DNA from: a virus
DNA length: 64,000 bases
Virus record (IMG/VR): IMGVR_UViG_3300020438_002794
Coordinates: 1 to 64,000 of that record
Strand: one strand, 5' to 3'
The position numbers and the translations under genes are program-made. Position 1 is the first letter of the stretch. Every line of letters starts with the position of its first letter. The notes under the pieces are model-generated. The model did no database searches and was not told where the DNA came from. It was given only the letters and a program-made list of their open reading frames with translations. Positions 1 through 64,000 of this stretch are shown here, piece by piece.

Positions 1-33
1 GGTACACTAGAGTTAGTAACTGGATCTTAAAGG

Positions 34-61
34 TTGACACATACGTTTAAGATGCTACAAT
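34..61 (+). promoter_or_regulatory. sigma70-like early promoter upstream of the MoxR ATPase
   Basis: TTGACA (34-39), 16 nt, TACAAT (56-61) with extended TG; AGGAG SD before ATG 96; shares AAAGGTTGACA...TAAGATG with the promoter at 1920. Confidence 0.7.
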
Positions 62-95
62 ATACATATAGTTAGAAACAACCCAGGAGATAACT

Positions 96-1193
96 ATGCA
101 AACTGAAACAAACACCCGTCAAGTAACACTTACTGAACTTAAAAAGTATGCTATGCATAACTTTAAAACTAAACGACCTATGTTCGTTTGGGGACCTCCA
201 GGTATTGGTAAGTCCGAAACGTTCGAGCAAATTAAAAATGCTTATATTGAGCAAGGTAAAACCTGTGCTTTGATTGATTGTCGTTTAGCACTATGGGATC
301 CAACCGACCTTAAAGGTTATCCTTACTTCGACCAATCTGCTAACAAGATGCGATTTAGTGCGCCTGACGAACTTCCAGATGAGGAGATGGCGGCACAGTA
401 TGATGTTATTATACTTTTCTTAGACGAACTTAACGGTGCTAGCCCTGCTACACAAGCGGCGGCATACCAGCTGGTTCTTAACCGTGCTATTGGTAAGTAC
501 CAGTTACCCGAAAATGTTGTGATTGCGGCGGCTGGTAACCGAGACACTGATAAAGGTGTTACATACCGTATGCCTAAGCCGTTAGCTAACCGTTTCCTAC
601 ACTACGAAGTTCGTGTAGACTTCAACACTTGGCAGGACTGGGCTATTAAAAACCAGATCCATCCTGATGTAGTTGGTTACCTTACTACGTTTAAAAATGA
701 CCTTTACAACTTCGATGCTAGTAGTGCAGAACGTTCGTTTGCTACTCCGCGAAGCTGGACTTTTGTAAGTGAAACTATCAGTGATGTAGAAGGTTTTACT
801 GAAGAAGAGGTAACTGATATGGTTGCCGCAGGTATTGGCGAAGGACTTGCACTCAAGTTCAAAGCACACCGAGAGGTTAGCGGACAACTTCCTAACCCAA
901 GTGATATTCTCAACGGTAAGGTAAAGGACCTTAATACAGACAACATCAGTGCAAAATACTCGTTGACTACTGCACTATGTTATGAGCTTAAAGAAGCTTT
1001 CGATAACGATGACGATGGTAACAAGAAGTTTGATAACTTCTTAGAGTTCATTCAAAAGAACTTCGAAAGCGAAATGGTTGTGATGGGTGCTACAGTTGCT
1101 CTTAGCAAATATGGTATCCGTCCAAAATTCAATCAGTTGAACAACTACAAACCGTTCATTGCACAATATGGCAAGCTGATTGAACAAGCATAG
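96..1193 (+). CDS. MoxR-like AAA+ ATPase
   Basis: Walker A GPPGIGKS, Walker B ILFLDE, sensor AAGNR, arginine-finger region LANRF, TPRSW motif; VWA partner nearby. Confidence 0.9.
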   Translation: MQTETNTRQVTLTELKKYAMHNFKTKRPMFVWGPPGIGKSETFEQIKNAYIEQGKTCALIDCRLALWDPTDLKGYPYFDQSANKMRFSAPDELPDEEMAAQYDVIILFLDELNGASPATQAAAYQLVLNRAIGKYQLPENVVIAAAGNRDTDKGVTYRMPKPLANRFLHYEVRVDFNTWQDWAIKNQIHPDVVGYLTTFKNDLYNFDASSAERSFATPRSWTFVSETISDVEGFTEEEVTDMVAAGIGEGLALKFKAHREVSGQLPNPSDILNGKVKDLNTDNISAKYSLTTALCYELKEAFDNDDDGNKKFDNFLEFIQKNFESEMVVMGATVALSKYGIRPKFNQLNNYKPFIAQYGKLIEQA

Positions 1194-1245
1194 GAAACTA
1201 TGCTCCTGGGAGATAGTAGGGGTGCAATGCCCCTACTATCATTTT
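1187..1245 (+). terminator. tandem hairpins, probable intrinsic terminator
   Basis: AGCATAG-GAAA-CTATGCT (1187-1204) overlapping the stop codon, then 11-bp stem GATAGTAGGGG/CCCCTACTATC (1212-1240) followed by ATTTT. Confidence 0.65.
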
Positions 1246-1256
1246 AAAGGAATGTA

Positions 1257-1934
1257 ATGCAAACTTTAAGATTAAAGAGTTTATTACCCAGAACATCATT
1301 TGCACCTCAATGGGATTCAACCATTGGGATTTTTCAGTTTAATGATACAGTAGCTCTTGATACTATTAGAAGCTTTTTAATACAAAAAGAACCAGATATA
1401 CTTAAATTAAAAAGTAGTGGTGATGCTGGAACAGGATTAGATGATTCAACTATAACTTCTAGATATGGTCACTATAATGTTTTTAATTTTACAGATGAAT
1501 GTCCACAACTAAACCAATTATTAGACTGGTTAAGGATTGAATTTTTAGAATTTTTACAACACGAAGCAAGTGAGCTTTTCGAAGTTGAAATTGTATGTTG
1601 GTATAACATACTCAGAGACGGCGAAACTATGAAAGAACATATTCATTCTAGTAATGAATCAAGCTATCTTAGTGGAAATATGCAATTAAGTACATTTGAT
1701 ACCCAAACAGATTATAGGCATCCTTTACAAACAGATAATAGTATGACGATATATAGTAAACCAGGACAGTTAGTAATATTTCCTAGTTATCTACCACATA
1801 ATGTGAATCAAGAATATGTTGGAGAACGTATTAGTTTGGCATTTGATTTATACCCTACACATATTAGAAAAGATTGGGGTAACAGTATAAGGTTTATGGA
1901 TCAAGATATCTTTAAAAGGTTGACAAATAAGTAA
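1257..1934 (+). CDS. putative 2OG-Fe(II) oxygenase (phage TIGR02466-like)
   Basis: HxH (HIH) ... YLSG ... LVIFPSYLPHNV ... RISLAFD facial-triad and RxS pattern. Confidence 0.8.
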   Translation: MQTLRLKSLLPRTSFAPQWDSTIGIFQFNDTVALDTIRSFLIQKEPDILKLKSSGDAGTGLDDSTITSRYGHYNVFNFTDECPQLNQLLDWLRIEFLEFLQHEASELFEVEIVCWYNILRDGETMKEHIHSSNESSYLSGNMQLSTFDTQTDYRHPLQTDNSMTIYSKPGQLVIFPSYLPHNVNQEYVGERISLAFDLYPTHIRKDWGNSIRFMDQDIFKRLTNK

Positions 1935-1947
1935 GATGTGTTACTAT
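1920..1947 (+). promoter_or_regulatory. sigma70-like promoter for the VWA gene
   Basis: TTGACA (1920-1925), 16 nt, TACTAT (1942-1947) with TG extension; overlaps the end of the oxygenase gene. Confidence 0.65.
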
Positions 1948-1975
1948 AAAGTATAGTAAAAATTTGGAGTGAGAC

Positions 1976-3328
1976 ATGGCAGTAGGCTACGCACAACAAG
2001 AAACAGATATGCAAAAAGAAATCATCGACCGTATGCTCAATGAAGATGCGGCAGTTGAAGCAGAAAAAACTCCGGAACAAAAGAAACAAGAGTCAGAAGA
2101 AGCTAAAGAAAAGCTGGTTACTGCTCGTGTTAAGATGTTGTTTAATCAACCGTTCTTTGGTAACATTGCATGTCGTTTACAGTTAAAAGATGTAACAGAT
2201 GAAGGTTGGTGTCCAACGGCGGCAACAGATGGTCGTCACTTCTTTTACAATAGAAACTTTGTAAACAGTTTGAGTGTTCAGCAGAACGTGTTTTTAGTAG
2301 GACATGAAATTGGACATTGCATATATGAACACTTTCTTCGTGTTGGTGACCGTAACAAACAATACTGGAACATGGCTGGTGACTACAAGATCAACGGCAT
2401 GTTGGTGCGAGAAAAGATTGGTGAAATAATTGACCAAGTAAAAATTTGTTTTGATCCTAAATACAATACTGATGAATGGTATACAGAAAATGTATATGAC
2501 GACTTAGAAGCTAATCAACCTCCAGTACAAATGACACTTGATGTCCATTTAGATGTTGAAGGCGAAGATGGTAAGCCTTGTAAAAGTGGCGGTGGTGATG
2601 AAAGCAAAGATGGAGAAGGTAAAGGCAAAGGCAAGAAGCCTACTATCTCAAAAGATGATGCTAAAGCTATCTCAGATGAATTGAAGAATGCAGTTATACA
2701 AGCGGCACAGAGTGTTGGTGCTGGTAATGTTCCTGCTGAAATTGCTAGAATGATTGGTGAACTTACAGATCCTAAAATGGATTGGAGAGCATTGATTCGT
2801 GTGTCACTTGAAAGTAATATGAAAAACGACTTTACATTTATGGTGCCCAATCGTAAGAGTCAGTTTAATAATGTAGTTCTTCCTGCAATGAACAAAGAAG
2901 AAATGATTGATATTTGTATTGCAATGGATGCTAGTGGATCAATAAACCAAAGTGATTGTACAGACTTTCTAAGCGAAGTAAAAGGTATTATGGATCAGTT
3001 CGGTAGCTACAGAATTCGTATTTGGAGTTTTGACACTGCGGTATATGCATATGATGAGTTTACACACGATGATGGACGTGACGTTACTGAATACAAAATT
3101 GTTGGCGGTGGTGGTACTGACTTTGTTTGTAATTGGGAATTTATGAAAAACAATGATATTGAACCTGATCAGTTTATTATGTTTACAGATGGCGAACCTT
3201 GGAGAAGTTGGGGAGACCCAGACTACTGTGATACATTGTTCTTAATTAAAAATCGTTATGCTAAACCTGAAGCACCGTTTGGTCAAACTGTTTACTATGA
3301 AGATTCAACTATGAAACAGGCGGCTTAA
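1976..3328 (+). CDS. VWA-like protein with N-terminal putative metallopeptidase domain (DUF2201 type), MoxR partner
   Basis: TAATDG, HEIGH (HExxH), low-complexity G/K/D linker, MIDAS DASGS, GGGGTDF, FTDG. Confidence 0.88.
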   Translation: MAVGYAQQETDMQKEIIDRMLNEDAAVEAEKTPEQKKQESEEAKEKLVTARVKMLFNQPFFGNIACRLQLKDVTDEGWCPTAATDGRHFFYNRNFVNSLSVQQNVFLVGHEIGHCIYEHFLRVGDRNKQYWNMAGDYKINGMLVREKIGEIIDQVKICFDPKYNTDEWYTENVYDDLEANQPPVQMTLDVHLDVEGEDGKPCKSGGGDESKDGEGKGKGKKPTISKDDAKAISDELKNAVIQAAQSVGAGNVPAEIARMIGELTDPKMDWRALIRVSLESNMKNDFTFMVPNRKSQFNNVVLPAMNKEEMIDICIAMDASGSINQSDCTDFLSEVKGIMDQFGSYRIRIWSFDTAVYAYDEFTHDDGRDVTEYKIVGGGGTDFVCNWEFMKNNDIEPDQFIMFTDGEPWRSWGDPDYCDTLFLIKNRYAKPEAPFGQTVYYEDSTMKQAA

Positions 3329-3612
3329 TGAGAATTGTGGAACAAAGAAATAGTTTAAGCGAAGAGGATCTTGTACACTTGCAAGGTTCTCCTGTTATTA
3401 TTAAGATGCTCAAACAACGTTTGGTAGTCGAATTCGAACATCCCCCTAGTATCGAAGAGATTGATTTTAGTGGTACAAGAGGTTTTTATCTTGTAAAAAA
3501 TTTAGGGCACAAGATATATCAGTTCTGGTTTGAAGATCATAAGGATTATGATGACTTTAGAGCTAATATTTTAGCCTATAAAATGAGCAGTACTATCAAA
3601 GATGATAAATAA
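3328..3612 (+). CDS. hypothetical protein
   Basis: 94 aa ORF coupled to the upstream stop (TAATG). Confidence 0.7.
   Translation: MRIVEQRNSLSEEDLVHLQGSPVIIKMLKQRLVVEFEHPPSIEEIDFSGTRGFYLVKNLGHKIYQFWFEDHKDYDDFRANILAYKMSSTIKDDK
3606..3611 (+). promoter_or_regulatory. T4-type late promoter-like motif TAAATA
   Basis: ATAAATA ahead of AAGGAG SD and ATG 3645; same motif recurs at other gene starts. Confidence 0.45.
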
Positions 3613-3644
3613 CTGCGTAGTTAATTCGTTATAAGGAGTAATTC

Positions 3645-3887
3645 ATGGCGAAAAATAAAACAGAAACTGCGAAGGCACCAGCGGCTAATGCAGAAGCTGA
3701 AGCACCAAGTTTAGGTGTAGCTGACCTACAAAACTGTGCTCAAATCATTGATATTGCAATGAGCAGAGGTGCATTTAGAGCAAATGAAGCCGCTCAAGTA
3801 GGAGCAGTATACAATAAAATTGAAGCATTTATTAAAAGTGTAGCCGAACAAACAAACCAAACACCAGAAGCTACGGCTTCTCAGTAA
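3645..3887 (+). CDS. hypothetical protein
   Basis: 80 aa, strong AAGGAG SD. Confidence 0.8.
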   Translation: MAKNKTETAKAPAANAEAEAPSLGVADLQNCAQIIDIAMSRGAFRANEAAQVGAVYNKIEAFIKSVAEQTNQTPEATASQ

Positions 3888-3898
3888 GGAGGTAAAAA

Positions 3899-4552
3899 AT
3901 GGCTAATTTAAAACATATAGGACAGGTAGCTAATACTGGTCTCAAATGTATCGTTGTCTTTAGAGAGATTTACGATGAGAACGGTAATGTTACTGAACCA
4001 GATAACTGTTTGATAGTTGAAACTGAAAGACTACCAGACATGGAACACGACGATATGGTTCGTGTGGTTGAATCACCTGTTGCACAAGAAGCAACTGAAT
4101 TTTATACTGTAGCACATAGAAGTATGTTTGCTGACGGTATTAATATGTTGGTAAAATTAAACAACAGAGGTTACTTAAAAAAGTATCCAACAGATCAAAT
4201 TCTAATGACTCCAAATTCTCACACAAGTGTTAAACTAAGTGAGATCAATGAAGTTATTCGTAAACAAGCAACTGGAATGAGTCCACAGGATATTCAAAAT
4301 AGTATGCAGGATGATACTGATAAACCACCAAGAACTGCAACATCACTAAGTCCAAGTCAAACTATTGACCAGGCACTTCCAACAGGCGAGCAAGCAATAG
4401 ATGATAGTGCATTAGCTCAAACAATGTTGGATCAAGCGAATACATACGAAACAGAAGTAACACGTCTTCGCGAAGAAGCCTATGCCATGGCGCCGGATCT
4501 TAAACCCAAGCGTGGTCGCCCTAAAAAGGCTACCGCTGATGCCAATACATAA
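3899..4552 (+). CDS. hypothetical protein with C-terminal KRGRPKK (AT-hook-like) tail
   Basis: 217 aa, AGGAGG SD. Confidence 0.8.
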   Translation: MANLKHIGQVANTGLKCIVVFREIYDENGNVTEPDNCLIVETERLPDMEHDDMVRVVESPVAQEATEFYTVAHRSMFADGINMLVKLNNRGYLKKYPTDQILMTPNSHTSVKLSEINEVIRKQATGMSPQDIQNSMQDDTDKPPRTATSLSPSQTIDQALPTGEQAIDDSALAQTMLDQANTYETEVTRLREEAYAMAPDLKPKRGRPKKATADANT

Positions 4553-4841
4553 GCGGGATCGTAACTTTCAGAATATTGTCAGTGAGTTGGATATCAAAAG
4601 CATTCCAACTGAGTATATACAACTAATTGGATTGATTTGTGAAAACGGAGACAGAATACAATTCAAAGGTGAACAAATAAAAGAGTTCCCCGGCGAAGAT
4701 CTTGTTGAAGGTTTAATTAATTTCGTTGAAGATAACGGTAAACTACCCAGTCCTGTTATCGACGTTGAAATTATTATCGACTATGCGAAACTTGAAAAAG
4801 AAGTCAATGCAAAGACACAAGCATTACTAAAGGACAAATGA
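4539..4841 (+). CDS. hypothetical protein
   Basis: ORF track 4482-4841; ATG 4539 preferred because it gives a short overlap with the upstream gene. Confidence 0.7.
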   Translation: MPIHKRDRNFQNIVSELDIKSIPTEYIQLIGLICENGDRIQFKGEQIKEFPGEDLVEGLINFVEDNGKLPSPVIDVEIIIDYAKLEKEVNAKTQALLKDK

Positions 4842-5008
4842 AAGATCATACAGATTTACTTGTAAAACTAATAGTGTTGGAAGAAGAAGTTGAACACTAT
4901 AAAACTTTGTTAATGCCATGCGACACTGGTCATATACACACTACAATAAATTTTTTACAATCAAGGATACAGGAGATACAAATTGAACGTGAAGCTCGTA
5001 AGCTATAG
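4838..5008 (+). CDS. small hypothetical protein (56 aa, not in ORF track)
   Basis: Manual translation MKDHTDLLVKLIVLEEEVEHYKTLLMPCDTGHIHTTINFLQSRIQEIQIEREARKL; ATGA overlap with the upstream stop; fills the gap to thyX. Confidence 0.65.
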   Translation: MKDHTDLLVKLIVLEEEVEHYKTLLMPCDTGHIHTTINFLQSRIQEIQIEREARKL

Positions 5009-5648
5009 TAAGCCCACCGAAGAATTTGAGAAGGAAGGGTTAGTAGACCTACAAGAACTAATTGCTTTTTGTGCCAAAGTAAGCAATCCAGCGGCACAAA
5101 TTAATAATGAAACTAGTGAACGTTTAATTAAGTATTTGATAAAACATCAACATTGGTCACCATTGGAAATGGTTAATGCAGTATTAGAAATCGAAACTAC
5201 CAGAGATATTGCACACCAAATTGTTAGACATCGCTCGTTTGCATTCCAAGAGTTTAGTCAACGTTATGCAGATCCTGCTGAAATGGGAGAACAGTTTGTT
5301 ACTCGTGAAGCTAGACTACAAGATCCTAAAAACAGACAAAACAGTGTAGAGATTGATAGTGAAGAAGATATACATCATGCATGGGCAAGTGTACAACAAG
5401 GTGTAATTGACAAAGCTAAAGAAGCATACGACTGGGCTATTCGTGCTGGCATAGCAAAAGAACAAGCTCGTGTAGTGCTACCAGAAGGCTGTACTAAAAC
5501 TAGACTGTACATGAATGGTACATTGCGTAGTTGGGTGCATTATATTGAATTGCGTGGTGCTAACGGTACACAAAAAGAGCATATGGATATTGCTCATGCT
5601 TGTGCTAAAGTTATTAGTGATATCTTTCCTCTTATGAATAAATTATAA
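4983..5648 (+). CDS. thyX: FAD-dependent thymidylate synthase
   Basis: HWSPLE, RHRSFAFQEFSQRY ThyX signature, AKEQARVVLP, TQKEH; TTG start with AGGAG SD. Confidence 0.97.
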   Translation: MNVKLVSYSKPTEEFEKEGLVDLQELIAFCAKVSNPAAQINNETSERLIKYLIKHQHWSPLEMVNAVLEIETTRDIAHQIVRHRSFAFQEFSQRYADPAEMGEQFVTREARLQDPKNRQNSVEIDSEEDIHHAWASVQQGVIDKAKEAYDWAIRAGIAKEQARVVLPEGCTKTRLYMNGTLRSWVHYIELRGANGTQKEHMDIAHACAKVISDIFPLMNKL

Positions 5649-5650
5649 GA

Positions 5651-5662
5651 TTAAATACATGC
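5651..5662 (+). promoter_or_regulatory. late promoter-like TTAAATA directly before ATG
   Basis: TTAAATA-CATGC-ATG(5663); no SD; same geometry as 22229-22240. Confidence 0.55.
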
Positions 5663-7144
5663 ATGAGTATCACCTTAGTAGCAAGCCCCCGAACTTCTAA
5701 CTCCATGCCTAGTCCTGCACTAGCGGCACTAAAGCCCTGTGTGGAAAATGCAGGTTTTAATTGTTACACAATAGATCTCAACATAGAATTTTACAATGAC
5801 TTAAAAGAACATTACAGTGTATACGGAGAAATAGATAATTATTTTCAAACAGACTTTCGTTATCTAAGTCAAGACATCTTAGACTTAGAACCTCTTACAA
5901 AAATGAAATATTCACTTAGTGATGATGCACTTGAACTTTATCAACAACATCTTAATAAATGGGCAGACCACATACTCAACCAAGACAACGAATGGATTGG
6001 TATTAGTTTGTTAAGTGTAAACAGTGTATTATATACTATTGACCTTACAGAAGTTCTTAAAGATAAATCTCCCGATTGTAAAATTGTACTAGGCGGTCCT
6101 GGTGTAAGCACATTCGGTATTATGGGAGCAAGTAACTTAGGTGAATTTATGATAGTTACTGGACTTGCAAATAGATATCTAACGGGAGAGGGAGAATATA
6201 GTTTAGTAGAATTATTAGATGGTAAAGAGAATACTGAACAAGAACAAATAGACAATTTAGATGTTTTACCTTTTCCAGACTACAGTGACTTTGACTTTAC
6301 AAAGTATGGGTCTCAACATAATGCAGTAGCAGTTACAGGGTCAAGAGGATGTGTTCGTAGTTGCACGTTTTGTGATATAAGAAGTGCATGGAAAAAATAT
6401 AGGTATAGAAGTGGTACAAGTATAGCAAATGAAATAATAAACCATCATCAAAAGTTCGGTAGTACAGAATTTAAATTTACTGACAGTTTGGTCAATGGTA
6501 GTTTAAAAGCATTTGAAGAGTTTCTTGATGCTATAATACTTGCTAAAAAACAAGGCTTGTTTACTAAAGATATAAAATGGAGTGGGCAGTTTATATGTAG
6601 ACCAATAAATCAATTCAAAGAAGAATGGTTTGAAAAGATGAGTCTTGCAGGTGCAAACATGTTACAGATAGGTGTAGAAAGCGGTAGTGAAGCTGTAATG
6701 CACAACATGGGTAAAAAATTAAGTAACGATGATATTGACTTTACCATTAGCATGTTAACCAAATATAAGATACAATGTGATTTATTAATGATAGTAGGTT
6801 ATCCAACTGAAACTGACGAAGACTTTGATATGACTCTTGACCTATTAGAAAGGTTAAGTCCTTATAGTGAACAAGGATGTATTGAAGGAATAAACTTAGG
6901 CAAGACAATGGTTGTATTACCAGGTAGTCCTGTAGGAGAAAATATGGCTCATTGGGGTATAGAATATGATGATAACAACAATTGGATCAGTACACTCAAC
7001 CCTGGACTAACATTTAAACAACGTGTAAAGCGTAGAGTACTGGCACAAGAAAAGTGCCAAGAACTAGGCTATATGATTAGATGGCCTTTAACCACACTAA
7101 GAACACTTAGTGAAAATCTAAAACTCAACAAAGAAACAGCTTAA
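5663..7144 (+). CDS. cobalamin-binding-domain radical SAM protein (class B methyltransferase-like)
   Basis: N-terminal B12-binding-like motifs (PSPALAALK, GISLL, IVLGGP, GEGE); SRGCVRSCTFCD; GVESGS; IVGYPTET. Confidence 0.88.
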   Translation: MSITLVASPRTSNSMPSPALAALKPCVENAGFNCYTIDLNIEFYNDLKEHYSVYGEIDNYFQTDFRYLSQDILDLEPLTKMKYSLSDDALELYQQHLNKWADHILNQDNEWIGISLLSVNSVLYTIDLTEVLKDKSPDCKIVLGGPGVSTFGIMGASNLGEFMIVTGLANRYLTGEGEYSLVELLDGKENTEQEQIDNLDVLPFPDYSDFDFTKYGSQHNAVAVTGSRGCVRSCTFCDIRSAWKKYRYRSGTSIANEIINHHQKFGSTEFKFTDSLVNGSLKAFEEFLDAIILAKKQGLFTKDIKWSGQFICRPINQFKEEWFEKMSLAGANMLQIGVESGSEAVMHNMGKKLSNDDIDFTISMLTKYKIQCDLLMIVGYPTETDEDFDMTLDLLERLSPYSEQGCIEGINLGKTMVVLPGSPVGENMAHWGIEYDDNNNWISTLNPGLTFKQRVKRRVLAQEKCQELGYMIRWPLTTLRTLSENLKLNKETA

Positions 7145-7145
7145 A

Positions 7146-7826
7146 ATGGAAATGATAAACATACTTGAGTCAGAAGATCGTACTCAACACATAGAAAACT
7201 TAAAACAAATTTGTGAATGGATAGAGCAAAACGAACGTCATCGAAATGCGAAAAACTATTACAAATTAGATCAAACAGTAAAAAAGTTTGATAGTTTTGA
7301 AATTATATACGATGACAAAAATATTGTAGCATTTAGTGGACTTTGGAACAACAAAAGTTATCCTAGTAATATGGCTCGTTGTTGTACAAGGACATATTAT
7401 CACCCAGACTATAGGAACAGTGGAATAACTCGTTGGGGAGACAGTACTAGAAAAGCCAACTATGTGGAAGATTGGTTTACGCCAGTTCAGGTTGCTAAAG
7501 CAAAAGAACTTGGATATGAATATGCTTTTATCACTATCGAATTACGGTTGCGTAGACGTAGTATGCAAAGTCTAGTGCAATCATTGAATAACTCAGAGTA
7601 TAATAAAAACATTTGGAGTATTCATAATGATATGTGTAACACTTGTAGACAACACAACGATGAAGGACACTATATAGGTGTAAACTCAGATATTGCTTGT
7701 TGGCAAAATATATGTTATACGTCACTCACTGACAATCCAAGTACATTTGATTTGCCAAATATGAGTATCGACGAGTACAACACAGTGTATGGTAGTGAAC
7801 AAAAAGAAAGACTTAAACTAGTTTAA
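7146..7826 (+). CDS. GNAT-fold acyltransferase-like protein
   Basis: IVAFSG...RTYYHPDYRNSG resembles GNAT motif A; AKELGYEYAFIT resembles motif B. Confidence 0.5.
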   Translation: MEMINILESEDRTQHIENLKQICEWIEQNERHRNAKNYYKLDQTVKKFDSFEIIYDDKNIVAFSGLWNNKSYPSNMARCCTRTYYHPDYRNSGITRWGDSTRKANYVEDWFTPVQVAKAKELGYEYAFITIELRLRRRSMQSLVQSLNNSEYNKNIWSIHNDMCNTCRQHNDEGHYIGVNSDIACWQNICYTSLTDNPSTFDLPNMSIDEYNTVYGSEQKERLKLV

Positions 7827-8546
7827 CCATTGTGTAAACAATTTTTCTGTGTACAGTCTACTACGAATATTGTATTGTAATGTAATACCTCGTTCAAATT
7901 CTAAATGCATCCAGCTTTCGTCCCAAGGTACATCTAGTTTTTGATTTCTTAAACACATAATATGTGGTACAGTTTTACACTGTCTAGGATTTAAAAAACC
8001 ATGATATCCATCTACAACGTGTAAGTTACATTCTACATATTTTTTAAAACGCTCTGCTTGATCTAACGGTGTCCAGTCATCATCTCTGCCTGTTACAATA
8101 GTAATATCTTTACCTTGAAGCATGTTTGATGTTATTGCGATTAATGGTGGATAAACACAAAATGTCTTGTCGAAATGTTTACTACAACTTAGAGCCGCTG
8201 TAGCGCCAGCACTTATACCAAATACCAAACGTGTATCAGTTTCGTAGTCAGCAAGTACATCTAATATATCCTGTGCCCTATCTTCAAAAGTAGGGTTCCA
8301 ATTTTCTTCAGACATATCTCTTTCATCCCACAGTTGATACTCCAATCCTCTGTGAGTATAATGATCCATTAATGCACACTCATAACCATTTGCACAGGCT
8401 ATTTTAGCAAAGTCTAAATCTACATCACTCACCCCACCGCTTCCATGACTTAGTACTAATAGTGGAAGTCTCGATTTATTGAATCTATCATTTTTATCTG
8501 GACTTAGGTGTATATATTTGTTTCTTGCTTCTATTTTATCAAACAT
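7818..8546 (-). CDS. alpha/beta hydrolase, dienelactone hydrolase-like
   Basis: HGSGG, nucleophile elbow GISAG, GRDDDW acid, HGF His. Confidence 0.85.
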   Translation of the reverse strand: MFDKIEARNKYIHLSPDKNDRFNKSRLPLLVLSHGSGGVSDVDLDFAKIACANGYECALMDHYTHRGLEYQLWDERDMSEENWNPTFEDRAQDILDVLADYETDTRLVFGISAGATAALSCSKHFDKTFCVYPPLIAITSNMLQGKDITIVTGRDDDWTPLDQAERFKKYVECNLHVVDGYHGFLNPRQCKTVPHIMCLRNQKLDVPWDESWMHLEFERGITLQYNIRSRLYTEKLFTQWLN

Positions 8547-8995
8547 TTCATTTCATCTATTAATTGTAATTGTATAAGGTATTGATCTATGTTTCCAACA
8601 AACTCTTTACTTTTTTGTTTATTATCTTTTAGTGCTAGATTGTACATACGCTTCAGCCAGACACGCTTGCTTATATCATCAGTTCTATCATTTATAAACC
8701 TAAAAAATAAATCAACACTTCTATAAAACTTAGTGTTTTCTAGTTCCTGATGATTGCCAAACACATTAACTTTTAAGCAGTTAAAACTAAATTTATAAAT
8801 GGTTGAATCTTCATGAGTAAATTCTAACTGCCAACCGTTGTCATAACGTTGTCGACTTTTATCTGTAAAATCACACACAGTTGGGTCATTGAATCTTGCT
8901 TGCACACATGCATTTATAAGCTCATTTAAAATACGAGTTTGATCAAACCCTGTTAAGTTATGTTTGACCTGTGGCCAATTATCAAATGTTATCAT
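8531..8995 (-). CDS. hypothetical protein
   Basis: 154 aa ORF overlapping both neighbours. Confidence 0.7.
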   Translation of the reverse strand: MITFDNWPQVKHNLTGFDQTRILNELINACVQARFNDPTVCDFTDKSRQRYDNGWQLEFTHEDSTIYKFSFNCLKVNVFGNHQELENTKFYRSVDLFFRFINDRTDDISKRVWLKRMYNLALKDNKQKSKEFVGNIDQYLIQLQLIDEMKCLIK

Positions 8996-9513
8996 AGTCC
9001 ACTAATAACCAGATGTATCCTGTCTTCTCTGCTAGCATTTACTGCTGAGTGATATTCTTCTGTATTCATATAATAGCACATGCCGTTGTTTGGTATATGA
9101 TAATGTCCATGATCTCTATAGAGTATAAAACAATTTTCATTAGTTATTATTGCAAAATGATAACGAACCATACCTGGATCATTGTGCATCCACATTGCTT
9201 TTTTTGGAAGCATTTTCATTAATCGCATTCTGCCAATGGTGTGGGGGAAGTTTTCAAATATATATTCAAATACTGTGCCTTTAAAGTTAGGATTAAATTC
9301 TGTAAAGTCACGTTCCTCTAAACCATACATAGGACAATGGTCTAGTCTACTGTCTCCAGTTCCTTGATAAGGATCAGGTGGACTGTCTTTTGTATTTTGA
9401 AAGCATATTTGATTTTGCTTGTTAAAAGGATACATTTCAATTATACGATTTGTATCGTCAACTAATTGTTTATGGTCCACACTAAAATCTGTTGCTCGAA
9501 TTAATTCTGTCAT
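8992..9513 (-). CDS. aspartyl/asparaginyl beta-hydroxylase-like 2OG-Fe(II) oxygenase
   Basis: RMRLM...HND (HxD)...RYHFAIITN...HSAVN...RIHLV. Confidence 0.8.
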   Translation of the reverse strand: MTELIRATDFSVDHKQLVDDTNRIIEMYPFNKQNQICFQNTKDSPPDPYQGTGDSRLDHCPMYGLEERDFTEFNPNFKGTVFEYIFENFPHTIGRMRLMKMLPKKAMWMHNDPGMVRYHFAIITNENCFILYRDHGHYHIPNNGMCYYMNTEEYHSAVNASREDRIHLVISGL

Positions 9514-9521
9514 TTTATTTC

Positions 9522-10340
9522 CTATATAGTATATTTGTAATCAAATATATCGTCATCTGCCATCCACTCATATACTTGTTCTAAGTTATTTACAAGATTT
9601 CCTTTGTGTCCTTGTTTGTATTTTATCTTCTTATAAGTATCAACCGGTTGTGAGTCAAACCCCAACAGTGGAAGTATCTGTTCAACATCATGTTGCCAAT
9701 CTTCATAATGTATAACATTTTGTATTTGTCCACGCTGTTTAAAGTGTTCAAATAAACGATTTGTTTTTTTCAATGCTTGCACATAAAAATCGTAAATCTG
9801 GTAGTTTATATCAAATGATTCAACATCTACAGTCTGATCCTCAAAACCAATGTGCATAATGTTTGTATGCTTGCTTACCAAATTACTTAATATCTGTTCT
9901 CTTATATCTCGTCTTGCACAGAAAATAAAACTATATCCATCAAGCAAACTAGTATCTTCAAAATATTTCAAAAACGTTTCTGTTTGTATTTTAAAAAAAC
10001 TTTTGTCTTGGTTAGTAACATTTTGTCTAAGCAACTGACTTCTTTTTTTAACTTCTTTTAAGTATCTTTCAGTACCTATTTCGAACGGCTTAGGATTATT
10101 GAGGATAAAGGTACGCTGTACGGATCCATCTATTTGGTCATATGTTTTTATATATGTTCCGTCAGGTAATGGCAGTTTATAAGGTACATTTATATCTTTT
10201 CCGTTTTCGTCATATCTCATCAGATTTTCAGATATACTAGTAATCTCTCCAATATAGTCTTTGTTATGGGCTTGTGCTAAACATTGACCAACAACTGTAC
10301 TGCCGGTTCGATTAAAACTGAGTATTGCAAGTGTTTTCAT
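9522..10340 (-). CDS. sulfotransferase-like protein (Stf0-type)
   Basis: 5'-PSB loop SFNRTGST, 3'-PB RRDIREQILS, IHYED. Confidence 0.75.
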   Translation of the reverse strand: MKTLAILSFNRTGSTVVGQCLAQAHNKDYIGEITSISENLMRYDENGKDINVPYKLPLPDGTYIKTYDQIDGSVQRTFILNNPKPFEIGTERYLKEVKKRSQLLRQNVTNQDKSFFKIQTETFLKYFEDTSLLDGYSFIFCARRDIREQILSNLVSKHTNIMHIGFEDQTVDVESFDINYQIYDFYVQALKKTNRLFEHFKQRGQIQNVIHYEDWQHDVEQILPLLGFDSQPVDTYKKIKYKQGHKGNLVNNLEQVYEWMADDDIFDYKYTI

Positions 10341-11458
10341 ACCTTTCTCTTAGGTATTTTACTATCAGCACTACTAACGCAACTAGGACTAATACAAGGC
10401 ATAGGCTGATCAAATAACTTAAATCCTGTCTCGATGTTGCCAAGAGGAACATCATAGCAACTGTAGCTACGTTTGATACTTCCGTCAGGTTCTCTAATGA
10501 TAATACCTTGATAGCCTGCATTGCAACTCCAGCCTTTAAACTTGTTAAAGTTAAATGCATTAAATCTCTCCGCTTGATCCATGTACCATTTTTTGCCTTT
10601 ACTATCTTGAAATTCAATTTGCATGTGCCAAGGTACACTAGCATCATTTTCGCCTATTGTGTAAGGCGGCAGTTCGAAACTAGGCCTTGGACGAGCATTC
10701 CACTTGCGTTTTGACTCTGTATACGCCATTTGCGGCATACCGTTCCACAATCGCTGTAGCATTTCGTCTGTATAACCGTCCACGACTCTACTTGCCGTTG
10801 GGTCCGATTGAGGTTTGAGGGTAACGTTGATTCCTTGGTTGTGGAAGAATAGGGCATTATCCCAATCTTTCTCAAACCAGTCTGGAACCATAACCATGTT
10901 GATTGTAATTTGTACATCATGTTCCTGACAGAAGATGAGTTTGTCGGCAAACTCTTGCATCTTCTCCTTTGTATTTAAGTGTTCTGTATGTAGGCTAGCT
11001 GTGATACTAGCTCTATGAAATGGCTTTGCATACTCGACATATTTCTCAAACCATTTCATATTGCGACTACAATTTGAGGTCATATGGATACTAGTATAAT
11101 TGGTATTAGGCACATCATTAGCAAGGTGTAAGAGGATTTCCAAATAGCCAGGATGAAAAGTAGGCTCACCGCCAGATAAGCTAAAATGAAAACTATTAAA
11201 TCCATTGTCTCGTGCCTGCCTTTTTATCTCATCGATTGTATGAATACAGAGCTGTGTGGGCCTGTGATCTTTGCGATCTGATCGGGCGTATGGCCAACAA
11301 TAACTGCACTTATAGTTGCAAAAGCGACCAAGAAGCCAACTAACAGTAAACAAATCTCTGTATAGTAGCGTCCTTTGTCCGACCGAAACCAAGTCATCAA
11401 ACGGTATTTTTGTAAAGTCATAATCACTCCACTTTAAATCTTCATTGGATTGTGCCAT
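10337..11458 (-). CDS. radical SAM protein with C-terminal twitch-like Cys module (type B)
   Basis: CNYKCSYC, SGGEPT, TSN, SLHTE; C-terminal FKGWSCNAG...SC...CISPSCVSSAD. Confidence 0.92.
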   Translation of the reverse strand: MAQSNEDLKWSDYDFTKIPFDDLVSVGQRTLLYRDLFTVSWLLGRFCNYKCSYCWPYARSDRKDHRPTQLCIHTIDEIKRQARDNGFNSFHFSLSGGEPTFHPGYLEILLHLANDVPNTNYTSIHMTSNCSRNMKWFEKYVEYAKPFHRASITASLHTEHLNTKEKMQEFADKLIFCQEHDVQITINMVMVPDWFEKDWDNALFFHNQGINVTLKPQSDPTASRVVDGYTDEMLQRLWNGMPQMAYTESKRKWNARPRPSFELPPYTIGENDASVPWHMQIEFQDSKGKKWYMDQAERFNAFNFNKFKGWSCNAGYQGIIIREPDGSIKRSYSCYDVPLGNIETGFKLFDQPMPCISPSCVSSADSKIPKRKV

Positions 11459-11612
11459 CTAATCGTTTCTCTAGGTATTCGATAACTGCTGGATAAAGAT
11501 CATTAGGCTTTTCTGCATGTAGCTCACGCACCGCATTCAGTTCATGTTCTAAGAATTCTCTAACAGTCCAACTTTCATAATCGCTGTTGGTTGCATGTAC
11601 TTTAAATTCCAT
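11442..11612 (-). CDS. small hypothetical protein (56 aa, not in ORF track)
   Basis: Manual translation MEFKVHATNSDYESWTVREFLEHELNAVRELHAEKPNDLYPAVIEYLEKRLDGTIQ; overlaps both neighbours. Confidence 0.65.
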   Translation of the reverse strand: MEFKVHATNSDYESWTVREFLEHELNAVRELHAEKPNDLYPAVIEYLEKRLDGTIQ

Positions 11613-12150
11613 TTCTTACTTTCTCCGTAAAAATTTCTGCGCCATTGGCTACATTAGTAGTCCAGTCGTCCATAGCGTTTTCATCTGCCATATCACTAAT
11701 ATACTTAAAACTTCTAAATTTAATATTATATTCTCTGGCTACATAAGCCAATGCCCAACCTTCCATATCCACACAATCTATATTTTGTTGTTCAAACCAT
11801 GGGTCAGGTTCCATAACAAAACTATCACCTGTACCACAACGTATACCTTGTCCTGATGTTTGTATTTCACCTAACAATGGTTCAGTAAACGGAATACTAC
11901 CTCTGGGTGCTTGTGGCTCCGCCATCATATCACGCTGTAAAAATGAACCAACTTCATGTAGTCCACTAATACCACTTACACCACCTGCAGTACCGTAATT
12001 CCAAATTTCAACTGGTTTATAAACGTGACATAAACTTTTTGCAAGTGCAGTAGCCGCTTGTACTTTGCCTACTCCAGTATATATTACTGTGTATCCATTC
12101 ATTTTAAAATCAGGTAGTTCAGCTTCTAGAGCTACACATATTGTTATCAT
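11602..12150 (-). CDS. mtnN: 5'-methylthioadenosine/S-adenosylhomocysteine nucleosidase (MTAN/Pfs family)
   Basis: VALEAE, GVGKVQAA, NYGTAGG, TGDSF, VDMEG, KYISDMAD. Confidence 0.85.
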   Translation of the reverse strand: MITICVALEAELPDFKMNGYTVIYTGVGKVQAATALAKSLCHVYKPVEIWNYGTAGGVSGISGLHEVGSFLQRDMMAEPQAPRGSIPFTEPLLGEIQTSGQGIRCGTGDSFVMEPDPWFEQQNIDCVDMEGWALAYVAREYNIKFRSFKYISDMADENAMDDWTTNVANGAEIFTEKVRNGI

Positions 12151-12695
12151 TGTTGCCTCGCCTGCATTGGATCAATGCTTATCTCATTTATATTAACATC
12201 TTTTGGCTGTTCTATCAACCACTTTACATATCTAGCGGCTTGATCAATACTCATACATACCCTGTCAGGGTGCTTGTGTTGATTGTTGCTGAGTGTACCA
12301 AAACTTATGTAGCTGGTCTTTGGTCCGCTGTGCCATACTCCTAATAAAGATAAGCTATTGCTGTAGTCACGCAATGCTTTCTTTTCAGCATTATACAACC
12401 AAGCTGATCCTTTCTTAGTTCTATCAGTAGTTGAGCCAATACATACAATATGTGCTTCGCTTTTGGCTGTTCTAAGCGCCTTGTATACTATATCCAGTAG
12501 GACAGTTTGATGAAAGCGCCATAATGCACTGTTTATTATAATTATGTCATGTTTAGTACATTCGTTTGCAAATGTAAACATATGATCTGTTTTAGTTAAA
12601 TCGTATCCTGATTCTCTGCTACAAAAAACAGCATTTGGATACAGTTTATGTAATGCTTGTGCAACACCTTCTTTGGGATTACCTGTTATAATCAT
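12147..12695 (-). CDS. short-chain dehydrogenase/reductase, compact
   Basis: ITGNPKEGVA (variant TGxxxGxG), IINSA, IGS, YNAEK (YxxxK), VNINEI. Confidence 0.75.
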   Translation of the reverse strand: MIITGNPKEGVAQALHKLYPNAVFCSRESGYDLTKTDHMFTFANECTKHDIIIINSALWRFHQTVLLDIVYKALRTAKSEAHIVCIGSTTDRTKKGSAWLYNAEKKALRDYSNSLSLLGVWHSGPKTSYISFGTLSNNQHKHPDRVCMSIDQAARYVKWLIEQPKDVNINEISIDPMQARQQ

Positions 12696-13836
12696 ATGTC
12701 TCTCCTCTTATTTTATCTAATTTTGTACTCCATTCTACAAAATATTTTTGATGTCGTTCAATACTATCATGTGTTAATTCTTTTATTATGTCTTTGAAAT
12801 ATTCATGGTCAGGATATCTTTGTTGTAATCGCAATACCTGTTGCATAGCTTGTTGTTTTTGTTCATCACTAGCATGTCTTGCCTGTAGTTGTTTTGGACC
12901 AGTTAATACTCTGTGTTCAATATAATCGATGCCTACATAACTTAAACACCAATTGTAAAACTCTTCTAAGTTACACATATTGTATACTTGATAAGTTCCG
13001 TTCAAACTCAGTGTATTATGCCATTCGTCTCTGCCTCCTTTTTGCCATTTATTGAGTTGCTGAATCTTAACATTTACTTCTTCCCATGTATAGTTATAGC
13101 CACGCATATATGGATACAAATCTCCAGTTGCGTCTATACTAACATGTATTTGAGTTCGCAAATAGTCTTTCAACTCTTCTAGTCTGGACACATCTAATTT
13201 GCTGGCATTTGTAGTAATTAACAATTTTACTTTTATCGGATCAACATATTGTTTTAGTTTATCCAAAAAGTCAAACACACTATTGTCCATAAATGGTTCA
13301 CCGCCTGTTATCCATATGCCATGTAGTTCTCCAAGCTCAGGGCCAAACTCTTGCAAAAACTTGTCTACATCTATTTGTTGTTTGGGATTACTTTGACTAG
13401 CGTCATATTTACCACCCATTTTTTTCCAGTCTGGTATCCACGCATTACTAAAATGTGGACCACACATTCTGCATTTAAAATTGCATATATTATTAAAGTT
13501 CATATATAAATGTTTTATTTTATTTCTGCGAACGTTTAAATTTTTTACATAAACATTCTCTTCACCCATATACTTTTTTTCGCCTTTTTGCGAAAACCAT
13601 TTGTTACGTCTACTGGTCTGTCCGTTTTGCTCTTTGTACCAACAACTATGACAACCATCTTCGTCCCATTTACCCGCAAGCATGTCAGTACGCAGAGTGG
13701 TAAACTTATCGTTACTCCATGCATCACGTTCGATTGGACCCATGTTGTAGTTACTCATCATGCATCTTGTTAGCCAATTGTTTGGATTAACTGCAAGTGT
13801 TACAAATGGCATTGGGCAATATGTATCTTTATGCAT
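12679..13836 (-). CDS. radical SAM protein with N-terminal SPASM/twitch-like module (type A)
   Basis: CPMPF...C...CHSC, then CNFKCRMC, TGGEPF, TTN, SID. Confidence 0.92.
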   Translation of the reverse strand: MHKDTYCPMPFVTLAVNPNNWLTRCMMSNYNMGPIERDAWSNDKFTTLRTDMLAGKWDEDGCHSCWYKEQNGQTSRRNKWFSQKGEKKYMGEENVYVKNLNVRRNKIKHLYMNFNNICNFKCRMCGPHFSNAWIPDWKKMGGKYDASQSNPKQQIDVDKFLQEFGPELGELHGIWITGGEPFMDNSVFDFLDKLKQYVDPIKVKLLITTNASKLDVSRLEELKDYLRTQIHVSIDATGDLYPYMRGYNYTWEEVNVKIQQLNKWQKGGRDEWHNTLSLNGTYQVYNMCNLEEFYNWCLSYVGIDYIEHRVLTGPKQLQARHASDEQKQQAMQQVLRLQQRYPDHEYFKDIIKELTHDSIERHQKYFVEWSTKLDKIRGETYDYNR

Positions 13837-15031
13837 AATGACTCCATTCAGGATAAGCTAGTGCGAAACTTTGTTTACGACTTGTATCTAGAAGACCTTG
13901 TACTCTTCTAAATTCATTGAGATCGATATCTTCTTTTGTGTTATCTAGTGCATAATCTATTGCACCTTTTATTTTATTTAAGTGCTTGATTACCAGAGGT
14001 TTTTGTGCAGATTGGATCCTATCACTATAAAAGTTGCTAGCCCTGTCTAAATCTTTTTTATAAAAATTCATAATACTCATTTCAAACGGATCTTGTACAA
14101 TATTAAAAACAAATTCTATATCTGAATAGTATTCAACCATGTCTGCCAAATGATACATGTTCATCCAGCTTATACCTGCATGAAAGTTTAAATGCCACTG
14201 TGGGCCTTGATTGCGGACAAACTCTGCATACTGTTTTACATTAGCGTCAACTATATGCCAATCATCTTTTGCACTTCTGGCCCAAGCATGACGTTGTCCC
14301 ATACCTTCAGCACTTATTTGTATTCTTTTATTTTTATTACCTTTAAAATGACTGAACTGTTCTAGTAGATCATATTTGCCATATTTTATTGTTGTACCAT
14401 TTGTTATCAAACTTAATGCTATATCAGTATTGCCTACTCTGATTATTTCTTCCAGCATCTGATAAGTTCCAGGCATAATAGTTGGCTCACCGCCTGCCAT
14501 TTTTATTTTCTTTACATAAGGTAAATGCGTTTTAAAGTCGTCCCATTTCATATCAAATTCTGCAATGCCAGTTTTTGGATTAACGTTTGACACTTCCATG
14601 CCCAGCATCTTAGCTTCTTTAAGCCAAAGATTACTGCTACTCAACCCACAGAATCTACATTTATAATTGCACAAGTTGCTCCAGCGTATATCCAAATACT
14701 CCAAGTGAAAGTTGTCCATACTCCCATCTGCATTAGTAACTGAACGGGCTTGTTCTTCATCCCACCAATGATATGTTTTCAAACTAAATGTTCGTACACT
14801 ATCGTCAGATAACTTTTCTCTGTTATTGCATTTCCAACACATGCTAGGCACAGTGTTAGGATCGAGTAGTTCTAATCTCAATTTTTTCATAATTGAATTG
14901 TTTGCTGTTTCAGCTATTGTGCTAGCCATTTCAAAAGGGTCTTTATACGTTTCACAACAGGCTTGTACTTGCCCGCCACTTCTGAACATCAAATGATTCC
15001 AAGGCAAAGGACAAAAGAAATCATTGCTCAT
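13829..15031 (-). CDS. radical SAM protein, type A
   Basis: CPLPW..ACC..CWKC; LDIRWSNLCNYKCRFC; AGGEPT. Confidence 0.92.
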   Translation of the reverse strand: MSNDFFCPLPWNHLMFRSGGQVQACCETYKDPFEMASTIAETANNSIMKKLRLELLDPNTVPSMCWKCNNREKLSDDSVRTFSLKTYHWWDEEQARSVTNADGSMDNFHLEYLDIRWSNLCNYKCRFCGLSSSNLWLKEAKMLGMEVSNVNPKTGIAEFDMKWDDFKTHLPYVKKIKMAGGEPTIMPGTYQMLEEIIRVGNTDIALSLITNGTTIKYGKYDLLEQFSHFKGNKNKRIQISAEGMGQRHAWARSAKDDWHIVDANVKQYAEFVRNQGPQWHLNFHAGISWMNMYHLADMVEYYSDIEFVFNIVQDPFEMSIMNFYKKDLDRASNFYSDRIQSAQKPLVIKHLNKIKGAIDYALDNTKEDIDLNEFRRVQGLLDTSRKQSFALAYPEWSHYA

Positions 15032-16238
15032 ATAAGTGCCTCCACTCTGGAAATATATCTATAAAACTTTGATTTCTGCTTGCATCTAATATGTTATGAA
15101 TAGATTTAAAGTATGCTATATCAAAATCATTACTGGTATTTCTAACACAATTTTCGATAGTTTGTTTAACCTGTTGTAAATGTTTAGTAACCCGAGGAGG
15201 TAATGGACAGTCTAATATCCTTTCGTAATGTTGTACACAACGTTCAAGTTCACTGCGGGTAAAAGCATTTATATTAAGTTCGGTTGGAAAAGTTACAAGA
15301 TTAAAGTCAAACTCCATATCGGGATAGGCTTGTATAAAACTGGGCAGATGCCATAGGTTTACCCAAGAAATACCTACATGGAAAAATGCGTTTCTGCGGA
15401 CGTTGTTTGGTGCTGTCACAGTGAAACTTTTGTATTTTTCAATATTTTTAGCAACATTATCCCAGTCTGTTTTCCCAGCTCGTTGCCAATCATGTCTAAT
15501 TCCCATACTTTCTGCACTAATATGTATTCTGACAGAGTTAAAATTTTCTAATAGACTTAATATATTATATTTTCCATATTCAACTTTAGATGCATTTGTT
15601 ACCAAAATTAGCTGTAAATCAAGATTGCCTATGTTAATAAGTTCTTCCAACAGTTGATAAGTGCCGGGCATAATAGTTGGTTCACCGCCAGCTAGTTTAA
15701 GTTTTTTTAGATAAGGCAAATGTGGTTTTAAATCTTCCCAGTCTATGTTGTATTCTTTGATGCCAGTTTTTGTATCATAACCTGTGTATTTTCCTCTTCC
15801 TAATTTATATCCTAATAGCTTATGATCTTTAAGCCAAAGGTTACTGCTACCTAAACTACAAAATCTACATTTGTAATTGCATAGATTACTTGACCTGATA
15901 TCTAGATACTCTAGGCGAAAGTTATCTGTTGTACCGTCGGGATAAGTTATTTCCTTTGCTGATTTAGGATTGATATGTGGAAATACTTTTAAATTATTTG
16001 TCCTCATACTAGGGACTGATGAATTTTCTTTTTTAACACAAATATGACACATTTTAGGAGTTGTGTTGGGATCTAATAGATCCAATCTAAGCTGACGTAA
16101 AACGGGATTATTTGCTGTTTCTGCTATAGTTTCACTAGGATCAAACTGATTCTCCCATGTTTCACAACAGGCTTGTACTTTGCCATTGGGTTTAAAAAAC
16201 AAATGATTCCAAGGTAAAGGACAAAAGAAATTATTCAT
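15021..16238 (-). CDS. radical SAM protein, type A (close paralog of 13829-15031)
   Basis: CPLPW..ACC..CHIC; CNYKCRFC; AGGEPT; ATG 16238 preferred (GGAG SD). Confidence 0.92.
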   Translation of the reverse strand: MNNFFCPLPWNHLFFKPNGKVQACCETWENQFDPSETIAETANNPVLRQLRLDLLDPNTTPKMCHICVKKENSSVPSMRTNNLKVFPHINPKSAKEITYPDGTTDNFRLEYLDIRSSNLCNYKCRFCSLGSSNLWLKDHKLLGYKLGRGKYTGYDTKTGIKEYNIDWEDLKPHLPYLKKLKLAGGEPTIMPGTYQLLEELINIGNLDLQLILVTNASKVEYGKYNILSLLENFNSVRIHISAESMGIRHDWQRAGKTDWDNVAKNIEKYKSFTVTAPNNVRRNAFFHVGISWVNLWHLPSFIQAYPDMEFDFNLVTFPTELNINAFTRSELERCVQHYERILDCPLPPRVTKHLQQVKQTIENCVRNTSNDFDIAYFKSIHNILDASRNQSFIDIFPEWRHLYEQ

Positions 16239-17385
16239 AATGCTCAAACTCCGGAACTATACTGTGCAAGTTTTCACTTCTGCTAGCGTCTAGTGTGTGC
16301 GTATACTTGTAAAAAGCTGGTAGTTTTTCACTCCAATCCTCATGCCACATGTAGTCAATTATGCCTTGTACTTTGGGCAAATGCACATATGGTTTTAATT
16401 GTTCATGTGCTTGCTGTTTAAGTGCATTGGGCAACACTCTTATATTCAAATATTCAGGATGATTTAATATATTAAAATATATTTTATGCCCGTATGGCTT
16501 GGCCCATTCTATAAATTGGGGCATACGCAATATGTTATACATTTGCACTGTACAATGTATTTCTATATTTGCATTATCAAGTGTTTGTATACTTTCAAAG
16601 TTTTCTAACACTGTCTGCCAACGACTGGGATGTCTGATATAATGATCTAGTTCACCCACAGCATCTATTGAACAGTTGAGTTGTATGCGTTTAAAGTGTC
16701 TCCATCTATCTAATAACCAACTGGGCATTTTAACCAAGTTGGTATTATATTTTAATCTTATATCTTTTGCTGTGCCGTTGTCAATAAAATAATCTAATAA
16801 ACGCTGTTGTTTTTTAATTACAGTTGGTTCGCCACCTGTTAAGTATATTTCTTCAACAGTGTGTGCAATAGCAAACAAGTTTTGCCAAGTCTTTTCTTCT
16901 TCGGGCCAATCCATTCTGCTGAGACGTTTGTATTCACTTTCACTTAGTGCAGTTTCAACACTGGCCCACTCCTTTACCCACATGTTACTGGCATAGGGAT
17001 TACACATTCTACATTTTAAGTTGCACAAGTTGCTGAGCCTAAGATCCACATATTTGATATCAAATGGAGCATCTTCAGTATACTGTTTGTCTTCACTCCA
17101 TTTTTCATTCCATGCTTGTCTGGCACTGCGGATACCTGCGTCCTCTTCTCTAAAACAACGTGTACACATCTCTGGTCGTTCACTGTTTAACAGTTGCTTG
17201 CGGATCTCGGCATATGTTTCACTGTTCCATGCTTGTTGCATATCATCTCTGTACAGCTTATAAGGAGTTCCGTCGGGCTTGAGAATAAAGTTTTTGCCCG
17301 GTGTGCTATTACAACACACTCTCAAGTTACCACTTGCGTTTGTAGCTAGATGCATCCAAGGCAATATGCAAAACGTATCAGACAT
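16231..17385 (-). CDS. radical SAM protein, type A
   Basis: CILPW..VCC..CTRC; DLRLSNLCNLKCRMC; TGGEPT; ATG 17385 preferred. Confidence 0.93.
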   Translation of the reverse strand: MSDTFCILPWMHLATNASGNLRVCCNSTPGKNFILKPDGTPYKLYRDDMQQAWNSETYAEIRKQLLNSERPEMCTRCFREEDAGIRSARQAWNEKWSEDKQYTEDAPFDIKYVDLRLSNLCNLKCRMCNPYASNMWVKEWASVETALSESEYKRLSRMDWPEEEKTWQNLFAIAHTVEEIYLTGGEPTVIKKQQRLLDYFIDNGTAKDIRLKYNTNLVKMPSWLLDRWRHFKRIQLNCSIDAVGELDHYIRHPSRWQTVLENFESIQTLDNANIEIHCTVQMYNILRMPQFIEWAKPYGHKIYFNILNHPEYLNIRVLPNALKQQAHEQLKPYVHLPKVQGIIDYMWHEDWSEKLPAFYKYTHTLDASRSENLHSIVPEFEHYE

Positions 17386-18559
17386 ATGGTGCAAACTCCG
17401 GTACTACGTCAACAAGATTGGTGTTTCTTGTACTGTCTAATGTTTGTGTAAAACGTAAGAACTGTTTAAAATATTGACTTTCATCTTTAGCATTCATAAA
17501 TGCCATATTTTGATTAATAAATCTATGTATACGTTTATTGCGTTCACCTCTGGGCTCTACTGTATTTAAATATTTTTTATATTTTTCAGTGGCTTTTTGT
17601 TTTAATTCCTCGGGCAATACTTGTGGATTAATGAATATAGGATCCCATGCTATATTACCATGCACAGGAGTATCCAATATACGTTCAAAGTATTCATAGC
17701 TTTCAGGTAATCCAAACACATTCCAAGCACTGTAGCACAGTGCCGCTCTACCAATATATTTGTTGCCCAGTTCAGCTTTCACTAATTTTAAATTTTCTGC
17801 TAGTACATCAGTATCTGATTCAGTTCTTATATAATTGTTTAATTCAGGATGTCCGTCTATGCTTAAACTAAGATCAACAGCTTTGAACTTTGCCCAACTG
17901 GCTATAGTATCAAACTTTCCGAACTTGACTTTGCTGAGATTTGTGCTATACTTAACACTTATATTAGTGGCAAAGGGCTCTAATGCTTCCAACACTCTAT
18001 AGTGCAGTGGATCCATAAGTGGCTCACCTCCTGCAAATTCTACTATTTCAATGGTAGGTGCTAGTCTCAGTATGTCTTGTATAAATTGATCATTATCAAA
18101 ATTTGTTTGTCTTGCAGTATCATTGTGTAGTCCTAAACTTTTATACTCATGTTTAACTGCACTCCAGTCTTTCATCCATGTTGTACTCAGCTCAGGCTTG
18201 CAAGTTCTGCATCTGAAGTTACACAAGTTGCTCATTTTAAGTTCTAATACTGGTACTACAAACGGCATCTCTATGGTGCATGTATCGGGAATCATGTGTT
18301 GTCTGGTCTTGTTCATACTTTGTCGCATACTAACTGAACCTTGATCTTCCATATCCCAACACTGAAAACAGTGTTTGTTACGCACACCTGTTAATAAATC
18401 TTTTCTTAGTTGCTGTTGACGCTCACTGTTCCATGCTTGTTCGAAAGTCATGTCTTTTATATTGCCCAATGTATCTCTACTGCGACAACAAGGAGTTATA
18501 TCACCATTGGGTCTAGTGCTTAGGTGTGTAAATGGTAATACGCAAAATGTATCAGTCAT
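17378..18559 (-). CDS. radical SAM protein, type A
   Basis: CVLPF..PCC..CFQC; CNFRCRTC; AGGEPL; ATG 18559 (ATGA overlap) preferred. Confidence 0.93.
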   Translation of the reverse strand: MTDTFCVLPFTHLSTRPNGDITPCCRSRDTLGNIKDMTFEQAWNSERQQQLRKDLLTGVRNKHCFQCWDMEDQGSVSMRQSMNKTRQHMIPDTCTIEMPFVVPVLELKMSNLCNFRCRTCKPELSTTWMKDWSAVKHEYKSLGLHNDTARQTNFDNDQFIQDILRLAPTIEIVEFAGGEPLMDPLHYRVLEALEPFATNISVKYSTNLSKVKFGKFDTIASWAKFKAVDLSLSIDGHPELNNYIRTESDTDVLAENLKLVKAELGNKYIGRAALCYSAWNVFGLPESYEYFERILDTPVHGNIAWDPIFINPQVLPEELKQKATEKYKKYLNTVEPRGERNKRIHRFINQNMAFMNAKDESQYFKQFLRFTQTLDSTRNTNLVDVVPEFAPYV

Positions 18560-19530
18560 GCTGTTTCCAACCATTTAGTTGTATTGAGATCTGCCGCACA
18601 GTTGCACCACTGCTTCATACAAAGCACAGGATCTTCTTCTAGCGTAAATCCAGTTTCAATATTACCCAATACTCCGCCTTGCTTGCACGTTGCTCTATAC
18701 ACACTACCATCATTGTCTATCATCAGTGTTTCAATACCAGCCATGCACTTCCATTTTTTAAATGTATTCCATTTGTTTTTGGTTAGTGTATTAACATTGT
18801 CCATCCAACTTTCATCTTGTGTAAACAATTCACAATTTAGCTCTGCTGTACCTGCACGATTAAAACTTTCCATATAGTCTAGCTCAGCTTGATTGTAATA
18901 ATTCTCTGCTCCGGCGTATTGTATACCGGCAAACTTCATGCCACTGCTATAAGGCTTGTTCATTTCGCCTGTTTGTAAATTGGTCATTGGTCTAATACGT
19001 CTTATATTAAATTGAATTTCGTTTGCATTAAGCCATTCAACTACTGAACGTATCTCTTGTAATTTTCCAGGCAAGTACATTAGGTGTACTTTTACTTGCT
19101 TGCGATTTAAATTGCTGAGTACATGTTTCATATGATCCACACGCAAAAATTCAAAGTGCCAACTGAATATCAAACTGTCAATTAATTCTAATGCACGTTG
19201 ATATTTTTCCAATGGCAAACTGCCATTTGTTATAGTACTGCATTCTTCTACTCCGTAACGTGGAAATAATTCTAATATATCCAATATGCGTGGGTGTACA
19301 AACGGCTCACCTCCAGTTATACTCATGCGTATTTGTTTGTCCGCATAAAACTCACGCATGGTCTTCACAGCATATTCAAACTTTTCAAAAGGCAAGTGCT
19401 TGCTTTTGTTGTCGTGTAGGTCTGCACCGCAATAGCTACAATCAAAGTTACAGCGTCTACCCATGTTCCATTCAATGCGTACCCACTCTTTATACTTTTT
19501 ATTGCTGTGTTCTACTCTTACCAGTTGCAC
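18556..19530 (-). CDS. radical SAM protein, type B
   Basis: CNFDCSYC, TGGEPF, TNG, SWHFE; C-terminal FKKWKCMAG..TC..CMKQWCNCAAD. Confidence 0.92.
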   Translation of the reverse strand: MQLVRVEHSNKKYKEWVRIEWNMGRRCNFDCSYCGADLHDNKSKHLPFEKFEYAVKTMREFYADKQIRMSITGGEPFVHPRILDILELFPRYGVEECSTITNGSLPLEKYQRALELIDSLIFSWHFEFLRVDHMKHVLSNLNRKQVKVHLMYLPGKLQEIRSVVEWLNANEIQFNIRRIRPMTNLQTGEMNKPYSSGMKFAGIQYAGAENYYNQAELDYMESFNRAGTAELNCELFTQDESWMDNVNTLTKNKWNTFKKWKCMAGIETLMIDNDGSVYRATCKQGGVLGNIETGFTLEEDPVLCMKQWCNCAADLNTTKWLETA

Positions 19531-20825
19531 TAAAACTCACCTTTCAGTTCAGGTATACAATCTAATACATTTGTTCCTCTTATACGATCTAATTCTCTAG
19601 TAAAATGTTTGAATAATTCCCATTCTTTTTCTTTATATTTGGGATTTTTCATTGCATCTCTTAGACGATCCAGAGCATGATAGTTTTTATCCCATTTATC
19701 TAAAACACGTTGTTTAATATGAGGTGGCATATTATTGATATCCAAGTAAGCAGGCTTTGATACTAGATCTGCAAAATTATTCGGTCTTTCATATCTAGTT
19801 GGACTGTCACTGGTTCTATCAGCTATCACATGCCACCAATGATCTAAATCTCCAGTAACTCGTTCTATCCAGTCAGATAAATTTTGTAAATCAAATATAT
19901 TATATATACTGATAGCAATGCTAAAGTATCCTCTTACATTATCAAATTGATCATACCATTTTAAGTTTTGTTCCAACTGTTCAATTGTTTGTACATTACT
20001 GCCTCTGATGTACTGATAAAGATCACCAGTTGCTTCAATGCTAACATTGAGTACAACACGTTTAAAATGAGGCCATAGCCTTTTAAGTTTTTCAGGTACT
20101 CTTGTTCCATTGGTGGTGTATCCTAACGTAACATTAGGCGCACTGCCATTTGCAACCAATATCTCCAGCACTTCGTACATTCCATCCTGCATCAAAGGTT
20201 CGCCGCCTTTGAAGTCGATGCGTTCCATTTGACTAAGTTTGTCTTCCATGTTTTTATATAAACTAGGATTTATGCTTCTTACTGTAGTATTTTCTAAATG
20301 TCTTTGAAATTGTGGATTTATTTGTTGTAATTTTTTATCTTCTTTGAACCAATGTGTGCTTCCCCAACTGCCACACATTCTACACTTTAGATTGCAAGTA
20401 TTACCAAAGTTTAAGTCCATGTGTTTTAAATTCATTGGAGGATTATTTAAGTAAGCGTCGGGTCTATTTTCTATTTTTTCCAACATCCATTGTCGTCTAC
20501 TAATACCTGCGGTGCTTTCATTTTTCCAACAATCTTGACAACCCTGAGGTTTTTCTTTTGCCAACATTTGTTGTCTCATCTTTTCCATACCTTCCCAAGC
20601 ATCTTGTAGTGTATGACCTTTATATATATTCAGATGTTCAGTTTCTGCCTTCCAATCAGGAGTTCTTCCAGCTTCTTTTGCTATTCTCTGATCGGAAGTA
20701 AACTTACAACAAGGTTTAATATCTCCATTGGCGCTTAGTGTAATACTAGTCCATGGCACTATACAAGTAGGAAGATCTCCGGGCCAAGCATCACCAATTC
20801 TATACTTTTTATCAATATAGGTCAT
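19530..20825 (-). CDS. radical SAM protein, type A
   Basis: CIVPW..PCC..CQDC; CNLKCRMC; KGGEPL; TTNG. Confidence 0.93.
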   Translation of the reverse strand: MTYIDKKYRIGDAWPGDLPTCIVPWTSITLSANGDIKPCCKFTSDQRIAKEAGRTPDWKAETEHLNIYKGHTLQDAWEGMEKMRQQMLAKEKPQGCQDCWKNESTAGISRRQWMLEKIENRPDAYLNNPPMNLKHMDLNFGNTCNLKCRMCGSWGSTHWFKEDKKLQQINPQFQRHLENTTVRSINPSLYKNMEDKLSQMERIDFKGGEPLMQDGMYEVLEILVANGSAPNVTLGYTTNGTRVPEKLKRLWPHFKRVVLNVSIEATGDLYQYIRGSNVQTIEQLEQNLKWYDQFDNVRGYFSIAISIYNIFDLQNLSDWIERVTGDLDHWWHVIADRTSDSPTRYERPNNFADLVSKPAYLDINNMPPHIKQRVLDKWDKNYHALDRLRDAMKNPKYKEKEWELFKHFTRELDRIRGTNVLDCIPELKGEF

Positions 20826-22228
20826 AGTAATTCTGCTAATATAGGAAACACCTCAGGAAACTTGTTTCCCCAGTTGCGTTGTTTATTAATTAAATTTAAC
20901 CATTGTTTAGTTTCTGGAAGTCTAGCACTCCAGTCTTCTTGATTCATAAAGTTAATGATACCTTTATAACGTTTAATACCATATGGATTATTATCAAATG
21001 TTTCTTTATCAATGCCAGCTTCTTGAACACCTGTAAACCTATGCCAGTTTTCGTCTATCCAAGGATAAAATTCTTGTTCATATTTGTCTGTTACCTGTTG
21101 TTTGATATGTGCTGGTAATACTTTTAAGTTGAGTTGTGGTGGCCAATAAGCAAAGTGCATGTTAATTCCGCCTGCACCCAAGGGCCATTTGTTTATTTTC
21201 TTAAACCCTTGATCAACTTTCCACTTGACAAACTCTGGTATATAATGTACATTGAGAGCCATAATAGTAGTAGCTGTGGTAACTTCTACTTGTGGAGCAG
21301 TTTCATCCAACAACCAAAATACCTTTTCTTGGTGTTCCCATACACTGGGATAGCGTATATAATCATTGTGTTCACCGTGTGCATCTATGCTGTAGTGAAA
21401 ACGCACACGTTTAAACTCTGCCCATAGATCAAATAAATCGTCACGCCATTCAACAGCATTTGAGTTGTAGCGTAATTCAATATTTTTAGCATAACCTTGT
21501 TTAATACATTCTTCTAATAGATCGTAGTGTTGATTAATAATTAAACTTTCGCCACCAGCAAAGTACAGTTGATACATGTGCGGAACTTGTTCCATTAGTT
21601 CTTTCCAAAAGCGTGGATTGTTCATGTGCCAATTGTATGTTGCTCCGTGGTTTTTGCCTTTGTTGTGCCAGCCGCTGGTATTTTTTAATTTTTCATTGTC
21701 TATTTGTGGATAAATGCTGTTCCATTCTTTGACCCAGCCACTTGAATCATGTGGGCTACACATAACACAAGCCAGCTGACATTTTGTACCCATACGCAAA
21801 TCAATATAGCGTATTTTAGGTTCTACTCTACCGTCGGCTTCTGTAGCTTTAGCTAGATCAAATAGATCATATCTATTTCCCCAATACTCTGTCTCCCAGT
21901 TGCGTTTGCTTAAATGTCCAGCTTCTTCCTCTTTGTAGCATTTTAAACAGGGTGCTGGCTTCTCTCCACGCAACATCATTTTGCGAACATTACGCATGTA
22001 ATCCGAATTCCATGCATCAGTCAAACTGGTTGTATTAAAGTTAGCTGGAACACCGTCGTCATTTTTAACTACGCCAACTTCACCGCCGCCTACTTTTTTA
22101 TTACTGTCTGGGTCTTGAACACTGCTGGCATTTGATGTACAGCATGTTCGCATTTTGCCATCTGGTCTGCTTGATAAGTGTAACCAAGGTAACGCACAAA
22201 ATGTCGGGCTAATTTTGTCTGTTTTCAT
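20822..22228 (-). CDS. radical SAM protein, type A
   Basis: CALPW..TCC..CLKC; CQLACVMC; AGGESL; YSID. Confidence 0.93.
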   Translation of the reverse strand: MKTDKISPTFCALPWLHLSSRPDGKMRTCCTSNASSVQDPDSNKKVGGGEVGVVKNDDGVPANFNTTSLTDAWNSDYMRNVRKMMLRGEKPAPCLKCYKEEEAGHLSKRNWETEYWGNRYDLFDLAKATEADGRVEPKIRYIDLRMGTKCQLACVMCSPHDSSGWVKEWNSIYPQIDNEKLKNTSGWHNKGKNHGATYNWHMNNPRFWKELMEQVPHMYQLYFAGGESLIINQHYDLLEECIKQGYAKNIELRYNSNAVEWRDDLFDLWAEFKRVRFHYSIDAHGEHNDYIRYPSVWEHQEKVFWLLDETAPQVEVTTATTIMALNVHYIPEFVKWKVDQGFKKINKWPLGAGGINMHFAYWPPQLNLKVLPAHIKQQVTDKYEQEFYPWIDENWHRFTGVQEAGIDKETFDNNPYGIKRYKGIINFMNQEDWSARLPETKQWLNLINKQRNWGNKFPEVFPILAELL

Positions 22229-22240
22229 ATATGTATTTAA
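22229..22240 (-). promoter_or_regulatory. late promoter-like TTAAATA directly before ATG
   Basis: Minus strand TTAAATA-CATAT-ATG(22228) in the only intergenic gap inside the tandem array; no SD. Confidence 0.55.
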
Positions 22241-22243
22241 CTA

Positions 22244-23326
22244 CTATGTAAATTGTTCAGCAAAGGGATCAAATTCCGTTCCGCACTTCATAGCACATAC
22301 ACCTAATTTTCCTTGCTTTACACTGGGTAAATTCCAACTGTTTTCAATATTATTTAACAATGATCCTTGCATAACTGTGTGTAGATCATTGTTTATTACA
22401 TCAATTCCCTCTTTCCCACCAGCGAGATCAATGTGTTCCCACACTTGTTCTATACGATAATCTTTATGCCACCATTTGTACATACGACCAGCAACCCAAC
22501 AACAAGGCATTAACAATCCTTCTGCTGTAATAAAGATTGATTTTTCTTCAGCTACTTTGCATTTTATATCACAACTATCATAATAATCACGCATACTTCC
22601 ATATGTTTTTTCTATTTCTTTTTGTTTTAATAGTGCTAGATTTTGATTACTTAATTTTTTAGGCTTCTCTAATAGCTGTGTTTCAACACCTTTTCTATTT
22701 TGTGCTTGGTGTGTGTCTTTCCTCTGACTGTTGGCATTAAAGAATCTACCCGACTTTTTCTTTTGAAAGCGTTCTACTCCCCATTCTCGGGCAAGTGCTT
22801 CTGCTTCTTCAACTTGATGTTCGTTGTGTCCAAATATAATAAAGTCCCAACGAGCTCTTCCGCCTGCGTCACAAAATGCTCGCATGTTGCGTTCTACATT
22901 ATCCCATACAACATTTTGCCTATACAGATGATTAGTGTCGCTAAGACCGTCAACTGAGAATATAACGGCACCTTTCCGACCAATTGTTTTAGCAAGCGTC
23001 TGCCACCATTCAATATCTTTTGCTCCAGCATTTGTGTTCATACTTAGCCACATGTCGGCGTTGTGTTGTCTAAAATATTCAAATACTTCCAGTGTATCCT
23101 TGGCTACTATAGGATCACCCAAGTTGCCGCACATGTACATGGTGTGTAATTGTTGGATAAAGTCAGGTGTAAAGATACGTTGACAGTCGTGTAAACTTAG
23201 TTCACTATTATCTATATGGCGGTTGTCTACACCACCATTTTCATTTCTATCGCACATTGGACATGCCGCTTGACATTTTTGTGTAATTTCCAAATGTACT
23301 GTTCTAATATCTTCATAATTATACAT
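22244..23326 (-). CDS. radical SAM protein with C-terminal Cys module
   Basis: CQAACPMC, CGNLGDP, NTN, FSVDG; C-terminal C..PCC..CAMKC. Confidence 0.9.
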   Translation of the reverse strand: MYNYEDIRTVHLEITQKCQAACPMCDRNENGGVDNRHIDNSELSLHDCQRIFTPDFIQQLHTMYMCGNLGDPIVAKDTLEVFEYFRQHNADMWLSMNTNAGAKDIEWWQTLAKTIGRKGAVIFSVDGLSDTNHLYRQNVVWDNVERNMRAFCDAGGRARWDFIIFGHNEHQVEEAEALAREWGVERFQKKKSGRFFNANSQRKDTHQAQNRKGVETQLLEKPKKLSNQNLALLKQKEIEKTYGSMRDYYDSCDIKCKVAEEKSIFITAEGLLMPCCWVAGRMYKWWHKDYRIEQVWEHIDLAGGKEGIDVINNDLHTVMQGSLLNNIENSWNLPSVKQGKLGVCAMKCGTEFDPFAEQFT

Positions 23327-23543
23327 CTAATATTAGTTTCACATCCTTACCAGGACCTGTTTTGCTGGGCAGGTCTCCGTATGTATTTACATACCATTCG
23401 ATAACTGCACGGTACCATAGTTGACTGTTATGATGTGCTTGTTGATTGAATTGATGAATATTATTGTTGGTTGCCGCCATTGCACTCAATGCCCTAGCAC
23501 TTTCTATTTGTAGATCCCTAAGTTTCAGATCGTCTAGATTCAT
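23319..23543 (-). CDS. small hypothetical protein heading the radical SAM array
   Basis: 74 aa, overlaps both neighbours. Confidence 0.7.
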   Translation of the reverse strand: MNLDDLKLRDLQIESARALSAMAATNNNIHQFNQQAHHNSQLWYRAVIEWYVNTYGDLPSKTGPGKDVKLILDV

Positions 23544-24571
23544 TTCTTTCCAATCAGCATAAACCTATTATAAAGTTGTGTGTCTAATTCACCTTCATAG
23601 TATATTGTACGCATCGGATATTTCTTTTTTGCTTCTTTAACGTTTTTTACACAATTAATATGTTGTGAATTACTAAAATAATCATTTGTTTGTAAACACA
23701 CAAAAGTATCCTTAGGTAAACGCTCAAACCAAGTTTCATCCATATGTTCACAACTGGTGTTTATAACCAGGTCAGGCTGAACCCAAATTTCCACGTTGTT
23801 GCCTTCCATATTTTTAGTTCCAACTATAAAACTAGCTTCATCGTCGTAGGTGATATCATCAACATCTTGCCATACACTTTTAAACTGCCATTGGTTATTA
23901 GTTTGTACATAGTTAAAATCATCTGCCATTTGTATGCACTGAACATCTTTTTCAAGACTTAAATATTTTTTAATATCAAAATTTTGAAAGAATAACTGTG
24001 CAACAGTAGCATACCAGCCTCCGTATTGTACTACTGTGCCTAACTTGGGAGGGTGTGCTATTCCTGTTTGTTCTGTTACAATTTTTTTAAGTTCATCTAC
24101 CATCCATAACTTGCTACACATTTGTCCTCTGCTGAAATGCTCATTGAGATTTGCCTGTGTTTCCCATTTAATGCACCAACTGCTGATTCTTCTGATATAT
24201 TCGTCGTCGATGCAGTGTGCAATATAACGAGCTATCTTTCTATGCGTGACATATTTCCAGCCTATATGATGTGACATTAGTATGTTAATAAATTCTTCAC
24301 TGAATTCGATTCGTCCTCTGTTTATTTCACCAACTATTAATCTTTTTATTTTCCAAACATTACCATGTAATACTGCTTTTTTAATATTCATAAACATATC
24401 AAGTTGAGGATGATCAATATGTGTAAGGTATTCTTCAATTCCGTGTATCCAAAAGAAGTCTAACGTGGGTTTGTATATTATTAATTGTTCCCCGTCTTCA
24501 CCTTTGATTACCTTTTCTTCACCTATTAGGAGTTTACCGTCTTCGTTTATTTCGTCAAGTTGCGGCATCAA
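23540..24571 (-). CDS. class I SAM-dependent methyltransferase-like protein
   Basis: VVQYGGWYA (motif I variant), SLEKD acidic motif II, DLVINTSCEHM, RFMLIG. Confidence 0.6.
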   Translation of the reverse strand: MMPQLDEINEDGKLLIGEEKVIKGEDGEQLIIYKPTLDFFWIHGIEEYLTHIDHPQLDMFMNIKKAVLHGNVWKIKRLIVGEINRGRIEFSEEFINILMSHHIGWKYVTHRKIARYIAHCIDDEYIRRISSWCIKWETQANLNEHFSRGQMCSKLWMVDELKKIVTEQTGIAHPPKLGTVVQYGGWYATVAQLFFQNFDIKKYLSLEKDVQCIQMADDFNYVQTNNQWQFKSVWQDVDDITYDDEASFIVGTKNMEGNNVEIWVQPDLVINTSCEHMDETWFERLPKDTFVCLQTNDYFSNSQHINCVKNVKEAKKKYPMRTIYYEGELDTQLYNRFMLIGKK

Positions 24572-25259
24572 ATGTCTCCTTTAACCATTCAAAATCATTA
24601 ATTAAATTTAATGTTTTTGCATTATTTCTATATGTTCGACCAAAGTCAGTACCTTGTGTTGCACCTAGTATTGCGTATTCACCGTTCTGTCTATTAGCAC
24701 CTTTGCTTTGCCATACTTTTAATCTATACTCATTGTCAGTGTTGTCACCGTGTTCGATAATAGCACTGGCTAGTTTAGTACATTCTCTAAACGCACTGCG
24801 CCATGCATTAAAAGGATCTGTATTAAACGCTGTGATGTTACTGATTTGAAACTTGGGAACAAATGGACAACCTATACTTGTAGTCATATCCACATTCCAG
24901 TCTTTTGCATCTAATAGTGCTTTGCGTGGGAACAGCTTTGCACCACCATATCCGTACAATAGATCATTCACTGGATTTTGACTGCGCCATACAAACACAC
25001 AATCAGTTTCGTATACGCCGGGCCATTGTTCTTTGCGAGGTCCTGGTGTAAAATTAAAATTAAACTGTTCGTCTATAATAGCATCAGCATCAATAACATA
25101 AAAGTTTCTAGTTTCTGCTAGTTTTGCCGCGGCTTTGTGTGCCGCAAAAATACCTTCAACACCCTGTACACGCTTGGCGTGGGGTGCGAACAGTTGCAGT
25201 AATTCAAAATTGTCATCAGCATATGGCTCATGATAGCTAATCTGAATAACATCTAACAA
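24555..25259 (-). CDS. GT-A fold glycosyltransferase-like protein
   Basis: ISYHEP, AHKAAA, VIDAD (DxD), NPVNDLLYGYGGAK, AWRSAFRE; paralog of 47054-48031. Confidence 0.65.
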   Translation of the reverse strand: MLDVIQISYHEPYADDNFELLQLFAPHAKRVQGVEGIFAAHKAAAKLAETRNFYVIDADAIIDEQFNFNFTPGPRKEQWPGVYETDCVFVWRSQNPVNDLLYGYGGAKLFPRKALLDAKDWNVDMTTSIGCPFVPKFQISNITAFNTDPFNAWRSAFRECTKLASAIIEHGDNTDNEYRLKVWQSKGANRQNGEYAILGATQGTDFGRTYRNNAKTLNLINDFEWLKETFDAAT

Positions 25260-25283
25260 GTTTTATTTCTCCATATAACTTTT

Positions 25284-25311
25284 ATTATACATGTTAATTG
25301 TAAAATGTCAA
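25284..25311 (-). promoter_or_regulatory. consensus sigma70 promoter inside the island
   Basis: Minus strand TTGACA (25311-25306), 16 nt, TATAAT (25289-25284), then GGAG SD and TTG 25259. Confidence 0.75.
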
Positions 25312-25425
25312 CTACTCATATATAAATGGATCTTTGTCCTTTAGTTCTTTCATTTTCTTTTTACGCCATTTGTACTCTTTGTATTTGGTCCAAGGTAAAA
25401 GAATAAAATCAATTATTGTTTGCAT
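25312..25425 (-). CDS. 37-aa basic peptide ending DPFIYE (not in ORF track)
   Basis: Manual translation MQTIIDFILLPWTKYKEYKWRKKKMKELKDKDPFIYE; AAGGAG SD; overlaps the upstream stop. Confidence 0.65.
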   Translation of the reverse strand: MQTIIDFILLPWTKYKEYKWRKKKMKELKDKDPFIYE

Positions 25426-26357
25426 AGTTGCTCCTTTATATATTCTATAGTATGCATTAATCCCGCCTGTCTGTCAACAGTGGGTTCCCACCCTAAACAG
25501 TCACGGGCAAGTTGAATATCCGGACAACGTTTGTTGGGATCATCTACTGCACTGGCTTGATGCACTATTTCACTAGTACTATCAGTAAGTTCAACAATCT
25601 CTTGTGCTAATTCAATTAAACTAACTTCGTCTGGATTCCCTATATTTACAGGACCTGCATGGTCACTGTTCATAAGTTTTATTAATCCTTGTACAGTATC
25701 AGTTACATAACAAAAACTTCTAGTCTGTAGTCCATCACCGTGTACAGTGATTGGTTTATTTTGCAATGCTTGTATTATAAAATTACTAACTGCTCTACCA
25801 TCATTCAGTGCCATGTGTGGTCCATATGTGTTGAATATTCTGGCAATAGTTGTATCAGCACTGCTGATAGTACACATGGTTTCTGCTACACGCTTGCCTT
25901 CATCATAACAAGCACGTGGTCCTAGTGTGTTTACGTTGCCCCAATATGTTTCTTTTTGTGGATGTTCAAGTGGATCACCATATACTTCGCTGGTGCTTGC
26001 TTGTAGCAATCTAGCGTCAGCTTGTTCAGCCACGCTCAACATGTTGATCACACCTTCCATGTTGGTCATCAGTGTGTTCCATGCATCGCTTTGATAGTGT
26101 ACAGGACTAGCAGGGCAAGCTAAGTTGTATATTTGTTTAAGCGGATCAAACTTTCCCATTAGTTGATAATCGTGCAAGGGAATTTTTATGTCCTGTTCAA
26201 TAAAATAATAATTATTTTTTCCTCTGAACTGTAGTAAGTTATCCGCTGATCCTGTGTAATAGTTGTCCACAGCAATTACAATCTCACCTTGTGCCAACAG
26301 TTGTTTACACAATTCAGTTCCTAATAATCCTGCGGCTCCTGTTACCAATATGGTCAT
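25413..26357 (-). CDS. uxs: UDP-glucuronate decarboxylase (UDP-xylose synthase), extended SDR
   Basis: TGAAGLLG, LACPASPVHYQ, ASTSEVYGDP, YWGNVN, RACYDEGKRVAE, RIFNTYGP, QTRSFCYV, DDP..R.PDI. Confidence 0.9.
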   Translation of the reverse strand: MTILVTGAAGLLGTELCKQLLAQGEIVIAVDNYYTGSADNLLQFRGKNNYYFIEQDIKIPLHDYQLMGKFDPLKQIYNLACPASPVHYQSDAWNTLMTNMEGVINMLSVAEQADARLLQASTSEVYGDPLEHPQKETYWGNVNTLGPRACYDEGKRVAETMCTISSADTTIARIFNTYGPHMALNDGRAVSNFIIQALQNKPITVHGDGLQTRSFCYVTDTVQGLIKLMNSDHAGPVNIGNPDEVSLIELAQEIVELTDSTSEIVHQASAVDDPNKRCPDIQLARDCLGWEPTVDRQAGLMHTIEYIKEQLCKQ

Positions 26358-27097
26358 ATATACCAATATCCCAATCGTTTTAAACTGTCGATTTTTGCTG
26401 TATCTCCTAAATACTCTTGTGTGTTATCCCAATCTTTGTATGCATATTTTCCAGTCACATGAAATATATGCCAATTTTCTGCACGTTCGTAGTTGTGTCC
26501 AGTGGGAAACAATGTAGGCTCTAATAAATCTATTCGTGTTTTTGTGTGTTTGATGTGGGTATTAACAAATAATTGACAGGTACTATCGTAACCGTTAGCA
26601 TACAAGTAATCTGTATCACACATACTTATGTTTATTGGAGTTGCCCTCATTCCGTACATGCCTGTACCACAGTTGTAATCACCGTGTGCTTTTATGGGGT
26701 CGCCCAGCCAAGCATACTGCTTGACACTTTGACATATTTGTTCTGCACCATTGTTAAACATTTGTCTTATGTGAACTGTGTAATCTTTTTGTGCAACACA
26801 ATCAACATCAGTATAAAACCAATTTAATCCACACTGCATAATTTGTTGACCTACAATAAATTTATATACAAACACATGATGATCACCTTGTGGTATGTAT
26901 ACTGTGGGAACACGGCTTTGCATTGCACTATAACTTAGTGAGTCCAATGCTACATACAATAAATCGATACCCAACTGTTTGCAGTTTTCAACCCAGTTCA
27001 TAGCCAATGGTAATACTGTTTGGTCTCCCATACACCAGAACACTGTGTCTGTACCATATTTTAATTGTGTGCAATATTCTTCAATTGACTTTGGCAT
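26354..27097 (-). CDS. nucleotide-diphospho-sugar transferase (GT77-like)
   Basis: NWVENC, YVALD, FYTDVD (DxD), CGTGMY, LFPTG, IFH; ATG 27097 with AGGAG SD. Confidence 0.65.
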   Translation of the reverse strand: MPKSIEEYCTQLKYGTDTVFWCMGDQTVLPLAMNWVENCKQLGIDLLYVALDSLSYSAMQSRVPTVYIPQGDHHVFVYKFIVGQQIMQCGLNWFYTDVDCVAQKDYTVHIRQMFNNGAEQICQSVKQYAWLGDPIKAHGDYNCGTGMYGMRATPINISMCDTDYLYANGYDSTCQLFVNTHIKHTKTRIDLLEPTLFPTGHNYERAENWHIFHVTGKYAYKDWDNTQEYLGDTAKIDSLKRLGYWYI

Positions 27098-29393
27098 TTC
27101 GATCTCCTTGATAAAATGCTTGCACACTAACAGTGTCTTGACTTTGTGCTTTAGCACGAATAGGACCCATGCCGTTGGGTATGCCTGCTTGTTGATCTGC
27201 TACAGTTTGATTTATTATTAAACTTATTATATGTTCATAACTGTCCATAAACTCTGTGTCACCCGCTTGTATATCAATGGGTTTGCCTTCTGTTATCCAT
27301 GTTTGCACAACTTGTTCAAGTGTTGTGCGTTCATCTACTTTGCCAATAATATATCTATCGTTGTTTGCTCTATCCAAAAAGCCTGCTTCTCTACACAAGT
27401 AAACCAATCCATATGCATCAACTACTAGGTCAACTTGTGGAAATCCTTTGGGTAGCATTTCTTTTTCTGTAATACAATGCATAGTGGGTGCATCTATTCC
27501 CTGACTTAATGCATTTAATGCATAGCCATAATCAATATGCAATTTATTCAACAGTTCGCCTTTGCGTCTTTGTTCTACTAGAGCAAACACTTGTTTAAGT
27601 TTTGTTCTATCTCCAAATGTTGAGGTATCAGTTGGCTCTCTGAAGTTCTCTCTCAGTGTAATAAAGTCAACTTGGTTACCACTGTCATGATTAATTTCTT
27701 CAATAAAATCTAGAACTTGTAGTAAATCTTCTTCTAGTCCTGGCAGTATAACATAATTAAATCCAAATCGCAATGTTTTATTATTCAATTTTTTATAACG
27801 CAAGAAGTCTGTTGCATTTTGTTTTATGCGTTCAAAGCCTTTCTTGTGTTTGGTCACTTGTTCATATACCGTCTGATTGCTTCCATACAAACTTATACGC
27901 AACACTTCAAGTTTAAACAAATCTGGGTTTGCATCAACAAACTTTTCAGTTAGCATGAATCCATTTGTATACAAGCTAAACTTGAATCCTCTTGCATGTC
28001 CAGCACTAATTAATTTCATTAAATCAGGATTGGTAAGTGTTTCTAACCCGCCACTCAAATAAAACTTGTAAGGGTCGTCGTTAGGTGCAGTGTTTAACAG
28101 GTTAACCAAATGAGGAGTAGCTTCCTTTAGTTGTGTCTTTTTGTATGCGGCATTTGTATCCATGTTACGACCACAAAACGTACACCAGAACATACAACTT
28201 TGTCCAATGTGTAGACCTATTCTATGTGGGTATCCGTATTGATTGTTTAATACTTTTTGTATAGTACCTGATTGATTTAAAGGTATTATTGTATTATTCC
28301 AATATTGACTGTTTCTAATATCATCAGTAATTACCTGTTGCACAAAGTCACTGTTTCTTAATATTCGATTAATTTCAATAATTTTAGGTTGACTTAGCTG
28401 TAACTTTTGTTGTATACTTGCCTGCTTTACAAATGGATCAGCACTGTAACAGTCAATTACACCCAAACATTTTTCTAATGTCCAGTCCAACTGTTGGTCA
28501 TATCTACTATGTGCTATCCCACTAGCAATTATATCACGACTCAAATAAAGTCCTAGTATCTGTTTACGGTCAAACTCCGTGTGATGTCTAATAATATCCA
28601 AATGTTGTTCGTGCAGTTGTTGTACACTTTTAACTATAGTTTCAGTTACCCAACGAGTGTTGTCTGCGGTATTCAATTGCACAATACCATTGACAAATGC
28701 TTCAAGTTGTCTATCTAAAGTTTTACCATCATCTTGGCTGAAGTCATACTCAACTCCATCTATGCTGATCGAACGTTTGTTCACACTGTCACGTTCAAAA
28801 CTAACATTGACTACAGTACCAGCAAAGTCTAATAACCAAAGTATACCCTGACTGGTTTGTTGTGTTTGTAAAACTGTGCAGGTTTGTTTGCTGATTATTT
28901 TTCTTAATATGGTCAATACATGCGGACCTATATCTTCTAATACACTGATAGTAGGATCACTTACATATGTGCTTCCGTGTCTTTGAACATTGTTTGCACT
29001 GTTCCATGTTATATCTATTGTTTTGGGTTGTTCAACTGTAGCGTCAGCTATCTCTTGTATGCGATTGCTGTATTCTAATTCTAACCCAACTACCAGTTTA
29101 CATTTGTTTTTGTGTGCTAGGTCAACCAATTGATCATGTTGCTCCACGGAGCGAACAAACGGTTTTTCAACCAGCAAGTGTCTACCATCTGCAAGTAATT
29201 CTACTGCACTAGCATAGTGATCATCTGGTAAGTTGGCAATCCACACATGTTTGCCTGTGAGATTGAGCAAGTTATCCACACTCGCTAGTTTTGTGTTATG
29301 AGTATAATACTCGGTTTGATATTGATTGTTTGTTGCAACACGATCTATTATTTGAGCCCAACGTCCACCGCCTACTATTCCGAGGGTACGCAC
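27081..29393 (-). CDS. fusion of Gfo/Idh/MocA oxidoreductase and DesII-like radical SAM enzyme (NDP-aminosugar ammonia-lyase family)
   Basis: N-terminus GIVGGGRWA, LVEKP, DIGPH; C-terminus YWNNTIIPL, SCMFWCTFCGR, YLSGGLETLTNP, LYTNG, RISLYG, DYGYAL, which I recognise as DesII-family motifs; GTG 29393 with GGAG SD. Confidence 0.82.
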   Translation of the reverse strand: MRTLGIVGGGRWAQIIDRVATNNQYQTEYYTHNTKLASVDNLLNLTGKHVWIANLPDDHYASAVELLADGRHLLVEKPFVRSVEQHDQLVDLAHKNKCKLVVGLELEYSNRIQEIADATVEQPKTIDITWNSANNVQRHGSTYVSDPTISVLEDIGPHVLTILRKIISKQTCTVLQTQQTSQGILWLLDFAGTVVNVSFERDSVNKRSISIDGVEYDFSQDDGKTLDRQLEAFVNGIVQLNTADNTRWVTETIVKSVQQLHEQHLDIIRHHTEFDRKQILGLYLSRDIIASGIAHSRYDQQLDWTLEKCLGVIDCYSADPFVKQASIQQKLQLSQPKIIEINRILRNSDFVQQVITDDIRNSQYWNNTIIPLNQSGTIQKVLNNQYGYPHRIGLHIGQSCMFWCTFCGRNMDTNAAYKKTQLKEATPHLVNLLNTAPNDDPYKFYLSGGLETLTNPDLMKLISAGHARGFKFSLYTNGFMLTEKFVDANPDLFKLEVLRISLYGSNQTVYEQVTKHKKGFERIKQNATDFLRYKKLNNKTLRFGFNYVILPGLEEDLLQVLDFIEEINHDSGNQVDFITLRENFREPTDTSTFGDRTKLKQVFALVEQRRKGELLNKLHIDYGYALNALSQGIDAPTMHCITEKEMLPKGFPQVDLVVDAYGLVYLCREAGFLDRANNDRYIIGKVDERTTLEQVVQTWITEGKPIDIQAGDTEFMDSYEHIISLIINQTVADQQAGIPNGMGPIRAKAQSQDTVSVQAFYQGDRNAKVN

Positions 29394-30856
29394 ACTTCTA
29401 CTCCGTACTGCTTGGTCCAACGATCAGCATCTTCTCTTGTGTTAACTAAAGGTTCTCCCTTTATGTTTAAACTTGTATTCAATAACATAGGACAGCCTGT
29501 GTCTGCATACCAACGTTCTAGCAGTTTTCTGAATCCGCTATTATCAGTAGTAGATACTGTTTGAACTCTGCTGGTGTCATCGTAGTGGACGATTGCTGGA
29601 AATTTGTCAGGTCTTTTACACGTTGAAGTATATTGCATGTATGGGCCTGTGTAACCTGTGAAATAATCTCCGGCATGTTCAGCGAGTATGGCTGGGGCAA
29701 AGGGTCTGAAACTTTCTCTGTGTTTGATAGTGTTAACAAGGTCTTTGACATCATCTCCGCGGGGATCAGCAAGAATACTACGGTTGCCAAGAGCCCTAGG
29801 ACCAAACTCAGCACGACCACTGGCAACTGCTGTAATTTTCTTTGACTGTAAATTTTTGAGTATGTTTTCAACTGGATACTCTCCTTTAATATTATGTCCC
29901 AAATAAGGACCGGGCCATTCAATATGATGTCCCCAATGTGCTAGTACACAACCTACTGCACTGCCACTATCACCTGGGTTTGGCATAATCCAAACATCTT
30001 TAAAGTACTTATATGCAATACTGTTGGCACTACAATTTAATGCACAGCCTCCCATCAGTACTAGGTTTTCTTTTTGAGTTGCATATTTTGTATACATAAC
30101 TAAACCATCAAAAATTTCTTCGTATATACGCTGTACTGCGGCGGCAATGTCAGCATAGTCTTGTGGTGTGTTTAGATCAGGTCTCCAATCTAAACAACCT
30201 CTATGACAGTTGCGTTTGAATAGTGTATAAGGGCTCCAACGTGTAGGTGAAAATTCAATAAAATCATTCTTTATGTCCTGGTACAACCTATCTGGATCGC
30301 CCACAGCCGCCATGCCCATGAGTATGTATTCATGTTCTTGTGGCTTTAGTCCTATACGCTGTGTCATAGCACTGTACCATATACCTATACTGTGTGGATA
30401 ACGTTGACTCCAAGTTTTTTTAAGACTATCACCTTCGCCTGTCCATATACTAACAGTATCCCATTCACCTATACTATCTATATTCAATATAGCCGCATCA
30501 GTATAAGGTGATGTATAATATCCTGCGCCAGCATGGGCATGATGATGACTAGTTGTAGTGCATTTAGGCGCATCTTTTAGGAACTTGCGTACATATGTAG
30601 TAGGTGATTCTTTGCCTAGTAGTGCGTATTGCTTTGAATACAGTTGGCGTGTCTTTTTAAGTAATGGTTTCTCATAAAAATATATTTTGTATGGCTCGCC
30701 ATAATCAAGAGCTTCATCGATTAAGTCTTGATTTAAGTTTTTATCATTCTTAACTCTACTGTAGCGTTCTGCATGTGCCGCAAACACTAGTTTTTTATCT
30801 CCAAATACTGCTAGGCTGGCATCATGTGCCATGCCTGTCCAGCCCCATGTGATCAT
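29375..30856 (-). CDS. O-carbamoyltransferase, NodU/CmcH/TobZ family
   Basis: HDAS, ERYSRVK, HHHAHA, GGCALNCSAN, GDSGSAVG, EFGPRALGNRSILADP, KHRESFRPFAP, LNTSLN. Confidence 0.95.
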   Translation of the reverse strand: MITWGWTGMAHDASLAVFGDKKLVFAAHAERYSRVKNDKNLNQDLIDEALDYGEPYKIYFYEKPLLKKTRQLYSKQYALLGKESPTTYVRKFLKDAPKCTTTSHHHAHAGAGYYTSPYTDAAILNIDSIGEWDTVSIWTGEGDSLKKTWSQRYPHSIGIWYSAMTQRIGLKPQEHEYILMGMAAVGDPDRLYQDIKNDFIEFSPTRWSPYTLFKRNCHRGCLDWRPDLNTPQDYADIAAAVQRIYEEIFDGLVMYTKYATQKENLVLMGGCALNCSANSIAYKYFKDVWIMPNPGDSGSAVGCVLAHWGHHIEWPGPYLGHNIKGEYPVENILKNLQSKKITAVASGRAEFGPRALGNRSILADPRGDDVKDLVNTIKHRESFRPFAPAILAEHAGDYFTGYTGPYMQYTSTCKRPDKFPAIVHYDDTSRVQTVSTTDNSGFRKLLERWYADTGCPMLLNTSLNIKGEPLVNTREDADRWTKQYGVEVCVPSE

Positions 30857-31041
30857 AATTCGGTCTCATTCATATTAATACATATAGCCTGTTGTCCTGC
30901 TTTGAAGTATCCTGCACCTCTGCCTACTTCTTCACTGAGAGCTTCTCTTGCATAAAAACATTCGTTCATATCTCTATGTTGACTTACTTTTTCTACATAA
31001 GGAGTTGCATCATAAAAATATACAAATACCAATACCCACAT
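30853..31041 (-). CDS. small hypothetical protein, hydrophobic N-terminus, two Cys
   Basis: 62 aa, coupled to neighbours. Confidence 0.65.
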   Translation of the reverse strand: MWVLVFVYFYDATPYVEKVSQHRDMNECFYAREALSEEVGRGAGYFKAGQQAICINMNETEL

Positions 31042-31433
31042 TAAAGGTCGCCTCGCTCTCTCATTTCAGCACGAATTTTTGTAGCACTTATGTTGTGTAC
31101 ACGTTCGCCCAAGTCATGCTCAGTAAAAGTATAACCTACTCCTCTGCCATAACTGATATCCACAATATTAGGAACTAGCATTACTTCAAAGTCTTCGCCA
31201 ATAATATAACCTTTTGTATATAGACTACCAGCAATATCATTTTCTACTTGTTTAAAATCAAACGGATTATCTACGTTTCCCATTCCGGCATCAGCACCTT
31301 GTACATCACGAACCATAATTAATACTTGTCCTGTAATCCCTAGTGCCTTTTCAAAAAGTATTGTATGCCCTTCATGCCAAGGTTGCCATCTTCCTAGTAG
31401 TTGTACTGTTGGTTTTTTATAATCAAATACCAT
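31041..31433 (-). CDS. HxGH-family nucleotidyltransferase (cytidylyltransferase / ATP-sulfurylase-like)
   Basis: GRWQPWHEGH, DNPF, ISATKIR. Confidence 0.8.
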   Translation of the reverse strand: MVFDYKKPTVQLLGRWQPWHEGHTILFEKALGITGQVLIMVRDVQGADAGMGNVDNPFDFKQVENDIAGSLYTKGYIIGEDFEVMLVPNIVDISYGRGVGYTFTEHDLGERVHNISATKIRAEMRERGDL

Positions 31434-31848
31434 TACGTTTTCTCCATCTTTCGACTACAGGTTTAAGTTGCTCAGCTGTGTCTGTAAACCATTGTGCTAC
31501 ATGGTAGTCACATGCAGGCGGTTTTTCAAACATAGCATTTGTATCCGCATAGCGTCCTTGTTCAATAGTATCCATCCACACTGTGTAGTCAGGTGCAAAT
31601 TCTTGTCTTGCACGTTCTGTTGGACAAACAAAGTCTGCCACAGCTATTCCACCTTTAGCAACAACACCATCTGCTAAGTCTCGCATACGTTTTGCTTGAC
31701 GCATTCTACCTTCGGGTGTAAAGTCCCAATCGTTAGCTTGTTCTCTTACTCGATCAGCATTGATCCATACTGCGCCAATTAACTCAGCAAAGGGTTCTGC
31801 TAGTGTGCTTTTACCACTACCTGGTAGTCCAAATATCAATATTTTCAT
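31423..31848 (-). CDS. cysC: adenylyl-sulfate (APS) kinase-like P-loop kinase
   Basis: GLPGSGKST, NADRVR, DWDFTPEGRMRQA, ADFVCP, FEKP. Confidence 0.75.
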   Translation of the reverse strand: MKILIFGLPGSGKSTLAEPFAELIGAVWINADRVREQANDWDFTPEGRMRQAKRMRDLADGVVAKGGIAVADFVCPTERARQEFAPDYTVWMDTIEQGRYADTNAMFEKPPACDYHVAQWFTDTAEQLKPVVERWRKRNGI

Positions 31849-32362
31849 CTTGTACATCCTTTATTAGTTTGTATGGTATTCCAATACTTTCTAATAATCG
31901 TATGAGTCTTATCTCACTGCCTTTCATTATTGTATCTATAGAGTTATTATCTATAAATCTTTCTAAGTATTTTATTTGTCCATCGGTTAAATTCATATCC
32001 CATCTTTTTTGTATGTTATCACCTAGCTCAGTTTCAAATATGCCATTGGCCCATAACAAATCATCCTCTACTGCATGATTGCAGTAGTAGAATTCAAAAT
32101 TCTCTTGCTCAAGTCGCCACAAATGTTCTTTCCAGTCAAACTTGTAAAAACAAAGATCTTGGACATTTGCACCTTGTATAACAATATGTTCATACTTCTT
32201 TATTATATCATCTTTATGTAAATGTGTCAAGATATCATAATAGTTGATGTAGTTTCCGTAATCCAAAGTATACACAGTATATAGATGTTCATCAGACAAC
32301 TTTTCTAACCAAGTTGATCCTGGTTTGCTTGCACCGTCACCAATTATCAGTACATCTTTCAT
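31817..32362 (-). CDS. degenerate SGNH-like hypothetical protein
   Basis: VLIIGDG N-terminal strand and IVIQ resemble neighbours; catalytic Ser and His not evident. Confidence 0.45.
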   Translation of the reverse strand: MKDVLIIGDGASKPGSTWLEKLSDEHLYTVYTLDYGNYINYYDILTHLHKDDIIKKYEHIVIQGANVQDLCFYKFDWKEHLWRLEQENFEFYYCNHAVEDDLLWANGIFETELGDNIQKRWDMNLTDGQIKYLERFIDNNSIDTIMKGSEIRLIRLLESIGIPYKLIKDVQDENIDIWTTR

Positions 32363-33204
32363 CTCAGTTTTTCCAATGCTTTGCGTACAGCCTTTCCAAC
32401 TTTTTTATTACCTGCTTTATTAAAATGTCCAATAAAAGTATCTTTACCATCTCTGCTTATTTTAGGATCTATAGGAGCAAATATATGATACTTTTTATTG
32501 AGGAACATGTTCATACTACCTTTACCTACTCCCCAAGGATACGGAATATCTAAACATATACCGTGTTCAAATTGAGGTGTGACTTCTTCAGCTTCTTCTA
32601 CCCATTTAAAATAATACAGTGGTGTTTCAGTTTCTCTGCATCTTTCATCTATTAGTGTAGCACAACTTTGTATCACATGTTTATTGGTCATGCCATGAAA
32701 CATCATTTTTCGCCATTCAATAGCTTCGTTTATGTTTCCTCCAAAGTCACCTTTGCCGTTAGCACTAATAAAATTAAAGTATCTAGCAGTGCCTTTACCT
32801 TGATATAAATCAACGTTTTCTGCTTGCACTTCATACTCATGCCAAAATCTATCACCTATATGTCCTGGTTCATTCCATGTGAGTCTAGGTTCATATGTTA
32901 ATTGTACTAATACATAATCGAAATCTTTGAGACGATTTTTATTGTAATAGTGTTCGAGTACTGTAGCATGTTGTACTATGCCTCCACCACTAACTGCATA
33001 AAGTGTGTGATAGTTTTTTGGATCTAAACTCTCAACCCAACCGCCATTTACATCAAGTGTTTCTCTGCCTAGTCCGTTGTCTACTTTCTTTGTAGTGCCG
33101 TCAGGTTGTAGCACATCACTATACATAATATAGTTTGGATCATATGTATAGCTTCCTGCACTAAAACTACAGCCAAACACCAATACATTTTCATTGTAGT
33201 CCAT
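32359..33204 (-). CDS. SGNH/GDSL-like hydrolase or acyltransferase
   Basis: VFGCSFSAG block I, AVSGGG block II, VQLTYEPR, GHFNKAGN block V. Confidence 0.65.
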   Translation of the reverse strand: MDYNENVLVFGCSFSAGSYTYDPNYIMYSDVLQPDGTTKKVDNGLGRETLDVNGGWVESLDPKNYHTLYAVSGGGIVQHATVLEHYYNKNRLKDFDYVLVQLTYEPRLTWNEPGHIGDRFWHEYEVQAENVDLYQGKGTARYFNFISANGKGDFGGNINEAIEWRKMMFHGMTNKHVIQSCATLIDERCRETETPLYYFKWVEEAEEVTPQFEHGICLDIPYPWGVGKGSMNMFLNKKYHIFAPIDPKISRDGKDTFIGHFNKAGNKKVGKAVRKALEKLR

Positions 33205-33850
33205 CGCCTAAACCTTTTTTAATCATCTGTCCTAAAACAGTGTTTCCTTTTTGTGTAAAGTGTAAATCCGGATTGTGTAAATCTTTTTTGTAAAACAGTT
33301 GTTCAGTTGCAGGCTTTACATCTAAGTATTTAATATATTTATATGGGTACTTAACTCCAGTAAAACTGTAGCTGTATGTGGGCAATCCTGTTTGTTGGGC
33401 TAGACGATCCAAGTGACTTGCACATGCTTTAGTTAGTATATTCCAACTGTTTTCCATTTGCCAAAACCAATCACTCATTCCTTGTTGCCATTTGAAATTA
33501 TATTGGTTAGCAATTTTGTTTTGCACTTTAGGTAATCCTCCTAGTCTATTATGAAATGCATTATCTATTGTCCATGCAAAAACATTGAGTCTAGATGTAT
33601 AATACTCAAGTTGTTTCTGTATTACAATTCTAGGTTCCCATGTCTCTTGTATAATTATAGCACTATATTTTTTTATGTCAATTGATTCTAAACATGCACA
33701 GTAGCTCATAATGCCACCTCCTGGATGTGCATAAACTTGATATGGCCGATCAAGTTCATCATACCAGCAATAGTCTGTGTGTAGTGTTTCTGTTGTATTG
33801 TCGTAGCTGTACCAGCCCATACTAAAACTACAACCTAATATTAATATCAT
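33191..33850 (-). CDS. SGNH/GDSL-like hydrolase or acyltransferase
   Basis: ILGCSFSMG, AHPGGG, IQETWEPR, DLHFTQKGN; paralog of 32359-33204. Confidence 0.65.
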   Translation of the reverse strand: MILILGCSFSMGWYSYDNTTETLHTDYCWYDELDRPYQVYAHPGGGIMSYCACLESIDIKKYSAIIIQETWEPRIVIQKQLEYYTSRLNVFAWTIDNAFHNRLGGLPKVQNKIANQYNFKWQQGMSDWFWQMENSWNILTKACASHLDRLAQQTGLPTYSYSFTGVKYPYKYIKYLDVKPATEQLFYKKDLHNPDLHFTQKGNTVLGQMIKKGLGDGLQ

Positions 33851-35121
33851 GCGTTAGCCTGTTCAACCAGTGTTTTCATATTTCCAAAGTTTACACTTTT
33901 ATGATTTGCATTTGCTACTCTAGGATCACGTAGCACTTGTAAAAAGTTTTCGTATTCAGGATGATCGGGTTTCCAAATAGCTCTAATATTAAAGTCAATC
34001 ATGTGTCCCCAATCAACAATAAGTGTAAATGTTGCTCTACTATACTTTCCAGGTCCTGACCAACGATCTGTTACCATTTGTATAAAGTCTGGTATCTCTT
34101 TATAGTTACATGTTTGTACAACAAAGTTATGACTCATTGCTCCGCTGAGTAGATTACCTGTATTGTAACTATTTTTAGTTTTTGTAAAACTAGGTATTTG
34201 ACTGTAAACATAATCTACATTACTGACTAGTTGATCCCAGTGACCTCCTAGTCTTGTTTCTTTTTCATATGTTTCTTTTTTACCAGCATCAAAACTAAAA
34301 ACAATTTGTTTAATTTGTTTATGAACTTTGCTTATACTATCCCAAACCTTAGGAGTAAGCATTACACCGTTTGTTTGAAAGTTAAGCCATGTGTTTGGTC
34401 TGTCAGTAAGATCCATTTCTTGTAAACGTTCTCTAAATATTTTACTACCAAAAGGATCACCACCACCTGTTATCCATATATCAAATTGATAATCTTTAGG
34501 TGCCTTCATTATTTCATCAAATAACTTATCTGTAAGTGATTTTCTTTGATCATATTTTTCACCTTTAGAATGAATAATTTTACTATTTCTACAGCTAGGA
34601 CAATATAAGTTACAACTTTCATCTGTACCAACTTGTATATCGTGTGGCAAGTAACTGGCTTGCGTACTACGGTTTTTTAATGACTCAATAATAATTGGAT
34701 CTACATTATATTTTTTAGGATTATCTATTACATTAGTTATTAGTGGCAATGCTGTTTCTGCATACTGAATTTTAGGACAAGTGTTGTGTTTGCAATGGGG
34801 CCAGTTCGCTCCGTCATACAACTGGTTACGAATTTCCTGCGCCTTAGATCCATTCCATATCTCTTCCATTGTGTTTACATTTAGATCACCTATGACTACT
34901 GGTAGCCAAAAAGGACAACACATGAAAACCAAACCCATGTTATTGATTTCTGCTCTATTAAAAAAATAACTGCAATATCTTCCGTTAAGATCTTTTTTGG
35001 TACCCGCAATAAGACTATCGTCTTGGTGGAAACCTTTGGGCTTCCATCCCTTAGGTTTACCTTTTATTACAATGTCAGGCGTTGAAGACTGCACTGCATC
35101 TACTACAGAGGTCAATGTCAC
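33847..35121 (-). CDS. radical SAM protein with N-terminal SPASM-like module
   Basis: CSYFF..MCC..IWNG..CKHNTC; CNLYCPSC; GGGDPF; QTNG; SFDAG; start codon uncertain. Confidence 0.9.
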   Translation of the reverse strand: MTLTSVVDAVQSSTPDIVIKGKPKGWKPKGFHQDDSLIAGTKKDLNGRYCSYFFNRAEINNMGLVFMCCPFWLPVVIGDLNVNTMEEIWNGSKAQEIRNQLYDGANWPHCKHNTCPKIQYAETALPLITNVIDNPKKYNVDPIIIESLKNRSTQASYLPHDIQVGTDESCNLYCPSCRNSKIIHSKGEKYDQRKSLTDKLFDEIMKAPKDYQFDIWITGGGDPFGSKIFRERLQEMDLTDRPNTWLNFQTNGVMLTPKVWDSISKVHKQIKQIVFSFDAGKKETYEKETRLGGHWDQLVSNVDYVYSQIPSFTKTKNSYNTGNLLSGAMSHNFVVQTCNYKEIPDFIQMVTDRWSGPGKYSRATFTLIVDWGHMIDFNIRAIWKPDHPEYENFLQVLRDPRVANANHKSVNFGNMKTLVEQANA

Positions 35122-35869
35122 AGCGTTTTCCTTTTGCTAATAATGATTTATAGTCATTGTACTTTTTGCTATTCCAAACGTCTACAGGACTTGTATTCAT
35201 GTCAACTTTGCCCACAGGATTGCGTTTACCAAAGTCCCATGGACACAAATACATTGTACCGTCGATATATATAAATGCTTCATTTTCAACTTTTTTACAA
35301 GGCAAGTTTAAACTTTCGGTCTGATCTTCCCAAGGATGAGAATACAGTTCAGTAATTTTAGCACATCCTGGTCTTACATTATTCCAATAATCTAAAAACA
35401 TTTCCTGTTCAGCTTCGGTATCTGGCAAGTTAATCATTCTCACCTCACAATCTATTTCAGGATGATTGTCTACAAATCTAGTTACGTTTTCATATACTCT
35501 ATCAAAGCTAATACCTCTTGTTTCATCAAAAGTTTTTTTAGTAAATCCATCAACACTAAAACGCATTATGTCAACAAACGGTGCAATCTTTCGTTCTGTT
35601 TTCAGCGTCATGGGTTCACCATTGCTGTTGAGTTCTACTTTGGCTGTAGGATCTTCTTTGATATATCTTGCTATGTCCGGAAGTCTTGTATCAACTAGCG
35701 GCTCGCCTAGTCCAAAAGGTCTATACGTTATGCCTAGGTCTCTTGTATCATCTATAATTTTATAGATCAATTCAGGTTCCATGTGTTCTTTAGGAACCAA
35801 ATGATTTGGACAAAACCAACAAGTTGCATTACAAAATGTAGTTGTTTCTATTTGGAGGTATTTAAACAT
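35075..35869 (-). CDS. radical SAM/SPASM(twitch) protein with canonical C-terminal module
   Basis: CNATCWFC, LGEPL, NSNG, SVDG; C-terminal C..C..VWNS..CSRC. Confidence 0.92.
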   Translation of the reverse strand: MFKYLQIETTTFCNATCWFCPNHLVPKEHMEPELIYKIIDDTRDLGITYRPFGLGEPLVDTRLPDIARYIKEDPTAKVELNSNGEPMTLKTERKIAPFVDIMRFSVDGFTKKTFDETRGISFDRVYENVTRFVDNHPEIDCEVRMINLPDTEAEQEMFLDYWNNVRPGCAKITELYSHPWEDQTESLNLPCKKVENEAFIYIDGTMYLCPWDFGKRNPVGKVDMNTSPVDVWNSKKYNDYKSLLAKGKRCDIDLCSRCSAVFNA

Positions 35870-36873
35870 ATTAGTTTCTCAAATTGATCCTTGGGCAATG
35901 TAGTTAATCTGATAGCTGTGCTACTAAATTCTGGTGCTTTGCCATACAGTATCTTTTGAGAATCTAATCTACTGATTATTTCGTCAGTTGGCTCAAACAC
36001 AACATGATTGATCGTTGGCTCGCTATATATTTTACAATTACTAAAATATTTATGTGCAAACTCAATACCTTCTCTATTGCGTTCCAAGCTCTTTTCTACT
36101 ATATAATGATGTTTGTGCAGGTATTCTGCAAGTCTAAGTGTAATACTGCTTACACTCATAATTGGTCTTATCTTTGTAATTTGACTAATTGTATTTGCAT
36201 GTCCTTGTAGTATGCCAAGTCTAGCACCTGCAAGTCCCCAACTTTTGCTATAACTAAATGCTAATAAACAATTTTCATAATTGCATAAGTCAAAATAATC
36301 TTCTGTACAAAAATGTCTGTATGTATTATCTATTAGCACAGTCATTTTTGGATATGCTCCACAGATATAATCTATAAACTTTGCACTGTAAACTCGACCA
36401 CTTGGATTATTTGGACTACAAATGTAAAATACATCTGGTCGATGCTGTTCTATACTAGCTGTGATACTATCTTCATCTTCGTTGCATTCAATTATATTTG
36501 TAGTAAGGTCTATTGCATTTGTAACACTGCCTCTGTATGTTGGTGCTATTGTTAAGAACGTTTTACTATTATCAAGTGTTGCTTCAAATGTTAAACGTAT
36601 TGCTTCGTCACAACCTCCAGTAATTAATATATTGTCCATTGTTGTGTTGTAGTAGTCGGCAAATATTTCATAGTACCTATAGTAATCTTCATACTTCATT
36701 GAACTTGACAAATCCAAAAAGTGTTTTATAGCTTTTTGTATATGACCACACAGTACTTCGTCTTGGTTTTCATTTCTATCTAAGTTTATGTAGCCAGCTT
36801 CGATCTTTTCTACTCTATTAAGTAAGCCACTCCAATGTGGTCTTTGTAGTTGTTTTATACTATCTCTAATCAC
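35848..36873 (-). CDS. PLP-dependent class I/II aminotransferase (HisC/CobD-like)
   Basis: LDRNEN, TGGCDEAI, PTY, CSPNNPSG, DNTY, SYSKSWGLAGARLG; GTG 36873 with GAGG SD preferred over 36948. Confidence 0.88.
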   Translation of the reverse strand: MIRDSIKQLQRPHWSGLLNRVEKIEAGYINLDRNENQDEVLCGHIQKAIKHFLDLSSSMKYEDYYRYYEIFADYYNTTMDNILITGGCDEAIRLTFEATLDNSKTFLTIAPTYRGSVTNAIDLTTNIIECNEDEDSITASIEQHRPDVFYICSPNNPSGRVYSAKFIDYICGAYPKMTVLIDNTYRHFCTEDYFDLCNYENCLLAFSYSKSWGLAGARLGILQGHANTISQITKIRPIMSVSSITLRLAEYLHKHHYIVEKSLERNREGIEFAHKYFSNCKIYSEPTINHVVFEPTDEIISRLDSQKILYGKAPEFSSTAIRLTTLPKDQFEKLICLNTSK

Positions 36874-38209
36874 TGAACACAACCTCAGCCTCAGCTTTTT
36901 GCTCTTCAGTTCTTTCAAAATAATATTTGTGTTCAATGTCTCTACCATAGATAGGATAGTAAAAAATATCTTTATCTTTGGGTATTATTTTTTGCACTTT
37001 TTCAGCAAAAGGTGTATCTTCAAAACTCATACACTTAACATTAATTTGATCTTGTGGATAGTCTGCAACTAAATTGCTAACTTTTTGTAACACTTTATCT
37101 ATTGTAAACTCTACATGAAAACTAAATTCTAAGAACACACCTTTGTCTAATAGATCTCTATATTTTTTCTCACTGCCTGTTCCGTTTGTGCTTATTCTAG
37201 TTTCATATCCTTTTTTAAACGCTATGTCTACTAGGTCTGCTATCTGTGGATTGAGTGTTGGTTCTCCTCCGGTAATATAAAGTCGTCGACTGGGTTTTTT
37301 AGGAACATAAGGATCAACTAAATTTAATCCATGTGTAAACTCATCTACAGTCATATGTGGGCTTGCGTTATCATGTACACCATTTATTAACTTGCCTGTA
37401 TCATCAAAAGTTGGTCCAGGACAATATGCACAATCATAATTGCAACGTAATCCAATATGAAAATGTACTTCAGCCATTGGCATTGCCATACCTCTACCCA
37501 TTGCTACAATGTTATCATCTGTTTTTGCAACTGGTAATTCTTCTAACTGCCAATGATTAAACTGTTTATTTGTAGTAAAATATTCTAACAATTCTTCTGT
37601 TTTTGCTTTTGGTTGTAGTAAGTCAGCATCACAAAAACATGCTTTGGTTTTACACAAAGTTTCTGTATTAAGATCTAACTTGTTATAATCTTTCCAATGT
37701 CCTTCGTGACTTGCAATATGTCTCACATTTGCACAAACACCACTACAAATTTCACCAACTGGATTAATACTAAAGTTAGTTTTATATATAGGACAATGCC
37801 AGCCTCGCATGTCCATTTGACGCATTTTTAAGTCTACCATGCTTATGCGTTTGTATTCCATTTTGTCTGTTAATACATAAACTGGATTCTCTACATACAC
37901 AGGCTTTTTATAACCAATAGTGCCATCATCTCGTATTAGTATGCCGGTATTACCTGTACCAATCCATACGTTACCATTCATATTTCTTGTTACAAGTTGT
38001 TCAACAATTTGTCCATCTTCGTAACGGTTAATATTACGAGTAACTTTGCTTACAGCATAACCATGTAACTTGTCGTCTTTATACTGTCCTGCATATGTTT
38101 TGTCAACACCCAATCCGTTGCGTTTACCGTCAGTATATTCAGCAACCGAATCTTCCATCTCGCCCGGACCCGAGTAACCATTTCTAAGCATTTTTTTAGT
38201 TACTTTCAT
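36866..38209 (-). CDS. MORN-like repeats + twitch module + radical SAM core (permuted type B)
   Basis: YTDGKRNGLG, YAGQYKDDKLHGYA; GWHC..C..C..CKTKACFCDAD lies before CNYDCAYC, TGGEPT, STNG, SFHVE. Confidence 0.85.
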   Translation of the reverse strand: MKVTKKMLRNGYSGPGEMEDSVAEYTDGKRNGLGVDKTYAGQYKDDKLHGYAVSKVTRNINRYEDGQIVEQLVTRNMNGNVWIGTGNTGILIRDDGTIGYKKPVYVENPVYVLTDKMEYKRISMVDLKMRQMDMRGWHCPIYKTNFSINPVGEICSGVCANVRHIASHEGHWKDYNKLDLNTETLCKTKACFCDADLLQPKAKTEELLEYFTTNKQFNHWQLEELPVAKTDDNIVAMGRGMAMPMAEVHFHIGLRCNYDCAYCPGPTFDDTGKLINGVHDNASPHMTVDEFTHGLNLVDPYVPKKPSRRLYITGGEPTLNPQIADLVDIAFKKGYETRISTNGTGSEKKYRDLLDKGVFLEFSFHVEFTIDKVLQKVSNLVADYPQDQINVKCMSFEDTPFAEKVQKIIPKDKDIFYYPIYGRDIEHKYYFERTEEQKAEAEVVFSD

Positions 38210-38852
38210 GGTACTCGCTTCCTTGTCTGAAGAAATCATATTCTGGGTATCCAGTAACTTCTTTTAGTATAAAGTTATCCTTTTTAAAAACCAGATCAAC
38301 CTGGTGCAGGTTTCCACGTTCATAATCCATGTTTACAATATCCCACAAGTGAAAACCTATATCTTCTAGTTCTATTTTTATAAAACCAATAGTGTCTAAT
38401 TGACTTTCTACTACTATCAGATTAAATTTAGCCAGTGTCTCTAATCCGCCAACTATTACATCTAATTCATAACCATCGACGTCAATTTTACACAAACTAT
38501 GCAAAGGTGGGTCAATACCTAAACTATCCAAAGTTTTTATGTTAGACTTTATATCAAAAGTTTCGCCTTCGTGTACGCACCTTAAACTTGCTTGTGTTTG
38601 ATTAGTGTTACCAACTGCTACATTTATAAGTTCATAACTGTAGTTTTTATAGTTTTCGTATATTACATTATTATGATTTGTATCTGGTTCAACTAAAACA
38701 TAATGTGCTTTAGGAAAACTATACTGTAACCACGGAGTTCCCGAATGTACTCCAATATCCAAACAATATTCAACGTGACAACCCGACTCTTTTAAAAATT
38801 GCAAGCTATCTTTTATTCTAGGAATACGATGTCTAATCATTTCCGACCTCAT
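38196..38852 (-). CDS. FkbM-family methyltransferase
   Basis: LDIGVHSG, VEPD, AVG, TLD, KIDVDGYE, QVDLVF; start may be 38840. Confidence 0.88.
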   Translation of the reverse strand: MRSEMIRHRIPRIKDSLQFLKESGCHVEYCLDIGVHSGTPWLQYSFPKAHYVLVEPDTNHNNVIYENYKNYSYELINVAVGNTNQTQASLRCVHEGETFDIKSNIKTLDSLGIDPPLHSLCKIDVDGYELDVIVGGLETLAKFNLIVVESQLDTIGFIKIELEDIGFHLWDIVNMDYERGNLHQVDLVFKKDNFILKEVTGYPEYDFFRQGSEYHESN

Positions 38853-40284
38853 ATAATCCTAGTTCGTCAGCTTCAAAGTTTTCCGGCTTGGGAGACCATA
38901 TTCCTATTAGTGCATTTTTATATTGCCAATAGCTCTGAGGACGCATGTCCCATATTCTCCATTTACCCTTTCTTGCAAGATCCAGTTGTGGTTGATCTAA
39001 TGTTTCATGCGAGTATATGTCAGGAGTGCAACACATTTCTTCACTAACTAAAATTCCTCTTTGTGGATTCATTAGGTTCTTTACAGCATGTAATTTCTTC
39101 CATGCTGTGACTCCGTGTGTTGCATCATGTATTGCAAAATCTACCGGACCATACTTGTTCATTAACTGTTTACAAGTATTAGGTGAATAGCAATTTACAC
39201 CAAGCTCTAGTTTTACTCCTTCAATTTTACTAGCAATTTTTAAATCTTCTACTTGCTGTCTCTCTAGTGCATTTTCAGGTATACTAGTTGGTGTTAGTTT
39301 ATCAACTCCGATTATAGTTGCTTGTGGAAATAATTTTTGTAAAAACTGTAAATGTTCGCCTCTACCAATTCCAAGTTCAACAATAGTATAATTTTCATTT
39401 AATCCAAATATTTTATTTGTTCTTTTAAGATGTTTAACTATCAAATCATATACTGCACAGTATCTTCTTTGCATTCTGCGTTCAACACTTCTAGTAGTAT
39501 TGTCTACCATATCAAATGCAATGCTACTATATGTTTCAAAGTCTACCGGAGTGCCTAGTAAAAAGTTGCTCTCATAATCTCCTTGCCCTAACTGTTGAAC
39601 TTGTATTCTTCCATGGTGTCTCCCACTTAAGAAATGTCCTTTTGCAGTTCTAATCCAATCTCCGTAGTGTGTTGTATCTCTTTTTCCTTGTATAAAGTTA
39701 TATGGAGGTACATGTTTAGTTTCAGTAACAAAGTTTTTCTCTTCATGCCTAGTTACATCAAACTCTTGTTCATCTTTATAAGTTGTAGTTCTACCACCTA
39801 CTGCATTTACTATTGTGCCATCATCGAGTGTTCTACAACCTAAACCATCTATGTTGCATTCTTCTAATCCACATGGTACATCATTTAGATACCACTGTCC
39901 TTCTCTTGGTTCAGCAATCATTCCATCTACACGACCTATAAACTTTACACCTTCGTGTACTGTTTCAAGTACACCGTAGCCGCAAGGTTTGTTATTACTA
40001 AACTGTCCATAATATCTTGCACCAGTGGGCCATACATGCACACCATATCCTTGTTTTTTATCCAACAAGTATTGTCCTACATAAGTTTCACCATGATCCC
40101 ATTCTTTAGAGGCCATGCCAGTAACTTTACTGTGATCAAAATCAGCCGCACACTTGCCTGTCAATGGCAGATTATAAAATCCTAAGCCATGTTCAAACTG
40201 TGTTCCATGTCGGTCTTGCACGACTTGTCCTATGTATGTTCTAGATGGCTTATAGTAGTCCCTCATGCAAAATGTTCCTTGCAA
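38833..40284 (-). CDS. MORN-repeat protein fused to class I SAM methyltransferase
   Basis: YVGQYLLDKKQGYGVHVWPTGARYYGQFSNNKPCGYG; C-terminal VELGIGRG, IIGVD, DFAIHDATH. Confidence 0.8.
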   Translation of the reverse strand: MQGTFCMRDYYKPSRTYIGQVVQDRHGTQFEHGLGFYNLPLTGKCAADFDHSKVTGMASKEWDHGETYVGQYLLDKKQGYGVHVWPTGARYYGQFSNNKPCGYGVLETVHEGVKFIGRVDGMIAEPREGQWYLNDVPCGLEECNIDGLGCRTLDDGTIVNAVGGRTTTYKDEQEFDVTRHEEKNFVTETKHVPPYNFIQGKRDTTHYGDWIRTAKGHFLSGRHHGRIQVQQLGQGDYESNFLLGTPVDFETYSSIAFDMVDNTTRSVERRMQRRYCAVYDLIVKHLKRTNKIFGLNENYTIVELGIGRGEHLQFLQKLFPQATIIGVDKLTPTSIPENALERQQVEDLKIASKIEGVKLELGVNCYSPNTCKQLMNKYGPVDFAIHDATHGVTAWKKLHAVKNLMNPQRGILVSEEMCCTPDIYSHETLDQPQLDLARKGKWRIWDMRPQSYWQYKNALIGIWSPKPENFEADELGLYEVGND

Positions 40285-41009
40285 TAATTGTAGAACTCTA
40301 TGTCCTTTGTTGTTGTTTCTTTCACTAGTTGTTTCTCAACGTCTGTTAGTTCCTCATAATTTACATAGTCAATACCATGTTGACTTAAATTAAACTTTGT
40401 ATTATGCTCATAGCTAATACTTAGATTGGGTTTCAGATCATACTGCTTGGCTACTTTATCAAACTGTTTTAAGTAATTATCCTCCATAAAGAACATATGA
40501 TCTAGTTTTTGTATATTCTCAATAGCTTGATCATATAGTTCTTGTTCATAAACGGTATCAATTTTCCTTCCGTAATCAATACGCAAACATTGTTCATTAC
40601 TGAACTTCTGATATTGTGCATATACAGGAGTTGGATGTAATCTACTACAATTAATAATCCAAGTTGTAAAGTCAATATCAGTAATACAACTATGCACGTT
40701 AATTATTTCTAACTTGAAATAATTGTATGCACTCATGATCCGTCTGACAGGATCTCTTAGTATAGTAGCATACTTTACAGGATTTTGCAAGTGTTTATCT
40801 AAATCAAAGCTAACGCCATGTCCAATTATCAAACTAACCTTTTGATCTTTGCAATCTTCTATTAGAACTTTATACTGATTGGGTTGTCTAAAATTAAACA
40901 CTAGTTCTTGAGCAACACGTTGATAAGCAAATGTACTATTTGTTCTATATCTGTTTACTAGAGTGGTTCCTCCATTTTTAAGTATATGAAATACTGCTAG
41001 TGTTTCCAT
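40263..41009 (-). CDS. sulfotransferase (Sulfotransfer_2-like)
   Basis: FHILKNGGTT (5'-PSB), GH, LRDPVRRIMSAYNY (3'-PB). Confidence 0.85.
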   Translation of the reverse strand: METLAVFHILKNGGTTLVNRYRTNSTFAYQRVAQELVFNFRQPNQYKVLIEDCKDQKVSLIIGHGVSFDLDKHLQNPVKYATILRDPVRRIMSAYNYFKLEIINVHSCITDIDFTTWIINCSRLHPTPVYAQYQKFSNEQCLRIDYGRKIDTVYEQELYDQAIENIQKLDHMFFMEDNYLKQFDKVAKQYDLKPNLSISYEHNTKFNLSQHGIDYVNYEELTDVEKQLVKETTTKDIEFYNYCKEHFA

Positions 41010-41833
41010 TTGTCTTCACACCTTTTGAAAAATTCTATGTCTGCTTGTAAATCTAATTCAACAAGATATTTTAAGTCTTCGTCTAGTTGATGATACTTAA
41101 CATATTCTAAATTGTGTTTGCTTAAATCATGGCTTGTTTCATTTGTATAAATCATTTCTTCCCATGCATCTAAATCTAATTTATAGTGTGCTAGTAAATC
41201 GTCAAACCTTTCAACTATGTCGTCTTCTTGGAAAAACACATGATCCATTTTACTCATTACTCTTTCCCAAGTGATATTCATATTGTGTGTTTCAATTTGA
41301 TTTTTTTCTTTTATCTTCTGCTGTATTTTTGCGTTGTCAACATAGCTTGTGTCTTTTTCAACGTCCCATGTAAGCACTGTGTTTAGATACATGTCGTTCA
41401 TTGTAAACGTATTTTTTAACGTTCCGGCGTCGAACCAATCAGTGTGTTCTACATGTTGATACAAATAGTATTCGTACTGTTTTGTAACTGGCATTGGACG
41501 TAGCACATCTTTGTTTATAAACCACATATAAAAATCAATGTCAGGACTGTCTGGGTTCATATACAGCATTTGTGTACGATAAAAATTGTACATGCTCATT
41601 ATTCTACTGATAGGATCTCTCACACAAGTTATATAAACTAAGTTGTTAGAAAGTTTTTCTTCGTAGTATCCTATTTGTACACTGTGTCCAAAAACTACAC
41701 TTGCTTGTTCTGTAACTTTATCACCAAGGTCAGTAATTCTAAAACTACTGTTGGTATTTCTGTATCTTTCTTTGAGTGTTGTTCCGCCTGTTTTAGGACA
41801 ATGAGGAAAGATGATAATATTACTTTGATTCAT
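40997..41833 (-). CDS. sulfotransferase (Sulfotransfer_2-like)
   Basis: HCPKTGGTT, FGH, VRDPISRIMSMYNF. Confidence 0.87.
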   Translation of the reverse strand: MNQSNIIIFPHCPKTGGTTLKERYRNTNSSFRITDLGDKVTEQASVVFGHSVQIGYYEEKLSNNLVYITCVRDPISRIMSMYNFYRTQMLYMNPDSPDIDFYMWFINKDVLRPMPVTKQYEYYLYQHVEHTDWFDAGTLKNTFTMNDMYLNTVLTWDVEKDTSYVDNAKIQQKIKEKNQIETHNMNITWERVMSKMDHVFFQEDDIVERFDDLLAHYKLDLDAWEEMIYTNETSHDLSKHNLEYVKYHQLDEDLKYLVELDLQADIEFFKRCEDKWKH

Positions 41834-42377
41834 TGTACACTCCGGTTTGTATTTTTCTTTTACACTTTCTTAAAAAATTATAATCTATACTGTTAGCTAC
41901 TTGATAGTCTCCTCGTAGTGCAGTGTCGAGCTCATTACTTTCAAATCTAGTGTTAAAGTTCAAAAGTGGATAATCTGTTTTTAAATACTTGCTGAGTCTT
42001 TGTGAAAGAATTTCCAAAGTAAAATCATCATGATTCATAACTTGTTCTTTTGGATAAAGAGATCCTTTAGTAGGGTTCCATGTGATATAATTAATAAACC
42101 CTATAAATTTGTAATTTTTTTCTTCAATTTCTTTAGTTTCACTAGTGTGTATATCTAAACTTGTAGTAATTACATTTCTTTCTTGAAACACTAACTCTTC
42201 AAAAGTTTTACCCTTAGAATCTCCTCCACTGTCTAAAAAATCCATTGTTTGTTCTATAGCTCTATCAAACGGATCTCTGAATATTAAAATGTCAGCATTT
42301 TCTGTTACTAGCTCTAAGTTGTATATGTTTGCAATCTGTTCATGCCAGCAGTTTGGAATATAATGTAATTTATTCAT
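41820..42377 (-). CDS. degenerate sulfotransferase-like protein
   Basis: LHYIP without KTGGT; FRDPFDRAI; C-terminal NSIDY like the paralogs. Confidence 0.5.
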   Translation of the reverse strand: MNKLHYIPNCWHEQIANIYNLELVTENADILIFRDPFDRAIEQTMDFLDSGGDSKGKTFEELVFQERNVITTSLDIHTSETKEIEEKNYKFIGFINYITWNPTKGSLYPKEQVMNHDDFTLEILSQRLSKYLKTDYPLLNFNTRFESNELDTALRGDYQVANSIDYNFLRKCKRKIQTGVYNESK

Positions 42378-43411
42378 ACAGCTACCGCTTCTTTAAACTT
42401 GCTTAGTATCAAATCAGTATTGCAAAAACAACTTGTCTTTTCACATGTGTATGCATAAGCAGGCATTCTAAAAGTCCTAAGATTCTCTATATGTCCAAGC
42501 CACCTTATAGTACCATTTTCATCTTTACCTTCAGGTAAACATGCGGCTCCACTAATATATCCAAGTTCATTGACAAATAAACCATCTATACCAGCATTAC
42601 ACTTCCATCCTTTGAATTGATTTTTCTTTGAAGCATATAGTCCGTTTGTATCTAATATAGTTTCTTCTTTGTATCTGCCATCAGCCATTTTATAAACTGC
42701 TGTAGCATCAATTGGCATACTGTACTGTTCAAAACTAACATCTGGGTTACCAGTTTTTCTTTTGAATGCTAGTTTCTCATCAATCTTTGCTTGCTGTTCT
42801 TTTGTGTATACATGTGGTCTTTCTTTCTCTGTTAACCAATCAGCAACAATAGGAACTTTCTCTACAAAAAACTGTCCCATATATGGTTGTGTTTTTAGTA
42901 TTTCAAAAAACTCAATACACTTATCAAAGTATACTTGTTGTGGGTGCATCATAATACGCACTCCTAATAGTGTATAAGGCCAAAGTGTATCAATAACTTT
43001 AACACAATGTTTTAAACTTGTTTTCTCACTGTGAAAACTAAAACTTACCCAACGAAAACTTTCTTTGTGCTTTTCCCAAAATTTAAGACTTTTGCTTCCG
43101 TTTGTTGTCAATCCAATTTGTACCTTTTCTTCTACTAACCAGGTTAGGAAATCATCGAATACAGGCAATGCTGTAGGTTCACCGCCAGTAAAACTTATAA
43201 CAAGTTCTTCATCTTCATTGAGATAACTTTTAATTTTAGTTACAAATGCTTTGTATACTTCTAAGTCAAAAGCAGGACTACTACCTTCGTAATTGTAAGG
43301 GTGGCAGTATGCACAACTGAAATTACACTTGTTGGTCAAGTTCCAGTTTACATGAAAGTATTTGTTATACTTTTGTTTGATCTCAATAAGTTCTGCACTA
43401 TCCGACAGCAT
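42374..43411 (-). CDS. radical SAM protein, type B
   Basis: CNFSCAYC, TGGEPT, TTNGS, SFHSE; FKGWKCNAG..AC..CEKTSCFCNTD. Confidence 0.92.
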   Translation of the reverse strand: MLSDSAELIEIKQKYNKYFHVNWNLTNKCNFSCAYCHPYNYEGSSPAFDLEVYKAFVTKIKSYLNEDEELVISFTGGEPTALPVFDDFLTWLVEEKVQIGLTTNGSKSLKFWEKHKESFRWVSFSFHSEKTSLKHCVKVIDTLWPYTLLGVRIMMHPQQVYFDKCIEFFEILKTQPYMGQFFVEKVPIVADWLTEKERPHVYTKEQQAKIDEKLAFKRKTGNPDVSFEQYSMPIDATAVYKMADGRYKEETILDTNGLYASKKNQFKGWKCNAGIDGLFVNELGYISGAACLPEGKDENGTIRWLGHIENLRTFRMPAYAYTCEKTSCFCNTDLILSKFKEAVAV

Positions 43412-44411
43412 CTACTTTTCCCTCGGTAAGTTTATAGCCGCTAACTTGATTAAAGTCTGGATCTGGAACTATATCAAAACTTCCAACTTTTAACATTCCC
43501 CAGGTTAGCATATCAAATTTGTTACGAGTATCAGTCTTTTTAATTTTATAACCACCCCAGTAGTTGTCTAAACTATAATTTAAATGATCTACTGCTTCTT
43601 CATGTGTTCTTGGATCGCCACACCAAAACATTAGTTGACTGGTGTAACAGCAACATTGTTCTAGTAAATCAAAACTACTACTGGTCATTTTGATAGCATT
43701 GTATTTGTCATCATCATACATTTCGATCATCACGTTATCATAATCGTACCCTATTTGTGTAGGATATAAAAATATCTCGCCTGGATTTCGTTCCATACTA
43801 AAACGATCAACCCATTCATCTTCTAAATAATGAAACTGTTCACCAAACTTCAATCCAAAATTTTGTAGATTTGTTTCTTGTGTAACAGTTGTTGTTACGT
43901 CTCTTAATACTTTGAGTGAATGGAAAATATCAACCAACTTTTCAATATGTCTCGTAAGTCCTTGGTCATTTAGAACACGATAGATTAGTATACATTGTGT
44001 TTGCATAGGATTAAGTATATCCTGGTGTACTATTAGCCCCCATTGGTGATCTATTTTTCCAGCATCCATTTTATACCATTCTTGTAATGGAATAAACTTT
44101 TGCAAAGTATTATCAATCTTAGTAAATGCTTGTCCACTACTCATTACGGTGTGTCCTAGTATGTCACTCAACGGTATGTTGTCAGTTTTGTATGCATCTG
44201 CAATTTCATTCCATTCTTCTATTTTATCATTGAGAGCAGGAATGATTTCGTATAATCTTTCTAATGCTTGATGAACCAGATACACATTCCAATGTGTTAT
44301 ATATGGTTTACCGATAATATCTAACTCCAACTCAAACCAGTCTGCAAAGATATCGCATTTGATTAGTTGTTTTTCTTTTTTATCGTTTTGTAATTCAAGC
44401 TCAAACTTCAT
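43398..44411 (-). CDS. hypothetical protein
   Basis: Long ORF between radical SAM genes; ATG 44411 with GGAG SD; no family recognised. Confidence 0.75.
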   Translation of the reverse strand: MKFELELQNDKKEKQLIKCDIFADWFELELDIIGKPYITHWNVYLVHQALERLYEIIPALNDKIEEWNEIADAYKTDNIPLSDILGHTVMSSGQAFTKIDNTLQKFIPLQEWYKMDAGKIDHQWGLIVHQDILNPMQTQCILIYRVLNDQGLTRHIEKLVDIFHSLKVLRDVTTTVTQETNLQNFGLKFGEQFHYLEDEWVDRFSMERNPGEIFLYPTQIGYDYDNVMIEMYDDDKYNAIKMTSSSFDLLEQCCCYTSQLMFWCGDPRTHEEAVDHLNYSLDNYWGGYKIKKTDTRNKFDMLTWGMLKVGSFDIVPDPDFNQVSGYKLTEGKVDAVG

Positions 44412-45699
44412 ACTTGCTCCATAGTTTATAAAGCTCTGCAAAGTCAGAATTGAAGTCTGTTTTACGCATTGTATCTATACTGCGAATATATTTGTTGAGG
44501 GCGGGCCACTTGTCGCTCCAATCCTCGCTATTCATAAAGTTTGTCATATTCTTTAATTCTTGCACTTTATTCTTTTCTGGGTATTTCAGCATGAAGTTAT
44601 CAATTTTTTCTGTTATAATTTGTTTCATTTCCTTAGGTAATACTTTAGCACACATGTACTGTGGATAGTGTAACACGCCAGGATGAAACATTCCTTGGTG
44701 ATCATGTATTCCAATTTTTTTATAGTTTTGATCAAACAAAAACTGTGCAAAGTCTGGCAAATACCAAATGTTTAATGCACTTACAGTACACAATACTTTA
44801 CCAACAATATGGTCAGCCGCGTTTTCTACTTTGTCCAGTGTTTCGTGTACAGTTTTCCAATTAGTTGGATAGCGTAACCATTTGTTCATTTCGCCTATGC
44901 CATCTATACTAAGCATAAGTTCTACAAACTTAAAGTGACCCCAAAGTTCTAATATATCATCTGGCATAATAGTACCATTGGTATGATAGCGTAGTTCTAT
45001 ATGTTCAGCATGTCCACTTTCGACACATTTCTTTAAGAAACGTCTGTGGTTCTTTAAATATAAAGGCTCGCCGCCTGCAAATATAAAGTGACGCATTCCG
45101 GCTAACAATGGATCTATCTCTTGTTCCCAAAACTCATCATCAGCGGCCCAGTCATATTTGTTGTTGCAATGGTCTTGTATTTTCCAATCCCAGTCACCTT
45201 TTACTTCAGGATTGTCGTGACTTAGATCTCTAATCTTTTCTGCATCTTTGACCCATTTACTAGAGTCAGTTGGTCTACACATAACACATTGTACATTACA
45301 AGTATTACCTAACCGTAAATCTAATGTAATAACATCTTGATCCAAACTGCCATCTTCGTTAGTGCTGGCTATTAGTTCGTCAACATATTCTCTTGTTAAT
45401 TTCTTTACCCATAGATTGTTTTCATTCATTCTATGACTACGAATACCTGCCGCTTCTTCTTTCCAGCAATGCATACATGCTTTTAGTGCTTTGCCGTTGA
45501 GCATATCTTTTCTAGCATTTTTCCAATAGTAACTGTTCCATACTGCATTTATATCAGCATTGTTTAAGTTAATACGTTGGTCTTGTGTAGGCTGAGCTAG
45601 ACAGCAAAGCAAAGCTGTGCCGTCTGTATAAGTTGCCATGTGCATCCATGGAAGAATACAAAATTTCTTTCCATAGTCTTCCAAAAAATCTTGTGCCAT
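44401..45699 (-). CDS. radical SAM protein, type A
   Basis: CILPW..LCC..CMHC; LDLRLGNTCNVQCVMC; AGGEPL; HTNG; SIDG. Confidence 0.93.
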   Translation of the reverse strand: MAQDFLEDYGKKFCILPWMHMATYTDGTALLCCLAQPTQDQRINLNNADINAVWNSYYWKNARKDMLNGKALKACMHCWKEEAAGIRSHRMNENNLWVKKLTREYVDELIASTNEDGSLDQDVITLDLRLGNTCNVQCVMCRPTDSSKWVKDAEKIRDLSHDNPEVKGDWDWKIQDHCNNKYDWAADDEFWEQEIDPLLAGMRHFIFAGGEPLYLKNHRRFLKKCVESGHAEHIELRYHTNGTIMPDDILELWGHFKFVELMLSIDGIGEMNKWLRYPTNWKTVHETLDKVENAADHIVGKVLCTVSALNIWYLPDFAQFLFDQNYKKIGIHDHQGMFHPGVLHYPQYMCAKVLPKEMKQIITEKIDNFMLKYPEKNKVQELKNMTNFMNSEDWSDKWPALNKYIRSIDTMRKTDFNSDFAELYKLWSKYEV

Positions 45700-47051
45700 T
45701 ATTCTACCAACTTTCTAACATTTTGATACAAGTCATCATCAACAATACTAAAGTTGGTATTACGCTGTCTGTCCCATACTTCTGTCATCTTCACAAAGTC
45801 TTGTAATTGTTCTTTCCAATTATCTAACTGTGGTTGTTCCAAATATCCTACGATACCATCTACACTATTCTTAATTAACCAGTTCTTCTCATATAATATA
45901 TTACACTGTTCTTTAAATTCAAGCAATCTATTTTTTGCATTCTGTCTCATTTCAACAGGAAGATTTCTCACATCTAAATACGGAGGATGTGTATTAATTA
46001 ATATGTCAACACCAATACTTTTCCATTCTATTTCTGGCTTTCCTGCATAAAATTCTTCGCCTAACTCGTGTGCAAGCCATAGTATTTCGTGTATTCGATT
46101 TATGTTGTAGATTTGTAGTACAGGACTTATATTGCTAGAAACGTTTGGTAAACTTAATATGCTTCTATAGTTTCTAAGTATAATGTCCCAACTCTTAGTG
46201 CCTCGTATAAATTCATTTACAACGCCTACACCATCTAAACTAGCATTGATGTCTACACTTTCAAATTTACCAATACTATCCAAAAACTTTTGATTAGCAT
46301 TTGTACAGTTGGTATTCATAAACACATTAATATGTTTACTATGACCTTGTTCAGCGGCATAGTTTAAAAACTGCATGTTGTTTTGAATCATAGTTGGCTC
46401 ACCACCTGTCATGTAAACTTTTCTTAGTTTAGGCATCCATTCGTATATGTCTTTCCAAAAATCATCAGCATCAAACTTTTCTCTGTATTCTTTGCTGTTG
46501 ATCCAGTCTGGACGTTTGCCGTATGTTTTCTCTTGTATTCTGGTATAGTCCTCTTCAACATCTGTGAGCTTGGCATCTTCTTTAGCAATAGTACTACTGT
46601 TAAAACTGTTGCACATTCTACAACTAAGATTACACAAGTTACCCAAACGCAGGTCCAAGTAAAGAGGATCGTGTTCTGGTAATGCAAAGTCATTATTATA
46701 GCTTGCTTCAATGCGTTCATGAATAGCTTCTTCGCCTATACGGCGTTCCCATTCCTCATTGTGCATTTGTCTGAAACTTTTTTTACCTACTTCTTCTTGC
46801 AGGTAACAGTGTTTACAACTACTAACTTGTTCTCCTTGAATCATAGTCATGCGTATATCACGCATGTCTTTATCATTCCATGCTTGCTTTAGTGTTGTAC
46901 TATTGATATCTAAAATTTTGCCATCATCGCCACGTAGTACACTGGGTTTGGCAATACAGCAAAAGTCAATACTTCCACTGGTATTCACCATCATGCTTAA
47001 CCAAGGGTAAACACAAAATGTTTCCCCGTACAATTCATCCCAGTCTGCCAT
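45699..47051 (-). CDS. radical SAM protein, type A
   Basis: CVYPW..FCC..CKHC; LDLRLGNLCNLSCRMC; TGGEPT; SLDG. Confidence 0.93.
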   Translation of the reverse strand: MADWDELYGETFCVYPWLSMMVNTSGSIDFCCIAKPSVLRGDDGKILDINSTTLKQAWNDKDMRDIRMTMIQGEQVSSCKHCYLQEEVGKKSFRQMHNEEWERRIGEEAIHERIEASYNNDFALPEHDPLYLDLRLGNLCNLSCRMCNSFNSSTIAKEDAKLTDVEEDYTRIQEKTYGKRPDWINSKEYREKFDADDFWKDIYEWMPKLRKVYMTGGEPTMIQNNMQFLNYAAEQGHSKHINVFMNTNCTNANQKFLDSIGKFESVDINASLDGVGVVNEFIRGTKSWDIILRNYRSILSLPNVSSNISPVLQIYNINRIHEILWLAHELGEEFYAGKPEIEWKSIGVDILINTHPPYLDVRNLPVEMRQNAKNRLLEFKEQCNILYEKNWLIKNSVDGIVGYLEQPQLDNWKEQLQDFVKMTEVWDRQRNTNFSIVDDDLYQNVRKLVE

Positions 47052-47053
47052 GC

Positions 47054-48031
47054 TTACTCAATACTATCATCGACTTGATCTTCTCTTACCATAGCACCTA
47101 GTCTGTGTGGATTTTTATAAACAGTTTTAAAGAATCTACTTCCGATATGATCCATATCTGTAATTTCAAAATCTAACACACTCCTAAGTTCGTCACCTAG
47201 TTCTATAGTTTTAGCTTTGAGTTTATTCCAATCCCAACTTACACCAGTATTCACGCACATTTCTTTGCCGCCTTCAAATTGAGGGAACAGTTCTTCATTA
47301 AACATTTTGCTTAACCAATCAAAGTCTCTCACATTACGCCAATCCCATTTGCGTCTTTCTATGTTAGTCATGTGACAACCTAATCTAGCACCATATATTG
47401 CCCATAAACCATTTGTAGCATCTTCACCTACTGTCATCCACACCAACAGTCTTTTATAGTTCTCGTAATGTATTCTTTTGATATCAGCAGGATCAACTAC
47501 ATCACCGCCTTCTAATCCCATTTTTACACCTTCACGGAAACCTGCTCTCCATGCCTGTAGTGGGCTACCATTATTAGCTACATCACAATAAACATTGTTC
47601 ATCTGTATATAACGTATATTCCAACAAAAGTCAACTTGTGCCGCTTTGTCACTTTCAGGAGCCGCTTCATGTGTACGCATTTTATTAACAACGTCTACGG
47701 GCCAGCACTTAATACCGCCATTTCCATATACCAATCCGTTTACTGCATTTTTTCCTGCCCAGCTAATTACATCAGTCGGAGTAACTCTATCCATGTTTAG
47801 TTCAGCATTAAAAAATTCTTCTCTTACAATATTATCTGCATCAATTGTAATAAATCTATCCGTTTCAGCTATTGCCGCGGCGGCTTTGTGTGCGGCATCA
47901 CTACCCCATACTCCGTGACTGCGTTTTGCCCACGGACATTTATCTTGTAAGTCTGCCCAATTTTGTTCTGCGTTAGGCTCGTCATAGCTGATATATATTA
48001 TATCGAACTCTGTAACTGGCGTTAGTGTCAT
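47054..48031 (-). CDS. GT-A fold glycosyltransferase-like protein
   Basis: ISYDEP, AHKAAA, TIDAD (DxD), NAVNGLVYGNGGIK, AWRAGFREG; paralog of 24555-25259. Confidence 0.65.
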   Translation of the reverse strand: MTLTPVTEFDIIYISYDEPNAEQNWADLQDKCPWAKRSHGVWGSDAAHKAAAAIAETDRFITIDADNIVREEFFNAELNMDRVTPTDVISWAGKNAVNGLVYGNGGIKCWPVDVVNKMRTHEAAPESDKAAQVDFCWNIRYIQMNNVYCDVANNGSPLQAWRAGFREGVKMGLEGGDVVDPADIKRIHYENYKRLLVWMTVGEDATNGLWAIYGARLGCHMTNIERRKWDWRNVRDFDWLSKMFNEELFPQFEGGKEMCVNTGVSWDWNKLKAKTIELGDELRSVLDFEITDMDHIGSRFFKTVYKNPHRLGAMVREDQVDDSIE

Positions 48032-48034
48032 AGT

Positions 48035-49042
48035 TTACTCCGGTTGGTTAATGTAGTCGAATGTTAAGTCAACATTACTTTCTCTGCATAAAATTCCACA
48101 TTTAGTTAAGTCTAAACCTGGGGTTGGTATTTCTAAAGTTCTATCCCATCCTATGCTATTTAATGGAAGAACAATATGATCTAGTAACTGACTTGGATTA
48201 CGTGGATCTGTTATATACAGTCCTATATCAGTATATATTTTACTGTCCTGTGGATTTTGGAAATTACTTTTAATTTGTGTGACATCGCCTTTCTTAATTA
48301 TTGTAAAGTCTGTTGCAACGTCTTGAGTTGGTTGAGTAGGTTTAGCAAATGATCTTCTCCTACTGTATCTTGTTCTATAATCTATTCCTGTGAAGTTTGC
48401 TTTTCTCTGTAGTCTATAACTTTGAAATATTTTCTTAGTCATAACACTCATTTCTCCTAGCCCACATATTCTTCGCAATGGCGCCATATCGAAAATCATA
48501 TAACCTTCTTCGATCAGTTCTCCAGGATCAATCTCAATAGTTTTTACTAGAAAGTTTGGATCATTGTCTTTAATTAAAAAAAGTGTAATCGGATCGTATA
48601 CTCCGTCTTGTTCAGGATTCAAACTTATATTTCTAAAAAAACGTTTACCTGTCATTCTATACAGTGTGTCTTGATTAAAGTTTACTTCCATTTTCCAACT
48701 GTTGATGTACAGTATAATATTGATATCAGCTTTAGTTTTTTGATTAAGTGGAACTACACTTAATCGTCTCTCAGCTTCTTTGATTCTCAAAACTGCTGAC
48801 TTCTCAACTAGTTTTAGTTCATGATTAACATCGACTACTGCAAATTTTTTAGGGTCAACATGACCCATTAGTATTTGTCTAGCGTCATCACTATCTGTTA
48901 CAATAAAAGGATTTTTTATTTGATCCTTTTCTCTATTTGTAACCGTGACTACATCACCATTTTCGTCGTCATAATAAACACACCATTTAGGTGCAGGTTT
49001 ATCGCTCTTGTAATCTCTGAGTAAGGTTGGTTCTGAAGACAT
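48035..49042 (-). CDS. hypothetical protein
   Basis: 335 aa; partial internal duplication (LFLIKDNDPNFL / LYITDPRNPSQL). Confidence 0.75.
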   Translation of the reverse strand: MSSEPTLLRDYKSDKPAPKWCVYYDDENGDVVTVTNREKDQIKNPFIVTDSDDARQILMGHVDPKKFAVVDVNHELKLVEKSAVLRIKEAERRLSVVPLNQKTKADINIILYINSWKMEVNFNQDTLYRMTGKRFFRNISLNPEQDGVYDPITLFLIKDNDPNFLVKTIEIDPGELIEEGYMIFDMAPLRRICGLGEMSVMTKKIFQSYRLQRKANFTGIDYRTRYSRRRSFAKPTQPTQDVATDFTIIKKGDVTQIKSNFQNPQDSKIYTDIGLYITDPRNPSQLLDHIVLPLNSIGWDRTLEIPTPGLDLTKCGILCRESNVDLTFDYINQPE

Positions 49043-49913
49043 CTACTATTTCATCTGTTAAAAACGTTTCATCACTATAATGAATAATTCCACTGCTGAT
49101 AACGCTATTTTCTATTTGTATTTTCTTATTATTAGTTACCCAATAGTTTAACATATCAGTCCAGTTACCCGGAGCTTCTTCTGGATTGTTAAACACACCA
49201 TGTGATAATGTATGTAAGTCATAATGATTACTAAGTTTTACACCAATGTCGTCTGTGTGATCAACAAAGTGTGTAATTACATTACCTAAAACATTTTTTT
49301 GAAAATACTCTGGTTTCTTATTTGGAAACACATGATTGTATACGTCTCTCCAGTTTTGCAATACAGGGTCAGCCATTTTAAACCATTCTGCAACTGTTTC
49401 ATCTTTTTTATCAAAATACATCAAGTTATAAAAATATTTAGGTAACTTGTATTGTATTTCGTATTCGAATCGATTAACTCTTGGAATAGGAAAGTTTCTA
49501 TAAGCAAGTGCGTCATTCGGAACACTAATGCCGTTCTTAGATGACATTACCGCCCAAAGATCATTTATATCAACATTTACAAATAGTGTATCATAATCAA
49601 CATATATTGTTTCTTCGTAAGGAGTTGCGTGATAAACTTGCCATAAGTTCATGCCATGAAATCCGTCTTTGTGAGCACTGTTTCCGTATGGTAATTCTAT
49701 CATATAGTCAAAAGCATGTTCATAAAAACTTTGAACATTACCTAATTGACCTTTATCTACAATCAGTGTAATACTTGCATCTGGGTCGCATACTTTTATA
49801 CTACATGCAAGTGCATAACAATATCGAATATTGTCTTCGCCTGTATTAATACCTAAGGTTACAAAACCTCTATTAGGTGCATCATTGTTTTCAATTTCAA
49901 TTTCTTCAGACAC
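48999..49913 (-). CDS. GT-A glycosyltransferase-like protein (GT8 / mannosyltransferase-like)
   Basis: ALACSIK, TLIVD, TPYEETIYVDYD (DxD), LMYFDK, IHY. Confidence 0.7.
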   Translation of the reverse strand: MSEEIEIENNDAPNRGFVTLGINTGEDNIRYCYALACSIKVCDPDASITLIVDKGQLGNVQSFYEHAFDYMIELPYGNSAHKDGFHGMNLWQVYHATPYEETIYVDYDTLFVNVDINDLWAVMSSKNGISVPNDALAYRNFPIPRVNRFEYEIQYKLPKYFYNLMYFDKKDETVAEWFKMADPVLQNWRDVYNHVFPNKKPEYFQKNVLGNVITHFVDHTDDIGVKLSNHYDLHTLSHGVFNNPEEAPGNWTDMLNYWVTNNKKIQIENSVISSGIIHYSDETFLTDEIVDVFRTNLTQRLQER

Positions 49914-50817
49914 TGGTTTCTTCTTTCGCTAAATTTAACAAAGTTTGATAGTGCCTATCTAATGCACGTTTGTTCATAATATGTAAGTTTTGATCTGTAT
50001 GTCTACACAATATATTTTTCCATTGCTCTGCTCTATTGTGTTTTAAAAACACAACATCATTCAATCCATTTACTTGTGCAATATCATCTTTTTGATCCAT
50101 GTTTAGCAACGGCTGTCCCATAAAATCATGTATAAAGTCATCATTGTTCATACCATTCATTAGGTGTGTTGCAATGCTAACACAAAAGTCTGTTCTAAAT
50201 AACATTTTAGGAAATTGGTAAAGCAGGCTATAATATTCCCAATTCTCTTTTACATGAGCCCATATATCAAAAAATAACTTGCTTTCTTCACTTTGATCAA
50301 AATAAACTATTGTACTCCACCAATGATGTATTCCTGCTTCATTCAAAGTAATTTCGTTTGTGTAAGGCATTTCTCCACCCACATACTGTGCGTATCTATG
50401 CATTGCAATAGGTAAATCAGTTTCAAAAATATAATTGTAAAAGTCGTTCATTAACAAATAGTCAGTGTCTAGTAACAGTGTACGCTCGTAAGGCGTATGA
50501 TTGAAAACTGTGTGTTTGTTACTATTCCAAAAAGGTGCATTAAATTCACTCCACGGACTATCCATGTGCCTTCTTATATTAGTTCTCTTTTCTGTTACAC
50601 TACCGTCGATAACAACGTTATCAAATGAATCATTGACTAAACCTTTATCATGGCTTTGATTCATCCATTCCATTGTGCCTTCGTCAGTAATAAGTGTAAC
50701 AGGCATGTTTAGTTGCTTTTTTGCATAATGCGATGCTAGTATAGCAAACTTAGCATAATCTAGTTCTTCATTGTTATAGCAAAATAAACAAATGCCATTT
50801 CCTTGTTTTTCTGACAT
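49906..50817 (-). CDS. GT-A glycosyltransferase-like protein, paralog of 48999-49913
   Basis: TLITD, TPYERTLLLDTD (DxD), WSTIVYF, FRTDF, LHIMNK. Confidence 0.7.
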   Translation of the reverse strand: MSEKQGNGICLFCYNNEELDYAKFAILASHYAKKQLNMPVTLITDEGTMEWMNQSHDKGLVNDSFDNVVIDGSVTEKRTNIRRHMDSPWSEFNAPFWNSNKHTVFNHTPYERTLLLDTDYLLMNDFYNYIFETDLPIAMHRYAQYVGGEMPYTNEITLNEAGIHHWWSTIVYFDQSEESKLFFDIWAHVKENWEYYSLLYQFPKMLFRTDFCVSIATHLMNGMNNDDFIHDFMGQPLLNMDQKDDIAQVNGLNDVVFLKHNRAEQWKNILCRHTDQNLHIMNKRALDRHYQTLLNLAKEETSV

Positions 50818-50820
50818 TCA

Positions 50821-51168
50821 CTACCAATCCATTAAACTTTTAATATTTCGAGCTTTCTTAATTTTTTCTGCTTGTACTTTGTAGGCATTACTTGCCTCGG
50901 TATACGCACTTACCATTGTTTCTAAAAATTCACTAAGATTATCTATTAATATTGGATTCTCTTTGGTGTCTATTAGAATAGCTTCTTTCCTGTCCATATC
51001 AAGTAAAGTCTTTACGAAGCTAATGGTAACTGCATCAGCGAAAAATACGCCCTTTGCATAATGCACGGTTTGCAAAACTTGAGTTCGTTGTTTTAGAGTG
51101 CGTTTTTGATTACCTAATGTAATTCGATAATTTGCAAACTCTAACGCTTTTTCGAGTCTCTCGTCCAT
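50821..51168 (-). CDS. hypothetical protein, first gene of the enzyme island
   Basis: 115 aa, AAGGAG SD, promoter upstream. Confidence 0.8.
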   Translation of the reverse strand: MDERLEKALEFANYRITLGNQKRTLKQRTQVLQTVHYAKGVFFADAVTISFVKTLLDMDRKEAILIDTKENPILIDNLSEFLETMVSAYTEASNAYKVQAEKIKKARNIKSLMDW

Positions 51169-51195
51169 ACTGAGTTTCTCCTTTAGTTATATACT

Positions 51196-51225
51196 ACTAT
51201 AACTTATTTATGTGAGTTTTGTCAA
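51196..51225 (-). promoter_or_regulatory. composite promoter: sigma70-like plus late TAAATA
   Basis: Minus strand TTGACA (51225-51220), 18 nt, TATAGT; the spacer contains ATAAATA. Confidence 0.6.
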
Positions 51226-51232
51226 CAGTTTT

Positions 51233-52390
51233 TTAGTAATCATCTATACTTGTGAAATCATTTACAATAGCAAATGTCGGAGCAGGTGTTACATCAAAAC
51301 TAGTTGTGCCAATGGTAAGTGTATCAGGCATCAAATAACTTACAGTAGGTGTTATTGTACCGTCAACAAAGTTGTTGTGTGTAGTGTCATCTAGTACCAT
51401 TTTAAATTGAACACCAGCTCCGTTATTAATATACTTTCCGTATATTTTAAATTTTAACTGTTGATAGGTGCTATAAGCACTGTATGCACTAACATATATT
51501 GTGCTACTGTATGATCCGCCGATAATTGCAGGATCTGCCCAACCAGGATAGTTTCCAGGTCCAGTAATATATCCGTAGCCATATCCATAAGATCCATATC
51601 CATATGTACCAACTTTTCTACCTAGTGTAACGCCACTAGATGTAAACAATAGTCCTTCGTTAGTGTTTGTGTCTGATCCATCACCGTAATTTGCAGTGAG
51701 ATCATAAAAGCCTTTGCCTTCACTAGTTCCACTTGTTGTTGCGGCACTTTGCGTCATAGTGTCCCAATTAAAGTTTAGTACACCCATTTCGTTAATGACA
51801 TCACTCCAGTTGTAGTAACCAGCAGTCGAACCGCTTGTCATGTTTAGTGCTACTCGTAATTGCCCACCGCCATTGAAAAAATACCTAGCTGAGTTATAAT
51901 CAGCCCATTCAAATTTATGTTCACCATTCAGCTGATTATTCCAAGTTGTTGTTCTTTCATATCCTGTAGAAGTGGCGTTAAAAGCACTTGCATTGGTCGC
52001 ATCTATTGTTAAATGTTTGTTGTTTAGTATAACAGTGTTAAACTTTGTTCTAACTAAGTTTAAATCTTCAGCTCTAATAGCTGTACCTGCAGAAATAGTA
52101 GTTCTATTAGCTGGTATTGCAAAAACTAAAACGTTGTCTGTCAGATCTGTGTGATTAATACTAATATTTGTTCTAGATACTAGTTCTTGTAGTCTTTCTG
52201 CTGTAATAAGAGTACCGTCAACTAGTGCATCAGCTATATTAACTGCACCCCAGCCAAATTTATGTGTTGCTATTCTATTAGCATCAGTAACAGCCGCAGT
52301 CGGATACTTGTCGCCAAAAACTTTGTTTACATCAACGGCTACAAGATTGTATTCTTCGTTTGTTACTAAATCACCAACAGCACCAACCAT
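51233..52390 (-). CDS. virion structural protein (tail/baseplate-associated) with Tyr/Gly-rich segment
   Basis: Thr/Ser/Gly/Asn-rich beta-type sequence, ARYFFNGGGQLR, GFYDLT; lies in the structural block; contains TYGYGSYGYGYGY. Confidence 0.65.
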   Translation of the reverse strand: MVGAVGDLVTNEEYNLVAVDVNKVFGDKYPTAAVTDANRIATHKFGWGAVNIADALVDGTLITAERLQELVSRTNISINHTDLTDNVLVFAIPANRTTISAGTAIRAEDLNLVRTKFNTVILNNKHLTIDATNASAFNATSTGYERTTTWNNQLNGEHKFEWADYNSARYFFNGGGQLRVALNMTSGSTAGYYNWSDVINEMGVLNFNWDTMTQSAATTSGTSEGKGFYDLTANYGDGSDTNTNEGLLFTSSGVTLGRKVGTYGYGSYGYGYGYITGPGNYPGWADPAIIGGSYSSTIYVSAYSAYSTYQQLKFKIYGKYINNGAGVQFKMVLDDTTHNNFVDGTITPTVSYLMPDTLTIGTTSFDVTPAPTFAIVNDFTSIDDY

Positions 52391-52391
52391 C

Positions 52392-53303
52392 TTACTTCGA
52401 TCCTACTACTACTTCTATTGTACCTACTTCTTCGGTAGCTTTTTCTTCTAAGGATCTACCTACTACTTCTTTCCAACTGTAGTCGTCTGGTGCAACCATT
52501 CCAACTCCGTCTGTGCCACTAGATACTACTCTATCGCCTTTACCAATTTTTCCAATAATTTTACATGGAACTCTACCTGATAGTGCTACAAATGGATGTG
52601 TAGCGTCTGTACCTGCGGAAGCATTCATTTCAAAGCCTGGTGCTGTACTAATAATTCCAAAAACTTTGATATCGCTTGCTTCTGTTGTTTGTGTAATTTC
52701 TTTTGTGCCGCCAATTTTTACTATTGTTCCAGCCTCATATTCTGCATCTGCTTCATAACGCTCTGCAAGGTCAGCATATTCTGCACTTGTAGCAATACCT
52801 CTAAATTTATAATGTGTTGTATTGTTCATTGTTACACCGGATTGAATAGTGGGAAACTGTGTACTGAGTGCAGTAGTACCATCTTCTAGTTTTTCATCTA
52901 TATGAGGTGTCCAAGCTGTTGTATCATCGCATGTGATTGTTACAATATTGCTATCAACAATCATTTCTATTGTTTTATGGAAATTTCCGCCAGTGTCTTT
53001 TCTGTTGCGGAATTCAATTTTTGTTGTACCTGCGCCACTTAACAATACACTCCAAACACCATTGTCGTAAACTTTCATTTGACTATTAGCTGTATCGTAC
53101 CAAAGTTGACCTTCAGTTGGATTGCTTGGAGCAGTTCCATTGGCAAAATGTTCTAATAGGTGCAACATATTTTCGTTTAATGTTTCTCCAAAGCGTGTGT
53201 AGTTTTTACCAATCAATCCAATACTAGTACTGGTATCAATTGTTCCGTCGTTTACAACTATTGCTGTTTTACTACTTTGACTATAATCTATTGTATATGG
53301 CAT
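52392..53303 (-). CDS. tail fibre/baseplate protein with C-terminal autoproteolytic chaperone-like domain
   Basis: LIGKNY..FGE.LNEN..HLLEHFA..PSNPTEGQLWYD; ADLAERY..VALSGRVPCK..KGDRVVSS. Confidence 0.75.
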   Translation of the reverse strand: MPYTIDYSQSSKTAIVVNDGTIDTSTSIGLIGKNYTRFGETLNENMLHLLEHFANGTAPSNPTEGQLWYDTANSQMKVYDNGVWSVLLSGAGTTKIEFRNRKDTGGNFHKTIEMIVDSNIVTITCDDTTAWTPHIDEKLEDGTTALSTQFPTIQSGVTMNNTTHYKFRGIATSAEYADLAERYEADAEYEAGTIVKIGGTKEITQTTEASDIKVFGIISTAPGFEMNASAGTDATHPFVALSGRVPCKIIGKIGKGDRVVSSGTDGVGMVAPDDYSWKEVVGRSLEEKATEEVGTIEVVVGSK

Positions 53304-53313
53304 ATCTTATTCC

Positions 53314-53928
53314 TTACAAGTCTGCAAAACTTGATCTAATTCTTAATGTATAAATTACCTGTATCTTTCTATTTGCACTTTTTTGTACAGGATGAAATAC
53401 TACATGAGTTAACAAATCGTTGTTACCACTGTAAATTCCAAGTTCGTCAAAAACGTAATCACCGTTCATACTTGTAGCTGTATCTGTTGAATCTTGTCCA
53501 GTTACGCTACCATAATCTAATGTGCATGTTGTAACTACATCACTGAAAGTGTTAGGCGCTGTGTGAGCGATCTCTGTGCCATTTGTAGCACTTCCGCTTA
53601 CAGATTCGTCAACTGCTTGACTAAATGTTTGATTGTATAAAACACCGCTAGCAGTATTAGTATTGGTTGCTTTATATGTTACTGTTCCTAATCCGTCAAT
53701 GGTTGTACCGCCATTGCCAAATCGCATTGTAGCGATGTGATGTGTTCCGGAGTTACCCGCTTCGTTTGCAAGCAAACTAGCAATAGCAATACTCATATTT
53801 TCATAATTAATTGCATTTCTTCTGCGTACTAATACTTCGCCAGATTCGGGATCCCATATTTTAATATGTCCCTCGATTCCTATTAGTGATGTATCATTTA
53901 AATTATCTAGACTCATTGTTCTTTCCAT
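53314..53928 (-). CDS. virion structural protein (baseplate-associated)
   Basis: GHIKIWDP, NAINYEN, FGNGG, TLDYG, FDELG, THVVFHPVQKSANR; lies between tail genes. Confidence 0.65.
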   Translation of the reverse strand: MERTMSLDNLNDTSLIGIEGHIKIWDPESGEVLVRRRNAINYENMSIAIASLLANEAGNSGTHHIATMRFGNGGTTIDGLGTVTYKATNTNTASGVLYNQTFSQAVDESVSGSATNGTEIAHTAPNTFSDVVTTCTLDYGSVTGQDSTDTATSMNGDYVFDELGIYSGNNDLLTHVVFHPVQKSANRKIQVIYTLRIRSSFADL

Positions 53929-53943
53929 TATAATGTATTTATA
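53929..53943 (-). promoter_or_regulatory. T4 late promoter consensus TATAAATA
   Basis: Minus strand TATAAATA (53943-53936), then CATTATA-ATG(53928). Confidence 0.65.
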
Positions 53944-56900
53944 TCGTTCCTTTGCCTACATTTCTAATGAAAGCATGTTCTGGCGTAGTTCCTGTTGCTG
54001 ATAGGCTTATGCCACTATCATTATATGCTAGGCGTAGTCCATCACCATAATGTGAGAACTTATCTACTGTTGGAATTTTTGTTGTTTGTCCACTGTTGAT
54101 AACACTTGCACCGCTAGTGTGTTCTACTGCACTTGTGCCTAATGTGCCTCTTGTACAGAATAACAAGTTATTTCCGTCTACTGCATTGTATTCGATTCTT
54201 TCATTTCCAATATATACTACTCCGGGATTTGCACCTAAGGTAATATTTGGATCATCTAGTACAGTTGCATCTGTCACTGGTATTGTTGTATCGGTTGTAT
54301 TAATATCAGCAGTAGTTGTTGTTTTTTGTGCATCTACAATAGCATTACTTTCTTGTATGTTTGTTGGCATATAGTAAGCCATTCTAAACGCTCTACTATC
54401 AGATGTCACTGTACTACCACTAGCATTTGTTTGTACTAGTATGTTGATATTCTCTGTGAAATCTGTAGCTACTAGTTCTTCGCCAAAGCCTTCTAATACA
54501 GCTTGTTGGAATACATTACCGTTGTAATCATCTGAGAAACTTGCATTTGCAGTTGTAAATTCTGATTGATCAATATCACCGGTCGGTGTGCTGGTAAAGT
54601 CACCGCCAAGTAGTATAGTGTCACCTTCCCAACTTCTAATACTGTGATCTTCATAGTTGAGTGTAATAACACTGTTTCGTTCAATATCTTCTATTTCAAT
54701 ATTTGTAGATTCGCCATGTGTATTGCTTTCCATACTGCTTAATAATTTAGTGTGGAAAGGTTTGATACTGTTTACATATTCTTCTACAACATTTATATCG
54801 TATGATTGATACTTGTCTTTGTTTATTAGCAATGGTCTCTTAATTCCTAAATGTGCAAATGTAGTTTTGAAAGCAAAATCGTCTGCTGTATTTTGTAATA
54901 TTGCTGTAAATAATAACTTAAACCACATCTGATTATACTTAACATGATGTGTTCCAATAAAGATTTCACTTCTAAGTAGATCCATTAGTCTGCTTATAAC
55001 GTTGTCGCTACATGCATCAAATGGTGTTACATCTAATCCAATAGCATCAAATCCGTTGCCAAACTTTGACTGATTCCATATCTCTTCACTTAGTTGTACA
55101 GTTGCTTTTTCTTTAAACACAAGTTTGTCTTCACCATTGATATAATAATACATTTCACTTCTGTCTATGTCTGCTCCTGGGCTTGTACTTTTAACTAAAA
55201 TATAACTACCATCAACTGGATCTCCAGCATTGACATAGTCTGTTCTAGTATTGTACACAATATCAGCTACTGTGTTTGGATTAAATCTAAATGTTTCGTT
55301 TCCGTCTGTATCTGTTTCGACCAAGTGCCAGTCTACTAAGTTAGTATAATCTTTAATTTTATAGGTTACTACTCCTTCTGTAAATGCGTCGGTAAATGCA
55401 TTTTCCCAATTATTAATCTCGTCAATAACATTTACAGTACTCAATAATGAGTTTACACTATGTACAAAGTTTTGTCTAGCCTCTTTTACATCTCTGAACA
55501 AACTTTGTCTTGGACGAGTTTGAAATCCATATCTGTTGTATTTGTGCAGTTTAAGATCAGGTACTGGTTGACCTCTCCAAACACTGATGTCATCAGCTTG
55601 TGTATCTTCTATAAAGTTATAATCATATACTCTACTCCAGTGACTCATATCTGTGTCTAAACTAGGTTGATTGCCTTGGTTGTTTGCTTGTAGACTTATG
55701 TAAAAGTCTGTGCCTTCTTTTACTACTTGATCATCAGCATAAACTGTTGTATTGTTCCAAGTTGTATAAGGTTTATCGACACTAAATCTATTAAATCCAG
55801 CTAAACTATCTCTAATCTTTACATGCAAATATTCGGGTATAGTTATGTTAGGATCTTTTTCAGCAAGCATTACCCAGTCTTGCATTGGTAATGCAAGGTC
55901 AACATTTTTCTGATTAAGTTGTGCTACTGTATCTTTGTTAACGAAATTTCTAATGTTTGCCAATAATAAAGTATCATCGCCTGCTTGTGCCGACCAACTT
56001 AGGTCAAATGCATTTGGATTAAGCATTATTTGTGCTAGTTGGAAAACATTGTAATTGCTATTTCTAATACTGTTAGTTTTGTTTTTAATCCAGAAATAGT
56101 AAACAGTTTCAGTTTGTTTACTTGCTTCGTTGTAATAATTTTCTTCAGTCCAGTTGTATACGGTTTGTCCGTTTATTGTAACACTATATGCTTCACCGCT
56201 AGCTTCTTTATTATCAACTATCGCTTTTTGTGTTACTAACTCGCTCCACTGTTCTGGAGGTACAGGACTTGCTGTCCATTCGTAAATGTCTATACTTGAT
56301 CCATCAAACAGTTTTCCCCAGTTATTTTGTTGATAATCTACTGTACTTTGCTCGTAGTCTAAATACACTGCGGTGCTGGTATTCCACCATCTTGCACCCA
56401 AGTATTCTCTTCCCCACTGCTCGTCATTTGTAATACTACCATCTATGTTATTAAAATTATAGTTTGCAATATCGTTTGTAATTTTATAGTCAATCTCTTT
56501 GTCAACAAAACCAAATATAATTCCTTTAGCTGGATCGAAAACTTCTAATGTTGTGATAGTGCTTTGTTTCTCTGCATCATATAATTTAATATTTTCTATT
56601 AGATCATTTCTCGCTTGTGCAATACCTGTTCTCACTTGCTTCCAAGAACCAATGTGACCATTGGTATCACTCCAAGTACCAGTCCAACTGTATACTGCAC
56701 TTTGTCCGGTTCCATCATCATCTACATAAGCATAAATTGGATTTGCTGATAATGCTTGCCTAACTCCTGCAAAATTGTATTTGTAAACATCATTTATTTT
56801 AATTTGTCTATCAGCTTCTAGTGCGGCATAAGTTGGGAAACGCATTTTTCTTAAAGGATAAATGTTACCAGTACTGCCGTTCTGTTCAATAAATTCATCA

Positions 56901-59900
56901 ATGTAAAACTTGTTAGTTTGATTTGATACTTTGGTTACTTTGTGTATTCCGTCAATATTAGGAACGCTGTTACTTCCTCTTATTAAAATATAATCTCCAA
57001 CACTCAAGTTATGTGCTTGCACATCACCTGTTTGTCTATTAACTTTTATCTCTGCATCATCTCCAGCGTCTGGACCTGCACAAATATCAAATGTGTATAT
57101 ACCAAAGTCCATTGTTTGATAAACTTGATATCCTAAGTTATAACTGCCAAATTCACTGTCATCTGCAACCCATATCGCAAAAATATTTGGATCATTTGTG
57201 TCTTTTGTAAACACTGGATTGCCATTTGAATCTACTATTGCCTCAAATACTGCACTAGTTGCACTTTGCGTTGCACTCAGCGTTTGTGCAGTTATACCCA
57301 CAGTTGTGTTTGCTGTACCTGCACCAATTACCATTGTACTATTTGTACTTGTAAGTCTTAGTTTGTTGCTGGCATTTGTTGCACTTACTCCGATAATGTT
57401 TGCATTATTAATTTTCTCTACAATATCAATAATATTCAACCCTACATTACTTGTAGCAGTTGTTGTACTGGCTGGTACAAGTCCACTTGGTAAACCTATT
57501 GGACTATTTGCTGTTCCTATGCCAATGAACAAGTTAGCCAGCGTTGAATTAATTTGTAGTACGTTAGTATTACTTGTTCCCGCCGATGCAGTAATACCTG
57601 ATATGCCTGCATCATTGATTTGATCTATTGTTTGTTGTAGTGATAAAGGTAGTTCTAAGTTTTGTGTATTTGATGATGAACTTATACTTTCAGTTGCTGT
57701 GCTAAATCCAACATTTGCATTTTCAGTTCCAACACTTATTGTTAATGTAAACGTTACTGCTGGAGTGTTTGTTGTTTTAGTAATTTTTAGTCTACTACTA
57801 GCATCAGCACTTGCTGTTACATTACTAATTCCTGCATCATTTATTTCTTGTACTATATCAGTTAGTGTATACAATTTAAAGCCGGGTGTAGTTATACTTA
57901 CTACTACTGTGCTTGGTGCAAATGTAGTTGATGCATTTGCACTATCTTTGAGATATGTTGCAATATCATCAGTATATGTACCGTTGTTCATTGCGCCTTG
58001 TGAATCAGTAATATCACTGGATCCAACAATTTGAGCTCCTGATATAACTTGTGTACCTACATAGCTCGTACCTTTTATATTATTAATAATAACTAAGTCC
58101 TGGTCTAACAAAAACTCTGCAGGTTGTTGTGTACTACCGCCACCTTGAATAAGTGTAAGTAAATGACTTATATTCAATCCTGCATTATTTGTATAGTATG
58201 TTGTAATCCAAGTTGTCCATGCCGCCGCACTATTAGATGCAATGTATGCCGCTCTTAAGCCTTCTATTCTTTGTATTCTAGTTGTAGCTGAACTTGATAT
58301 AGATGATTGATTTTGTATCCAACTAGTATTAAAACTATTTTCGTATGCCTGCTGGGCCGTAATGTTTGTATTTGCACTCTGTGGATCATTGAAGTTAACT
58401 GTAGTACCATCAATAATTAGTGTAGCAGTTGCACTACCTTGTATAGTTGGATTAATAGTTGACCCTATTTTTTCAATGTCTACAAAAGTAGTTGTAGAGA
58501 CAATATTAGAAAAAGTAACTGTAGTATTGATAGTAGAACTAGAACCTAGTATTAATGTTGAACCGTGTGGCACCACATTGGTACTAGCAATGTTTACTGT
58601 ACCTGGCACTTGTATAACATTTGTAGTTGTACTGGTAGCACTCTTGCTTAATGTTATAGTGTTACCATCAATAACTAAAGTTTGCCCTGTACTTGGAATT
58701 ACCGGTAATTGCACTGTACCTTTCAGTTCAATAGGATCACTAGCAGTTGCTATTCCACTGGCGCCATCTTCATCTATCATTGACCAAGTCTTACCTTTAT
58801 GTAAAACTTTTTCGTTAAACTTGTAACTTACATTACTATCCCATATACCAATGTCCTGCCAGTCACCACTGTGGTCATATGATTCTTTTACTTCCTCTGG
58901 AAACTGTTCAAAATCTTCTTTGTTTATAACTTTGTAGTCTGCTTCACTCAGCAACGGTAAACCAGCAGTTGTATAATCTTGTGCAAATAGTTCGTCACTT
59001 GAATCTTTAAAAGTGTTTACTGGTCTTGTTAAGAAGTTATTTTCAGTACTATCATGTACTTTAAGAGGACTAGTTGCATCAATATCAATTACGATATCAC
59101 TGAGTACATCAAACTTTTGTCCTGCACTAATCCTGACAGGCTGTGGACTTGTTTTTAGTAAATCAGGAGTAATTTGAAATTCTAGTGTGCCTCTAGTAGA
59201 TGTGTCTCCAAAGTCAGCAGTTCTGATTGCCCATTGCTCTAGTAGCTCTGCACTTGCTTGACCGTCAAATAATTCTTGGTTACGCATAAATGCAGTAAGT
59301 GCATGATCTGTACCTCTGTATTTGTAACTGCCTTTGACAAATTCGTAAAGAGTGTCATCGTCAAAGTCTAAATTTTTGCTCCAGTCTGGTTTGTTATATC
59401 CTGCATTGAATCTTGCAATATCACTTAATTGTTTATTGCTTAGTGTATTTGTTCTACCTAAGTATTGATCCACTTCTCTAGCAACGGTATCATAGTTTGG
59501 TATTACAGTATTCTCATCGACAATATAACCCGGTGAATATAATTTACCATTCCAATCTTTAGTTCTACTACCTCTCCAAACTATTCTGTTGTGTCTTTGT
59601 GCAATACTAGAATCGTATATTACATCATCAAAGTTAGTAATATTATCAAATACAAATGCATGTTCTAGTTGTACTTTGTACAATCTTATTCCGTATAATC
59701 TAACACTGTCGGCGTCTTTAACTTGAAATACAGTTTCGCTATCAGGCTCCATGCTTTTACGATCAATTATTAAATCTGTGCTAGATATTTGCTTGCCTTT
59801 TTCGTTAATAATATTATACACACCGTCATATTTCTTGTTAATATTATCAAAGTATCCGTCTGCTCCGTCGTTAACTATTATTTTAGTATCGTTTGGAATA

Positions 59901-62900
59901 AGTGTGATATCAGTTGTACTGTTTCCTATTGCCCAAGTTACAAAGTTAGCCGCTGAACTTCTCCATTGCTGTGTGAAGCCTAAGTTGTTTAAATAATGAC
60001 CATACCCGCTTATAAAGTTATAAACTTCTTGAATTGATCTAAGTTCTGTATTGTAATCCAACTGAGTTGTAATTTCTTCAAACGTCCTATAACGTAAAAC
60101 TGTTATTTTATTAGTTCCCTGAAACTGTACACTAATACCTGGTGTTGCTGTTTTTGGTTTGTTATATACAAAATACGATAAACTATTATCAAATCCATTT
60201 AAGGTATAACCGTTTGCTGTTTTGCTAATTTTAATGCCGCCAAAGAAAAACTCTACATCTGGTTTGCTAGTGTACATAACAGTTGAAATATTTTCCTCAG
60301 GAACAAATACTCGACCTTTGTCCTGACTGCTTTCTAATATAAACTGATTGTTTCTGTTTACAAAGCCGCCTGCTTTGATCATTGGTTGAAAACTTAAATT
60401 TTCTAATCTATTTCTTAAAGTATCTGCACCAGTTCCATACAAATTACTAAATTCAATAACTGCATTGCTAAGTCCATTATAATAGTGTGTGGCATTTTCA
60501 GCAAGTATAGGATCTAGTTCTGCACCACCTGTTGCAATGCCTAGTAATGGTCTGTTAAAATACTGTTCTCCTTGCTTAGTTACACTAGCACTGCGAATAC
60601 TACCATTTTCTACAAATACTGTTACTTCACCATTAATTCCAAAGTTATCATTTACTGTAACATCAGGTGCAATGGTATAACCACTACCAGGATTAATAAT
60701 TTTAATGCTTTCAATAATCTTTCCTGTAATTGAGCTTCCGCTAAGATTAGTGTTTTTCCAACTATCTAATTTAAGTTTATCTGTATCAATTTCTTGTGGA
60801 TGATCATATCCTGCTAGATTTTTTACTTGTCTTCTAGCTGTTCTAAAATAGTTGTTCAGCACAATTAGTGGTCTTGTTCTTAAAAATGCAAGTACAAGTG
60901 CAAGTTTACCTGCACTTGATCTGCGCCATTCAGCTTCTACTGGTCCGAAGTCACCATAAACAAAATCTTCAGATGCCTTATCTGAACTAGGCGTTGGCAC
61001 AACATTTGCTGTGTCTGGATCGTTCATTACACCACCAGTTGTTACAAGTGTATTGTTATTCCAATCATAGTTTTTATATGCGTAATTGATATCATAAGTT
61101 TGATTGTTAGCACCCAATGCAGGATCACTTGTTTGTCCATCTTGTAGCGCCAATAACAGTGCCGCACGTTTTGTTAAGTCTATCCAGCTGTAGTTTGCGT
61201 CCCACCATGTAGGTTTTGAGTTGTGACCTAACATTTCCCATGGATGGGTATGTGGTCTTTCTGTATTAAAGTAATAGGTGTATATTCCTCTCCAGCCGCC
61301 AATGCCAGGACCTACACTGCTATAATTCCAAGTCCATTTGTCATTGATGTCATAATATGTGCTACTGTTCAACACTGTAATATTGTTTTCAGACTTATAT
61401 TTGTTGAACTCACTTCTAATAGAATTGTTTAGTTCATCCCATGTGTACACTGCTGGTCTGTGTGCATTAGGAAAGTATGTGCTAACATTAACAGTTTGAG
61501 ATAGATCTGCTCCTAAATTATTATAGATCCTATTCTCAAGATCCCATATTCCTGCATCGACAGGATTAAATCCTGCTTGCTGTCTATTATACATTTCTGT
61601 ACCTTGTCTGACATACACACTTCCGTCATGTCCTAAGACTACATTACCAGTAAATGATCCGTCGCTATCAACGCTGTAGTCTGCTCTAAGTTCTGGTACA
61701 TATGGTTTAATCAATCCTAATTTAACTGCACTAGGAGGAACAAAGCTAACACTATTTCTCTTGTACCATCTTATGTGTGCATTATTCAAACCTGTGCCTG
61801 GAAAACTATTAATGCCTGGTGCAATAATAGTAACTCTATTTTGATTGATAAGATAATCTAAACCTTTAACAAGTGACTTCCAGGAGTGATTACCATTACT
61901 GTCTGGAATTTGAATCCAAACTTGTACATGATTAAATGTGTCATCATAATTATTAACTGCTTCTGGTAAATCAAAAACTGGTGTTTGATCTAGTATCCAG
62001 CTAACATCTATACTTTTATAATCTCTATACATAGCCATTTCACTGTGTGCAAATGAACTGTCTGCATTTTTACCTAAGTTTAGTGCTTCTAGTGTTTTAT
62101 CAACTAGAGTATAAATTGGTAGTGTTTGATCTAAACTTTCATGTAGTTGTACAATTTTACGTTTAAATTTTTCTTTGAATTGTTCATAGTTCGAACTTGC
62201 AAATTGTAATGCACTGTATGGATTGGTTGACACATCTACTAGTAACTGATTTAACAATTCAGTACTGTAAGGTTGTTGTCTAATTGTACCGCCTATATCA
62301 TTTACTTGTACTATGTTTCTATAGTTGTTTGTTCCATACCAATTACCAGTAAACAATGGATTACTAGTCATCTGATTACTAAAGTGTTGAATTAAATCTC
62401 CGTAACTTATTTTGCTAAAATCTAAATTTTGTGCATTATGTACTTGTGTATGTGCTGGTTCAAAATCGCCTTCACCTGTTGTTCTGTAATTTTTCTTTGA
62501 AAAGAAACTAAATTCGTATATGTCATCTTTAGTTAACCCACTAGTAATACTGATAATGTCTCCAGTATGACTGAAGTTTGTAAATGGCTCACCATTTTTT
62601 AGTACAGTAACGTTTGTCTCACTTGGATTATCATTTAAAAATATTACACCAAAGTTTGTTGGGTCAGCGACAAGTCTATACTTGATACTGTTAACTGTAG
62701 GAGTTCCTACTTGTATTTCAAATTTATTATTAGTTCCAGCTGTCCTAGTAAGTCCTGTGCTGATCGCTGTACCGTCCATGTTTACAAATTCTATTTCAGC
62801 TTGCGGAAATAGTGTGTTTATTGTGTAGGTGTTGCTGTAGTGAAAGAATAGTGTAGGTAATTTACCACCAATTCTTTGTACTCTGCCAGACAACACAGAC

Positions 62901-64000
62901 GAACTTGGTTGACTGCTTACTCCTAACAATCCAAATTCTTTGAATATATTATAGTATCTATCACCAACAAAACTTTCATGTCCAACATCTACCCTCAGAG
63001 GTACGCTAGAATCACTAATTACTTTTCTAATTTGTTTGCTTATTTGTTGTCCATTTCTCAGAGGTGTCCAACCATTATGATAACGACTATTTGTAAAGTA
63101 TTTGTAATAGTAATAGCCTTTAATTTCTTCTTGGTTACTCTTAGATAAGTCTGTGCTTTGATTTACATATGTAAATCTTTTGTTTAGTAAATCTGCATCA
63201 AAGTTAAGTCCTGGATTATTTCCATAGTCAACATATTCTGGAACAAAACCCAATGCATCATCATAGCTTCCAGTATCACTGTGTACAAAGTCAAATATAG
63301 TACTACCAAAAAAGTCACTGTTTGGATATGTGTTATCATCATCTAGTTTAACTAGATTAGTATCATATAGCTGTACTTTCATACCTTGACTTCTATGTTG
63401 TTTTTGTTGACCGTAAATCCATGTTGTGCCATTCCAAAATATTTCAGAGCCGCTAAACGGAAAAGTTCGATCACTTATACCACCGTCAGTGTCTTCGTAA
63501 TTATATCCGTTTAATATTACAATTTTATCTCCACTGAGTAACTGTGTTGCACTGTTAGTTCCATCATCATTATATCTTTCAGTGAGAACAATACTTGTTC
63601 CTACACCAGATACTTCAAATATTTTGTCTTTGTATGCGTTGTTTGTGGATTCTAAGAACAATATAAAATCGCCATCTTCTAATTCAACTGGAACAATTTG
63701 TTCCCAAAATTGTCTGTTTTCTCCATGTATTGGATTGCGTAATTCACCATGTGCTTGTACACATTCCCAGAATGTAATTACTAAGTTAGGTGCTACACCA
63801 CTAGTAACTTTAACTTTGTCTCTGAAACTATAACCTTTGTTGGACCATTCTTCAGTAAATGATCCGGGTTTTAAATTGTATGATGTTTTTCCTACTATAA
63901 GTGTTGCAGGATCAATGTCGTCATTTAGTACATGATCTACATTTAAAATATGCCTTGTACCTGTATTATATTTTTCTAATCCAGCTTTGTATTCAATAAT
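53939..64000 (-). CDS. giant virion structural protein (baseplate wedge-like), at least 3353 aa, 5' end outside the window
   Basis: Frame is open from 64000 (IIEYKAGLEKYN...) to the stop at 53939; PHTHPWEMLG, IINPGSGY, EQWAIR, VKPFHT-like INSIKPFHTK, RGTLGT..EH; CBM5/12-like and IN-motif repeats. Confidence 0.8.
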   Translation of the reverse strand: MIEYKAGLEKYNTGTRHILNVDHVLNDDIDPATLIVGKTSYNLKPGSFTEEWSNKGYSFRDKVKVTSGVAPNLVITFWECVQAHGELRNPIHGENRQFWEQIVPVELEDGDFILFLESTNNAYKDKIFEVSGVGTSIVLTERYNDDGTNSATQLLSGDKIVILNGYNYEDTDGGISDRTFPFSGSEIFWNGTTWIYGQQKQHRSQGMKVQLYDTNLVKLDDDNTYPNSDFFGSTIFDFVHSDTGSYDDALGFVPEYVDYGNNPGLNFDADLLNKRFTYVNQSTDLSKSNQEEIKGYYYYKYFTNSRYHNGWTPLRNGQQISKQIRKVISDSSVPLRVDVGHESFVGDRYYNIFKEFGLLGVSSQPSSSVLSGRVQRIGGKLPTLFFHYSNTYTINTLFPQAEIEFVNMDGTAISTGLTRTAGTNNKFEIQVGTPTVNSIKYRLVADPTNFGVIFLNDNPSETNVTVLKNGEPFTNFSHTGDIISITSGLTKDDIYEFSFFSKKNYRTTGEGDFEPAHTQVHNAQNLDFSKISYGDLIQHFSNQMTSNPLFTGNWYGTNNYRNIVQVNDIGGTIRQQPYSTELLNQLLVDVSTNPYSALQFASSNYEQFKEKFKRKIVQLHESLDQTLPIYTLVDKTLEALNLGKNADSSFAHSEMAMYRDYKSIDVSWILDQTPVFDLPEAVNNYDDTFNHVQVWIQIPDSNGNHSWKSLVKGLDYLINQNRVTIIAPGINSFPGTGLNNAHIRWYKRNSVSFVPPSAVKLGLIKPYVPELRADYSVDSDGSFTGNVVLGHDGSVYVRQGTEMYNRQQAGFNPVDAGIWDLENRIYNNLGADLSQTVNVSTYFPNAHRPAVYTWDELNNSIRSEFNKYKSENNITVLNSSTYYDINDKWTWNYSSVGPGIGGWRGIYTYYFNTERPHTHPWEMLGHNSKPTWWDANYSWIDLTKRAALLLALQDGQTSDPALGANNQTYDINYAYKNYDWNNNTLVTTGGVMNDPDTANVVPTPSSDKASEDFVYGDFGPVEAEWRRSSAGKLALVLAFLRTRPLIVLNNYFRTARRQVKNLAGYDHPQEIDTDKLKLDSWKNTNLSGSSITGKIIESIKIINPGSGYTIAPDVTVNDNFGINGEVTVFVENGSIRSASVTKQGEQYFNRPLLGIATGGAELDPILAENATHYYNGLSNAVIEFSNLYGTGADTLRNRLENLSFQPMIKAGGFVNRNNQFILESSQDKGRVFVPEENISTVMYTSKPDVEFFFGGIKISKTANGYTLNGFDNSLSYFVYNKPKTATPGISVQFQGTNKITVLRYRTFEEITTQLDYNTELRSIQEVYNFISGYGHYLNNLGFTQQWRSSAANFVTWAIGNSTTDITLIPNDTKIIVNDGADGYFDNINKKYDGVYNIINEKGKQISSTDLIIDRKSMEPDSETVFQVKDADSVRLYGIRLYKVQLEHAFVFDNITNFDDVIYDSSIAQRHNRIVWRGSRTKDWNGKLYSPGYIVDENTVIPNYDTVAREVDQYLGRTNTLSNKQLSDIARFNAGYNKPDWSKNLDFDDDTLYEFVKGSYKYRGTDHALTAFMRNQELFDGQASAELLEQWAIRTADFGDTSTRGTLEFQITPDLLKTSPQPVRISAGQKFDVLSDIVIDIDATSPLKVHDSTENNFLTRPVNTFKDSSDELFAQDYTTAGLPLLSEADYKVINKEDFEQFPEEVKESYDHSGDWQDIGIWDSNVSYKFNEKVLHKGKTWSMIDEDGASGIATASDPIELKGTVQLPVIPSTGQTLVIDGNTITLSKSATSTTTNVIQVPGTVNIASTNVVPHGSTLILGSSSTINTTVTFSNIVSTTTFVDIEKIGSTINPTIQGSATATLIIDGTTVNFNDPQSANTNITAQQAYENSFNTSWIQNQSSISSSATTRIQRIEGLRAAYIASNSAAAWTTWITTYYTNNAGLNISHLLTLIQGGGSTQQPAEFLLDQDLVIINNIKGTSYVGTQVISGAQIVGSSDITDSQGAMNNGTYTDDIATYLKDSANASTTFAPSTVVVSITTPGFKLYTLTDIVQEINDAGISNVTASADASSRLKITKTTNTPAVTFTLTISVGTENANVGFSTATESISSSSNTQNLELPLSLQQTIDQINDAGISGITASAGTSNTNVLQINSTLANLFIGIGTANSPIGLPSGLVPASTTTATSNVGLNIIDIVEKINNANIIGVSATNASNKLRLTSTNSTMVIGAGTANTTVGITAQTLSATQSATSAVFEAIVDSNGNPVFTKDTNDPNIFAIWVADDSEFGSYNLGYQVYQTMDFGIYTFDICAGPDAGDDAEIKVNRQTGDVQAHNLSVGDYILIRGSNSVPNIDGIHKVTKVSNQTNKFYIDEFIEQNGSTGNIYPLRKMRFPTYAALEADRQIKINDVYKYNFAGVRQALSANPIYAYVDDDGTGQSAVYSWTGTWSDTNGHIGSWKQVRTGIAQARNDLIENIKLYDAEKQSTITTLEVFDPAKGIIFGFVDKEIDYKITNDIANYNFNNIDGSITNDEQWGREYLGARWWNTSTAVYLDYEQSTVDYQQNNWGKLFDGSSIDIYEWTASPVPPEQWSELVTQKAIVDNKEASGEAYSVTINGQTVYNWTEENYYNEASKQTETVYYFWIKNKTNSIRNSNYNVFQLAQIMLNPNAFDLSWSAQAGDDTLLLANIRNFVNKDTVAQLNQKNVDLALPMQDWVMLAEKDPNITIPEYLHVKIRDSLAGFNRFSVDKPYTTWNNTTVYADDQVVKEGTDFYISLQANNQGNQPSLDTDMSHWSRVYDYNFIEDTQADDISVWRGQPVPDLKLHKYNRYGFQTRPRQSLFRDVKEARQNFVHSVNSLLSTVNVIDEINNWENAFTDAFTEGVVTYKIKDYTNLVDWHLVETDTDGNETFRFNPNTVADIVYNTRTDYVNAGDPVDGSYILVKSTSPGADIDRSEMYYYINGEDKLVFKEKATVQLSEEIWNQSKFGNGFDAIGLDVTPFDACSDNVISRLMDLLRSEIFIGTHHVKYNQMWFKLLFTAILQNTADDFAFKTTFAHLGIKRPLLINKDKYQSYDINVVEEYVNSIKPFHTKLLSSMESNTHGESTNIEIEDIERNSVITLNYEDHSIRSWEGDTILLGGDFTSTPTGDIDQSEFTTANASFSDDYNGNVFQQAVLEGFGEELVATDFTENINILVQTNASGSTVTSDSRAFRMAYYMPTNIQESNAIVDAQKTTTTADINTTDTTIPVTDATVLDDPNITLGANPGVVYIGNERIEYNAVDGNNLLFCTRGTLGTSAVEHTSGASVINSGQTTKIPTVDKFSHYGDGLRLAYNDSGISLSATGTTPEHAFIRNVGKGTI
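57280..57870 (-). repeat. three imperfect protein-level IN-motif repeats in the giant protein
   Basis: DIVQEINDAGISNVTASA / QTIDQINDAGISGITASA / DIVEKINNANIIGVSATN, each followed by GT(E/A)N..(V/I)G. Confidence 0.7.

Follow-up and report, generated by a model that had tools for sequence, protein, structure and literature searches.

Structural setting and layout of the island

The window analysed here is a 64,000-nt stretch (positions 1 to 64,000) of the viral record IMGVR_UViG_3300020438_002794. The contig is a fragment of a marine, uncultured T4-type jumbo phage and is not chimeric; it carries T4-type core genes and a portal protein 52% identical to those of the jumbo phages Phosso and PA5oct, which bears out the phage (neither cellular nor chimeric) origin assumed in a first-pass annotation. 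The genome size is estimated at ~360 kb, of which 87 kb (24%) is available. Upstream of the island lie genes for a gp5-like hub and for gp25- and gp6-like baseplate proteins (the latter matching phrog_10646 at 866 bits), followed by a giant structural protein of 3764 aa (53939-64000, minus strand, reaching 65233 in the ORF of the whole record) and fibre-like genes. The latter, g56-g58 (51233-53928, minus strand), are fibre-like or structural and non-enzymatic, with matches to phrog_6427, phrog_19602 (tail fibre) and phrog_11259 (184 bits); TATAAATA lies beside them at 53936-53943. The fibre protein adjoining the island contains a YG-repeat stretch, and a ThyX gene (4983-5648) adjoins the island at its other end.

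The co-oriented, overlapping minus-strand block of ~43 kb described earlier as lying downstream of tail and baseplate genes comprises 47 ORFs spanning 7818-51168 (43,351 bp)—45 ORFs that reach 80 aa or more and two shorter ones that fill gaps, one of 74 aa between g27 and g26 (23319-23543) and one of 62 aa between g33 and g32 (30853-31041). Overlapping or abutting genes account for 39 of the 46 junctions, the widest gap being 153 nt, and the island is joined to the structural operon without a break, through overlapping junctions. Two plus-strand genes (5663-7144 and 7146-7826) converge on it. The array is real and not an artefact, since the junction with the structural genes is kept in six independent related contigs, an error-free 4.8-kb contig of another study bridges 5585-10403, and the gene array was found in 16 runs, of which three are flagged as potential origins of this DNA. 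None of the island proteins has a strong hydrophobic segment, and neither a membrane protein nor a flippase, polymerase or priming transferase turned up among them in family and hydrophobicity searches; thus, the island does not amount to a self-contained export pathway. Nor did these searches reveal a clear sugar-1-phosphate nucleotidyltransferase.

Radical SAM enzymes, transferases and candidate decorating enzymes

The previously counted 18 radical SAM enzymes were all recovered: the CxxxCxxC motif occurs in 18 proteins and PF04055 matches at the same 18 places, 17 of them over the cut-off, with the remaining protein scoring 418 bits against NF033640. This NCBIfam model describes radical SAM enzymes with an N-terminal twitch domain (N_Twi), and half of the set (9/18) exceeds its 170-bit cut-off. 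These comprise five tandem genes, g18-g22 (12679-18574; 234-396 bits; pairwise identity 21-31%, except 49% for g19/g20), the neighbouring g24 and g25 (19530-22228; 297 and 419 bits) and the pair g49 and g50 (44401-47051; 384 and 356 bits). The closest solved structure to the N_Twi core is the peptide cyclopropyl synthase 8vpo (E 2e-14). A second class is formed by g15 (10337-11458; PF04055 53 bits), g23 (18556-19530; 47.5 bits) and g47 (42374-43411; 41.8 bits), linked to one another by BLASTP; a search for a PDB relative of g15 returned none. A third class is represented by g26 (22244-23326; 35.6 bits). In addition, g38 and g39 (33847-35869) encode a distant N-terminal SPASM/twitch enzyme (PF13186 at residues 50-115, then PF04055; NF033640 70 bits, below the cut-off) and an enzyme with a C-terminal SPASM domain (PF04055 55.6 bits; PF13186 at residues 191-258), respectively, and g41 (36866-38239; PF04055 46.8 bits) shows a faint hint of MORN repeats (PF02493 E 0.0013, 18.9 bits against a 22.5-bit cut-off). 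The plus-strand gene g9 (5663-7144) encodes a methylase-like enzyme of the B12-binding type (PF04055 61 bits; PF02310 weak), its best NCBIfam matches being ApyD/PhpK-type models, all far below their cut-offs.

Of five DxD glycosyltransferase-like proteins proposed at first, g51, g28, g53 and g54 stand. The AF2 model of the core protein g51 (47054-48031; pLDDT 78.5) has a GT-A fold, matching PcManGT, RmlT, WrtF, TarS and PBCV-1 A64R in Foldseek (E ~2e-4 to 8e-4) and B4GALNT1 (VIA) with Z 9.9 and rmsd 3.0 over 141 aligned residues—matches that are moderate (TM ~0.3, Z ~10) and include nucleotidyltransferases. Its paralogue g28 (24555-25259; 37% identical) is likewise GT-A-like, and the DxD motif is invariant in the alignment of this family. 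The core genes g53 and g54 (48999-50817) belong to a second DxD family with homologous profiles (hhalign 99.7%, E 1.7e-25), for which an NDP-sugar-transferase/GT8-like assignment is the lead; the Atlas leads for g54 are NDP-sugar-transferase, Mannosyl_trans3 and GT8 clusters (scores 0.95-0.97). The fifth candidate, g30 (26354-27157), is a weak nucleotide-diphospho-sugar transferase-like case (PF03407 23.3 bits against a 22-bit cut-off). The core also includes g55 (50821-51168), a 115-aa protein with no assigned family that was recognised by synteny. Among the methyltransferases, the FkbM-type g42 (PF05050 38.5 bits) holds, and the FtsJ-like assignment of its neighbour g43, which carries MORN repeats (PF02493 27 bits), is weak (PF01728 17.7 bits, below the cut-off; both genes within 38196-40284); g9 is a radical SAM enzyme of the B12 type. 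Structure prediction further revealed a class I SAM-methyltransferase fold in g27 (23540-24571; AF2 pLDDT 79), for which Foldseek gave 500 or more matches at E<=0.001; among the matches listed, all are methyltransferases or methyltransferase domains bar three, namely CntL and nicotianamine synthase (both SAM-dependent aminoalkyl transferases) and one unnamed protein.

The NDP-sugar enzymes named earlier were recovered as an SDR epimerase/dehydratase, g29 (25413-26366; PF01370 142 bits; closest NCBIfam model dTDP-glucose 4,6-dehydratase, 109 bits, below the cut-off), and a fusion of a Gfo/Idh/MocA oxidoreductase with a DesII-like radical SAM enzyme, g31 (27081-29420; PF01408 38 bits; TIGR04426 352 bits against a 450-bit cut-off; DesII structure 8hzv, 250 bits). 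Both Pfam domains of a NodU/CmcH-type carbamoyltransferase, as previously proposed, are present on g32 (29375-30856; PF16861 178 bits, PF02543 136 bits). The suggested PAPS supply, by comparison, fared poorly: it comes down to a 130-aa HxGH nucleotidyltransferase-like protein, g33 (PF01467 E 0.003), and a P-loop kinase, g34 (PF13671 33.6 bits), whose APS-kinase match is partial (PF01583 31 bits, residues 5-86 only), with all NCBIfam APS-kinase models below their cut-offs in this region (31041-31857). Two of the four sulfotransferase-like proteins, the PAPS-type paralogues g44 and g45 (40263-41833), were retained; their Pfam matches fall below the cut-offs, and the profile of this family picks out the 2-O- (E 7e-4) and 6-O-sulfotransferases (E 7e-3) of heparan sulfate. 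The invariant residues K14, G17, T18 and T19, and R72, P74, R77 and S80, are read as putative 5'-PSB and 3'-PB motifs. The other two are g14 (9522-10340), with a faint hint on an N-terminal P-loop-like stretch (PF13469 E 0.11), and g46 (41820-42377), with an RDPxDR-like motif recognised by eye and no match in the family search. A class I/II PLP aminotransferase, g40 (35848-36948; PF00155 96.5 bits), is HisC-like (TIGR01141 135 bits, below the cut-off). The nucleosidase g16 (11602-12150), first annotated as MTAN, holds at the family level of MTA/SAH-type enzymes (PF01048 64 bits), its NCBIfam nucleosidase match staying below the cut-off (95.7 against 129 bits). Within 7818-9513, g13 is an Asp/Asn β-hydroxylase-type oxygenase (PF05118 37 bits, above the cut-off), g11 gives a weak α/β-hydrolase hint (PF12146 E 0.005) and g12 has no assignment.

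Several genes have no clear family. For g35-g37 (31817-33850), formerly considered SGNH-like, no family match was obtained and the Atlas led to viral hypothetical clusters only; g36 and g37 are paralogues (BLASTP E 1e-9). Family searches likewise gave no match for g17 (12147-12695; 182 aa) or g48 (43398-44441), the latter kept in all relatives by synteny. The only matches of g52 (48035-49042) and of the plus-strand g10 (7146-7826) are phrog_7768 (E 9e-4) and a faint GNAT hint (PF13508 E 0.17), respectively.

Viral and cellular relatives

Relatives of g51 are encoded by at least 599 viral stretches, in which a core cassette recurs in the order fibre genes, g55, g54, g53, g51, then g28 and g27. 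Across the best 80 related viral loci, the g53/g54 family is present in 75 and g55 in 69 (as well as in the Ralstonia phage RsoM2USA), and the core lies behind fibre genes in 63. The number of radical SAM genes within 10 kb of the core ranges from 0 to 10 per locus, so these genes are swappable extras; 36 of the 80 loci have the glycosyltransferase core but lack any radical SAM gene within that distance, which places these enzymes outside the core of the system. In the synteny check proposed at the outset, the island thus remains next to the tail genes of related phages while its gene content differs between them.

Cellular homologues occur mostly in Bdellovibrionota, on chromosomal, Mb-sized contigs, where a cassette of Bdellovibrionales, g27-g28-g25-g26-g15-...-g17-...-g9, mirrors the phage genes. 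Bit scores reach ~600 for g25, ~560 for g15, ~350 for g26 and ~300 for g9, and g17 has homologues at ~125 bits in five Bdellovibrionales loci; the g49 and g50 subfamilies also stand side by side in several of them, and a g28-like gene adjoins g27 both in cells and in RsoM2USA. The homologues in Bdellovibrionota are separate for each of the phage N_Twi paralogues, and the copies are therefore old and distinct. Glycosyltransferase families top the tally of neighbours of cellular N_Twi genes, with GT2 in 9 of 118 proteins (raw counts, without a matched control), and further matches are to GT1/GT4, Glyco_transf_7C and WbsX (these family counts may overlap). NDP-hexose 2,3-dehydratase, carbamoyltransferase and PF05118 genes are found there as well.

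Candidate function and alternative explanations

The best explanation for these observations is that the island is an enlarged version of a phage cassette that is widespread and linked genetically to the tail-fibre genes; its most likely role would be to make an unusual sugar decoration and modify it by putative chemistry. The GT-A folds, the DesII-like fusion, the carbamoyltransferase, the glycan-type sulfotransferase motifs and the glycosyltransferases near cellular homologues make sugar-directed chemistry the most plausible—a part of the original proposal that we consider probable, in contrast to the notion of a self-contained glycan pathway, which the missing membrane protein, flippase, polymerase and priming transferase do not support. 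In such a scheme, the soluble GT-A-type transferases g54, g53, g51 and g28, together with the methyltransferase g27, would be responsible for cytoplasmic assembly of a small glycan. The insert between g51 and g28 would supply a donor-making or donor-altering set (SDR, Gfo/Idh/MocA-DesII fusion, aminotransferase, nucleotidyltransferase-like protein and kinase), a decorating set (carbamoyltransferase, two sulfotransferase-like proteins, methyltransferases and hydroxylase) and ~16 radical SAM enzymes, which fall into four or five old and distinct classes and may each catalyse a different radical sugar edit, e.g., epimerisation, dehydration, oxidation, C-methylation or C-C bond formation; the g16 nucleosidase might clear the inhibitory by-product 5'-deoxyadenosine. 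As acceptor, we would favour one of the fibre/baseplate virion proteins, expressed late along with the enzymes, an assignment we regard as quite uncertain; the expanded-cassette explanation as a whole is put forward tentatively. Counting against it are the HisC-like rather than sugar-type (DegT) character of g40, the lack of a clear sugar-1-phosphate nucleotidyltransferase, the absence of any characterised member of NF033640, the moderate, nucleotidyltransferase-containing fold matches of g51 and the fact that SPASM/twitch radical SAM enzymes are more often peptide-directed. Moreover, a hypervariable insertion site could be all that lies behind the adjacency to fibre genes, which is the argument made for pelagimyophages (PMC7029224).

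The soluble enzymes might instead remodel the host envelope, acting in the cytoplasm on lipid-linked precursors of O-antigen, capsule or S-layer glycan, with the altered glycan leaving via the host flippase and ligase; infection would then change the cell surface, e.g., so as to prevent superinfection or keep progeny from sticking to debris. Absent membrane parts fit a borrowed export machinery, a cell-surface glycan would be a natural product of the chromosomal Bdellovibrionota homologues, and the pelagimyophage host recognition cluster with its radical SAM cassettes has been interpreted in this way in print (PMC7029224). Yet the island holds no priming transferase or membrane-associated enzyme, the cassette is linked to late structural rather than early genes of a lytic T4-type phage, and the fibre-gene linkage persists across very different hosts, marine ones and Ralstonia, so that we judge host remodelling unlikely. 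Modification of phage DNA, with an edited sugar placed on a modified base so as to evade restriction, seems very improbable. T-even phages glycosylate hydroxymethylcytosine, and ThyX (4983-5648) adjoins the island; however, the latter sits in a structural operon, its cellular homologues lie in chromosomal glycosyltransferase clusters, and the 87 kb searched (24% of the genome, and hence a weak absence) yielded neither a base hydroxymethylase nor a DNA-binding domain or DNA glycosyltransferase family.

In direct modification of a virion protein or small phage peptide, amino-acid side chains would be the targets of the radical SAM enzymes—yielding cross-links, epimerised residues or C-methyl groups, as in RiPPs—and the transferases would add minor decorations only. 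Peptide maturation is the usual role of SPASM/twitch enzymes, PF05118 hydroxylases and B12 radical SAM methylases are known from proteusin pathways, and the 8vpo match, the two small ORFs and the YG-repeat stretch of the neighbouring fibre protein point the same way. Nevertheless, we find this improbable: RRE/PqqD domains, peptidases and transporters were not found among the island proteins, the N-terminus, where an RRE normally resides, is taken by the twitch domain in N_Twi enzymes, the conserved partners are glycosyltransferase-fold proteins, the core stands without a nearby radical SAM gene in those 36 loci, and the cellular context is sugar-related. Distinctly improbable, too, is a cluster for a diffusible or intracellular glycoside or aminocyclitol-like infection metabolite, with radical SAM steps as in BtrN, AprD4 and DesII and TobZ-like carbamoylation. 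The fusion, carbamoyltransferase, aminotransferase and methyltransferases do resemble aminoglycoside and deoxysugar clusters, and similar cyanophage genes have been read as 'antibiotic synthesis genes' (PMC12801897); but no scaffold-forming enzyme (e.g., 2-deoxy-scyllo-inosose synthase), exporter or resistance gene is present, and fibre-gene linkage in at least 63 of 80 loci is unexpected for a metabolite cluster.

Radical SAM cassettes of phages are already noted in print: a marine T4-like genome carries 12 such genes (PMC5332604), and those of pelagimyophages lie in a glycosyltransferase-rich 'host recognition cluster' (PMC7029224), with no function given in either case. In the cultured Ralstonia phage RsoM2USA, the same core order follows gp5, gp25, gp6 and a giant gene; the giant of our contig comes after gp6 in the same way as ORF361 of that phage, a confirmed virion protein (PMC8504454).

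Genomic setting of the island

The source record (IMGVR_UViG_3300020438_002794) is 87,129 bp long, of which the window forms the first 64 kb, and its completeness of 24% by CheckV implies a genome of ~360 kb; the GC content is even over the window (33–39%). Upstream of the minus-strand island (genes g11–g55), and on the same strand, lies a virion structural module comprising, in record coordinates, a gp5-like hub (70096–71505), gp25 (68805–69167), gp6 (65233–68805; phrog_10646, 866 bits), a giant structural protein of 3764 amino acids (53939–65233), a phrog_11259 protein (53314–53928) and a fibre-like protein (52392–53303), all identified by PHROG search. The same search placed gp55, gp46/47 and the gp20 portal farther out, beyond the hub and baseplate genes. 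The portal shares 52–53% identity with those of Sinorhizobium phage Phosso and Pseudomonas phage PA5oct and 47.5% with that of Agrobacterium phage Atu_ph07, and close homologues of g21, one of the radical SAM genes of the island, occur on contigs of 343 kb and 236 kb. No tRNA was found in the window or in the record's final 19 kb.

The gene order gp6, giant, g58, g57, g56 and g55 through g49, in which g56–g58 are fibre-like/structural genes (51233–53928), is kept in five contigs that IMG/VR lists for other samples, and in one 108-kb contig binned into a 'Gammaproteobacteria' MAG. Protein identity across these six contigs ranges from 28% to 98%, with the giant at ~25% in the two most distant, and the inner island genes differ among them—one contig, for example, carries neither g32–g38 nor g42. 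The synteny comparison proposed in the first-pass annotation hence showed an island that keeps its link to tail genes in relatives and varies in content. Sixteen marine virome/metagenome runs contain the tandem array in near-identical form, three of them flagged as possible sources of the DNA, and a contig from another study spans 5585–10403 with zero mismatches, so the convergent distal end of the island is real too. A cellular or chimeric contig, which the same annotation named among the findings that would undo its proposal, is ruled out by the T4-type genes, the portal relatives, the kept synteny, and the independent runs and contigs.

Within 7818–51168 (43,351 bp), an ORF listing combined with a script gave 47 minus-strand ORFs, whose junctions overlap or abut in 39 of 46 cases and whose largest gap is 153 nt; the earlier description of co-oriented, overlapping minus-strand genes over ~43 kb next to tail genes is borne out. 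Two small minus-strand ORFs from the same listing, of 74 aa (23319–23543) and 62 aa (30853–31041), exactly fill apparent gaps of ~200 nt—the only sizeable ones in the operon—and overlap the start and stop codons of their neighbours. Two plus-strand genes, g9 (5663–7144) and g10 (7146–7826), converge on the island, and a plus-strand block before it (96–5648) encodes an AAA ATPase (96–1193), a 2OG-Fe(II) oxygenase (1257–1934), a DUF2201 metallopeptidase/VWA protein (1976–3328) and ThyX (4983–5648). Independent assemblies break or diverge at ThyX (~5.1–5.6 kb), where many strain variants were seen. The T4 late-promoter consensus TATAAATA has two matches in the window against ~10 expected by chance and therefore gives little information on timing; one copy lies at 53936–53943, at the end of the giant gene and just before g58. 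Two oligo-dT marine libraries yielded short identical contigs scattered over 1–20 kb, which are no proof of transcription because such libraries may carry DNA.

Radical SAM, transferase and decoration enzymes

The CxxxCxxC motif occurs in 18 proteins of the island region, and a six-frame search of the whole record matched PF04055 at the same 18 places and nowhere in the 23 kb outside the window. Since 17 of the 18 pass the PF04055 cut-off and the last scores 418 bits on NF033640, the radical SAM count of the first-pass annotation stands in full. Nine of them (g18–22, g24, g25, g49 and g50) exceed the 170-bit cut-off of NF033640, the N-terminal-twitch (N_Twi) radical SAM family, with 234–419 bits; g38, at 70 bits, is a non-member and distant relative. 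In the N_Twi architecture, a Cys-rich twitch module for the auxiliary cluster stands ahead of the CxxxCxxC core, not behind it. Accordingly placed PF13186 matches (within residues 9–100, before PF04055 at ~114–322) were found in eight of the ten aligned proteins, the exceptions being g18 and g19; C9, C27 and C77 are invariant, and C28 and C80 nearly so, over all ten, and the N-terminal region aligns with the twitch domain of BtrN. The other radical SAM proteins form a second class (g15, g23 and g47), a third (g26), an enzyme with a normal C-terminal SPASM domain (g39), a core preceded by a faint, sub-threshold MORN-repeat match (g41), a B12-type enzyme (g9) and a single fusion protein that joins a Gfo/Idh/MocA oxidoreductase to a DesII-like domain (g31). 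A PDB sequence search returned no match for g15 or g26, and literature searches found neither published work on any N-terminal-twitch member nor any report joining jumbo phage, radical SAM and glycosyltransferase.

Apart from g19/g20, the radical SAM paralogues are only 20–31% identical, and every one of them clusters with cellular homologues of its own; recent amplification of one gene within the phage was rejected on these grounds. The sole recent duplicates are g19 and g20 (13829–16247), which are 49% identical and correspond to a single gene in the MED685 relative.

The core of the cassette (g55, g54, g53, g51, g28 and g27) includes two predicted transferase families. Before modeling, neither g51 nor g28 had a family match. 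An AlphaFold model of g51 (11-sequence alignment; pLDDT 78.5) gave best Foldseek matches that were all of GT-A type—PcManGT, RmlT, WrtF, TarS/TarP, the PBCV-1 capsid glycosyltransferase and SunS—at E values of 2e-4 to 1e-3 and probabilities of 0.95–1.0. VIA-align Z scores were 8–10 (maximum 9.9) over residues 2–233, with some nucleotidyltransferases among the matches. D64 and D66 of the DxD motif are invariant in g51, g28 and nine relatives, and g51 is thus, by its model, a GT-A-fold protein with a DxD motif and a predicted glycosyltransferase, with g28 as its paralogue. The second family comprises g54, for which a protein atlas gave NDP-sugar-transferase, Mannosyl_trans3 and GT8 clusters as leads, and its homologue g53 (hhalign 99.7%); here too the DxD residues are invariant (D117 and D119 in the g54 family, D106 and D108 in the g53 family), and hhalign found no relation between the two families past the DxD turn (probability 0.9%). 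Modeling likewise gave g27 a predicted class I SAM methyltransferase fold. The PDB sequence search returned no match for g51/g28, g54 or g27, and Pfam at E≤5 offered nothing usable for g53, g52, g48 or g46.

Candidate donor-sugar and decoration genes fill much of the remaining space: an NDP-sugar SDR (g29), a PF03407 transferase (g30), a HisC-like aminotransferase (g40), an FkbM methyltransferase (g42), a MORN protein with a weak FtsJ-like match (g43), a PF05118 hydroxylase (g13), a small, generic HxGH nucleotidyltransferase-like protein (g33; E 0.003) and a P-loop kinase (g34). The latter matches only the first 90 positions of the APS-kinase family PF01583, and every NCBIfam model stays under its cut-off; the candidate PAPS supply of the first-pass annotation is thus not confirmed by the matches of g33 and g34. 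The C-terminal 400 residues of g31 align with nearly the whole of the solved DesII structure 8hzv (250 bits) and score 352 bits on the DesII equivalog TIGR04426, under the cut-off of 450. The carbamoyltransferase reported earlier is confirmed in g32, a NodU/CmcH-type protein with both Pfam domains over cut-off (PF02543, 136 bits; PF16861, 178 bits); on the NodU equivalog it reaches 146 of the required 1000 bits. Four sulfotransferase-like proteins had been proposed, of which two can be kept. In the g44/g45 alignment, K14, G17, T18 and T19 are invariant and form a 5'-PSB loop (PKxGTT-like), as are R72, P74, R77 and S80 of the 3'-PB motif (RxPxxRxxS), and a profile of g44, g45 and their orthologues matches heparan sulfate 2-O- (E 7e-4) and 6-O-sulfotransferases via both PAPS-binding motifs; their Pfam scores lie under the gathering values (PF03567, 20.6 vs 22 bits; PF06990, 16.1 vs 27 bits). 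In the sulfotransferase search g14 reached only E 0.11 and g46 had no match. For the trio described as SGNH-like (g35–g37), no Pfam match appeared even at E≤5, and the protein atlas gave viral hypothetical clusters only. The proposed MTAN, g16, holds at superfamily level as an MTA/SAH-nucleosidase-like protein (PF01048, 64 bits) and falls short at equivalog level (best 95.7 vs 129 bits, nucleosidase PRK05634). Outside the island, a cytidylyltransferase-like gene (phrog_395; record 75148–75741) adjoins the late sigma factor gene gp55 and could supply an activated donor.

No island protein matched a Pfam family of priming transferases, flippases, transporters or polymerases, and no 19-residue Kyte-Doolittle segment reached 1.6 in the island, barring a marginal one inside the twitch region of g38. 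All steps would therefore be cytoplasmic, with no unaided export of a polymer, and the pathway cannot be called self-contained, as the first reading had it, since it has no membrane priming transferase, flippase/transporter or polymerase of the Wzx/Wzy or ABC type.

A conserved core and a variable insert

Relatives of g51/g28 are encoded in at least 599 IMG/VR stretches. Among the best 80 of these loci, g53 or g54 accompanies them in 75, g55 in 69, the fibre-like g56–58 in 63 and g27 in 39; at least one radical SAM gene lies within 10 kb in 44 of the 80 and none in 36, with a range of 0–10. The cultured Ralstonia jumbo phage RsoM2USA (344 kb) carries a minimal cassette behind gp5, gp25, gp6 and a giant virion protein: the fibre-like ORF355, then relatives of g55, g54, g53 and g51, one N_Twi gene, g28 and g27 (ORF347–355; 44% identity for g51 and 42% for g28). 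ORF347–355 all carry hypothetical annotations, and the genome paper is silent on them (PMC8504454). From this comparison the island emerges as the largest version, among the loci compared, of a common fibre-linked transferase cassette, with an insert of ~35 genes between g51 and g28 and further genes added beyond g26. A small parallel in another cultured phage is Vibrio phage KVP40, which has three scattered radical SAM genes at 135–153 kb of its genome. Two of them match N_Twi genes at 23–26% identity (E 5e-12 and 7e-8), and near one of the two, at a distance of two genes, is a protein that matches the glycosyltransferase family PF00534.

We also found at least 302 prokaryotic N_Twi relatives in a pattern search limited to one genome per species. 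The best 80 come mostly from Bdellovibrionota MAGs, several on Mb-sized contigs, usually with 2–8 N_Twi copies per 21 kb. Among 118 non-radical-SAM neighbour proteins, the commonest families were Glycos_transf_2 (9), GT1/GT4 (3), Glyco_transf_7C (3) and WbsX (1), followed by NDP-hexose 2,3-dehydratase, carbamoyltransferase, PfkB kinases and PF05118 (2 each)—raw counts without a matched control, in which families may overlap. Several Bdellovibrionales loci carry a run of homologues of g27, g28, g25, g26, g15, a second g26-like gene, g17 and, farther along, g9, scoring up to 600 bits against the phage proteins; two large neighbour proteins there, considered as candidate fibre-like adhesins beside the cellular cassettes, had no PDB sequence match. 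In a FastTree phylogeny built from the best hits of each paralogue, every phage N_Twi protein falls in its own subfamily with Bdellovibrionota sequences (local support 97–100), and g19/g20 is the sole lineage-specific duplication. The array is therefore made up of old enzymes that differ from one another, sets of which have passed as a whole between phages and Bdellovibrionota; this link to bacterial chromosomes indicates that two kinds of bacterial predator have exchanged genes.

Island genes at 43–92% identity were also seen on contigs filed under the MAGs 'Gammaproteobacteria MED685', 'Crocinitomicaceae', 'Rickettsiales MED657' and 'Neisseriaceae', and these contigs appear to be phage sequence that was binned with bacteria; the MED685 contig NZGL01000008.1 holds the fibre and giant genes as well. 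The cultured bacteria Poseidonocella sedimentorum and Sphingomonas sp. 37zxx have one or two N_Twi genes each, the one in Poseidonocella close to a 2317-aa ORF.

Candidate acceptors and comparison with known systems

In the pathway we propose, the GT-A-type core would put together a short glycan on a soluble acceptor; donor sugars would be supplied or altered by the SDR, the DesII fusion, the aminotransferase and the nucleotidyltransferase/kinase pair; carbamoyl-, sulfo- and methyltransferases and the hydroxylase would decorate the product; and each radical SAM enzyme would make one radical edit. The nucleosidase-like g16 would clear 5'-deoxyadenosine, an inhibitor of radical SAM enzymes, as established for Pfs with BioB, LipA and ThiH. 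As acceptor we tentatively prefer a fibre or baseplate protein of the virion, because the link to late structural genes is constant in phages of unrelated hosts. The fibre-like g56 (51233–52390), with no Cys, 19% Ser+Thr and an YGYGSYGYGYGY stretch, is a possible acceptor or cross-link site. Next in rank, and rather unlikely in our judgment, comes the reading already published as a guess for pelagimyophages (PMC7029224): a lipid-linked glycan of the host that the host's own machinery exports. Chemistry on peptide or protein side chains is less likely, and Pfam matches to PqqD/RRE, peptidases or transporters were absent from the island proteins; we also rate DNA modification and a small-molecule glycoside as less likely.

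Building on the virion-protein acceptor, a broader and distinctly speculative proposal, which we regard as improbable as a whole, is that this phage lineage and the predatory Bdellovibrionota share a cassette that glycosylates fibre-type adhesins, with N_Twi enzymes rewriting sugars position-specifically and swaps of these enzymes (0–18 per phage) tuning adsorption or shielding fibres. Both predators must attach to Gram-negative prey; rewriting would take place during or after assembly, and the varied glycan would be non-canonical, sulfated, carbamoylated and methylated. If true, this would establish radical glycan editing as a new enzymology and add a new layer to host-range variation.

Apart from that proposal, the cassette occurs in at least 599 viral stretches, is fibre-adjacent in 63 of the best 80 and is subject to gain and loss, and may therefore act widely in abundant marine giant phages as a determinant of host range, adsorption or superinfection exclusion—a question that the minimal cassette of the culturable RsoM2USA makes testable at the bench. 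To our knowledge, other glycan pathways use one radical SAM enzyme or two at most, whereas 18 share one operon here. For nine of them, the family is one that numbers thousands of environmental members but has no known reaction, which makes it a large and unexploited reserve of radical chemistry, whether its substrates are sugars or something else.

Virion glycosylation by virus-encoded soluble glycosyltransferases is established for chlorovirus PBCV-1 (A64R) and for mycobacteriophage capsids and tails. The island resembles these systems in its soluble GT-A-type enzymes without membrane partners, and the fold search with g51 matched A64R among others; they contain no radical SAM enzymes, however, and the virion glycan of the island phage is a predicted one. 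The C-terminal domain of g31 is homologous to DesII, the dTDP-4-amino-4,6-dideoxy-D-glucose ammonia-lyase of desosamine biosynthesis, but g31 differs in its Gfo/Idh/MocA fusion, in its score under the equivalog cut-off and in the absence of a DesI-type sugar aminotransferase nearby. Nine island proteins exceed the NF033640 cut-off and share the defining twitch-before-core order, yet that family has only been catalogued, and the island packs nine members of eight old subfamilies into one operon. RsoM2USA ORF347–355 has one radical SAM gene against 18 and no donor-sugar or decoration genes.

Nishimura et al. (2017, PMC5332604) have already recorded 12 radical SAM genes in a T4-like genome of marine origin, and Zaragoza-Solas et al. 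(2020, PMC7029224) have described the host recognition cluster of pelagimyophages and cyanomyophages, which is rich in glycosyltransferases (GT8 being commonest) and bears radical SAM cassettes; neither study proposes a reaction, and the region was taken as modifying the host O-chain. The island is like this cluster—large, hypervariable and beside a giant structural gene and tail fibres, with radical SAM cassettes gained and lost among relatives—but belongs to another, jumbo lineage with a portal nearest to Phosso, PA5oct and Atu_ph07, and combines 18 radical SAM genes with sulfo-, carbamoyl- and methyl-transfer genes. We place it with the fibre-linked phage glycosyltransferase islands, as a form whose enzymology is uncharacterised. 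New here are the scale (18 radical SAM genes vs the published 12), a core-plus-insert structure set out explicitly and counted, the folds predicted for g51 and for g27, the sulfotransferase motifs of glycan type and the absence of membrane parts.

Follow-up and report, generated by a model that had tools for sequence, protein, structure and literature searches.

The nine consecutive radical SAM (rSAM) genes between positions 12679 and 23326, on the minus strand of the 64,000-nucleotide stretch of viral DNA analyzed here (hereafter the window), are intact, are maintained by purifying selection, and belong to an island that is hypervariable, with a conserved core and a changing set of cassettes of the N_Twi_rSAM family. 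Gene integrity, family membership, selection, cassette turnover, and genomic context are all direct observations, and we give about an even chance to the reading that the nine act separately as tailoring enzymes in a hypervariable island that makes a sugar product and lies by the tail genes.

Array architecture and family assignment

A preliminary description of this DNA had reported nine unbroken rSAM genes in succession, and this is correct, if understated, as 18 rSAM genes were detected by PF04055 across the 87-kb record, all of them within the window (5.6 to 47 kb). The nine array ORFs encode 324 to 468 aa (Table 1) and are spaced by −19 to +15 nt, and the tight overlaps suggest coupled translation and an array that is one translationally coupled operon. 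As had been described, none of the nine is frameshifted; nor does any show an internal stop. A motif scan found exactly one CxxxCxxC per protein, and GGE is present in eight proteins, including 18556-19530, with NLGD at this position in 22244-23326, again in agreement with the earlier reading. All nine match PF04055, and for seven of them the score exceeds the Pfam gathering threshold of 29.5 bits; the two slightly under it, 17378-18574 (28.1 bits) and 20822-22228 (24.0 bits), both pass the NCBIfam model NF033640, with scores of 343 and 419 bits, respectively.

NF033640 (N_Twi_rSAM, twitch domain-containing radical SAM protein; curated cutoff 170 bits) is matched by seven of the array proteins at 234.6 to 418.9 bits over model positions ~1 to 397, and with two genes outside the array the window holds nine full members, which match end to end with nothing to set them apart from the family. 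The other two array proteins, 18556-19530 (29.3 bits) and 22244-23326 (44.9 bits, in the core region), fall below the cutoff; the paralogy proposed for the array stands for seven genes of one family, whereas these two are other rSAM types. Likewise, the auxiliary Cys module ascribed to every gene is present in all nine proteins but is not uniform across the array: it is N-terminal of the core in the seven and C-terminal only in 22244-23326, where it is Cys-rich, and in 18556-19530, where the core is N-terminal. The latter shares 23 to 25% identity over ~350 aa with 10337-11458 and 42374-43411, which belong to the same paralog family.

In the NF033640 architecture, the rSAM core follows a four-Cys twitch module, and Pfam SPASM matches at residues ~9 to 100 precede PF04055 at ~115 to 300, the best being in 17378-18574 (residues 11 to 73, E = 2e-11). 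Four N-terminal Cys, three core Cys, GGE, S136, S242, and R254 are invariant in 106 diverse members, and four N-terminal cysteines suffice for one auxiliary cluster only. These proteins fall outside the canonical SPASM subfamily, in which a C-terminal module has seven or eight cysteines for two clusters. By profile comparison, the N-terminal module matches the C-terminal twitch of BtrN (query 9-78 versus BtrN 187-257, E = 9e-4). BtrN, the 2-deoxy-scyllo-inosamine dehydrogenase of the butirosin pathway, is the founding twitch enzyme and has a sugar-like small-molecule substrate. Its single auxiliary [4Fe-4S] module is fully Cys-ligated and homologous to the N-terminal one of the N_Twi proteins, but it comes after the core rather than before it, a permuted order, and similarity outside the twitch is generic only, which places the N_Twi proteins outside the BtrN family. 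The literature that we searched contained no paper describing NF033640 and no member with a known substrate or reaction.

Pairwise identity among the array N_Twi paralogs is about 19 to 31%, except for the tandem duplicates 13829-15031 and 15021-16247 (49%), bearing out the strong divergence noted earlier, and the paralogs are scattered over the N_Twi family tree. The preliminary description had proposed paralog dN/dS as a check, and pairwise NG86 values of 0.03 to 0.27 contradict neutral evolution for every gene and place all nine under purifying selection, with 0.27 between the duplicates. The proposal that these are retained paralogs with different sites or substrates is supported by this selection, the deep divergence, the scatter over the tree, and the differing subsets in relatives.

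Table 1. Features of the array and its surroundings in the window (identities and locus counts refer to related viral loci, of which L001 and L003 are two)
Feature	Coordinates	Strand	Evidence
MTA/SAH-nucleosidase-like, closes operon	11602..12150	−	PF01048 64.2 bits
182-aa protein, same overlapping operon	12147..12695	−	overlaps both neighbors; 80-82% identity in L001, L003
N_Twi_rSAM, variable cassette, final array rSAM	12679..13836	−	NF033640 234.6 bits; dN/dS 0.13-0.18
N_Twi_rSAM, variable cassette	13829..15031	−	NF033640 282 bits; dN/dS 0.15-0.22
N_Twi_rSAM, duplicate of 13829-15031	15021..16247	−	NF033640 275.2 bits
N_Twi_rSAM, variable cassette, modelled copy	16231..17394	−	NF033640 396.7 bits; dN/dS 0.08-0.11
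N_Twi_rSAM, variable cassette	17378..18574	−	NF033640 343.1 bits; dN/dS 0.09-0.17
rSAM, second paralog family	18556..19530	−	PF04055 47.5 bits; phrog_13987 76.9 bits; dN/dS 0.05-0.13
N_Twi_rSAM, variable cassette	19530..20825	−	NF033640 297.8 bits; dN/dS 0.11-0.24
Anchor N_Twi_rSAM	20822..22228	−	NF033640 418.9 bits; dN/dS 0.03-0.17
rSAM, first array gene, core member, not N_Twi	22244..23326	−	PF04055 35.6 bits; phrog_21308; dN/dS 0.05-0.2
Conserved 74-aa gene	23319..23543	−	directly upstream of first rSAM; overlaps both neighbors
343-aa protein, core region	23540..24571	−	homologs in 44/80 loci
GT-A-fold glycosyltransferase-like, DAD motif	24555..25259	−	homolog at ≥40% identity in 69/80 loci
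NAD-dependent NDP-sugar epimerase/dehydratase	25413..26366	−	PF01370 142 bits, PF16363 132 bits
Gfo/Idh/MocA oxidoreductase fused to DesII-like rSAM	27081..29420	−	PF01408 at residues 33-112
N_Twi_rSAM pair, far island end	44401-45699, 45699-47051	−	NF033640 384 and 356 bits
GT-A-like paralog of 24555-25259	47054..48031	−	37% identity to 24555-25259 in alignment; homologs in 75/80 loci

Conserved core and variable cassettes

The source contig, 87 kb long, is a fragment of an uncultured marine giant phage of the T4-like type, whose genome is estimated at 330 to 360 kb. Virion and baseplate PHROGs lie directly upstream, and the island, adjoined by tail/baseplate genes, is a non-syntenic block in which transferases and rSAM cassettes vary between relatives. 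Among 80 related viral loci, kept from 98 found, the anchor (20822-22228) is present in every one at 67 to 97% identity and is the only N_Twi gene universally retained, while the other members show ortholog-level presence in one to nine loci (19530-20825, for instance, has a homolog of at least 40% identity in six). The 331 N_Twi ORFs of these loci form 88 clusters at 50% identity, and the sets differ between phages. The closest relatives show single cassette gains or losses against the source array, and the second duplicate copy, 15021-16247, is absent from L001, L003, and L004. In related phages, then, the NF033640 array behaves as swappable cassettes, gained and lost, beside a conserved core that consists of a GT-A-like transferase (24555-25259), the 74-aa protein, rSAM 22244-23326 (homolog of at least 40% identity in 79 of the 80 loci), and the anchor.

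A count of 9 to 13 N_Twi copies per genome appears to be a phage trait, as Bacteroidota genomes with N_Twi have two to four. In one of the three Bacteroidota genomes found, Fe/2OG dioxygenases and a methyltransferase, and no sugar genes, surround the chromosomal locus. The cultured Vibrio phage K566 carries four N_Twi genes with other genes in between, one of the latter weakly resembling the glycosyltransferase WbbM.

The unusual rSAM density singled out in the preliminary description is real, with 18 genes here and at least 21 in a relative, but it is already in print (PMC5332604, PMC7029224). The T4-like marine viral genome TARA_ERS488813_N000010 of Nishimura et al. (2017; PMC5332604), likened here by description only, has 12 radical SAM genes, reported as an Fe-S-related count without array, family, or selection analysis. 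Zaragoza-Solas et al. (2020; PMC7029224) mention rSAM cassettes in passing in a pelagimyophage/cyanomyophage host-recognition island bounded by VrlC-gp14, and give no rSAM family assignment or function. That island is likewise large, non-syntenic, and inside the structural region, whereas the present phage has a genome of roughly double the size, its island is dominated by rSAM genes, and a core with the 74-aa gene is defined.

Sugar context and proposed chemistry

The island contains genuine NDP-sugar enzymes, among them the fusion 27081-29420, whose residues 310 to 748 match TIGR04426 at 352 bits, below the equivalog cutoff of 450. This likeness to DesII (TDP-4-amino-4,6-dideoxy-D-glucose ammonia-lyase), from which the protein differs by its fused Gfo/Idh/MocA domain, lies outside the array, the genes of which are not DesII-like, and it is a direct sugar link in that rSAM chemistry on NDP-sugars would be encoded in the island itself. 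Further island genes encode a nucleotide-diphospho-sugar transferase, a carbamoyltransferase, an APS-kinase-like protein, an FkbM methyltransferase, and a sulfotransferase-like protein; carbamoyl-, sulfo-, and methyl-transferases are typical of glycan tailoring. A search of the 87-kb record for canonical GT2 and GT8 domains gave no match. The core protein 24555-25259 is, by its AF2 model (pLDDT 92.1), probably a GT-A-like transferase, since its top Foldseek PDB matches are all GT-A glycosyltransferases (probability 1.0, with TM only 0.3 to 0.4), and in it D59 is invariant and D57 nearly so. The gene that closes the operon, 11602-12150 (93% identical in L003), matches the nucleosidase model NF004168 at 95.7 bits, below the cutoff of 129, and weaker MTA/SAH nucleosidase models. 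Neither 12147-12695 nor 23540-24571 has a match in Pfam or NCBIfam; the former may be SDR-like, judging by eye only from a TG-rich N-terminus and YNAEK as YxxxK.

For the substrate class, the chemistry, and the destination of the product, we infer the following. Each N_Twi enzyme would bind two clusters, the SAM-cleaving one (CxxxCxxC, GGE) and an auxiliary one ligated by four cysteines, and each cassette enzyme would abstract a hydrogen atom from its own position on a substrate (a sugar-nucleotide, glycan, or glycoconjugate) supplied by the NDP-sugar enzymes and transferases of the island. The fully ligated auxiliary cluster, by analogy with BtrN, may take up the electron, and the outcome would be oxidation, epimerization, deoxygenation, or C-C bond formation. 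The terminal nucleosidase-like enzyme is a candidate for removing the inhibitory by-products 5'-deoxyadenosine and SAH, and the end product, strain-specific between phages, would be displayed on the virion or on the surface of the infected cell. We count in favor of a sugar product the island sugar genes, the conserved GT-A-like partner, the nucleosidase, the adjacency to tail genes, the parallel in K566, and the nucleotide-linked substrates used by several of the characterized nearest relatives of the rSAM core (MoaA, viperin, BlsE, and DesII), and against it the absence of GT2 and GT8, the low GT-A TM, the peptide-maturase fold matches, the position of the 74-aa gene, the flanks of the Bacteroidota locus, and matches in RNA libraries that are short contigs only.

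Competing explanations

The main rival, possible though in our judgment unlikely, is RiPP-like maturation of the 74-aa protein or a neighboring virion protein, with cross-links, epimerizations, or other side-chain changes, possibly on a peptide glycosylated by the GT-A-like enzyme. The 74-aa ORF occupies an apparent 213-nt gap immediately upstream of the first rSAM gene, the classic site for a peptide substrate gene, and it is conserved at 62 to 79% identity in at least 60 of 81 loci (67 tblastn matches), with one copy in a 330-kb relative and strong purifying selection (pN 0.15 to 0.2 versus pS 0.65 to 0.95). Its product has 16 invariant columns among 43 sequences (mean column identity 78%), is rich in invariant aromatics (W43, Y44, W50, and Y51), and could serve as a substrate, a carrier, or an accessory protein. 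Most SPASM/twitch enzymes mature peptides; SunS and ThuS, both peptide glycosyltransferases, head the fold matches of the GT-A-like partner, and structural genes adjoin the island. For the rSAM core, modelled in 16231-17394 (AF2, pLDDT 96.3, pTM 0.92), the closest structural matches include anSME, SkfB, CteB, and SuiB (Z 12 to 13.7), although a TM of 0.36 to 0.40 reflects the shared core only. These maturases also share an auxiliary cluster and a small conserved ORF beside the rSAM gene, but the auxiliary module is N-terminal here, and Pfam and NCBIfam profiles revealed no RRE/PqqD-like domain in the nine proteins. Moreover, the 74-aa protein is uniform while the enzymes fall into so many clusters, a poor fit with all cassettes acting on it; the N_Twi loci on the chromosomes of three Bacteroidota genomes lack its gene, and the NDP-sugar enzymes of the island, the DesII-like rSAM included, also speak against this rival and for a sugar product.

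A nucleotide or phage DNA substrate, through anti-restriction hypermodification of a base or sugar or viperin-like anti-defence chemistry, is very improbable. Hypervariability is typical of arms-race genes, ThyX and a B12-dependent rSAM lie nearby on the opposite strand, and MoaA and prokaryotic viperin are among the next best NCBIfam matches after NF033640. However, these matches cover only the generic core, far below family cutoffs, the annotated neighbors include no hydroxymethylase, DNA glycosyltransferase, or base-exchange enzyme, and the island is part of the structural module, where its neighbors include carbamoyl-, sulfo-, and methyl-transferases. The preliminary description had also raised subunits of one hetero-oligomeric radical SAM machine, which we consider very improbable. 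The gene overlaps would suit such a machine, and metagenomes contain proteins in which two or three complete N_Twi modules are naturally fused, each with CxxxCxxC and GGE (38 of 147 newly listed best matches exceed 700 aa), so that physical association of neighbors is conceivable; an obligate complex finds no support, as the anchor alone is universal, the others are gained or lost singly, and every copy has the full set of catalytic motifs. Redundant or decaying duplicates without present function would account for the one recent tandem duplication, but this reading has almost no probability left, being contradicted by the dN/dS values, down to the pair itself, and by an identical array genotype in 16 DNA runs from 11 studies, along with the intact ORFs and motifs. 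In metagenomes, 16231-17394 has 1938 homologs at E ≤ 1e-10, the best 120 of them at 70 to 91% identity.

Family assignment and architecture of the array proteins

The nine ORFs that follow one another at 12679-23326 on the minus strand each encode a protein of 324-468 aa, and neighboring genes either overlap by at most 19 nt or are separated by at most 15 nt, which indicates that they form one translationally coupled operon. The preliminary description of the array as nine consecutive, unframeshifted radical SAM genes with a GGE-type motif is borne out: CxxxCxxC occurs exactly once in each of the nine proteins, all nine match PF04055, GGE is present in eight, with NLGD at the same position in 22244-23326, and neither a frameshift nor an internal stop was seen in any of the nine ORFs. 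Seven of these proteins match NF033640 (N_Twi_rSAM, 'twitch domain-containing radical SAM protein'; cut-off 170 bits) from end to end at 234.6-418.9 bits. In these N_Twi proteins, the order of the modules is the reverse of the usual one, with a Pfam SPASM-like module at ~9-100 followed by the radical SAM core at ~115-300. Across an alignment of 106 diverse members, four N-terminal cysteines, the three core cysteines, GGE, S136, S242, and R254 are invariant, and a profile built from the paralogs aligns with the BtrN twitch, which is C-terminal in that enzyme (E 9e-4). Since four invariant cysteines suffice for one auxiliary cluster, the auxiliary module is, judged from sequence, a twitch rather than a full SPASM domain. 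An origin of this module as a boundary-shifted copy of the C-terminal cysteine module of 22244-23326 was considered and rejected (hhalign probability 2.7%). The two remaining array genes, 18556-19530 and 22244-23326, encode other types of radical SAM protein with C-terminal cysteines; the former belongs, together with two genes outside the array, to a second small paralog family (23-25% identity), and the latter matches phrog_21308.

The AF2 model of 16231-17394 is of high confidence (pLDDT 96.3, pTM 0.92), and in the PDB, the N_Twi model is matched by anSME and BlsE (both Z 13.7), viperin (Z 13.3), and SkfB (Z 12.9). These matches cover only the generic radical SAM core (TM 0.36-0.40), so the substrate cannot be inferred from the fold, and the PDB searches returned no solved structure with the whole N_Twi architecture. 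Eight of the nine array genes and the nearby nucleosidase-like gene have matches among short contigs of four marine RNA libraries, mostly with zero differences and in a few cases with 10-24. These are contig matches from libraries that may contain DNA, they leave large parts of the array uncovered, and they neither prove nor disprove transcription. Promoter and terminator scans were at chance (62 found versus 60.7 expected; 10 versus 8.4). The exact array, scored as 95% or more of sampled words, is present in 16 DNA runs, which belong to 11 marine virome and metagenome studies spanning 2016-2023.

Divergence and turnover around a conserved core

The seven N_Twi array genes share 20-31% pairwise identity, apart from a tandem duplicate, 13829-15031 and 15021-16247, at 49%, in keeping with the strong divergence originally reported for most copies. 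The phylogeny proposed at that stage has now been inferred from the window copies, 76 representatives of viral clusters, and homologs from Bacteroidota; the window copies are scattered through the tree, and the duplicate pair are the only sisters. The NG86 dN/dS is 0.03-0.24 for eight genes compared with orthologs in the related loci L001, L003, L004, L016, and L081, and 0.27 for 15021-16247, which was compared with its own paralog only. Values of 0.03-0.27 across the nine genes exclude neutral decay of the array copies.

Eighty related loci, each comprising the N_Twi gene orthologous to 20822-22228 (the anchor) plus or minus 10 kb, contain 331 N_Twi ORFs in total, with between one and nine in each, and single-linkage clustering of these ORFs at 50% identity gives 88 clusters. 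The anchor is the sole N_Twi gene present in all 80 loci (67-97% identity); homologs of the window's other N_Twi genes at 40% identity or more occur in only one to nine of them. Gene order in the closest relatives is as in the window, with whole genes inserted or deleted, and in other near-complete relatives the number of radical SAM genes ranges from 10 to 21 or more, nearly all of them in one island. Independent tailoring enzymes fit the data much better than decaying duplicates or the subunits of an obligate complex, the hetero-oligomer that had been entertained in the preliminary description.

Three further components are widely conserved. The radical SAM gene 22244-23326 is kept in 79 of the 80 loci, and a gene for a 234-aa protein, which has a paralog at 47054-48031, is found in 69 of 80 at 40% identity or more. 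The top Foldseek matches to the predicted model of the 234-aa protein (pLDDT 92.1) are all GT-A glycosyltransferases (SunS, ThuS, WrtF, RmlT, GtrB, and PBCV-1 A64R), with a probability of 1.0 and a TM of just 0.3-0.4, and a DAD motif is conserved. A PDB sequence profile search with the family gave no match, so the lead comes from the predicted fold only, and we regard the protein as probably GT-A-like with moderate confidence. The third component is a 74-aa gene directly upstream of the first radical SAM gene, overlapping both of its neighbors, that fills an apparent 213-nt gap and escapes ORF lists restricted to products of 80 aa or longer. At least 60 of 81 related loci have this gene, at 62-79% identity, and it is under strong purifying selection (pN 0.15-0.2 against a saturated pS). 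The protein lacks cysteines. An alignment of 43 sequences contains 16 columns without variation; W43, Y44, and Y51 are invariant and W50 is nearly so. No relative was found in the PDB or the ESM Atlas; PDB profile matches to designed helical repeats and antibody light chains were dismissed as chance, and ESM Atlas scores did not exceed 0.82.

The surrounding island and its source phage

The record, a viral contig from IMG/VR, is 87,129 bp long and 24% complete according to CheckV, and its relatives reach 330 kb at 93% completeness. Upstream of the island are genes for a 3240-aa virion structural protein and for baseplate wedge and hub proteins, from which it is clear that the source is a T4-like phage. 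On the opposite strand, before the island, lie genes for an AAA ATPase, a DUF2201 metallopeptidase/VWA-like protein, a 2OG-Fe(II) oxygenase, and ThyX, a set similar to that of marine cyanomyophages and pelagimyophages. The record encodes 18 radical SAM proteins (PF04055), all located at 5.6-47 kb in the window, and nine of its genes are full members of NF033640.

Features of the island and its flanks outside the nine-gene array
Feature	Position	Strand	Remark
Genes before the island	96-3328, 4983-5648	+	
B12-binding radical SAM protein	5663-7144	+	One of the 18 radical SAM genes
Second paralog family	10337-11458		
MTA/SAH-nucleosidase-like protein	11602-12150	-	
74-aa protein	23319-23543	-	
234-aa protein	24555-25259		
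Gfo/Idh/MocA oxidoreductase domain fused to DesII-like radical SAM, 779 aa	27081-29420	-	TIGR04426 352 bits, below cut-off 450
APS-kinase-like P-loop protein	31423-31857	-	
N_Twi-like protein	33847-35121		NF033640 70 bits
Radical SAM protein with canonical C-terminal SPASM	35075-35869		
Sulfotransferase-like protein	40997-41833	-	Weak match
Second paralog family	42374-43411		
Two full NF033640 members	44401-47051		
Paralog of the 234-aa protein	47054-48031		

Other island genes encode an NDP-sugar epimerase/dehydratase, a nucleotide-diphospho-sugar transferase, a carbamoyltransferase, a class I/II aminotransferase, and an FkbM methyltransferase. GT2, GT8, and A-type Fe-S carrier domains were not found in the 87-kb record, which is a fragment of the phage genome. 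The occurrence of an APS-kinase-like and a weakly matching sulfotransferase-like protein in one island is a hint that the phage may encode a route to a sulfated product. At the end of the operon are a gene for a 182-aa protein that looks SDR-like only by eye and, after it, a nucleosidase-like gene (PF01048, 64 bits; NF004168, 95.7 bits, under the cut-off of that model) that is 93% identical in the related locus L003. MTA/SAH nucleosidases remove 5'-deoxyadenosine, an inhibitory by-product of radical SAM enzymes. This is a plausible function for the phage protein, and given this activity of the class, the placement of the gene would fit the high radical SAM load.

Candidate substrates and wider distribution

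The NDP-sugar enzymes, the DesII-like radical SAM protein, and the conserved GT-A-like partner lead us to favor a sugar-nucleotide, glycan, or glycoconjugate as the substrate, a proposal we consider about evenly balanced between right and wrong. Its main rival, a peptide or protein substrate, is consistent with the conservation of the 74-aa gene and with the fold matches to peptide maturases, and we view it as possible, if rather doubtful. By analogy with BtrN-type enzymes, the chemistry may be oxidation, epimerisation, or C-C bond formation. A more elaborate proposal, which we think improbable as a whole, is a combinatorial island in which a fixed core (the GT-A-like transferase, the 74-aa protein as carrier or substrate, one canonical radical SAM protein, and one N_Twi protein) would start a glycoconjugate, and strain-specific N_Twi cassettes would add different radical modifications. 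The cassettes would come from a pool that comprises at least 88 subfamilies within the phage lineage and, worldwide, over 10,000 clusters (50% identity). Radical SAM enzymes would be the diversifiers, the part that glycosyltransferases have in O-antigen loci, and the virus particle or the infected cell would bear a radical-tailored glycan or glycopeptide of a class not yet described.

Radical SAM enzymes carry out chemically difficult reactions, and most of their families are uncharacterised. The N_Twi family is very large and concentrated, with up to 21 or more radical SAM genes per genome in marine giant phages, and the group of these phages that carries it is abundant and globally distributed. 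Strongly selected copies are swapped as cassettes beside host-recognition genes, which suggests that they have a part in phage-host specificity. Identification of the N_Twi substrate would provide a function for thousands of genes, could reveal new sugar or peptide chemistry, and could explain a radical SAM feature long noted in marine T4-like phage genomes. A marine T4-like genome with 12 radical SAM genes (Nishimura et al. 2017, PMC5332604) and a hypervariable host-recognition island with glycosyltransferases and radical SAM cassettes (Zaragoza-Solas et al. 2020, PMC7029224) have been described, neither study assigning a family or function to these genes, and no paper in the literature searched names NF033640.

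A profile search of 1.84 billion representatives recovered 10,086 N_Twi clusters (50% identity) at E<=1e-30, and among the best matches are natural fusion proteins (metagenome representatives P0241-P0270) in which two complete N_Twi modules, or in one case three, are joined, with CxxxCxxC and GGE in every module. Chromosomal N_Twi genes occur in 3 of 300 Bacteroidota genomes, with two to four copies per locus, and the GT-A-like and 74-aa genes were not found in these three genomes. In one such locus (L095, G084:C2:1208000-1227999), two N_Twi genes point in divergent directions, and the genes on their flanks encode four PhyH-type dioxygenases in tandem, a WelO5-like Fe/2OG enzyme, a SAM methyltransferase, and a T9SS-sorted protein that carries an endosialidase-chaperone domain. 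A single-protein search of genome contigs matched only one contig, from a MAG, and this contig resembles phage DNA that was binned with the genome. Short contigs with N_Twi, GT-A-like, and 74-aa genes also occur in a Crocinitomicaceae MAG (L081; G006 C480, C457, C59, C187, and C30), either as a binning artefact or as a weak hint of a flavobacterial host.

When the array was compared by megablast with 50,697 phage records, no match was obtained, and there is thus no close cultured relative. Distant N_Twi homologs are found in cultured KVP40-like Vibrio phages, whose smaller arrays make them a practical starting point for experiments. In one of these phages, Vibrio phage K566 (OZ196521.1, L099 11971-18707), a possible experimental model, four N_Twi-type genes lie within about 7 kb with other genes between them, one of which has a weak match to the glycosyltransferase WbbM (E 0.004).

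What the first reader, a model, noticed from the sequence alone, without database searches (positions are those of the whole stretch)
27081..29393. Gfo/Idh/MocA oxidoreductase fused to a DesII-like radical SAM deaminase in a phage
Seen: one ORF of about 770 aa with an N-terminal Rossmann/EKP oxidoreductase and a C-terminal domain carrying YWNNTIIPL, CMFWCTFC, SGGLETLTNP and DYGYAL. Established: DesII converts TDP-4-amino-4,6-dideoxyglucose to TDP-3-keto-4,6-dideoxyglucose in desosamine synthesis and can also oxidise C3 of TDP-quinovose. Gfo/Idh/MocA enzymes serve as NDP-sugar 3-ketoreductases. Inference: a two-step enzyme making a rare 4-deoxy or C3-epimerised NDP-sugar for the adjacent GT77-like transferase. 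No DesI/DegT-type aminotransferase is visible in the window, so the substrate source is open.
Basis: partly seen in the sequence, partly recalled or inferred. Interest (0 to 1): 0.82.

Follow-up and report, generated by a model that had tools for sequence, protein, structure and literature searches.

The report
Phage DesII-type deoxysugar fusion enzyme
A marine jumbo phage has one gene that joins an NAD(P)-type sugar oxidoreductase to a complete DesII-type radical SAM lyase; this fusion is real, is the commonest but unstudied form of a rare enzyme family, and probably makes a deoxy sugar for the phage's glycan-building gene cluster.

Summary
Window 27081-29393 (-) is one intact 770-aa gene (GTG start with a GGAG ribosome-binding site). 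It joins a Gfo/Idh/MocA oxidoreductase domain to a full-length DesII-family radical SAM domain. The latter scores 352 bits on TIGR04426, 250 bits against DesII 8HZV, and a model TM-score of 0.91. Every DesII cluster, SAM-binding and catalytic residue is kept.

The fusion is not an artefact and is not special to phages. About 60 fused clusters exist, and 18 of 33 full-length clusters at 50% identity are fused. They include an isolate actinomycete and several bacterial phyla. Marine Thaumarchaeota and SAR11 carry the two halves as adjacent genes.

Cellular relatives sit beside DegT-type C4-aminotransferases and glycosyltransferases. This supports a DesI/DesII-type C4 deoxygenation followed by C3 ketoreduction.

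The phage clade has no DegT. The fusion instead travels with a UDP-xylose synthase ortholog, a GT77-like transferase, a HisC-like aminotransferase and a BtrN-like radical SAM enzyme. This linkage persists in a clade only about 36% identical and with a different gene order.

Best reading (about 0.55): a bifunctional radical lyase and ketoreductase that makes an NDP-4-deoxy sugar. The substrate, possibly derived from UDP-xylose, is inferred only.

The scan noted this stretch only on this same genome, not on other DNA.

The parts
27081..29393 (-). Fusion gene, 770 aa from GTG 29393. The longest ORF starts at TTG 29420 (779 aa), and residue numbers in this report use that 779-aa numbering.
   Evidence: ORF. 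GGAG lies 7 nt upstream of GTG 29393. The 100%-identical 770-aa cluster is P0002. The full-length AlphaFold2 model has pLDDT 90.1 and pTM 0.89.
28521..29393 (-). N-terminal Gfo/Idh/MocA oxidoreductase domain (residues 10 to about 300). It has a Rossmann GGGRWA motif (29355-29372), EKP (29160-29168) and DIGPH (28920-28934).
   Evidence: PF01408 at 2.8e-9. Motif coordinates were verified. G17, G19, W21, H68, E85, P87, D155, H167 and D226 are invariant, and K86 and D163 nearly so, among 44 fused proteins. The domain model has pLDDT 88. The best Foldseek hits are GnnA UDP-GlcNAc 3-dehydrogenase (1.4e-15, TM 0.7), GenD2 and WlbA.
27156..28496 (-). Complete DesII-family radical SAM domain (residues 309-755). 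It comprises a six-helix N-terminal subdomain, the radical SAM core and a C-terminal subdomain. Landmarks: CMFWCTFC cluster motif 28173-28196; SGGLE 28041-28055; RISLY ribose motif 27885-27899; E678 (DesII E408) 27387-27389; D726 (DesII D456) 27243-27245.
   Evidence: TIGR04426 at 352 bits. DesII 8HZV at 5.7e-73, query 372-755 aligned to DesII 104-485. Foldseek TM 0.91 and rmsd 2.6 A against 8HZV. Residue roles come from PMC11434129. Conservation was checked in 61 sequences and coordinates were verified.
26354..27097 (-). GT77-like nucleotide-diphospho-sugar transferase. It probably starts at ATG 27097 behind an AGGAG site and overlaps the end of the fusion gene by 17 nt.
   Evidence: PF03407 at 7.1e-5 and 23.3 bits. 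Start context. Atlas neighbours are all viral PF03407 clusters. It lies directly downstream of the fusion in all six loci of the clade. A 29%-identical homolog lies near the fusion in L074.
25413..26366 (-). UDP-glucuronate decarboxylase (UDP-xylose synthase, UXS) ortholog.
   Evidence: Human UXS1 4GLL/2B69 at 7e-96 and 324 bits over 310 residues, with the STSEVYG and YDEGK motifs. It is conserved next to the GT77-like gene in G000, L003, L005, L037, L004 and L038.
29375..30856 (-). NodU/TobZ-type carbamoyltransferase. It overlaps the fusion start by 19 nt.
   Evidence: Carbam_trans_C at 2e-52 and Carbam_trans_N at 3e-39. NodU at 1.4e-42. It is absent at this position in L004 and L038, so it is not part of the core.
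35075..35869 (-). Small (264 aa) radical SAM enzyme with a C-terminal SPASM/twitch domain, BtrN-like.
   Evidence: Radical_SAM at 9e-15 and SPASM at 2e-7. The only PDB sequence hit is BtrN at 3.5e-14. It lies directly upstream of the fusion in L004 and L038. A 59%-identical homolog lies near the fusion in L074.
35848..36948 (-). HisC-like class I/II PLP aminotransferase, a candidate amine installer.
   Evidence: PF00155 at 2.4e-27. TIGR01141 hisC at 135 bits, below its cut-off of 276. PDB HisC hits at about 1e-16. It is co-conserved with the fusion in every locus of the clade, and at 49% identity in L074.
36866..38239 (-). MORN-repeat radical SAM protein. It belongs to the conserved block upstream of the aminotransferase. 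Its role is unknown.
   Evidence: Radical_SAM at 4.7e-12. It is conserved in G000, L003, L005, L037, L004 and L038.

Best explanation
The gene encodes a single polypeptide with two active enzymes that act in succession on a nucleotide-activated sugar. The C-terminal DesII-type radical SAM domain uses a 5'-deoxyadenosyl radical to abstract the C3 hydrogen of a 4-amino-4-deoxy sugar nucleotide. It then eliminates ammonia and leaves a 3-keto-4-deoxy sugar. The N-terminal Gfo/Idh/MocA domain reduces that ketone with NAD(P)H. The net result is C4 deoxygenation, giving an NDP-4-deoxy sugar. The downstream, translationally coupled GT77-like transferase then installs this sugar as part of the phage's large glycan-tailoring cluster. 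In this phage clade the classical partners (a 4,6-dehydratase and a DesI/DegT aminotransferase) are missing. Their roles are probably taken by the adjacent UDP-xylose synthase, a BtrN-like radical SAM alcohol dehydrogenase and a HisC-like aminotransferase, so the product could be a UDP-4-deoxypentose. What is shown: domain identities, intact catalytic residues, conservation of the fusion, and gene linkage. What is inferred: substrate, order of steps, product and acceptor.
For: The C-terminal domain is a full DesII-family domain. C409/C413/C416, GGLE, R508/S510/Y512, E678 (DesII E408) and D726 (DesII D456; D456A is inactive in PMC11434129) are conserved in all 11 phage-clade sequences and almost all of 61 family members. 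The N-domain keeps the Rossmann, EKP-Lys and D-x3-H residues across 44 fused proteins. Its nearest folds are UDP-sugar and aminoglycoside C3 dehydrogenases: GnnA, GenD2 and WlbA. The two domains are joined by a short, confidently modelled linker, with whole-chain pTM 0.89. Functional coupling is supported by Rosetta-stone evidence. A marine Thaumarchaeote (L028) and SAR11 genomes (L024, L026) carry the DesII-like gene and a homolog of the N-domain as adjacent separate genes. In cellular genomes the fused gene sits in polysaccharide clusters. A DegT aminotransferase lies directly upstream in Omnitrophota L008 and Solihabitans L017. GT4, GT2, Bac_transf and WecG lie downstream. Those DegT proteins are closest to C4-aminotransferases: perosamine synthetase at 243 bits and ArnB at 235 bits. 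In the phage clade the block HisC-like aminotransferase, BtrN-like rSAM, fusion, GT77-like, UXS is conserved at 57-79% identity. Fusion, GT77-like, aminotransferase and BtrN-like stay linked in a different order in the clade that is about 36% identical (L074).
Against: No biochemical data exist for any fused member. The score is 352 bits, below the 450-bit equivalog cut-off, and the clade is far from canonical DesII in the tree, so the substrate and even the reaction outcome may differ. DesII itself dehydrogenates rather than dehydrates TDP-quinovose. No DegT, UDP-glucose dehydrogenase or nucleotidyltransferase is present in the 87 kb available. HisC-like aminotransferases are not known to act on sugar nucleotides (my own knowledge). 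UXS plus GT77-like could be a self-contained xylosylation unit unrelated to the fusion. The Foldseek ranking among Gfo/Idh/MocA structures is shallow (E 1e-15 to 1e-12) and cannot tell a reductase from a dehydrogenase.
Confidence: 0.55

Rival explanations
1. Reverse order, giving 3-deoxygenation. The Gfo/Idh/MocA domain acts first as a GnnA/WlbA/GenD2-type C3 dehydrogenase. An aminotransferase then makes the 3-amino sugar. The DesII-like domain removes that amine by abstracting hydrogen from a neighbouring carbinol, which gives a 3-deoxy-keto sugar.
For: The top structural neighbours of the N-domain are C3 dehydrogenases. From my own knowledge, these work in pairs with aminotransferases (GnnA/GnnB, WlbA/WlbC, GenD2/GenS2). 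An aminotransferase is always nearby.
Against: The DegT partners in cellular loci resemble C4-aminotransferases more than 3-aminotransferases. Perosamine synthetase and ArnB score above WbpE and QdtB. This order leaves the BtrN-like dehydrogenase without a role and needs an extra reductase. All DesII catalytic residues, tuned for C3-H abstraction, are unchanged.
Confidence: 0.13
2. No amine is involved. The DesII-like domain acts directly on a diol sugar nucleotide such as UDP-xylose or UDP-arabinose. It works either as a radical dehydrogenase giving the 3-keto sugar, which the N-domain reduces from the other face (C3 epimerisation), or as a diol dehydratase.
For: DesII dehydrogenates TDP-quinovose and partly dehydrates TDP-fucose (PMC11434129). 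The phage clade lacks DegT. UXS is adjacent.
Against: A Gfo/Idh/MocA enzyme alone can oxidise C3, which makes a radical SAM dehydrogenase redundant. An aminotransferase remains linked to the fusion across two divergent phage clades. DegT is adjacent in cellular relatives and in standalone viral forms.
Confidence: 0.13
3. The chemistry is as in the best explanation, but the phage enzyme uses a host-made NDP-4-amino sugar such as UDP-Ara4N, dTDP-viosamine or GDP-perosamine. The HisC-like aminotransferase, the BtrN-like enzyme and UXS serve other branches of the glycan cluster.
For: The record is only about 24% complete and lacks early pathway genes. Phage auxiliary genes often tap host pools (my own knowledge). 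UXS plus GT77-like is a sufficient unit on its own.
Against: The aminotransferase and BtrN-like genes remain linked to the fusion after rearrangement and at about 36% identity.
Confidence: 0.12
4. The substrate is not a sugar nucleotide. It could be an aminocyclitol or a free or phosphorylated sugar, with the N-domain acting like an inositol dehydrogenase.
For: BtrN acts on an aminocyclitol and HisC-like enzymes act on phosphorylated small molecules (my own knowledge). Inositol dehydrogenases are among the fold hits.
Against: All characterised DesII chemistry is on TDP-sugars. The contexts are NDP-sugar enzymes and glycosyltransferases.
Confidence: 0.05
5. The fusion is an assembly or frameshift artefact.
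For: None found.
Against: There are identical and 55-79%-identical full-length copies on independent contigs. Fused forms occur in many phyla, including two copies in the isolate Solihabitans fulvus. 18 of 33 full-length clusters at 50% identity are fused. The linker is modelled with confidence.
Confidence: 0.01

Closest known systems
DesII (Streptomyces venezuelae; TDP-4-amino-4,6-dideoxy-D-glucose ammonia-lyase; PDB 8HZV/8HZY; TIGR04426)
   Same: It has the same three-subdomain fold (TM 0.91), the CX3CX2C motif, the GGLE motif, the ribose motif, and the equivalents of E408 and D456. The HMM is covered almost end to end.
   Different: Identity is only 33-37%. The score is 352 bits against a 450-bit cut-off, whereas Streptomyces orthologs score 733-824. 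It is fused to an oxidoreductase. No DesI/DegT partner lies nearby. It is encoded by a phage. The beta-6 residues D323/Y324 are N/F.
DesI/DesII plus 3-ketoreductase logic of 4,6-dideoxyhexose (chalcose-type) pathways (from my own knowledge)
   Same: A C4 amination, radical deamination to the 3-ketone, then C3 ketoreduction gives a 4-deoxy sugar. Cellular relatives have a DegT-type C4 aminotransferase, an SDR, the DesII-like enzyme and a Gfo/Idh/MocA enzyme together.
   Different: Here the lyase and reductase are one polypeptide. The phage version replaces the 4,6-dehydratase with a UXS ortholog and replaces DegT with a HisC-like aminotransferase plus a BtrN-like rSAM enzyme.
Gfo/Idh/MocA sugar C3 oxidoreductases: GnnA (7BVK), WlbA (3OA0), GenD2 (6NOR); KijD10-type NDP-sugar 3-ketoreductases (the last from my own knowledge)
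   Same: It has a Rossmann domain plus an alpha/beta domain, the EKP lysine and the D-x3-H pair. The best fold matches are at E 1e-15 to 1e-13 and TM about 0.7.
   Different: Sequence identity is 13-18%. The Pfam C-terminal domain models do not detect it. It is permanently fused to a radical SAM enzyme. The direction of catalysis is unknown.
BtrN/BtrS (radical SAM alcohol dehydrogenase followed by transamination) and ArnA/ArnB (UDP-GlcA decarboxylation to a 4-ketopentose, then C4 transamination) (from my own knowledge)
   Same: The co-conserved BtrN-like rSAM enzyme, an aminotransferase and a UXS/ArnA-type SDR offer the same hydroxyl-to-ketone-to-amine logic on a pentose nucleotide. The Thaumarchaeal partner DegT is ArnB-like.
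   Different: The aminotransferase is HisC-like, not DegT/ArnB-like. The BtrN similarity is 56 bits, mainly over the N-terminal 104 residues. Nothing links these enzymes to the fusion except gene order.

Membership tests
DesII family (TIGR04426, dTDP-4-amino-4,6-dideoxy-D-glucose ammonia-lyase) | CX3CX2C radical SAM cluster motif and SAM-binding motifs (GGE, ribose motif, beta-6) | tested here: met
   C409/C413/C416, SGGLE and R508-I-S510-L-Y512 are present. The beta-6 residues D323/Y324 are N592/F593; D323 contacts adenine through its backbone, per PMC11434129.
DesII family (TIGR04426, dTDP-4-amino-4,6-dideoxy-D-glucose ammonia-lyase) | Full three-subdomain architecture: N-terminal six helices, radical SAM core, C-terminal hairpin and helices | tested here: met
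   The HMM covers positions 26-461 of 468. There are six helices at 309-391. Foldseek against 8HZV gives TM 0.91 and rmsd 2.6 A over about 489 columns.
DesII family (TIGR04426, dTDP-4-amino-4,6-dideoxy-D-glucose ammonia-lyase) | Active-site acid pair E408/D456 | tested here: met
   E678 and D726. D is invariant and E is nearly invariant in 61 family members.
DesII family (TIGR04426, dTDP-4-amino-4,6-dideoxy-D-glucose ammonia-lyase) | Score above the curated equivalog cut-off (450 bits) | tested here: not met
   352 bits. For comparison: Streptomyces 733 and 824, fused Solihabitans 627, fused P0044 456, SAR11 334, Thaumarchaeota 328.
DesII family (TIGR04426, dTDP-4-amino-4,6-dideoxy-D-glucose ammonia-lyase) | Genomic partner DesI-type (DegT) 4-aminotransferase and an NDP-hexose 4,6-dehydratase | tested here: not met
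   No PF01041 hit in G000, G001 or G002 or in any of the six clade loci. The adjacent SDR is a UXS ortholog. The feature is met in cellular relatives and in standalone viral forms.
DesII family (TIGR04426, dTDP-4-amino-4,6-dideoxy-D-glucose ammonia-lyase) | SAM-dependent deamination of an NDP-4-amino-4-deoxy sugar | not testable with these tools
   This needs an anaerobic enzyme assay.
Gfo/Idh/MocA oxidoreductases | N-terminal Rossmann fold with a glycine-rich loop, above the Pfam threshold | tested here: met
   PF01408 at 38.1 bits against a cut-off of 24. GGGRWA lies at 29355-29372.
Gfo/Idh/MocA oxidoreductases | EKP motif lysine and downstream Asp/His catalytic residues | tested here: met
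   E85-K86-P87 and D163-x3-H167 are conserved in 44 fused proteins.
Gfo/Idh/MocA oxidoreductases | C-terminal alpha/beta substrate-binding domain | tested here: met
   Pfam sequence models do not find it. The model (pLDDT 88) superposes on whole GnnA, GenD2 and WlbA chains at TM 0.64-0.71.
NDP-sugar 3-ketoreductase (KijD10-type) subgroup | Specific similarity to characterised 3-ketoreductases rather than dehydrogenases | tested here: inconclusive
   The top hits are 3-dehydrogenases. The ranking among family members is shallow, and no 3-ketoreductase appears in the rows shown.
UDP-xylose synthase (neighbour 25413-26366) | Close full-length similarity to characterised UXS, with the T-S-E and YxxxK motifs | tested here: met
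   324 bits and 7e-96 against human UXS1. STSEVYG and YDEGK are aligned.

The most novel reading that the evidence does not exclude
The phage clade encodes a complete sugar C4-deoxygenation route that needs neither a 4,6-dehydratase nor a DegT aminotransferase. The proposed steps are as follows. UXS makes UDP-xylose. A BtrN-like radical SAM dehydrogenase oxidises C4. A HisC-like aminotransferase, a family not known to act on sugar nucleotides, installs the amine. The fused DesII-like/Gfo enzyme removes the amine and reduces C3. The product would be a so far undescribed UDP-4-deoxypentose, which a GT77-like enzyme transfers onto a phage or host target. A corollary is that the well-studied standalone DesII is a fission product of an older fused enzyme.
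Probability: 0.2. Interest if true: 0.8.

Novelty: new variant of a known kind. Interest (0 to 1): 0.6.

Why it matters
DesII is a textbook radical SAM enzyme, yet it has been studied only in its standalone antibiotic-pathway form. Here the family proves to be small: 54 clusters at E <= 1e-30 among 1.84 billion representatives. It is mostly fused to a ketoreductase-type domain, and it is used in surface-glycan clusters of several bacterial phyla, of marine archaea and SAR11, and of uncultured phages. That gives enzymologists a natural two-step deoxygenation catalyst to test. It also points to 4-deoxy sugars as an overlooked component of marine microbial and viral glycans. Finally, the phage version has no DegT or 4,6-dehydratase, which suggests an alternative way to install the amine. 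For phage biology it adds a concrete, assayable entry point into a very large radical-SAM and glycan cluster next to the tail genes.

Tried and rejected
1. tblastn of the fusion against 50,697 deposited phage genomes found no match.

Contexts came from the search for related loci instead.

3. No DegT (PF01041) was found in G000, G001 or G002. The weak hits in the 1.2-Mb MAG G003 lie on other contigs.

4. No UDP-glucose dehydrogenase was found in G000.

5. The idea that cellular relatives also use UXS was rejected. The SDRs near the Thaumarchaeal and SAR11 genes are GalE/RmlB-type.

6. The metagenome scan for the sister clade gave only two short contigs. They were still informative.

7. A single origin of the fusion was rejected. 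The AU test gives p = 0.0002 against one fused clade.

8. Literature searches combined DesII with phage, MocA, fusion or metagenome, and radical SAM with jumbo phage. They found no description of this architecture. The library lacks most subscription journals.

10. I considered an electron-donor role for the N-domain and rejected it, because hydride enzymes without flavin cannot reduce an Fe-S cluster (my own knowledge).


Full report
THE GENE

Window 27081-29420 (-) is one open frame of 779 codons. The probable start is GTG at 29393, which has GGAG 7 nt upstream. The start overlaps the stop of the upstream carbamoyltransferase gene by 19 nt. The stop is overlapped by 17 nt by the downstream transferase gene, which probably begins at ATG 27097 behind an AGGAG site.

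THE TWO DOMAINS

Pfam finds GFO_IDH_MocA at residues 33-112 and Radical_SAM at residues 405-573.

NCBIfam TIGR04426 (rSAM_desII) matches residues 310-748 at 4.5e-105 and 352 bits. The match covers profile positions 26-461 of 468 but is below the 450-bit equivalog cut-off.

The crystallised DesII of S. venezuelae (8HZV/8HZY) aligns at 5.7e-73, with query 372-755 matching DesII 104-485.

I mapped the residues described in the DesII structure paper (PMC11434129):
- The cluster cysteines C141/C145/C148 correspond to C409/C413/C416.
- GGLE is kept.
- The ribose motif R238/S240/Y242 is kept.
- The proposed general base E408 corresponds to E678.
- D456, whose alanine mutant is inactive, corresponds to D726.
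- Only the beta-6 pair D323/Y324 differs (N/F). The paper says D323 contacts adenine through its backbone.

These positions are conserved in all 11 phage-clade sequences and nearly all of 61 family members.

An AlphaFold2 model of the whole chain, built from 44 sequences, has pLDDT 90.1 and pTM 0.89, with a short confident linker at about residues 300-308. Its C-terminal part superposes on DesII at TM 0.91 and rmsd 2.6 A, including the six-helix N-terminal subdomain.

The N-domain keeps GGGRWA, the EKP lysine (K86) and D163-x3-H167. All are invariant or nearly so among 44 fused proteins. Its separate model has pLDDT 88. It best matches GnnA (UDP-GlcNAc 3-dehydrogenase, 1.4e-15, TM about 0.7), GenD2 and WlbA. 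The ranking among Gfo/Idh/MocA structures is shallow.

Both halves therefore look catalytically competent.

NOT AN ARTEFACT AND NOT PHAGE-SPECIFIC

The word-indexed search returned about 24 clusters of full-length fused proteins at 55-78% identity. It also returned about 40 more at 28-37% identity (740-905 aa), and standalone proteins of about 470-540 aa at about 40% identity.

The exhaustive HMMER search of 1.84 billion representatives at 50% identity shows a small family: 54 proteins at E <= 1e-30. By my count of the listed rows, 18 of 33 full-length representatives are fused.

In species-representative genomes, fused genes occur in Cyanobacteriota, Omnitrophota, Actinomycetota, Bacteroidota, Gammaproteobacteria and Acidobacteriota. 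One is the isolate Solihabitans fulvus, which has two copies. The Solihabitans fusion scores 627 bits on TIGR04426 and an Acidobacterial one scores 456. Fused proteins therefore include members above the equivalog cut-off.

The tree is a quick IQ-TREE with SH-aLRT support and midpoint rooting. It shows the following:
- The phage-type sequences form one clade (support 100).
- This clade is sister to a second marine fused clade, P0026/28/32 (support 90).
- Together they group with standalone SAR11 and Marine Group I Thaumarchaeota proteins (support 95).
- Canonical Streptomyces DesII groups with the fused Solihabitans proteins (support 100), inside a set of fused forms.

An AU test rejects a single fused clade (p = 0.0002). 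Fusion or fission therefore happened more than once.

In Thaumarchaeote L028, the standalone DesII-like gene lies next to a separate 297-aa Gfo/Idh/MocA gene that is homologous to the N-domain of the fusion. SAR11 loci L024 and L026 have the same arrangement. This split-versus-fused pattern is classical evidence that the two activities work together.

CONTEXT IN CELLS

In Omnitrophota L008 a DegT/DnrJ/EryC1 aminotransferase (1.4e-96) lies directly upstream, and GT4 and GT2 genes lie downstream. In Solihabitans L017 a DegT homolog lies upstream, with a PhyH dioxygenase and an SDR downstream. In Gloeocapsa, Cytophagaceae and Actinomycetota loci, a Bac_transf initiating transferase and a WecG-type transferase follow the fused gene. 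The Thaumarchaeal locus adds DegT, GT4 and an SDR.

The DegT partners are closest to C4-aminotransferases. L008 best matches perosamine synthetase at 243 bits, and L028 matches ArnB at 235 bits. They score lower against the 3-aminotransferases WbpE and QdtB.

This fits a linear path: SDR, then C4 transamination, then radical deamination to the 3-ketone, then ketoreduction. From my own knowledge, that is the logic of DesI/DesII followed by a 3-ketoreductase, as in 4,6-dideoxyhexose pathways.

CONTEXT IN PHAGES

The window belongs to an 87-kb IMG/VR record that CheckV estimates to be 24% complete. It has baseplate wedge, SbcCD-like and portal genes. Its portal is 52-53% identical to those of the jumbo phages PA5oct and Phosso.

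Six syntenic loci share the block MORN-methyltransferase, MORN-rSAM, HisC-like aminotransferase, small rSAM-SPASM, fusion, GT77-like, SDR. They are G000, L003, L005, L037, L004 and L038. In L004 and L038 the block is contiguous. In G000, L003, L005 and L037 about seven genes are inserted before the fusion, including the carbamoyltransferase. None of the six has DegT.

Three of the block's genes can be identified more closely:
- The SDR is a clear UDP-glucuronate decarboxylase (UDP-xylose synthase) ortholog. It scores 324 bits against human UXS1 and has the TSE and YxxxK motifs.
- The only PDB sequence match of the 264-aa rSAM-SPASM protein is BtrN, the radical SAM 2-deoxy-scyllo-inosamine dehydrogenase (3.5e-14).
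- The aminotransferase is HisC-like.

The sister clade is also encoded in this kind of radical-SAM-rich viral cluster (L039). On contig L074 the gene order is fusion, sulfotransferase-like, GT77-like (29% identity), HisC-like aminotransferase (49%), BtrN-like (59%). The four functions thus stay linked after rearrangement and at about 36% identity of the fusion. That argues for a shared pathway.

By contrast, about 20 other IMG/VR contigs carry a standalone DesII-like gene with a DegT gene immediately adjacent. They also have an SDR about 2 kb upstream and often a carbamoyltransferase. This is a conventional DesI/DesII-type set.

No deposited phage genome in INPHARED has a match.

MECHANISM

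My best reading has a confidence of about 0.55. The radical SAM domain abstracts H-3 of an NDP-4-amino-4-deoxy sugar and eliminates ammonia to give the 3-keto-4-deoxy sugar. The fused Gfo/Idh/MocA domain reduces C3. The GT77-like enzyme then uses the resulting 4-deoxy sugar nucleotide.

For this phage clade I infer the following route, with a confidence of about 0.2-0.25. UXS supplies UDP-xylose or its 4-keto intermediate. The BtrN-like enzyme and the HisC-like aminotransferase replace the usual 4,6-dehydratase and DegT steps to install the C4 amine. The product is a UDP-4-deoxypentose.

The rivals are:
- The reverse order, with the N-domain acting as a C3 dehydrogenase and the net result being 3-deoxygenation.
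- Amine-free dehydrogenation or dehydration of a diol sugar. DesII itself dehydrogenates TDP-quinovose.
- Use of a host-made amino sugar.
- A non-nucleotide substrate.

None of these is excluded without assays. The C4-type DegT partners, and the fact that the best reading uses every co-conserved enzyme, make it the most economical.

NOVELTY

DesII and Gfo/Idh/MocA enzymes are both well known. The fused architecture, its dominance in the family, its split forms in marine archaea and SAR11, and its phage versions with a non-DegT partner set are a different matter. I found no description of them in the searchable literature. I rate the finding a new variant of a known kind, with moderate-to-high interest for radical SAM and glycobiology specialists.

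The scan's earlier notes on this stretch all come from this same genome.

Noticed in passing
window 12679-23326, 33847-35121, 44401-47051: The many radical SAM paralogs have a SPASM/twitch module in front of the core. At least 33847-35121 matches the curated NCBIfam subfamily NF033640 'N_Twi_rSAM' (70 bits, below its cut-off of 170). The N-terminal twitch layout is therefore an already recognised architecture, although such a dense phage array is striking.
   Followed up: partly
window 25413-26366: The phage encodes a UDP-xylose synthase ortholog that is very similar to human UXS1 (324 bits). It lies next to a GT77-like transferase whose look-alike clusters are almost all viral (phages and giant viruses).
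   Followed up: partly
L040-L059 (IMG/VR contigs): About 20 viral contigs carry a standalone DesII-like gene with a DegT aminotransferase directly adjacent. They also have an SDR about 2 kb upstream and often a carbamoyltransferase 46-52% identical to the one in the window. These are phage-borne DesI/DesII-type pairs. None is found in deposited phage genomes.
   Followed up: partly
L017, L021 (Solihabitans fulvus) and L018-L027 (Streptomyces): Canonical standalone Streptomyces DesII groups (support 100) with fused Solihabitans proteins that score 627 bits on the DesII model. An AU test rejects one origin of the fused form. Standalone DesII may be a fission product.
   Followed up: partly
L028:9896-12216; L024 and L026 around 9900-12130: Marine Group I Thaumarchaeota and SAR11 single-cell genomes carry the DesII-like gene and a homolog of the fusion's oxidoreductase domain as neighbouring separate genes. 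In L028 an ArnB-like DegT, a GT4 and an SDR lie nearby.
   Followed up: partly
L005 (NZGL01000008.1, 108 kb, binned as Gammaproteobacteria MAG MED685): This contig is syntenic with the phage cluster over more than 22 kb at 40-93% protein identity. It is probably a phage contig binned into a bacterial MAG, or a weak hint at the host.
   Followed up: no
window 29375-35121: Relative to L004 and L038, about seven genes are inserted between the BtrN-like gene and the fusion. They include the carbamoyltransferase, a cytidylyltransferase-like protein, an APS-kinase-like P-loop kinase and an N_Twi_rSAM. The cluster is therefore modular.
   Followed up: partly
window 31423-31857 and 40263-41833: An APS-kinase-like protein and two weak sulfotransferase-like paralogs suggest sulfation within the cluster. 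A sulfotransferase-like gene also sits right after the fusion in L039 and L074.
   Followed up: no
window 53939-64000 (continues to 65233 in the record): A giant ORF of 3764 aa lies directly downstream of a 1190-aa baseplate wedge-like gene. It is presumably a fibre or other structural protein at the head of the co-oriented gene run that contains the glycan cluster.
   Followed up: no
L022, L029, L031: In these MAG and SAG assemblies the family member is split by frame breaks. These are either assembly errors or pseudogenes.
   Followed up: no
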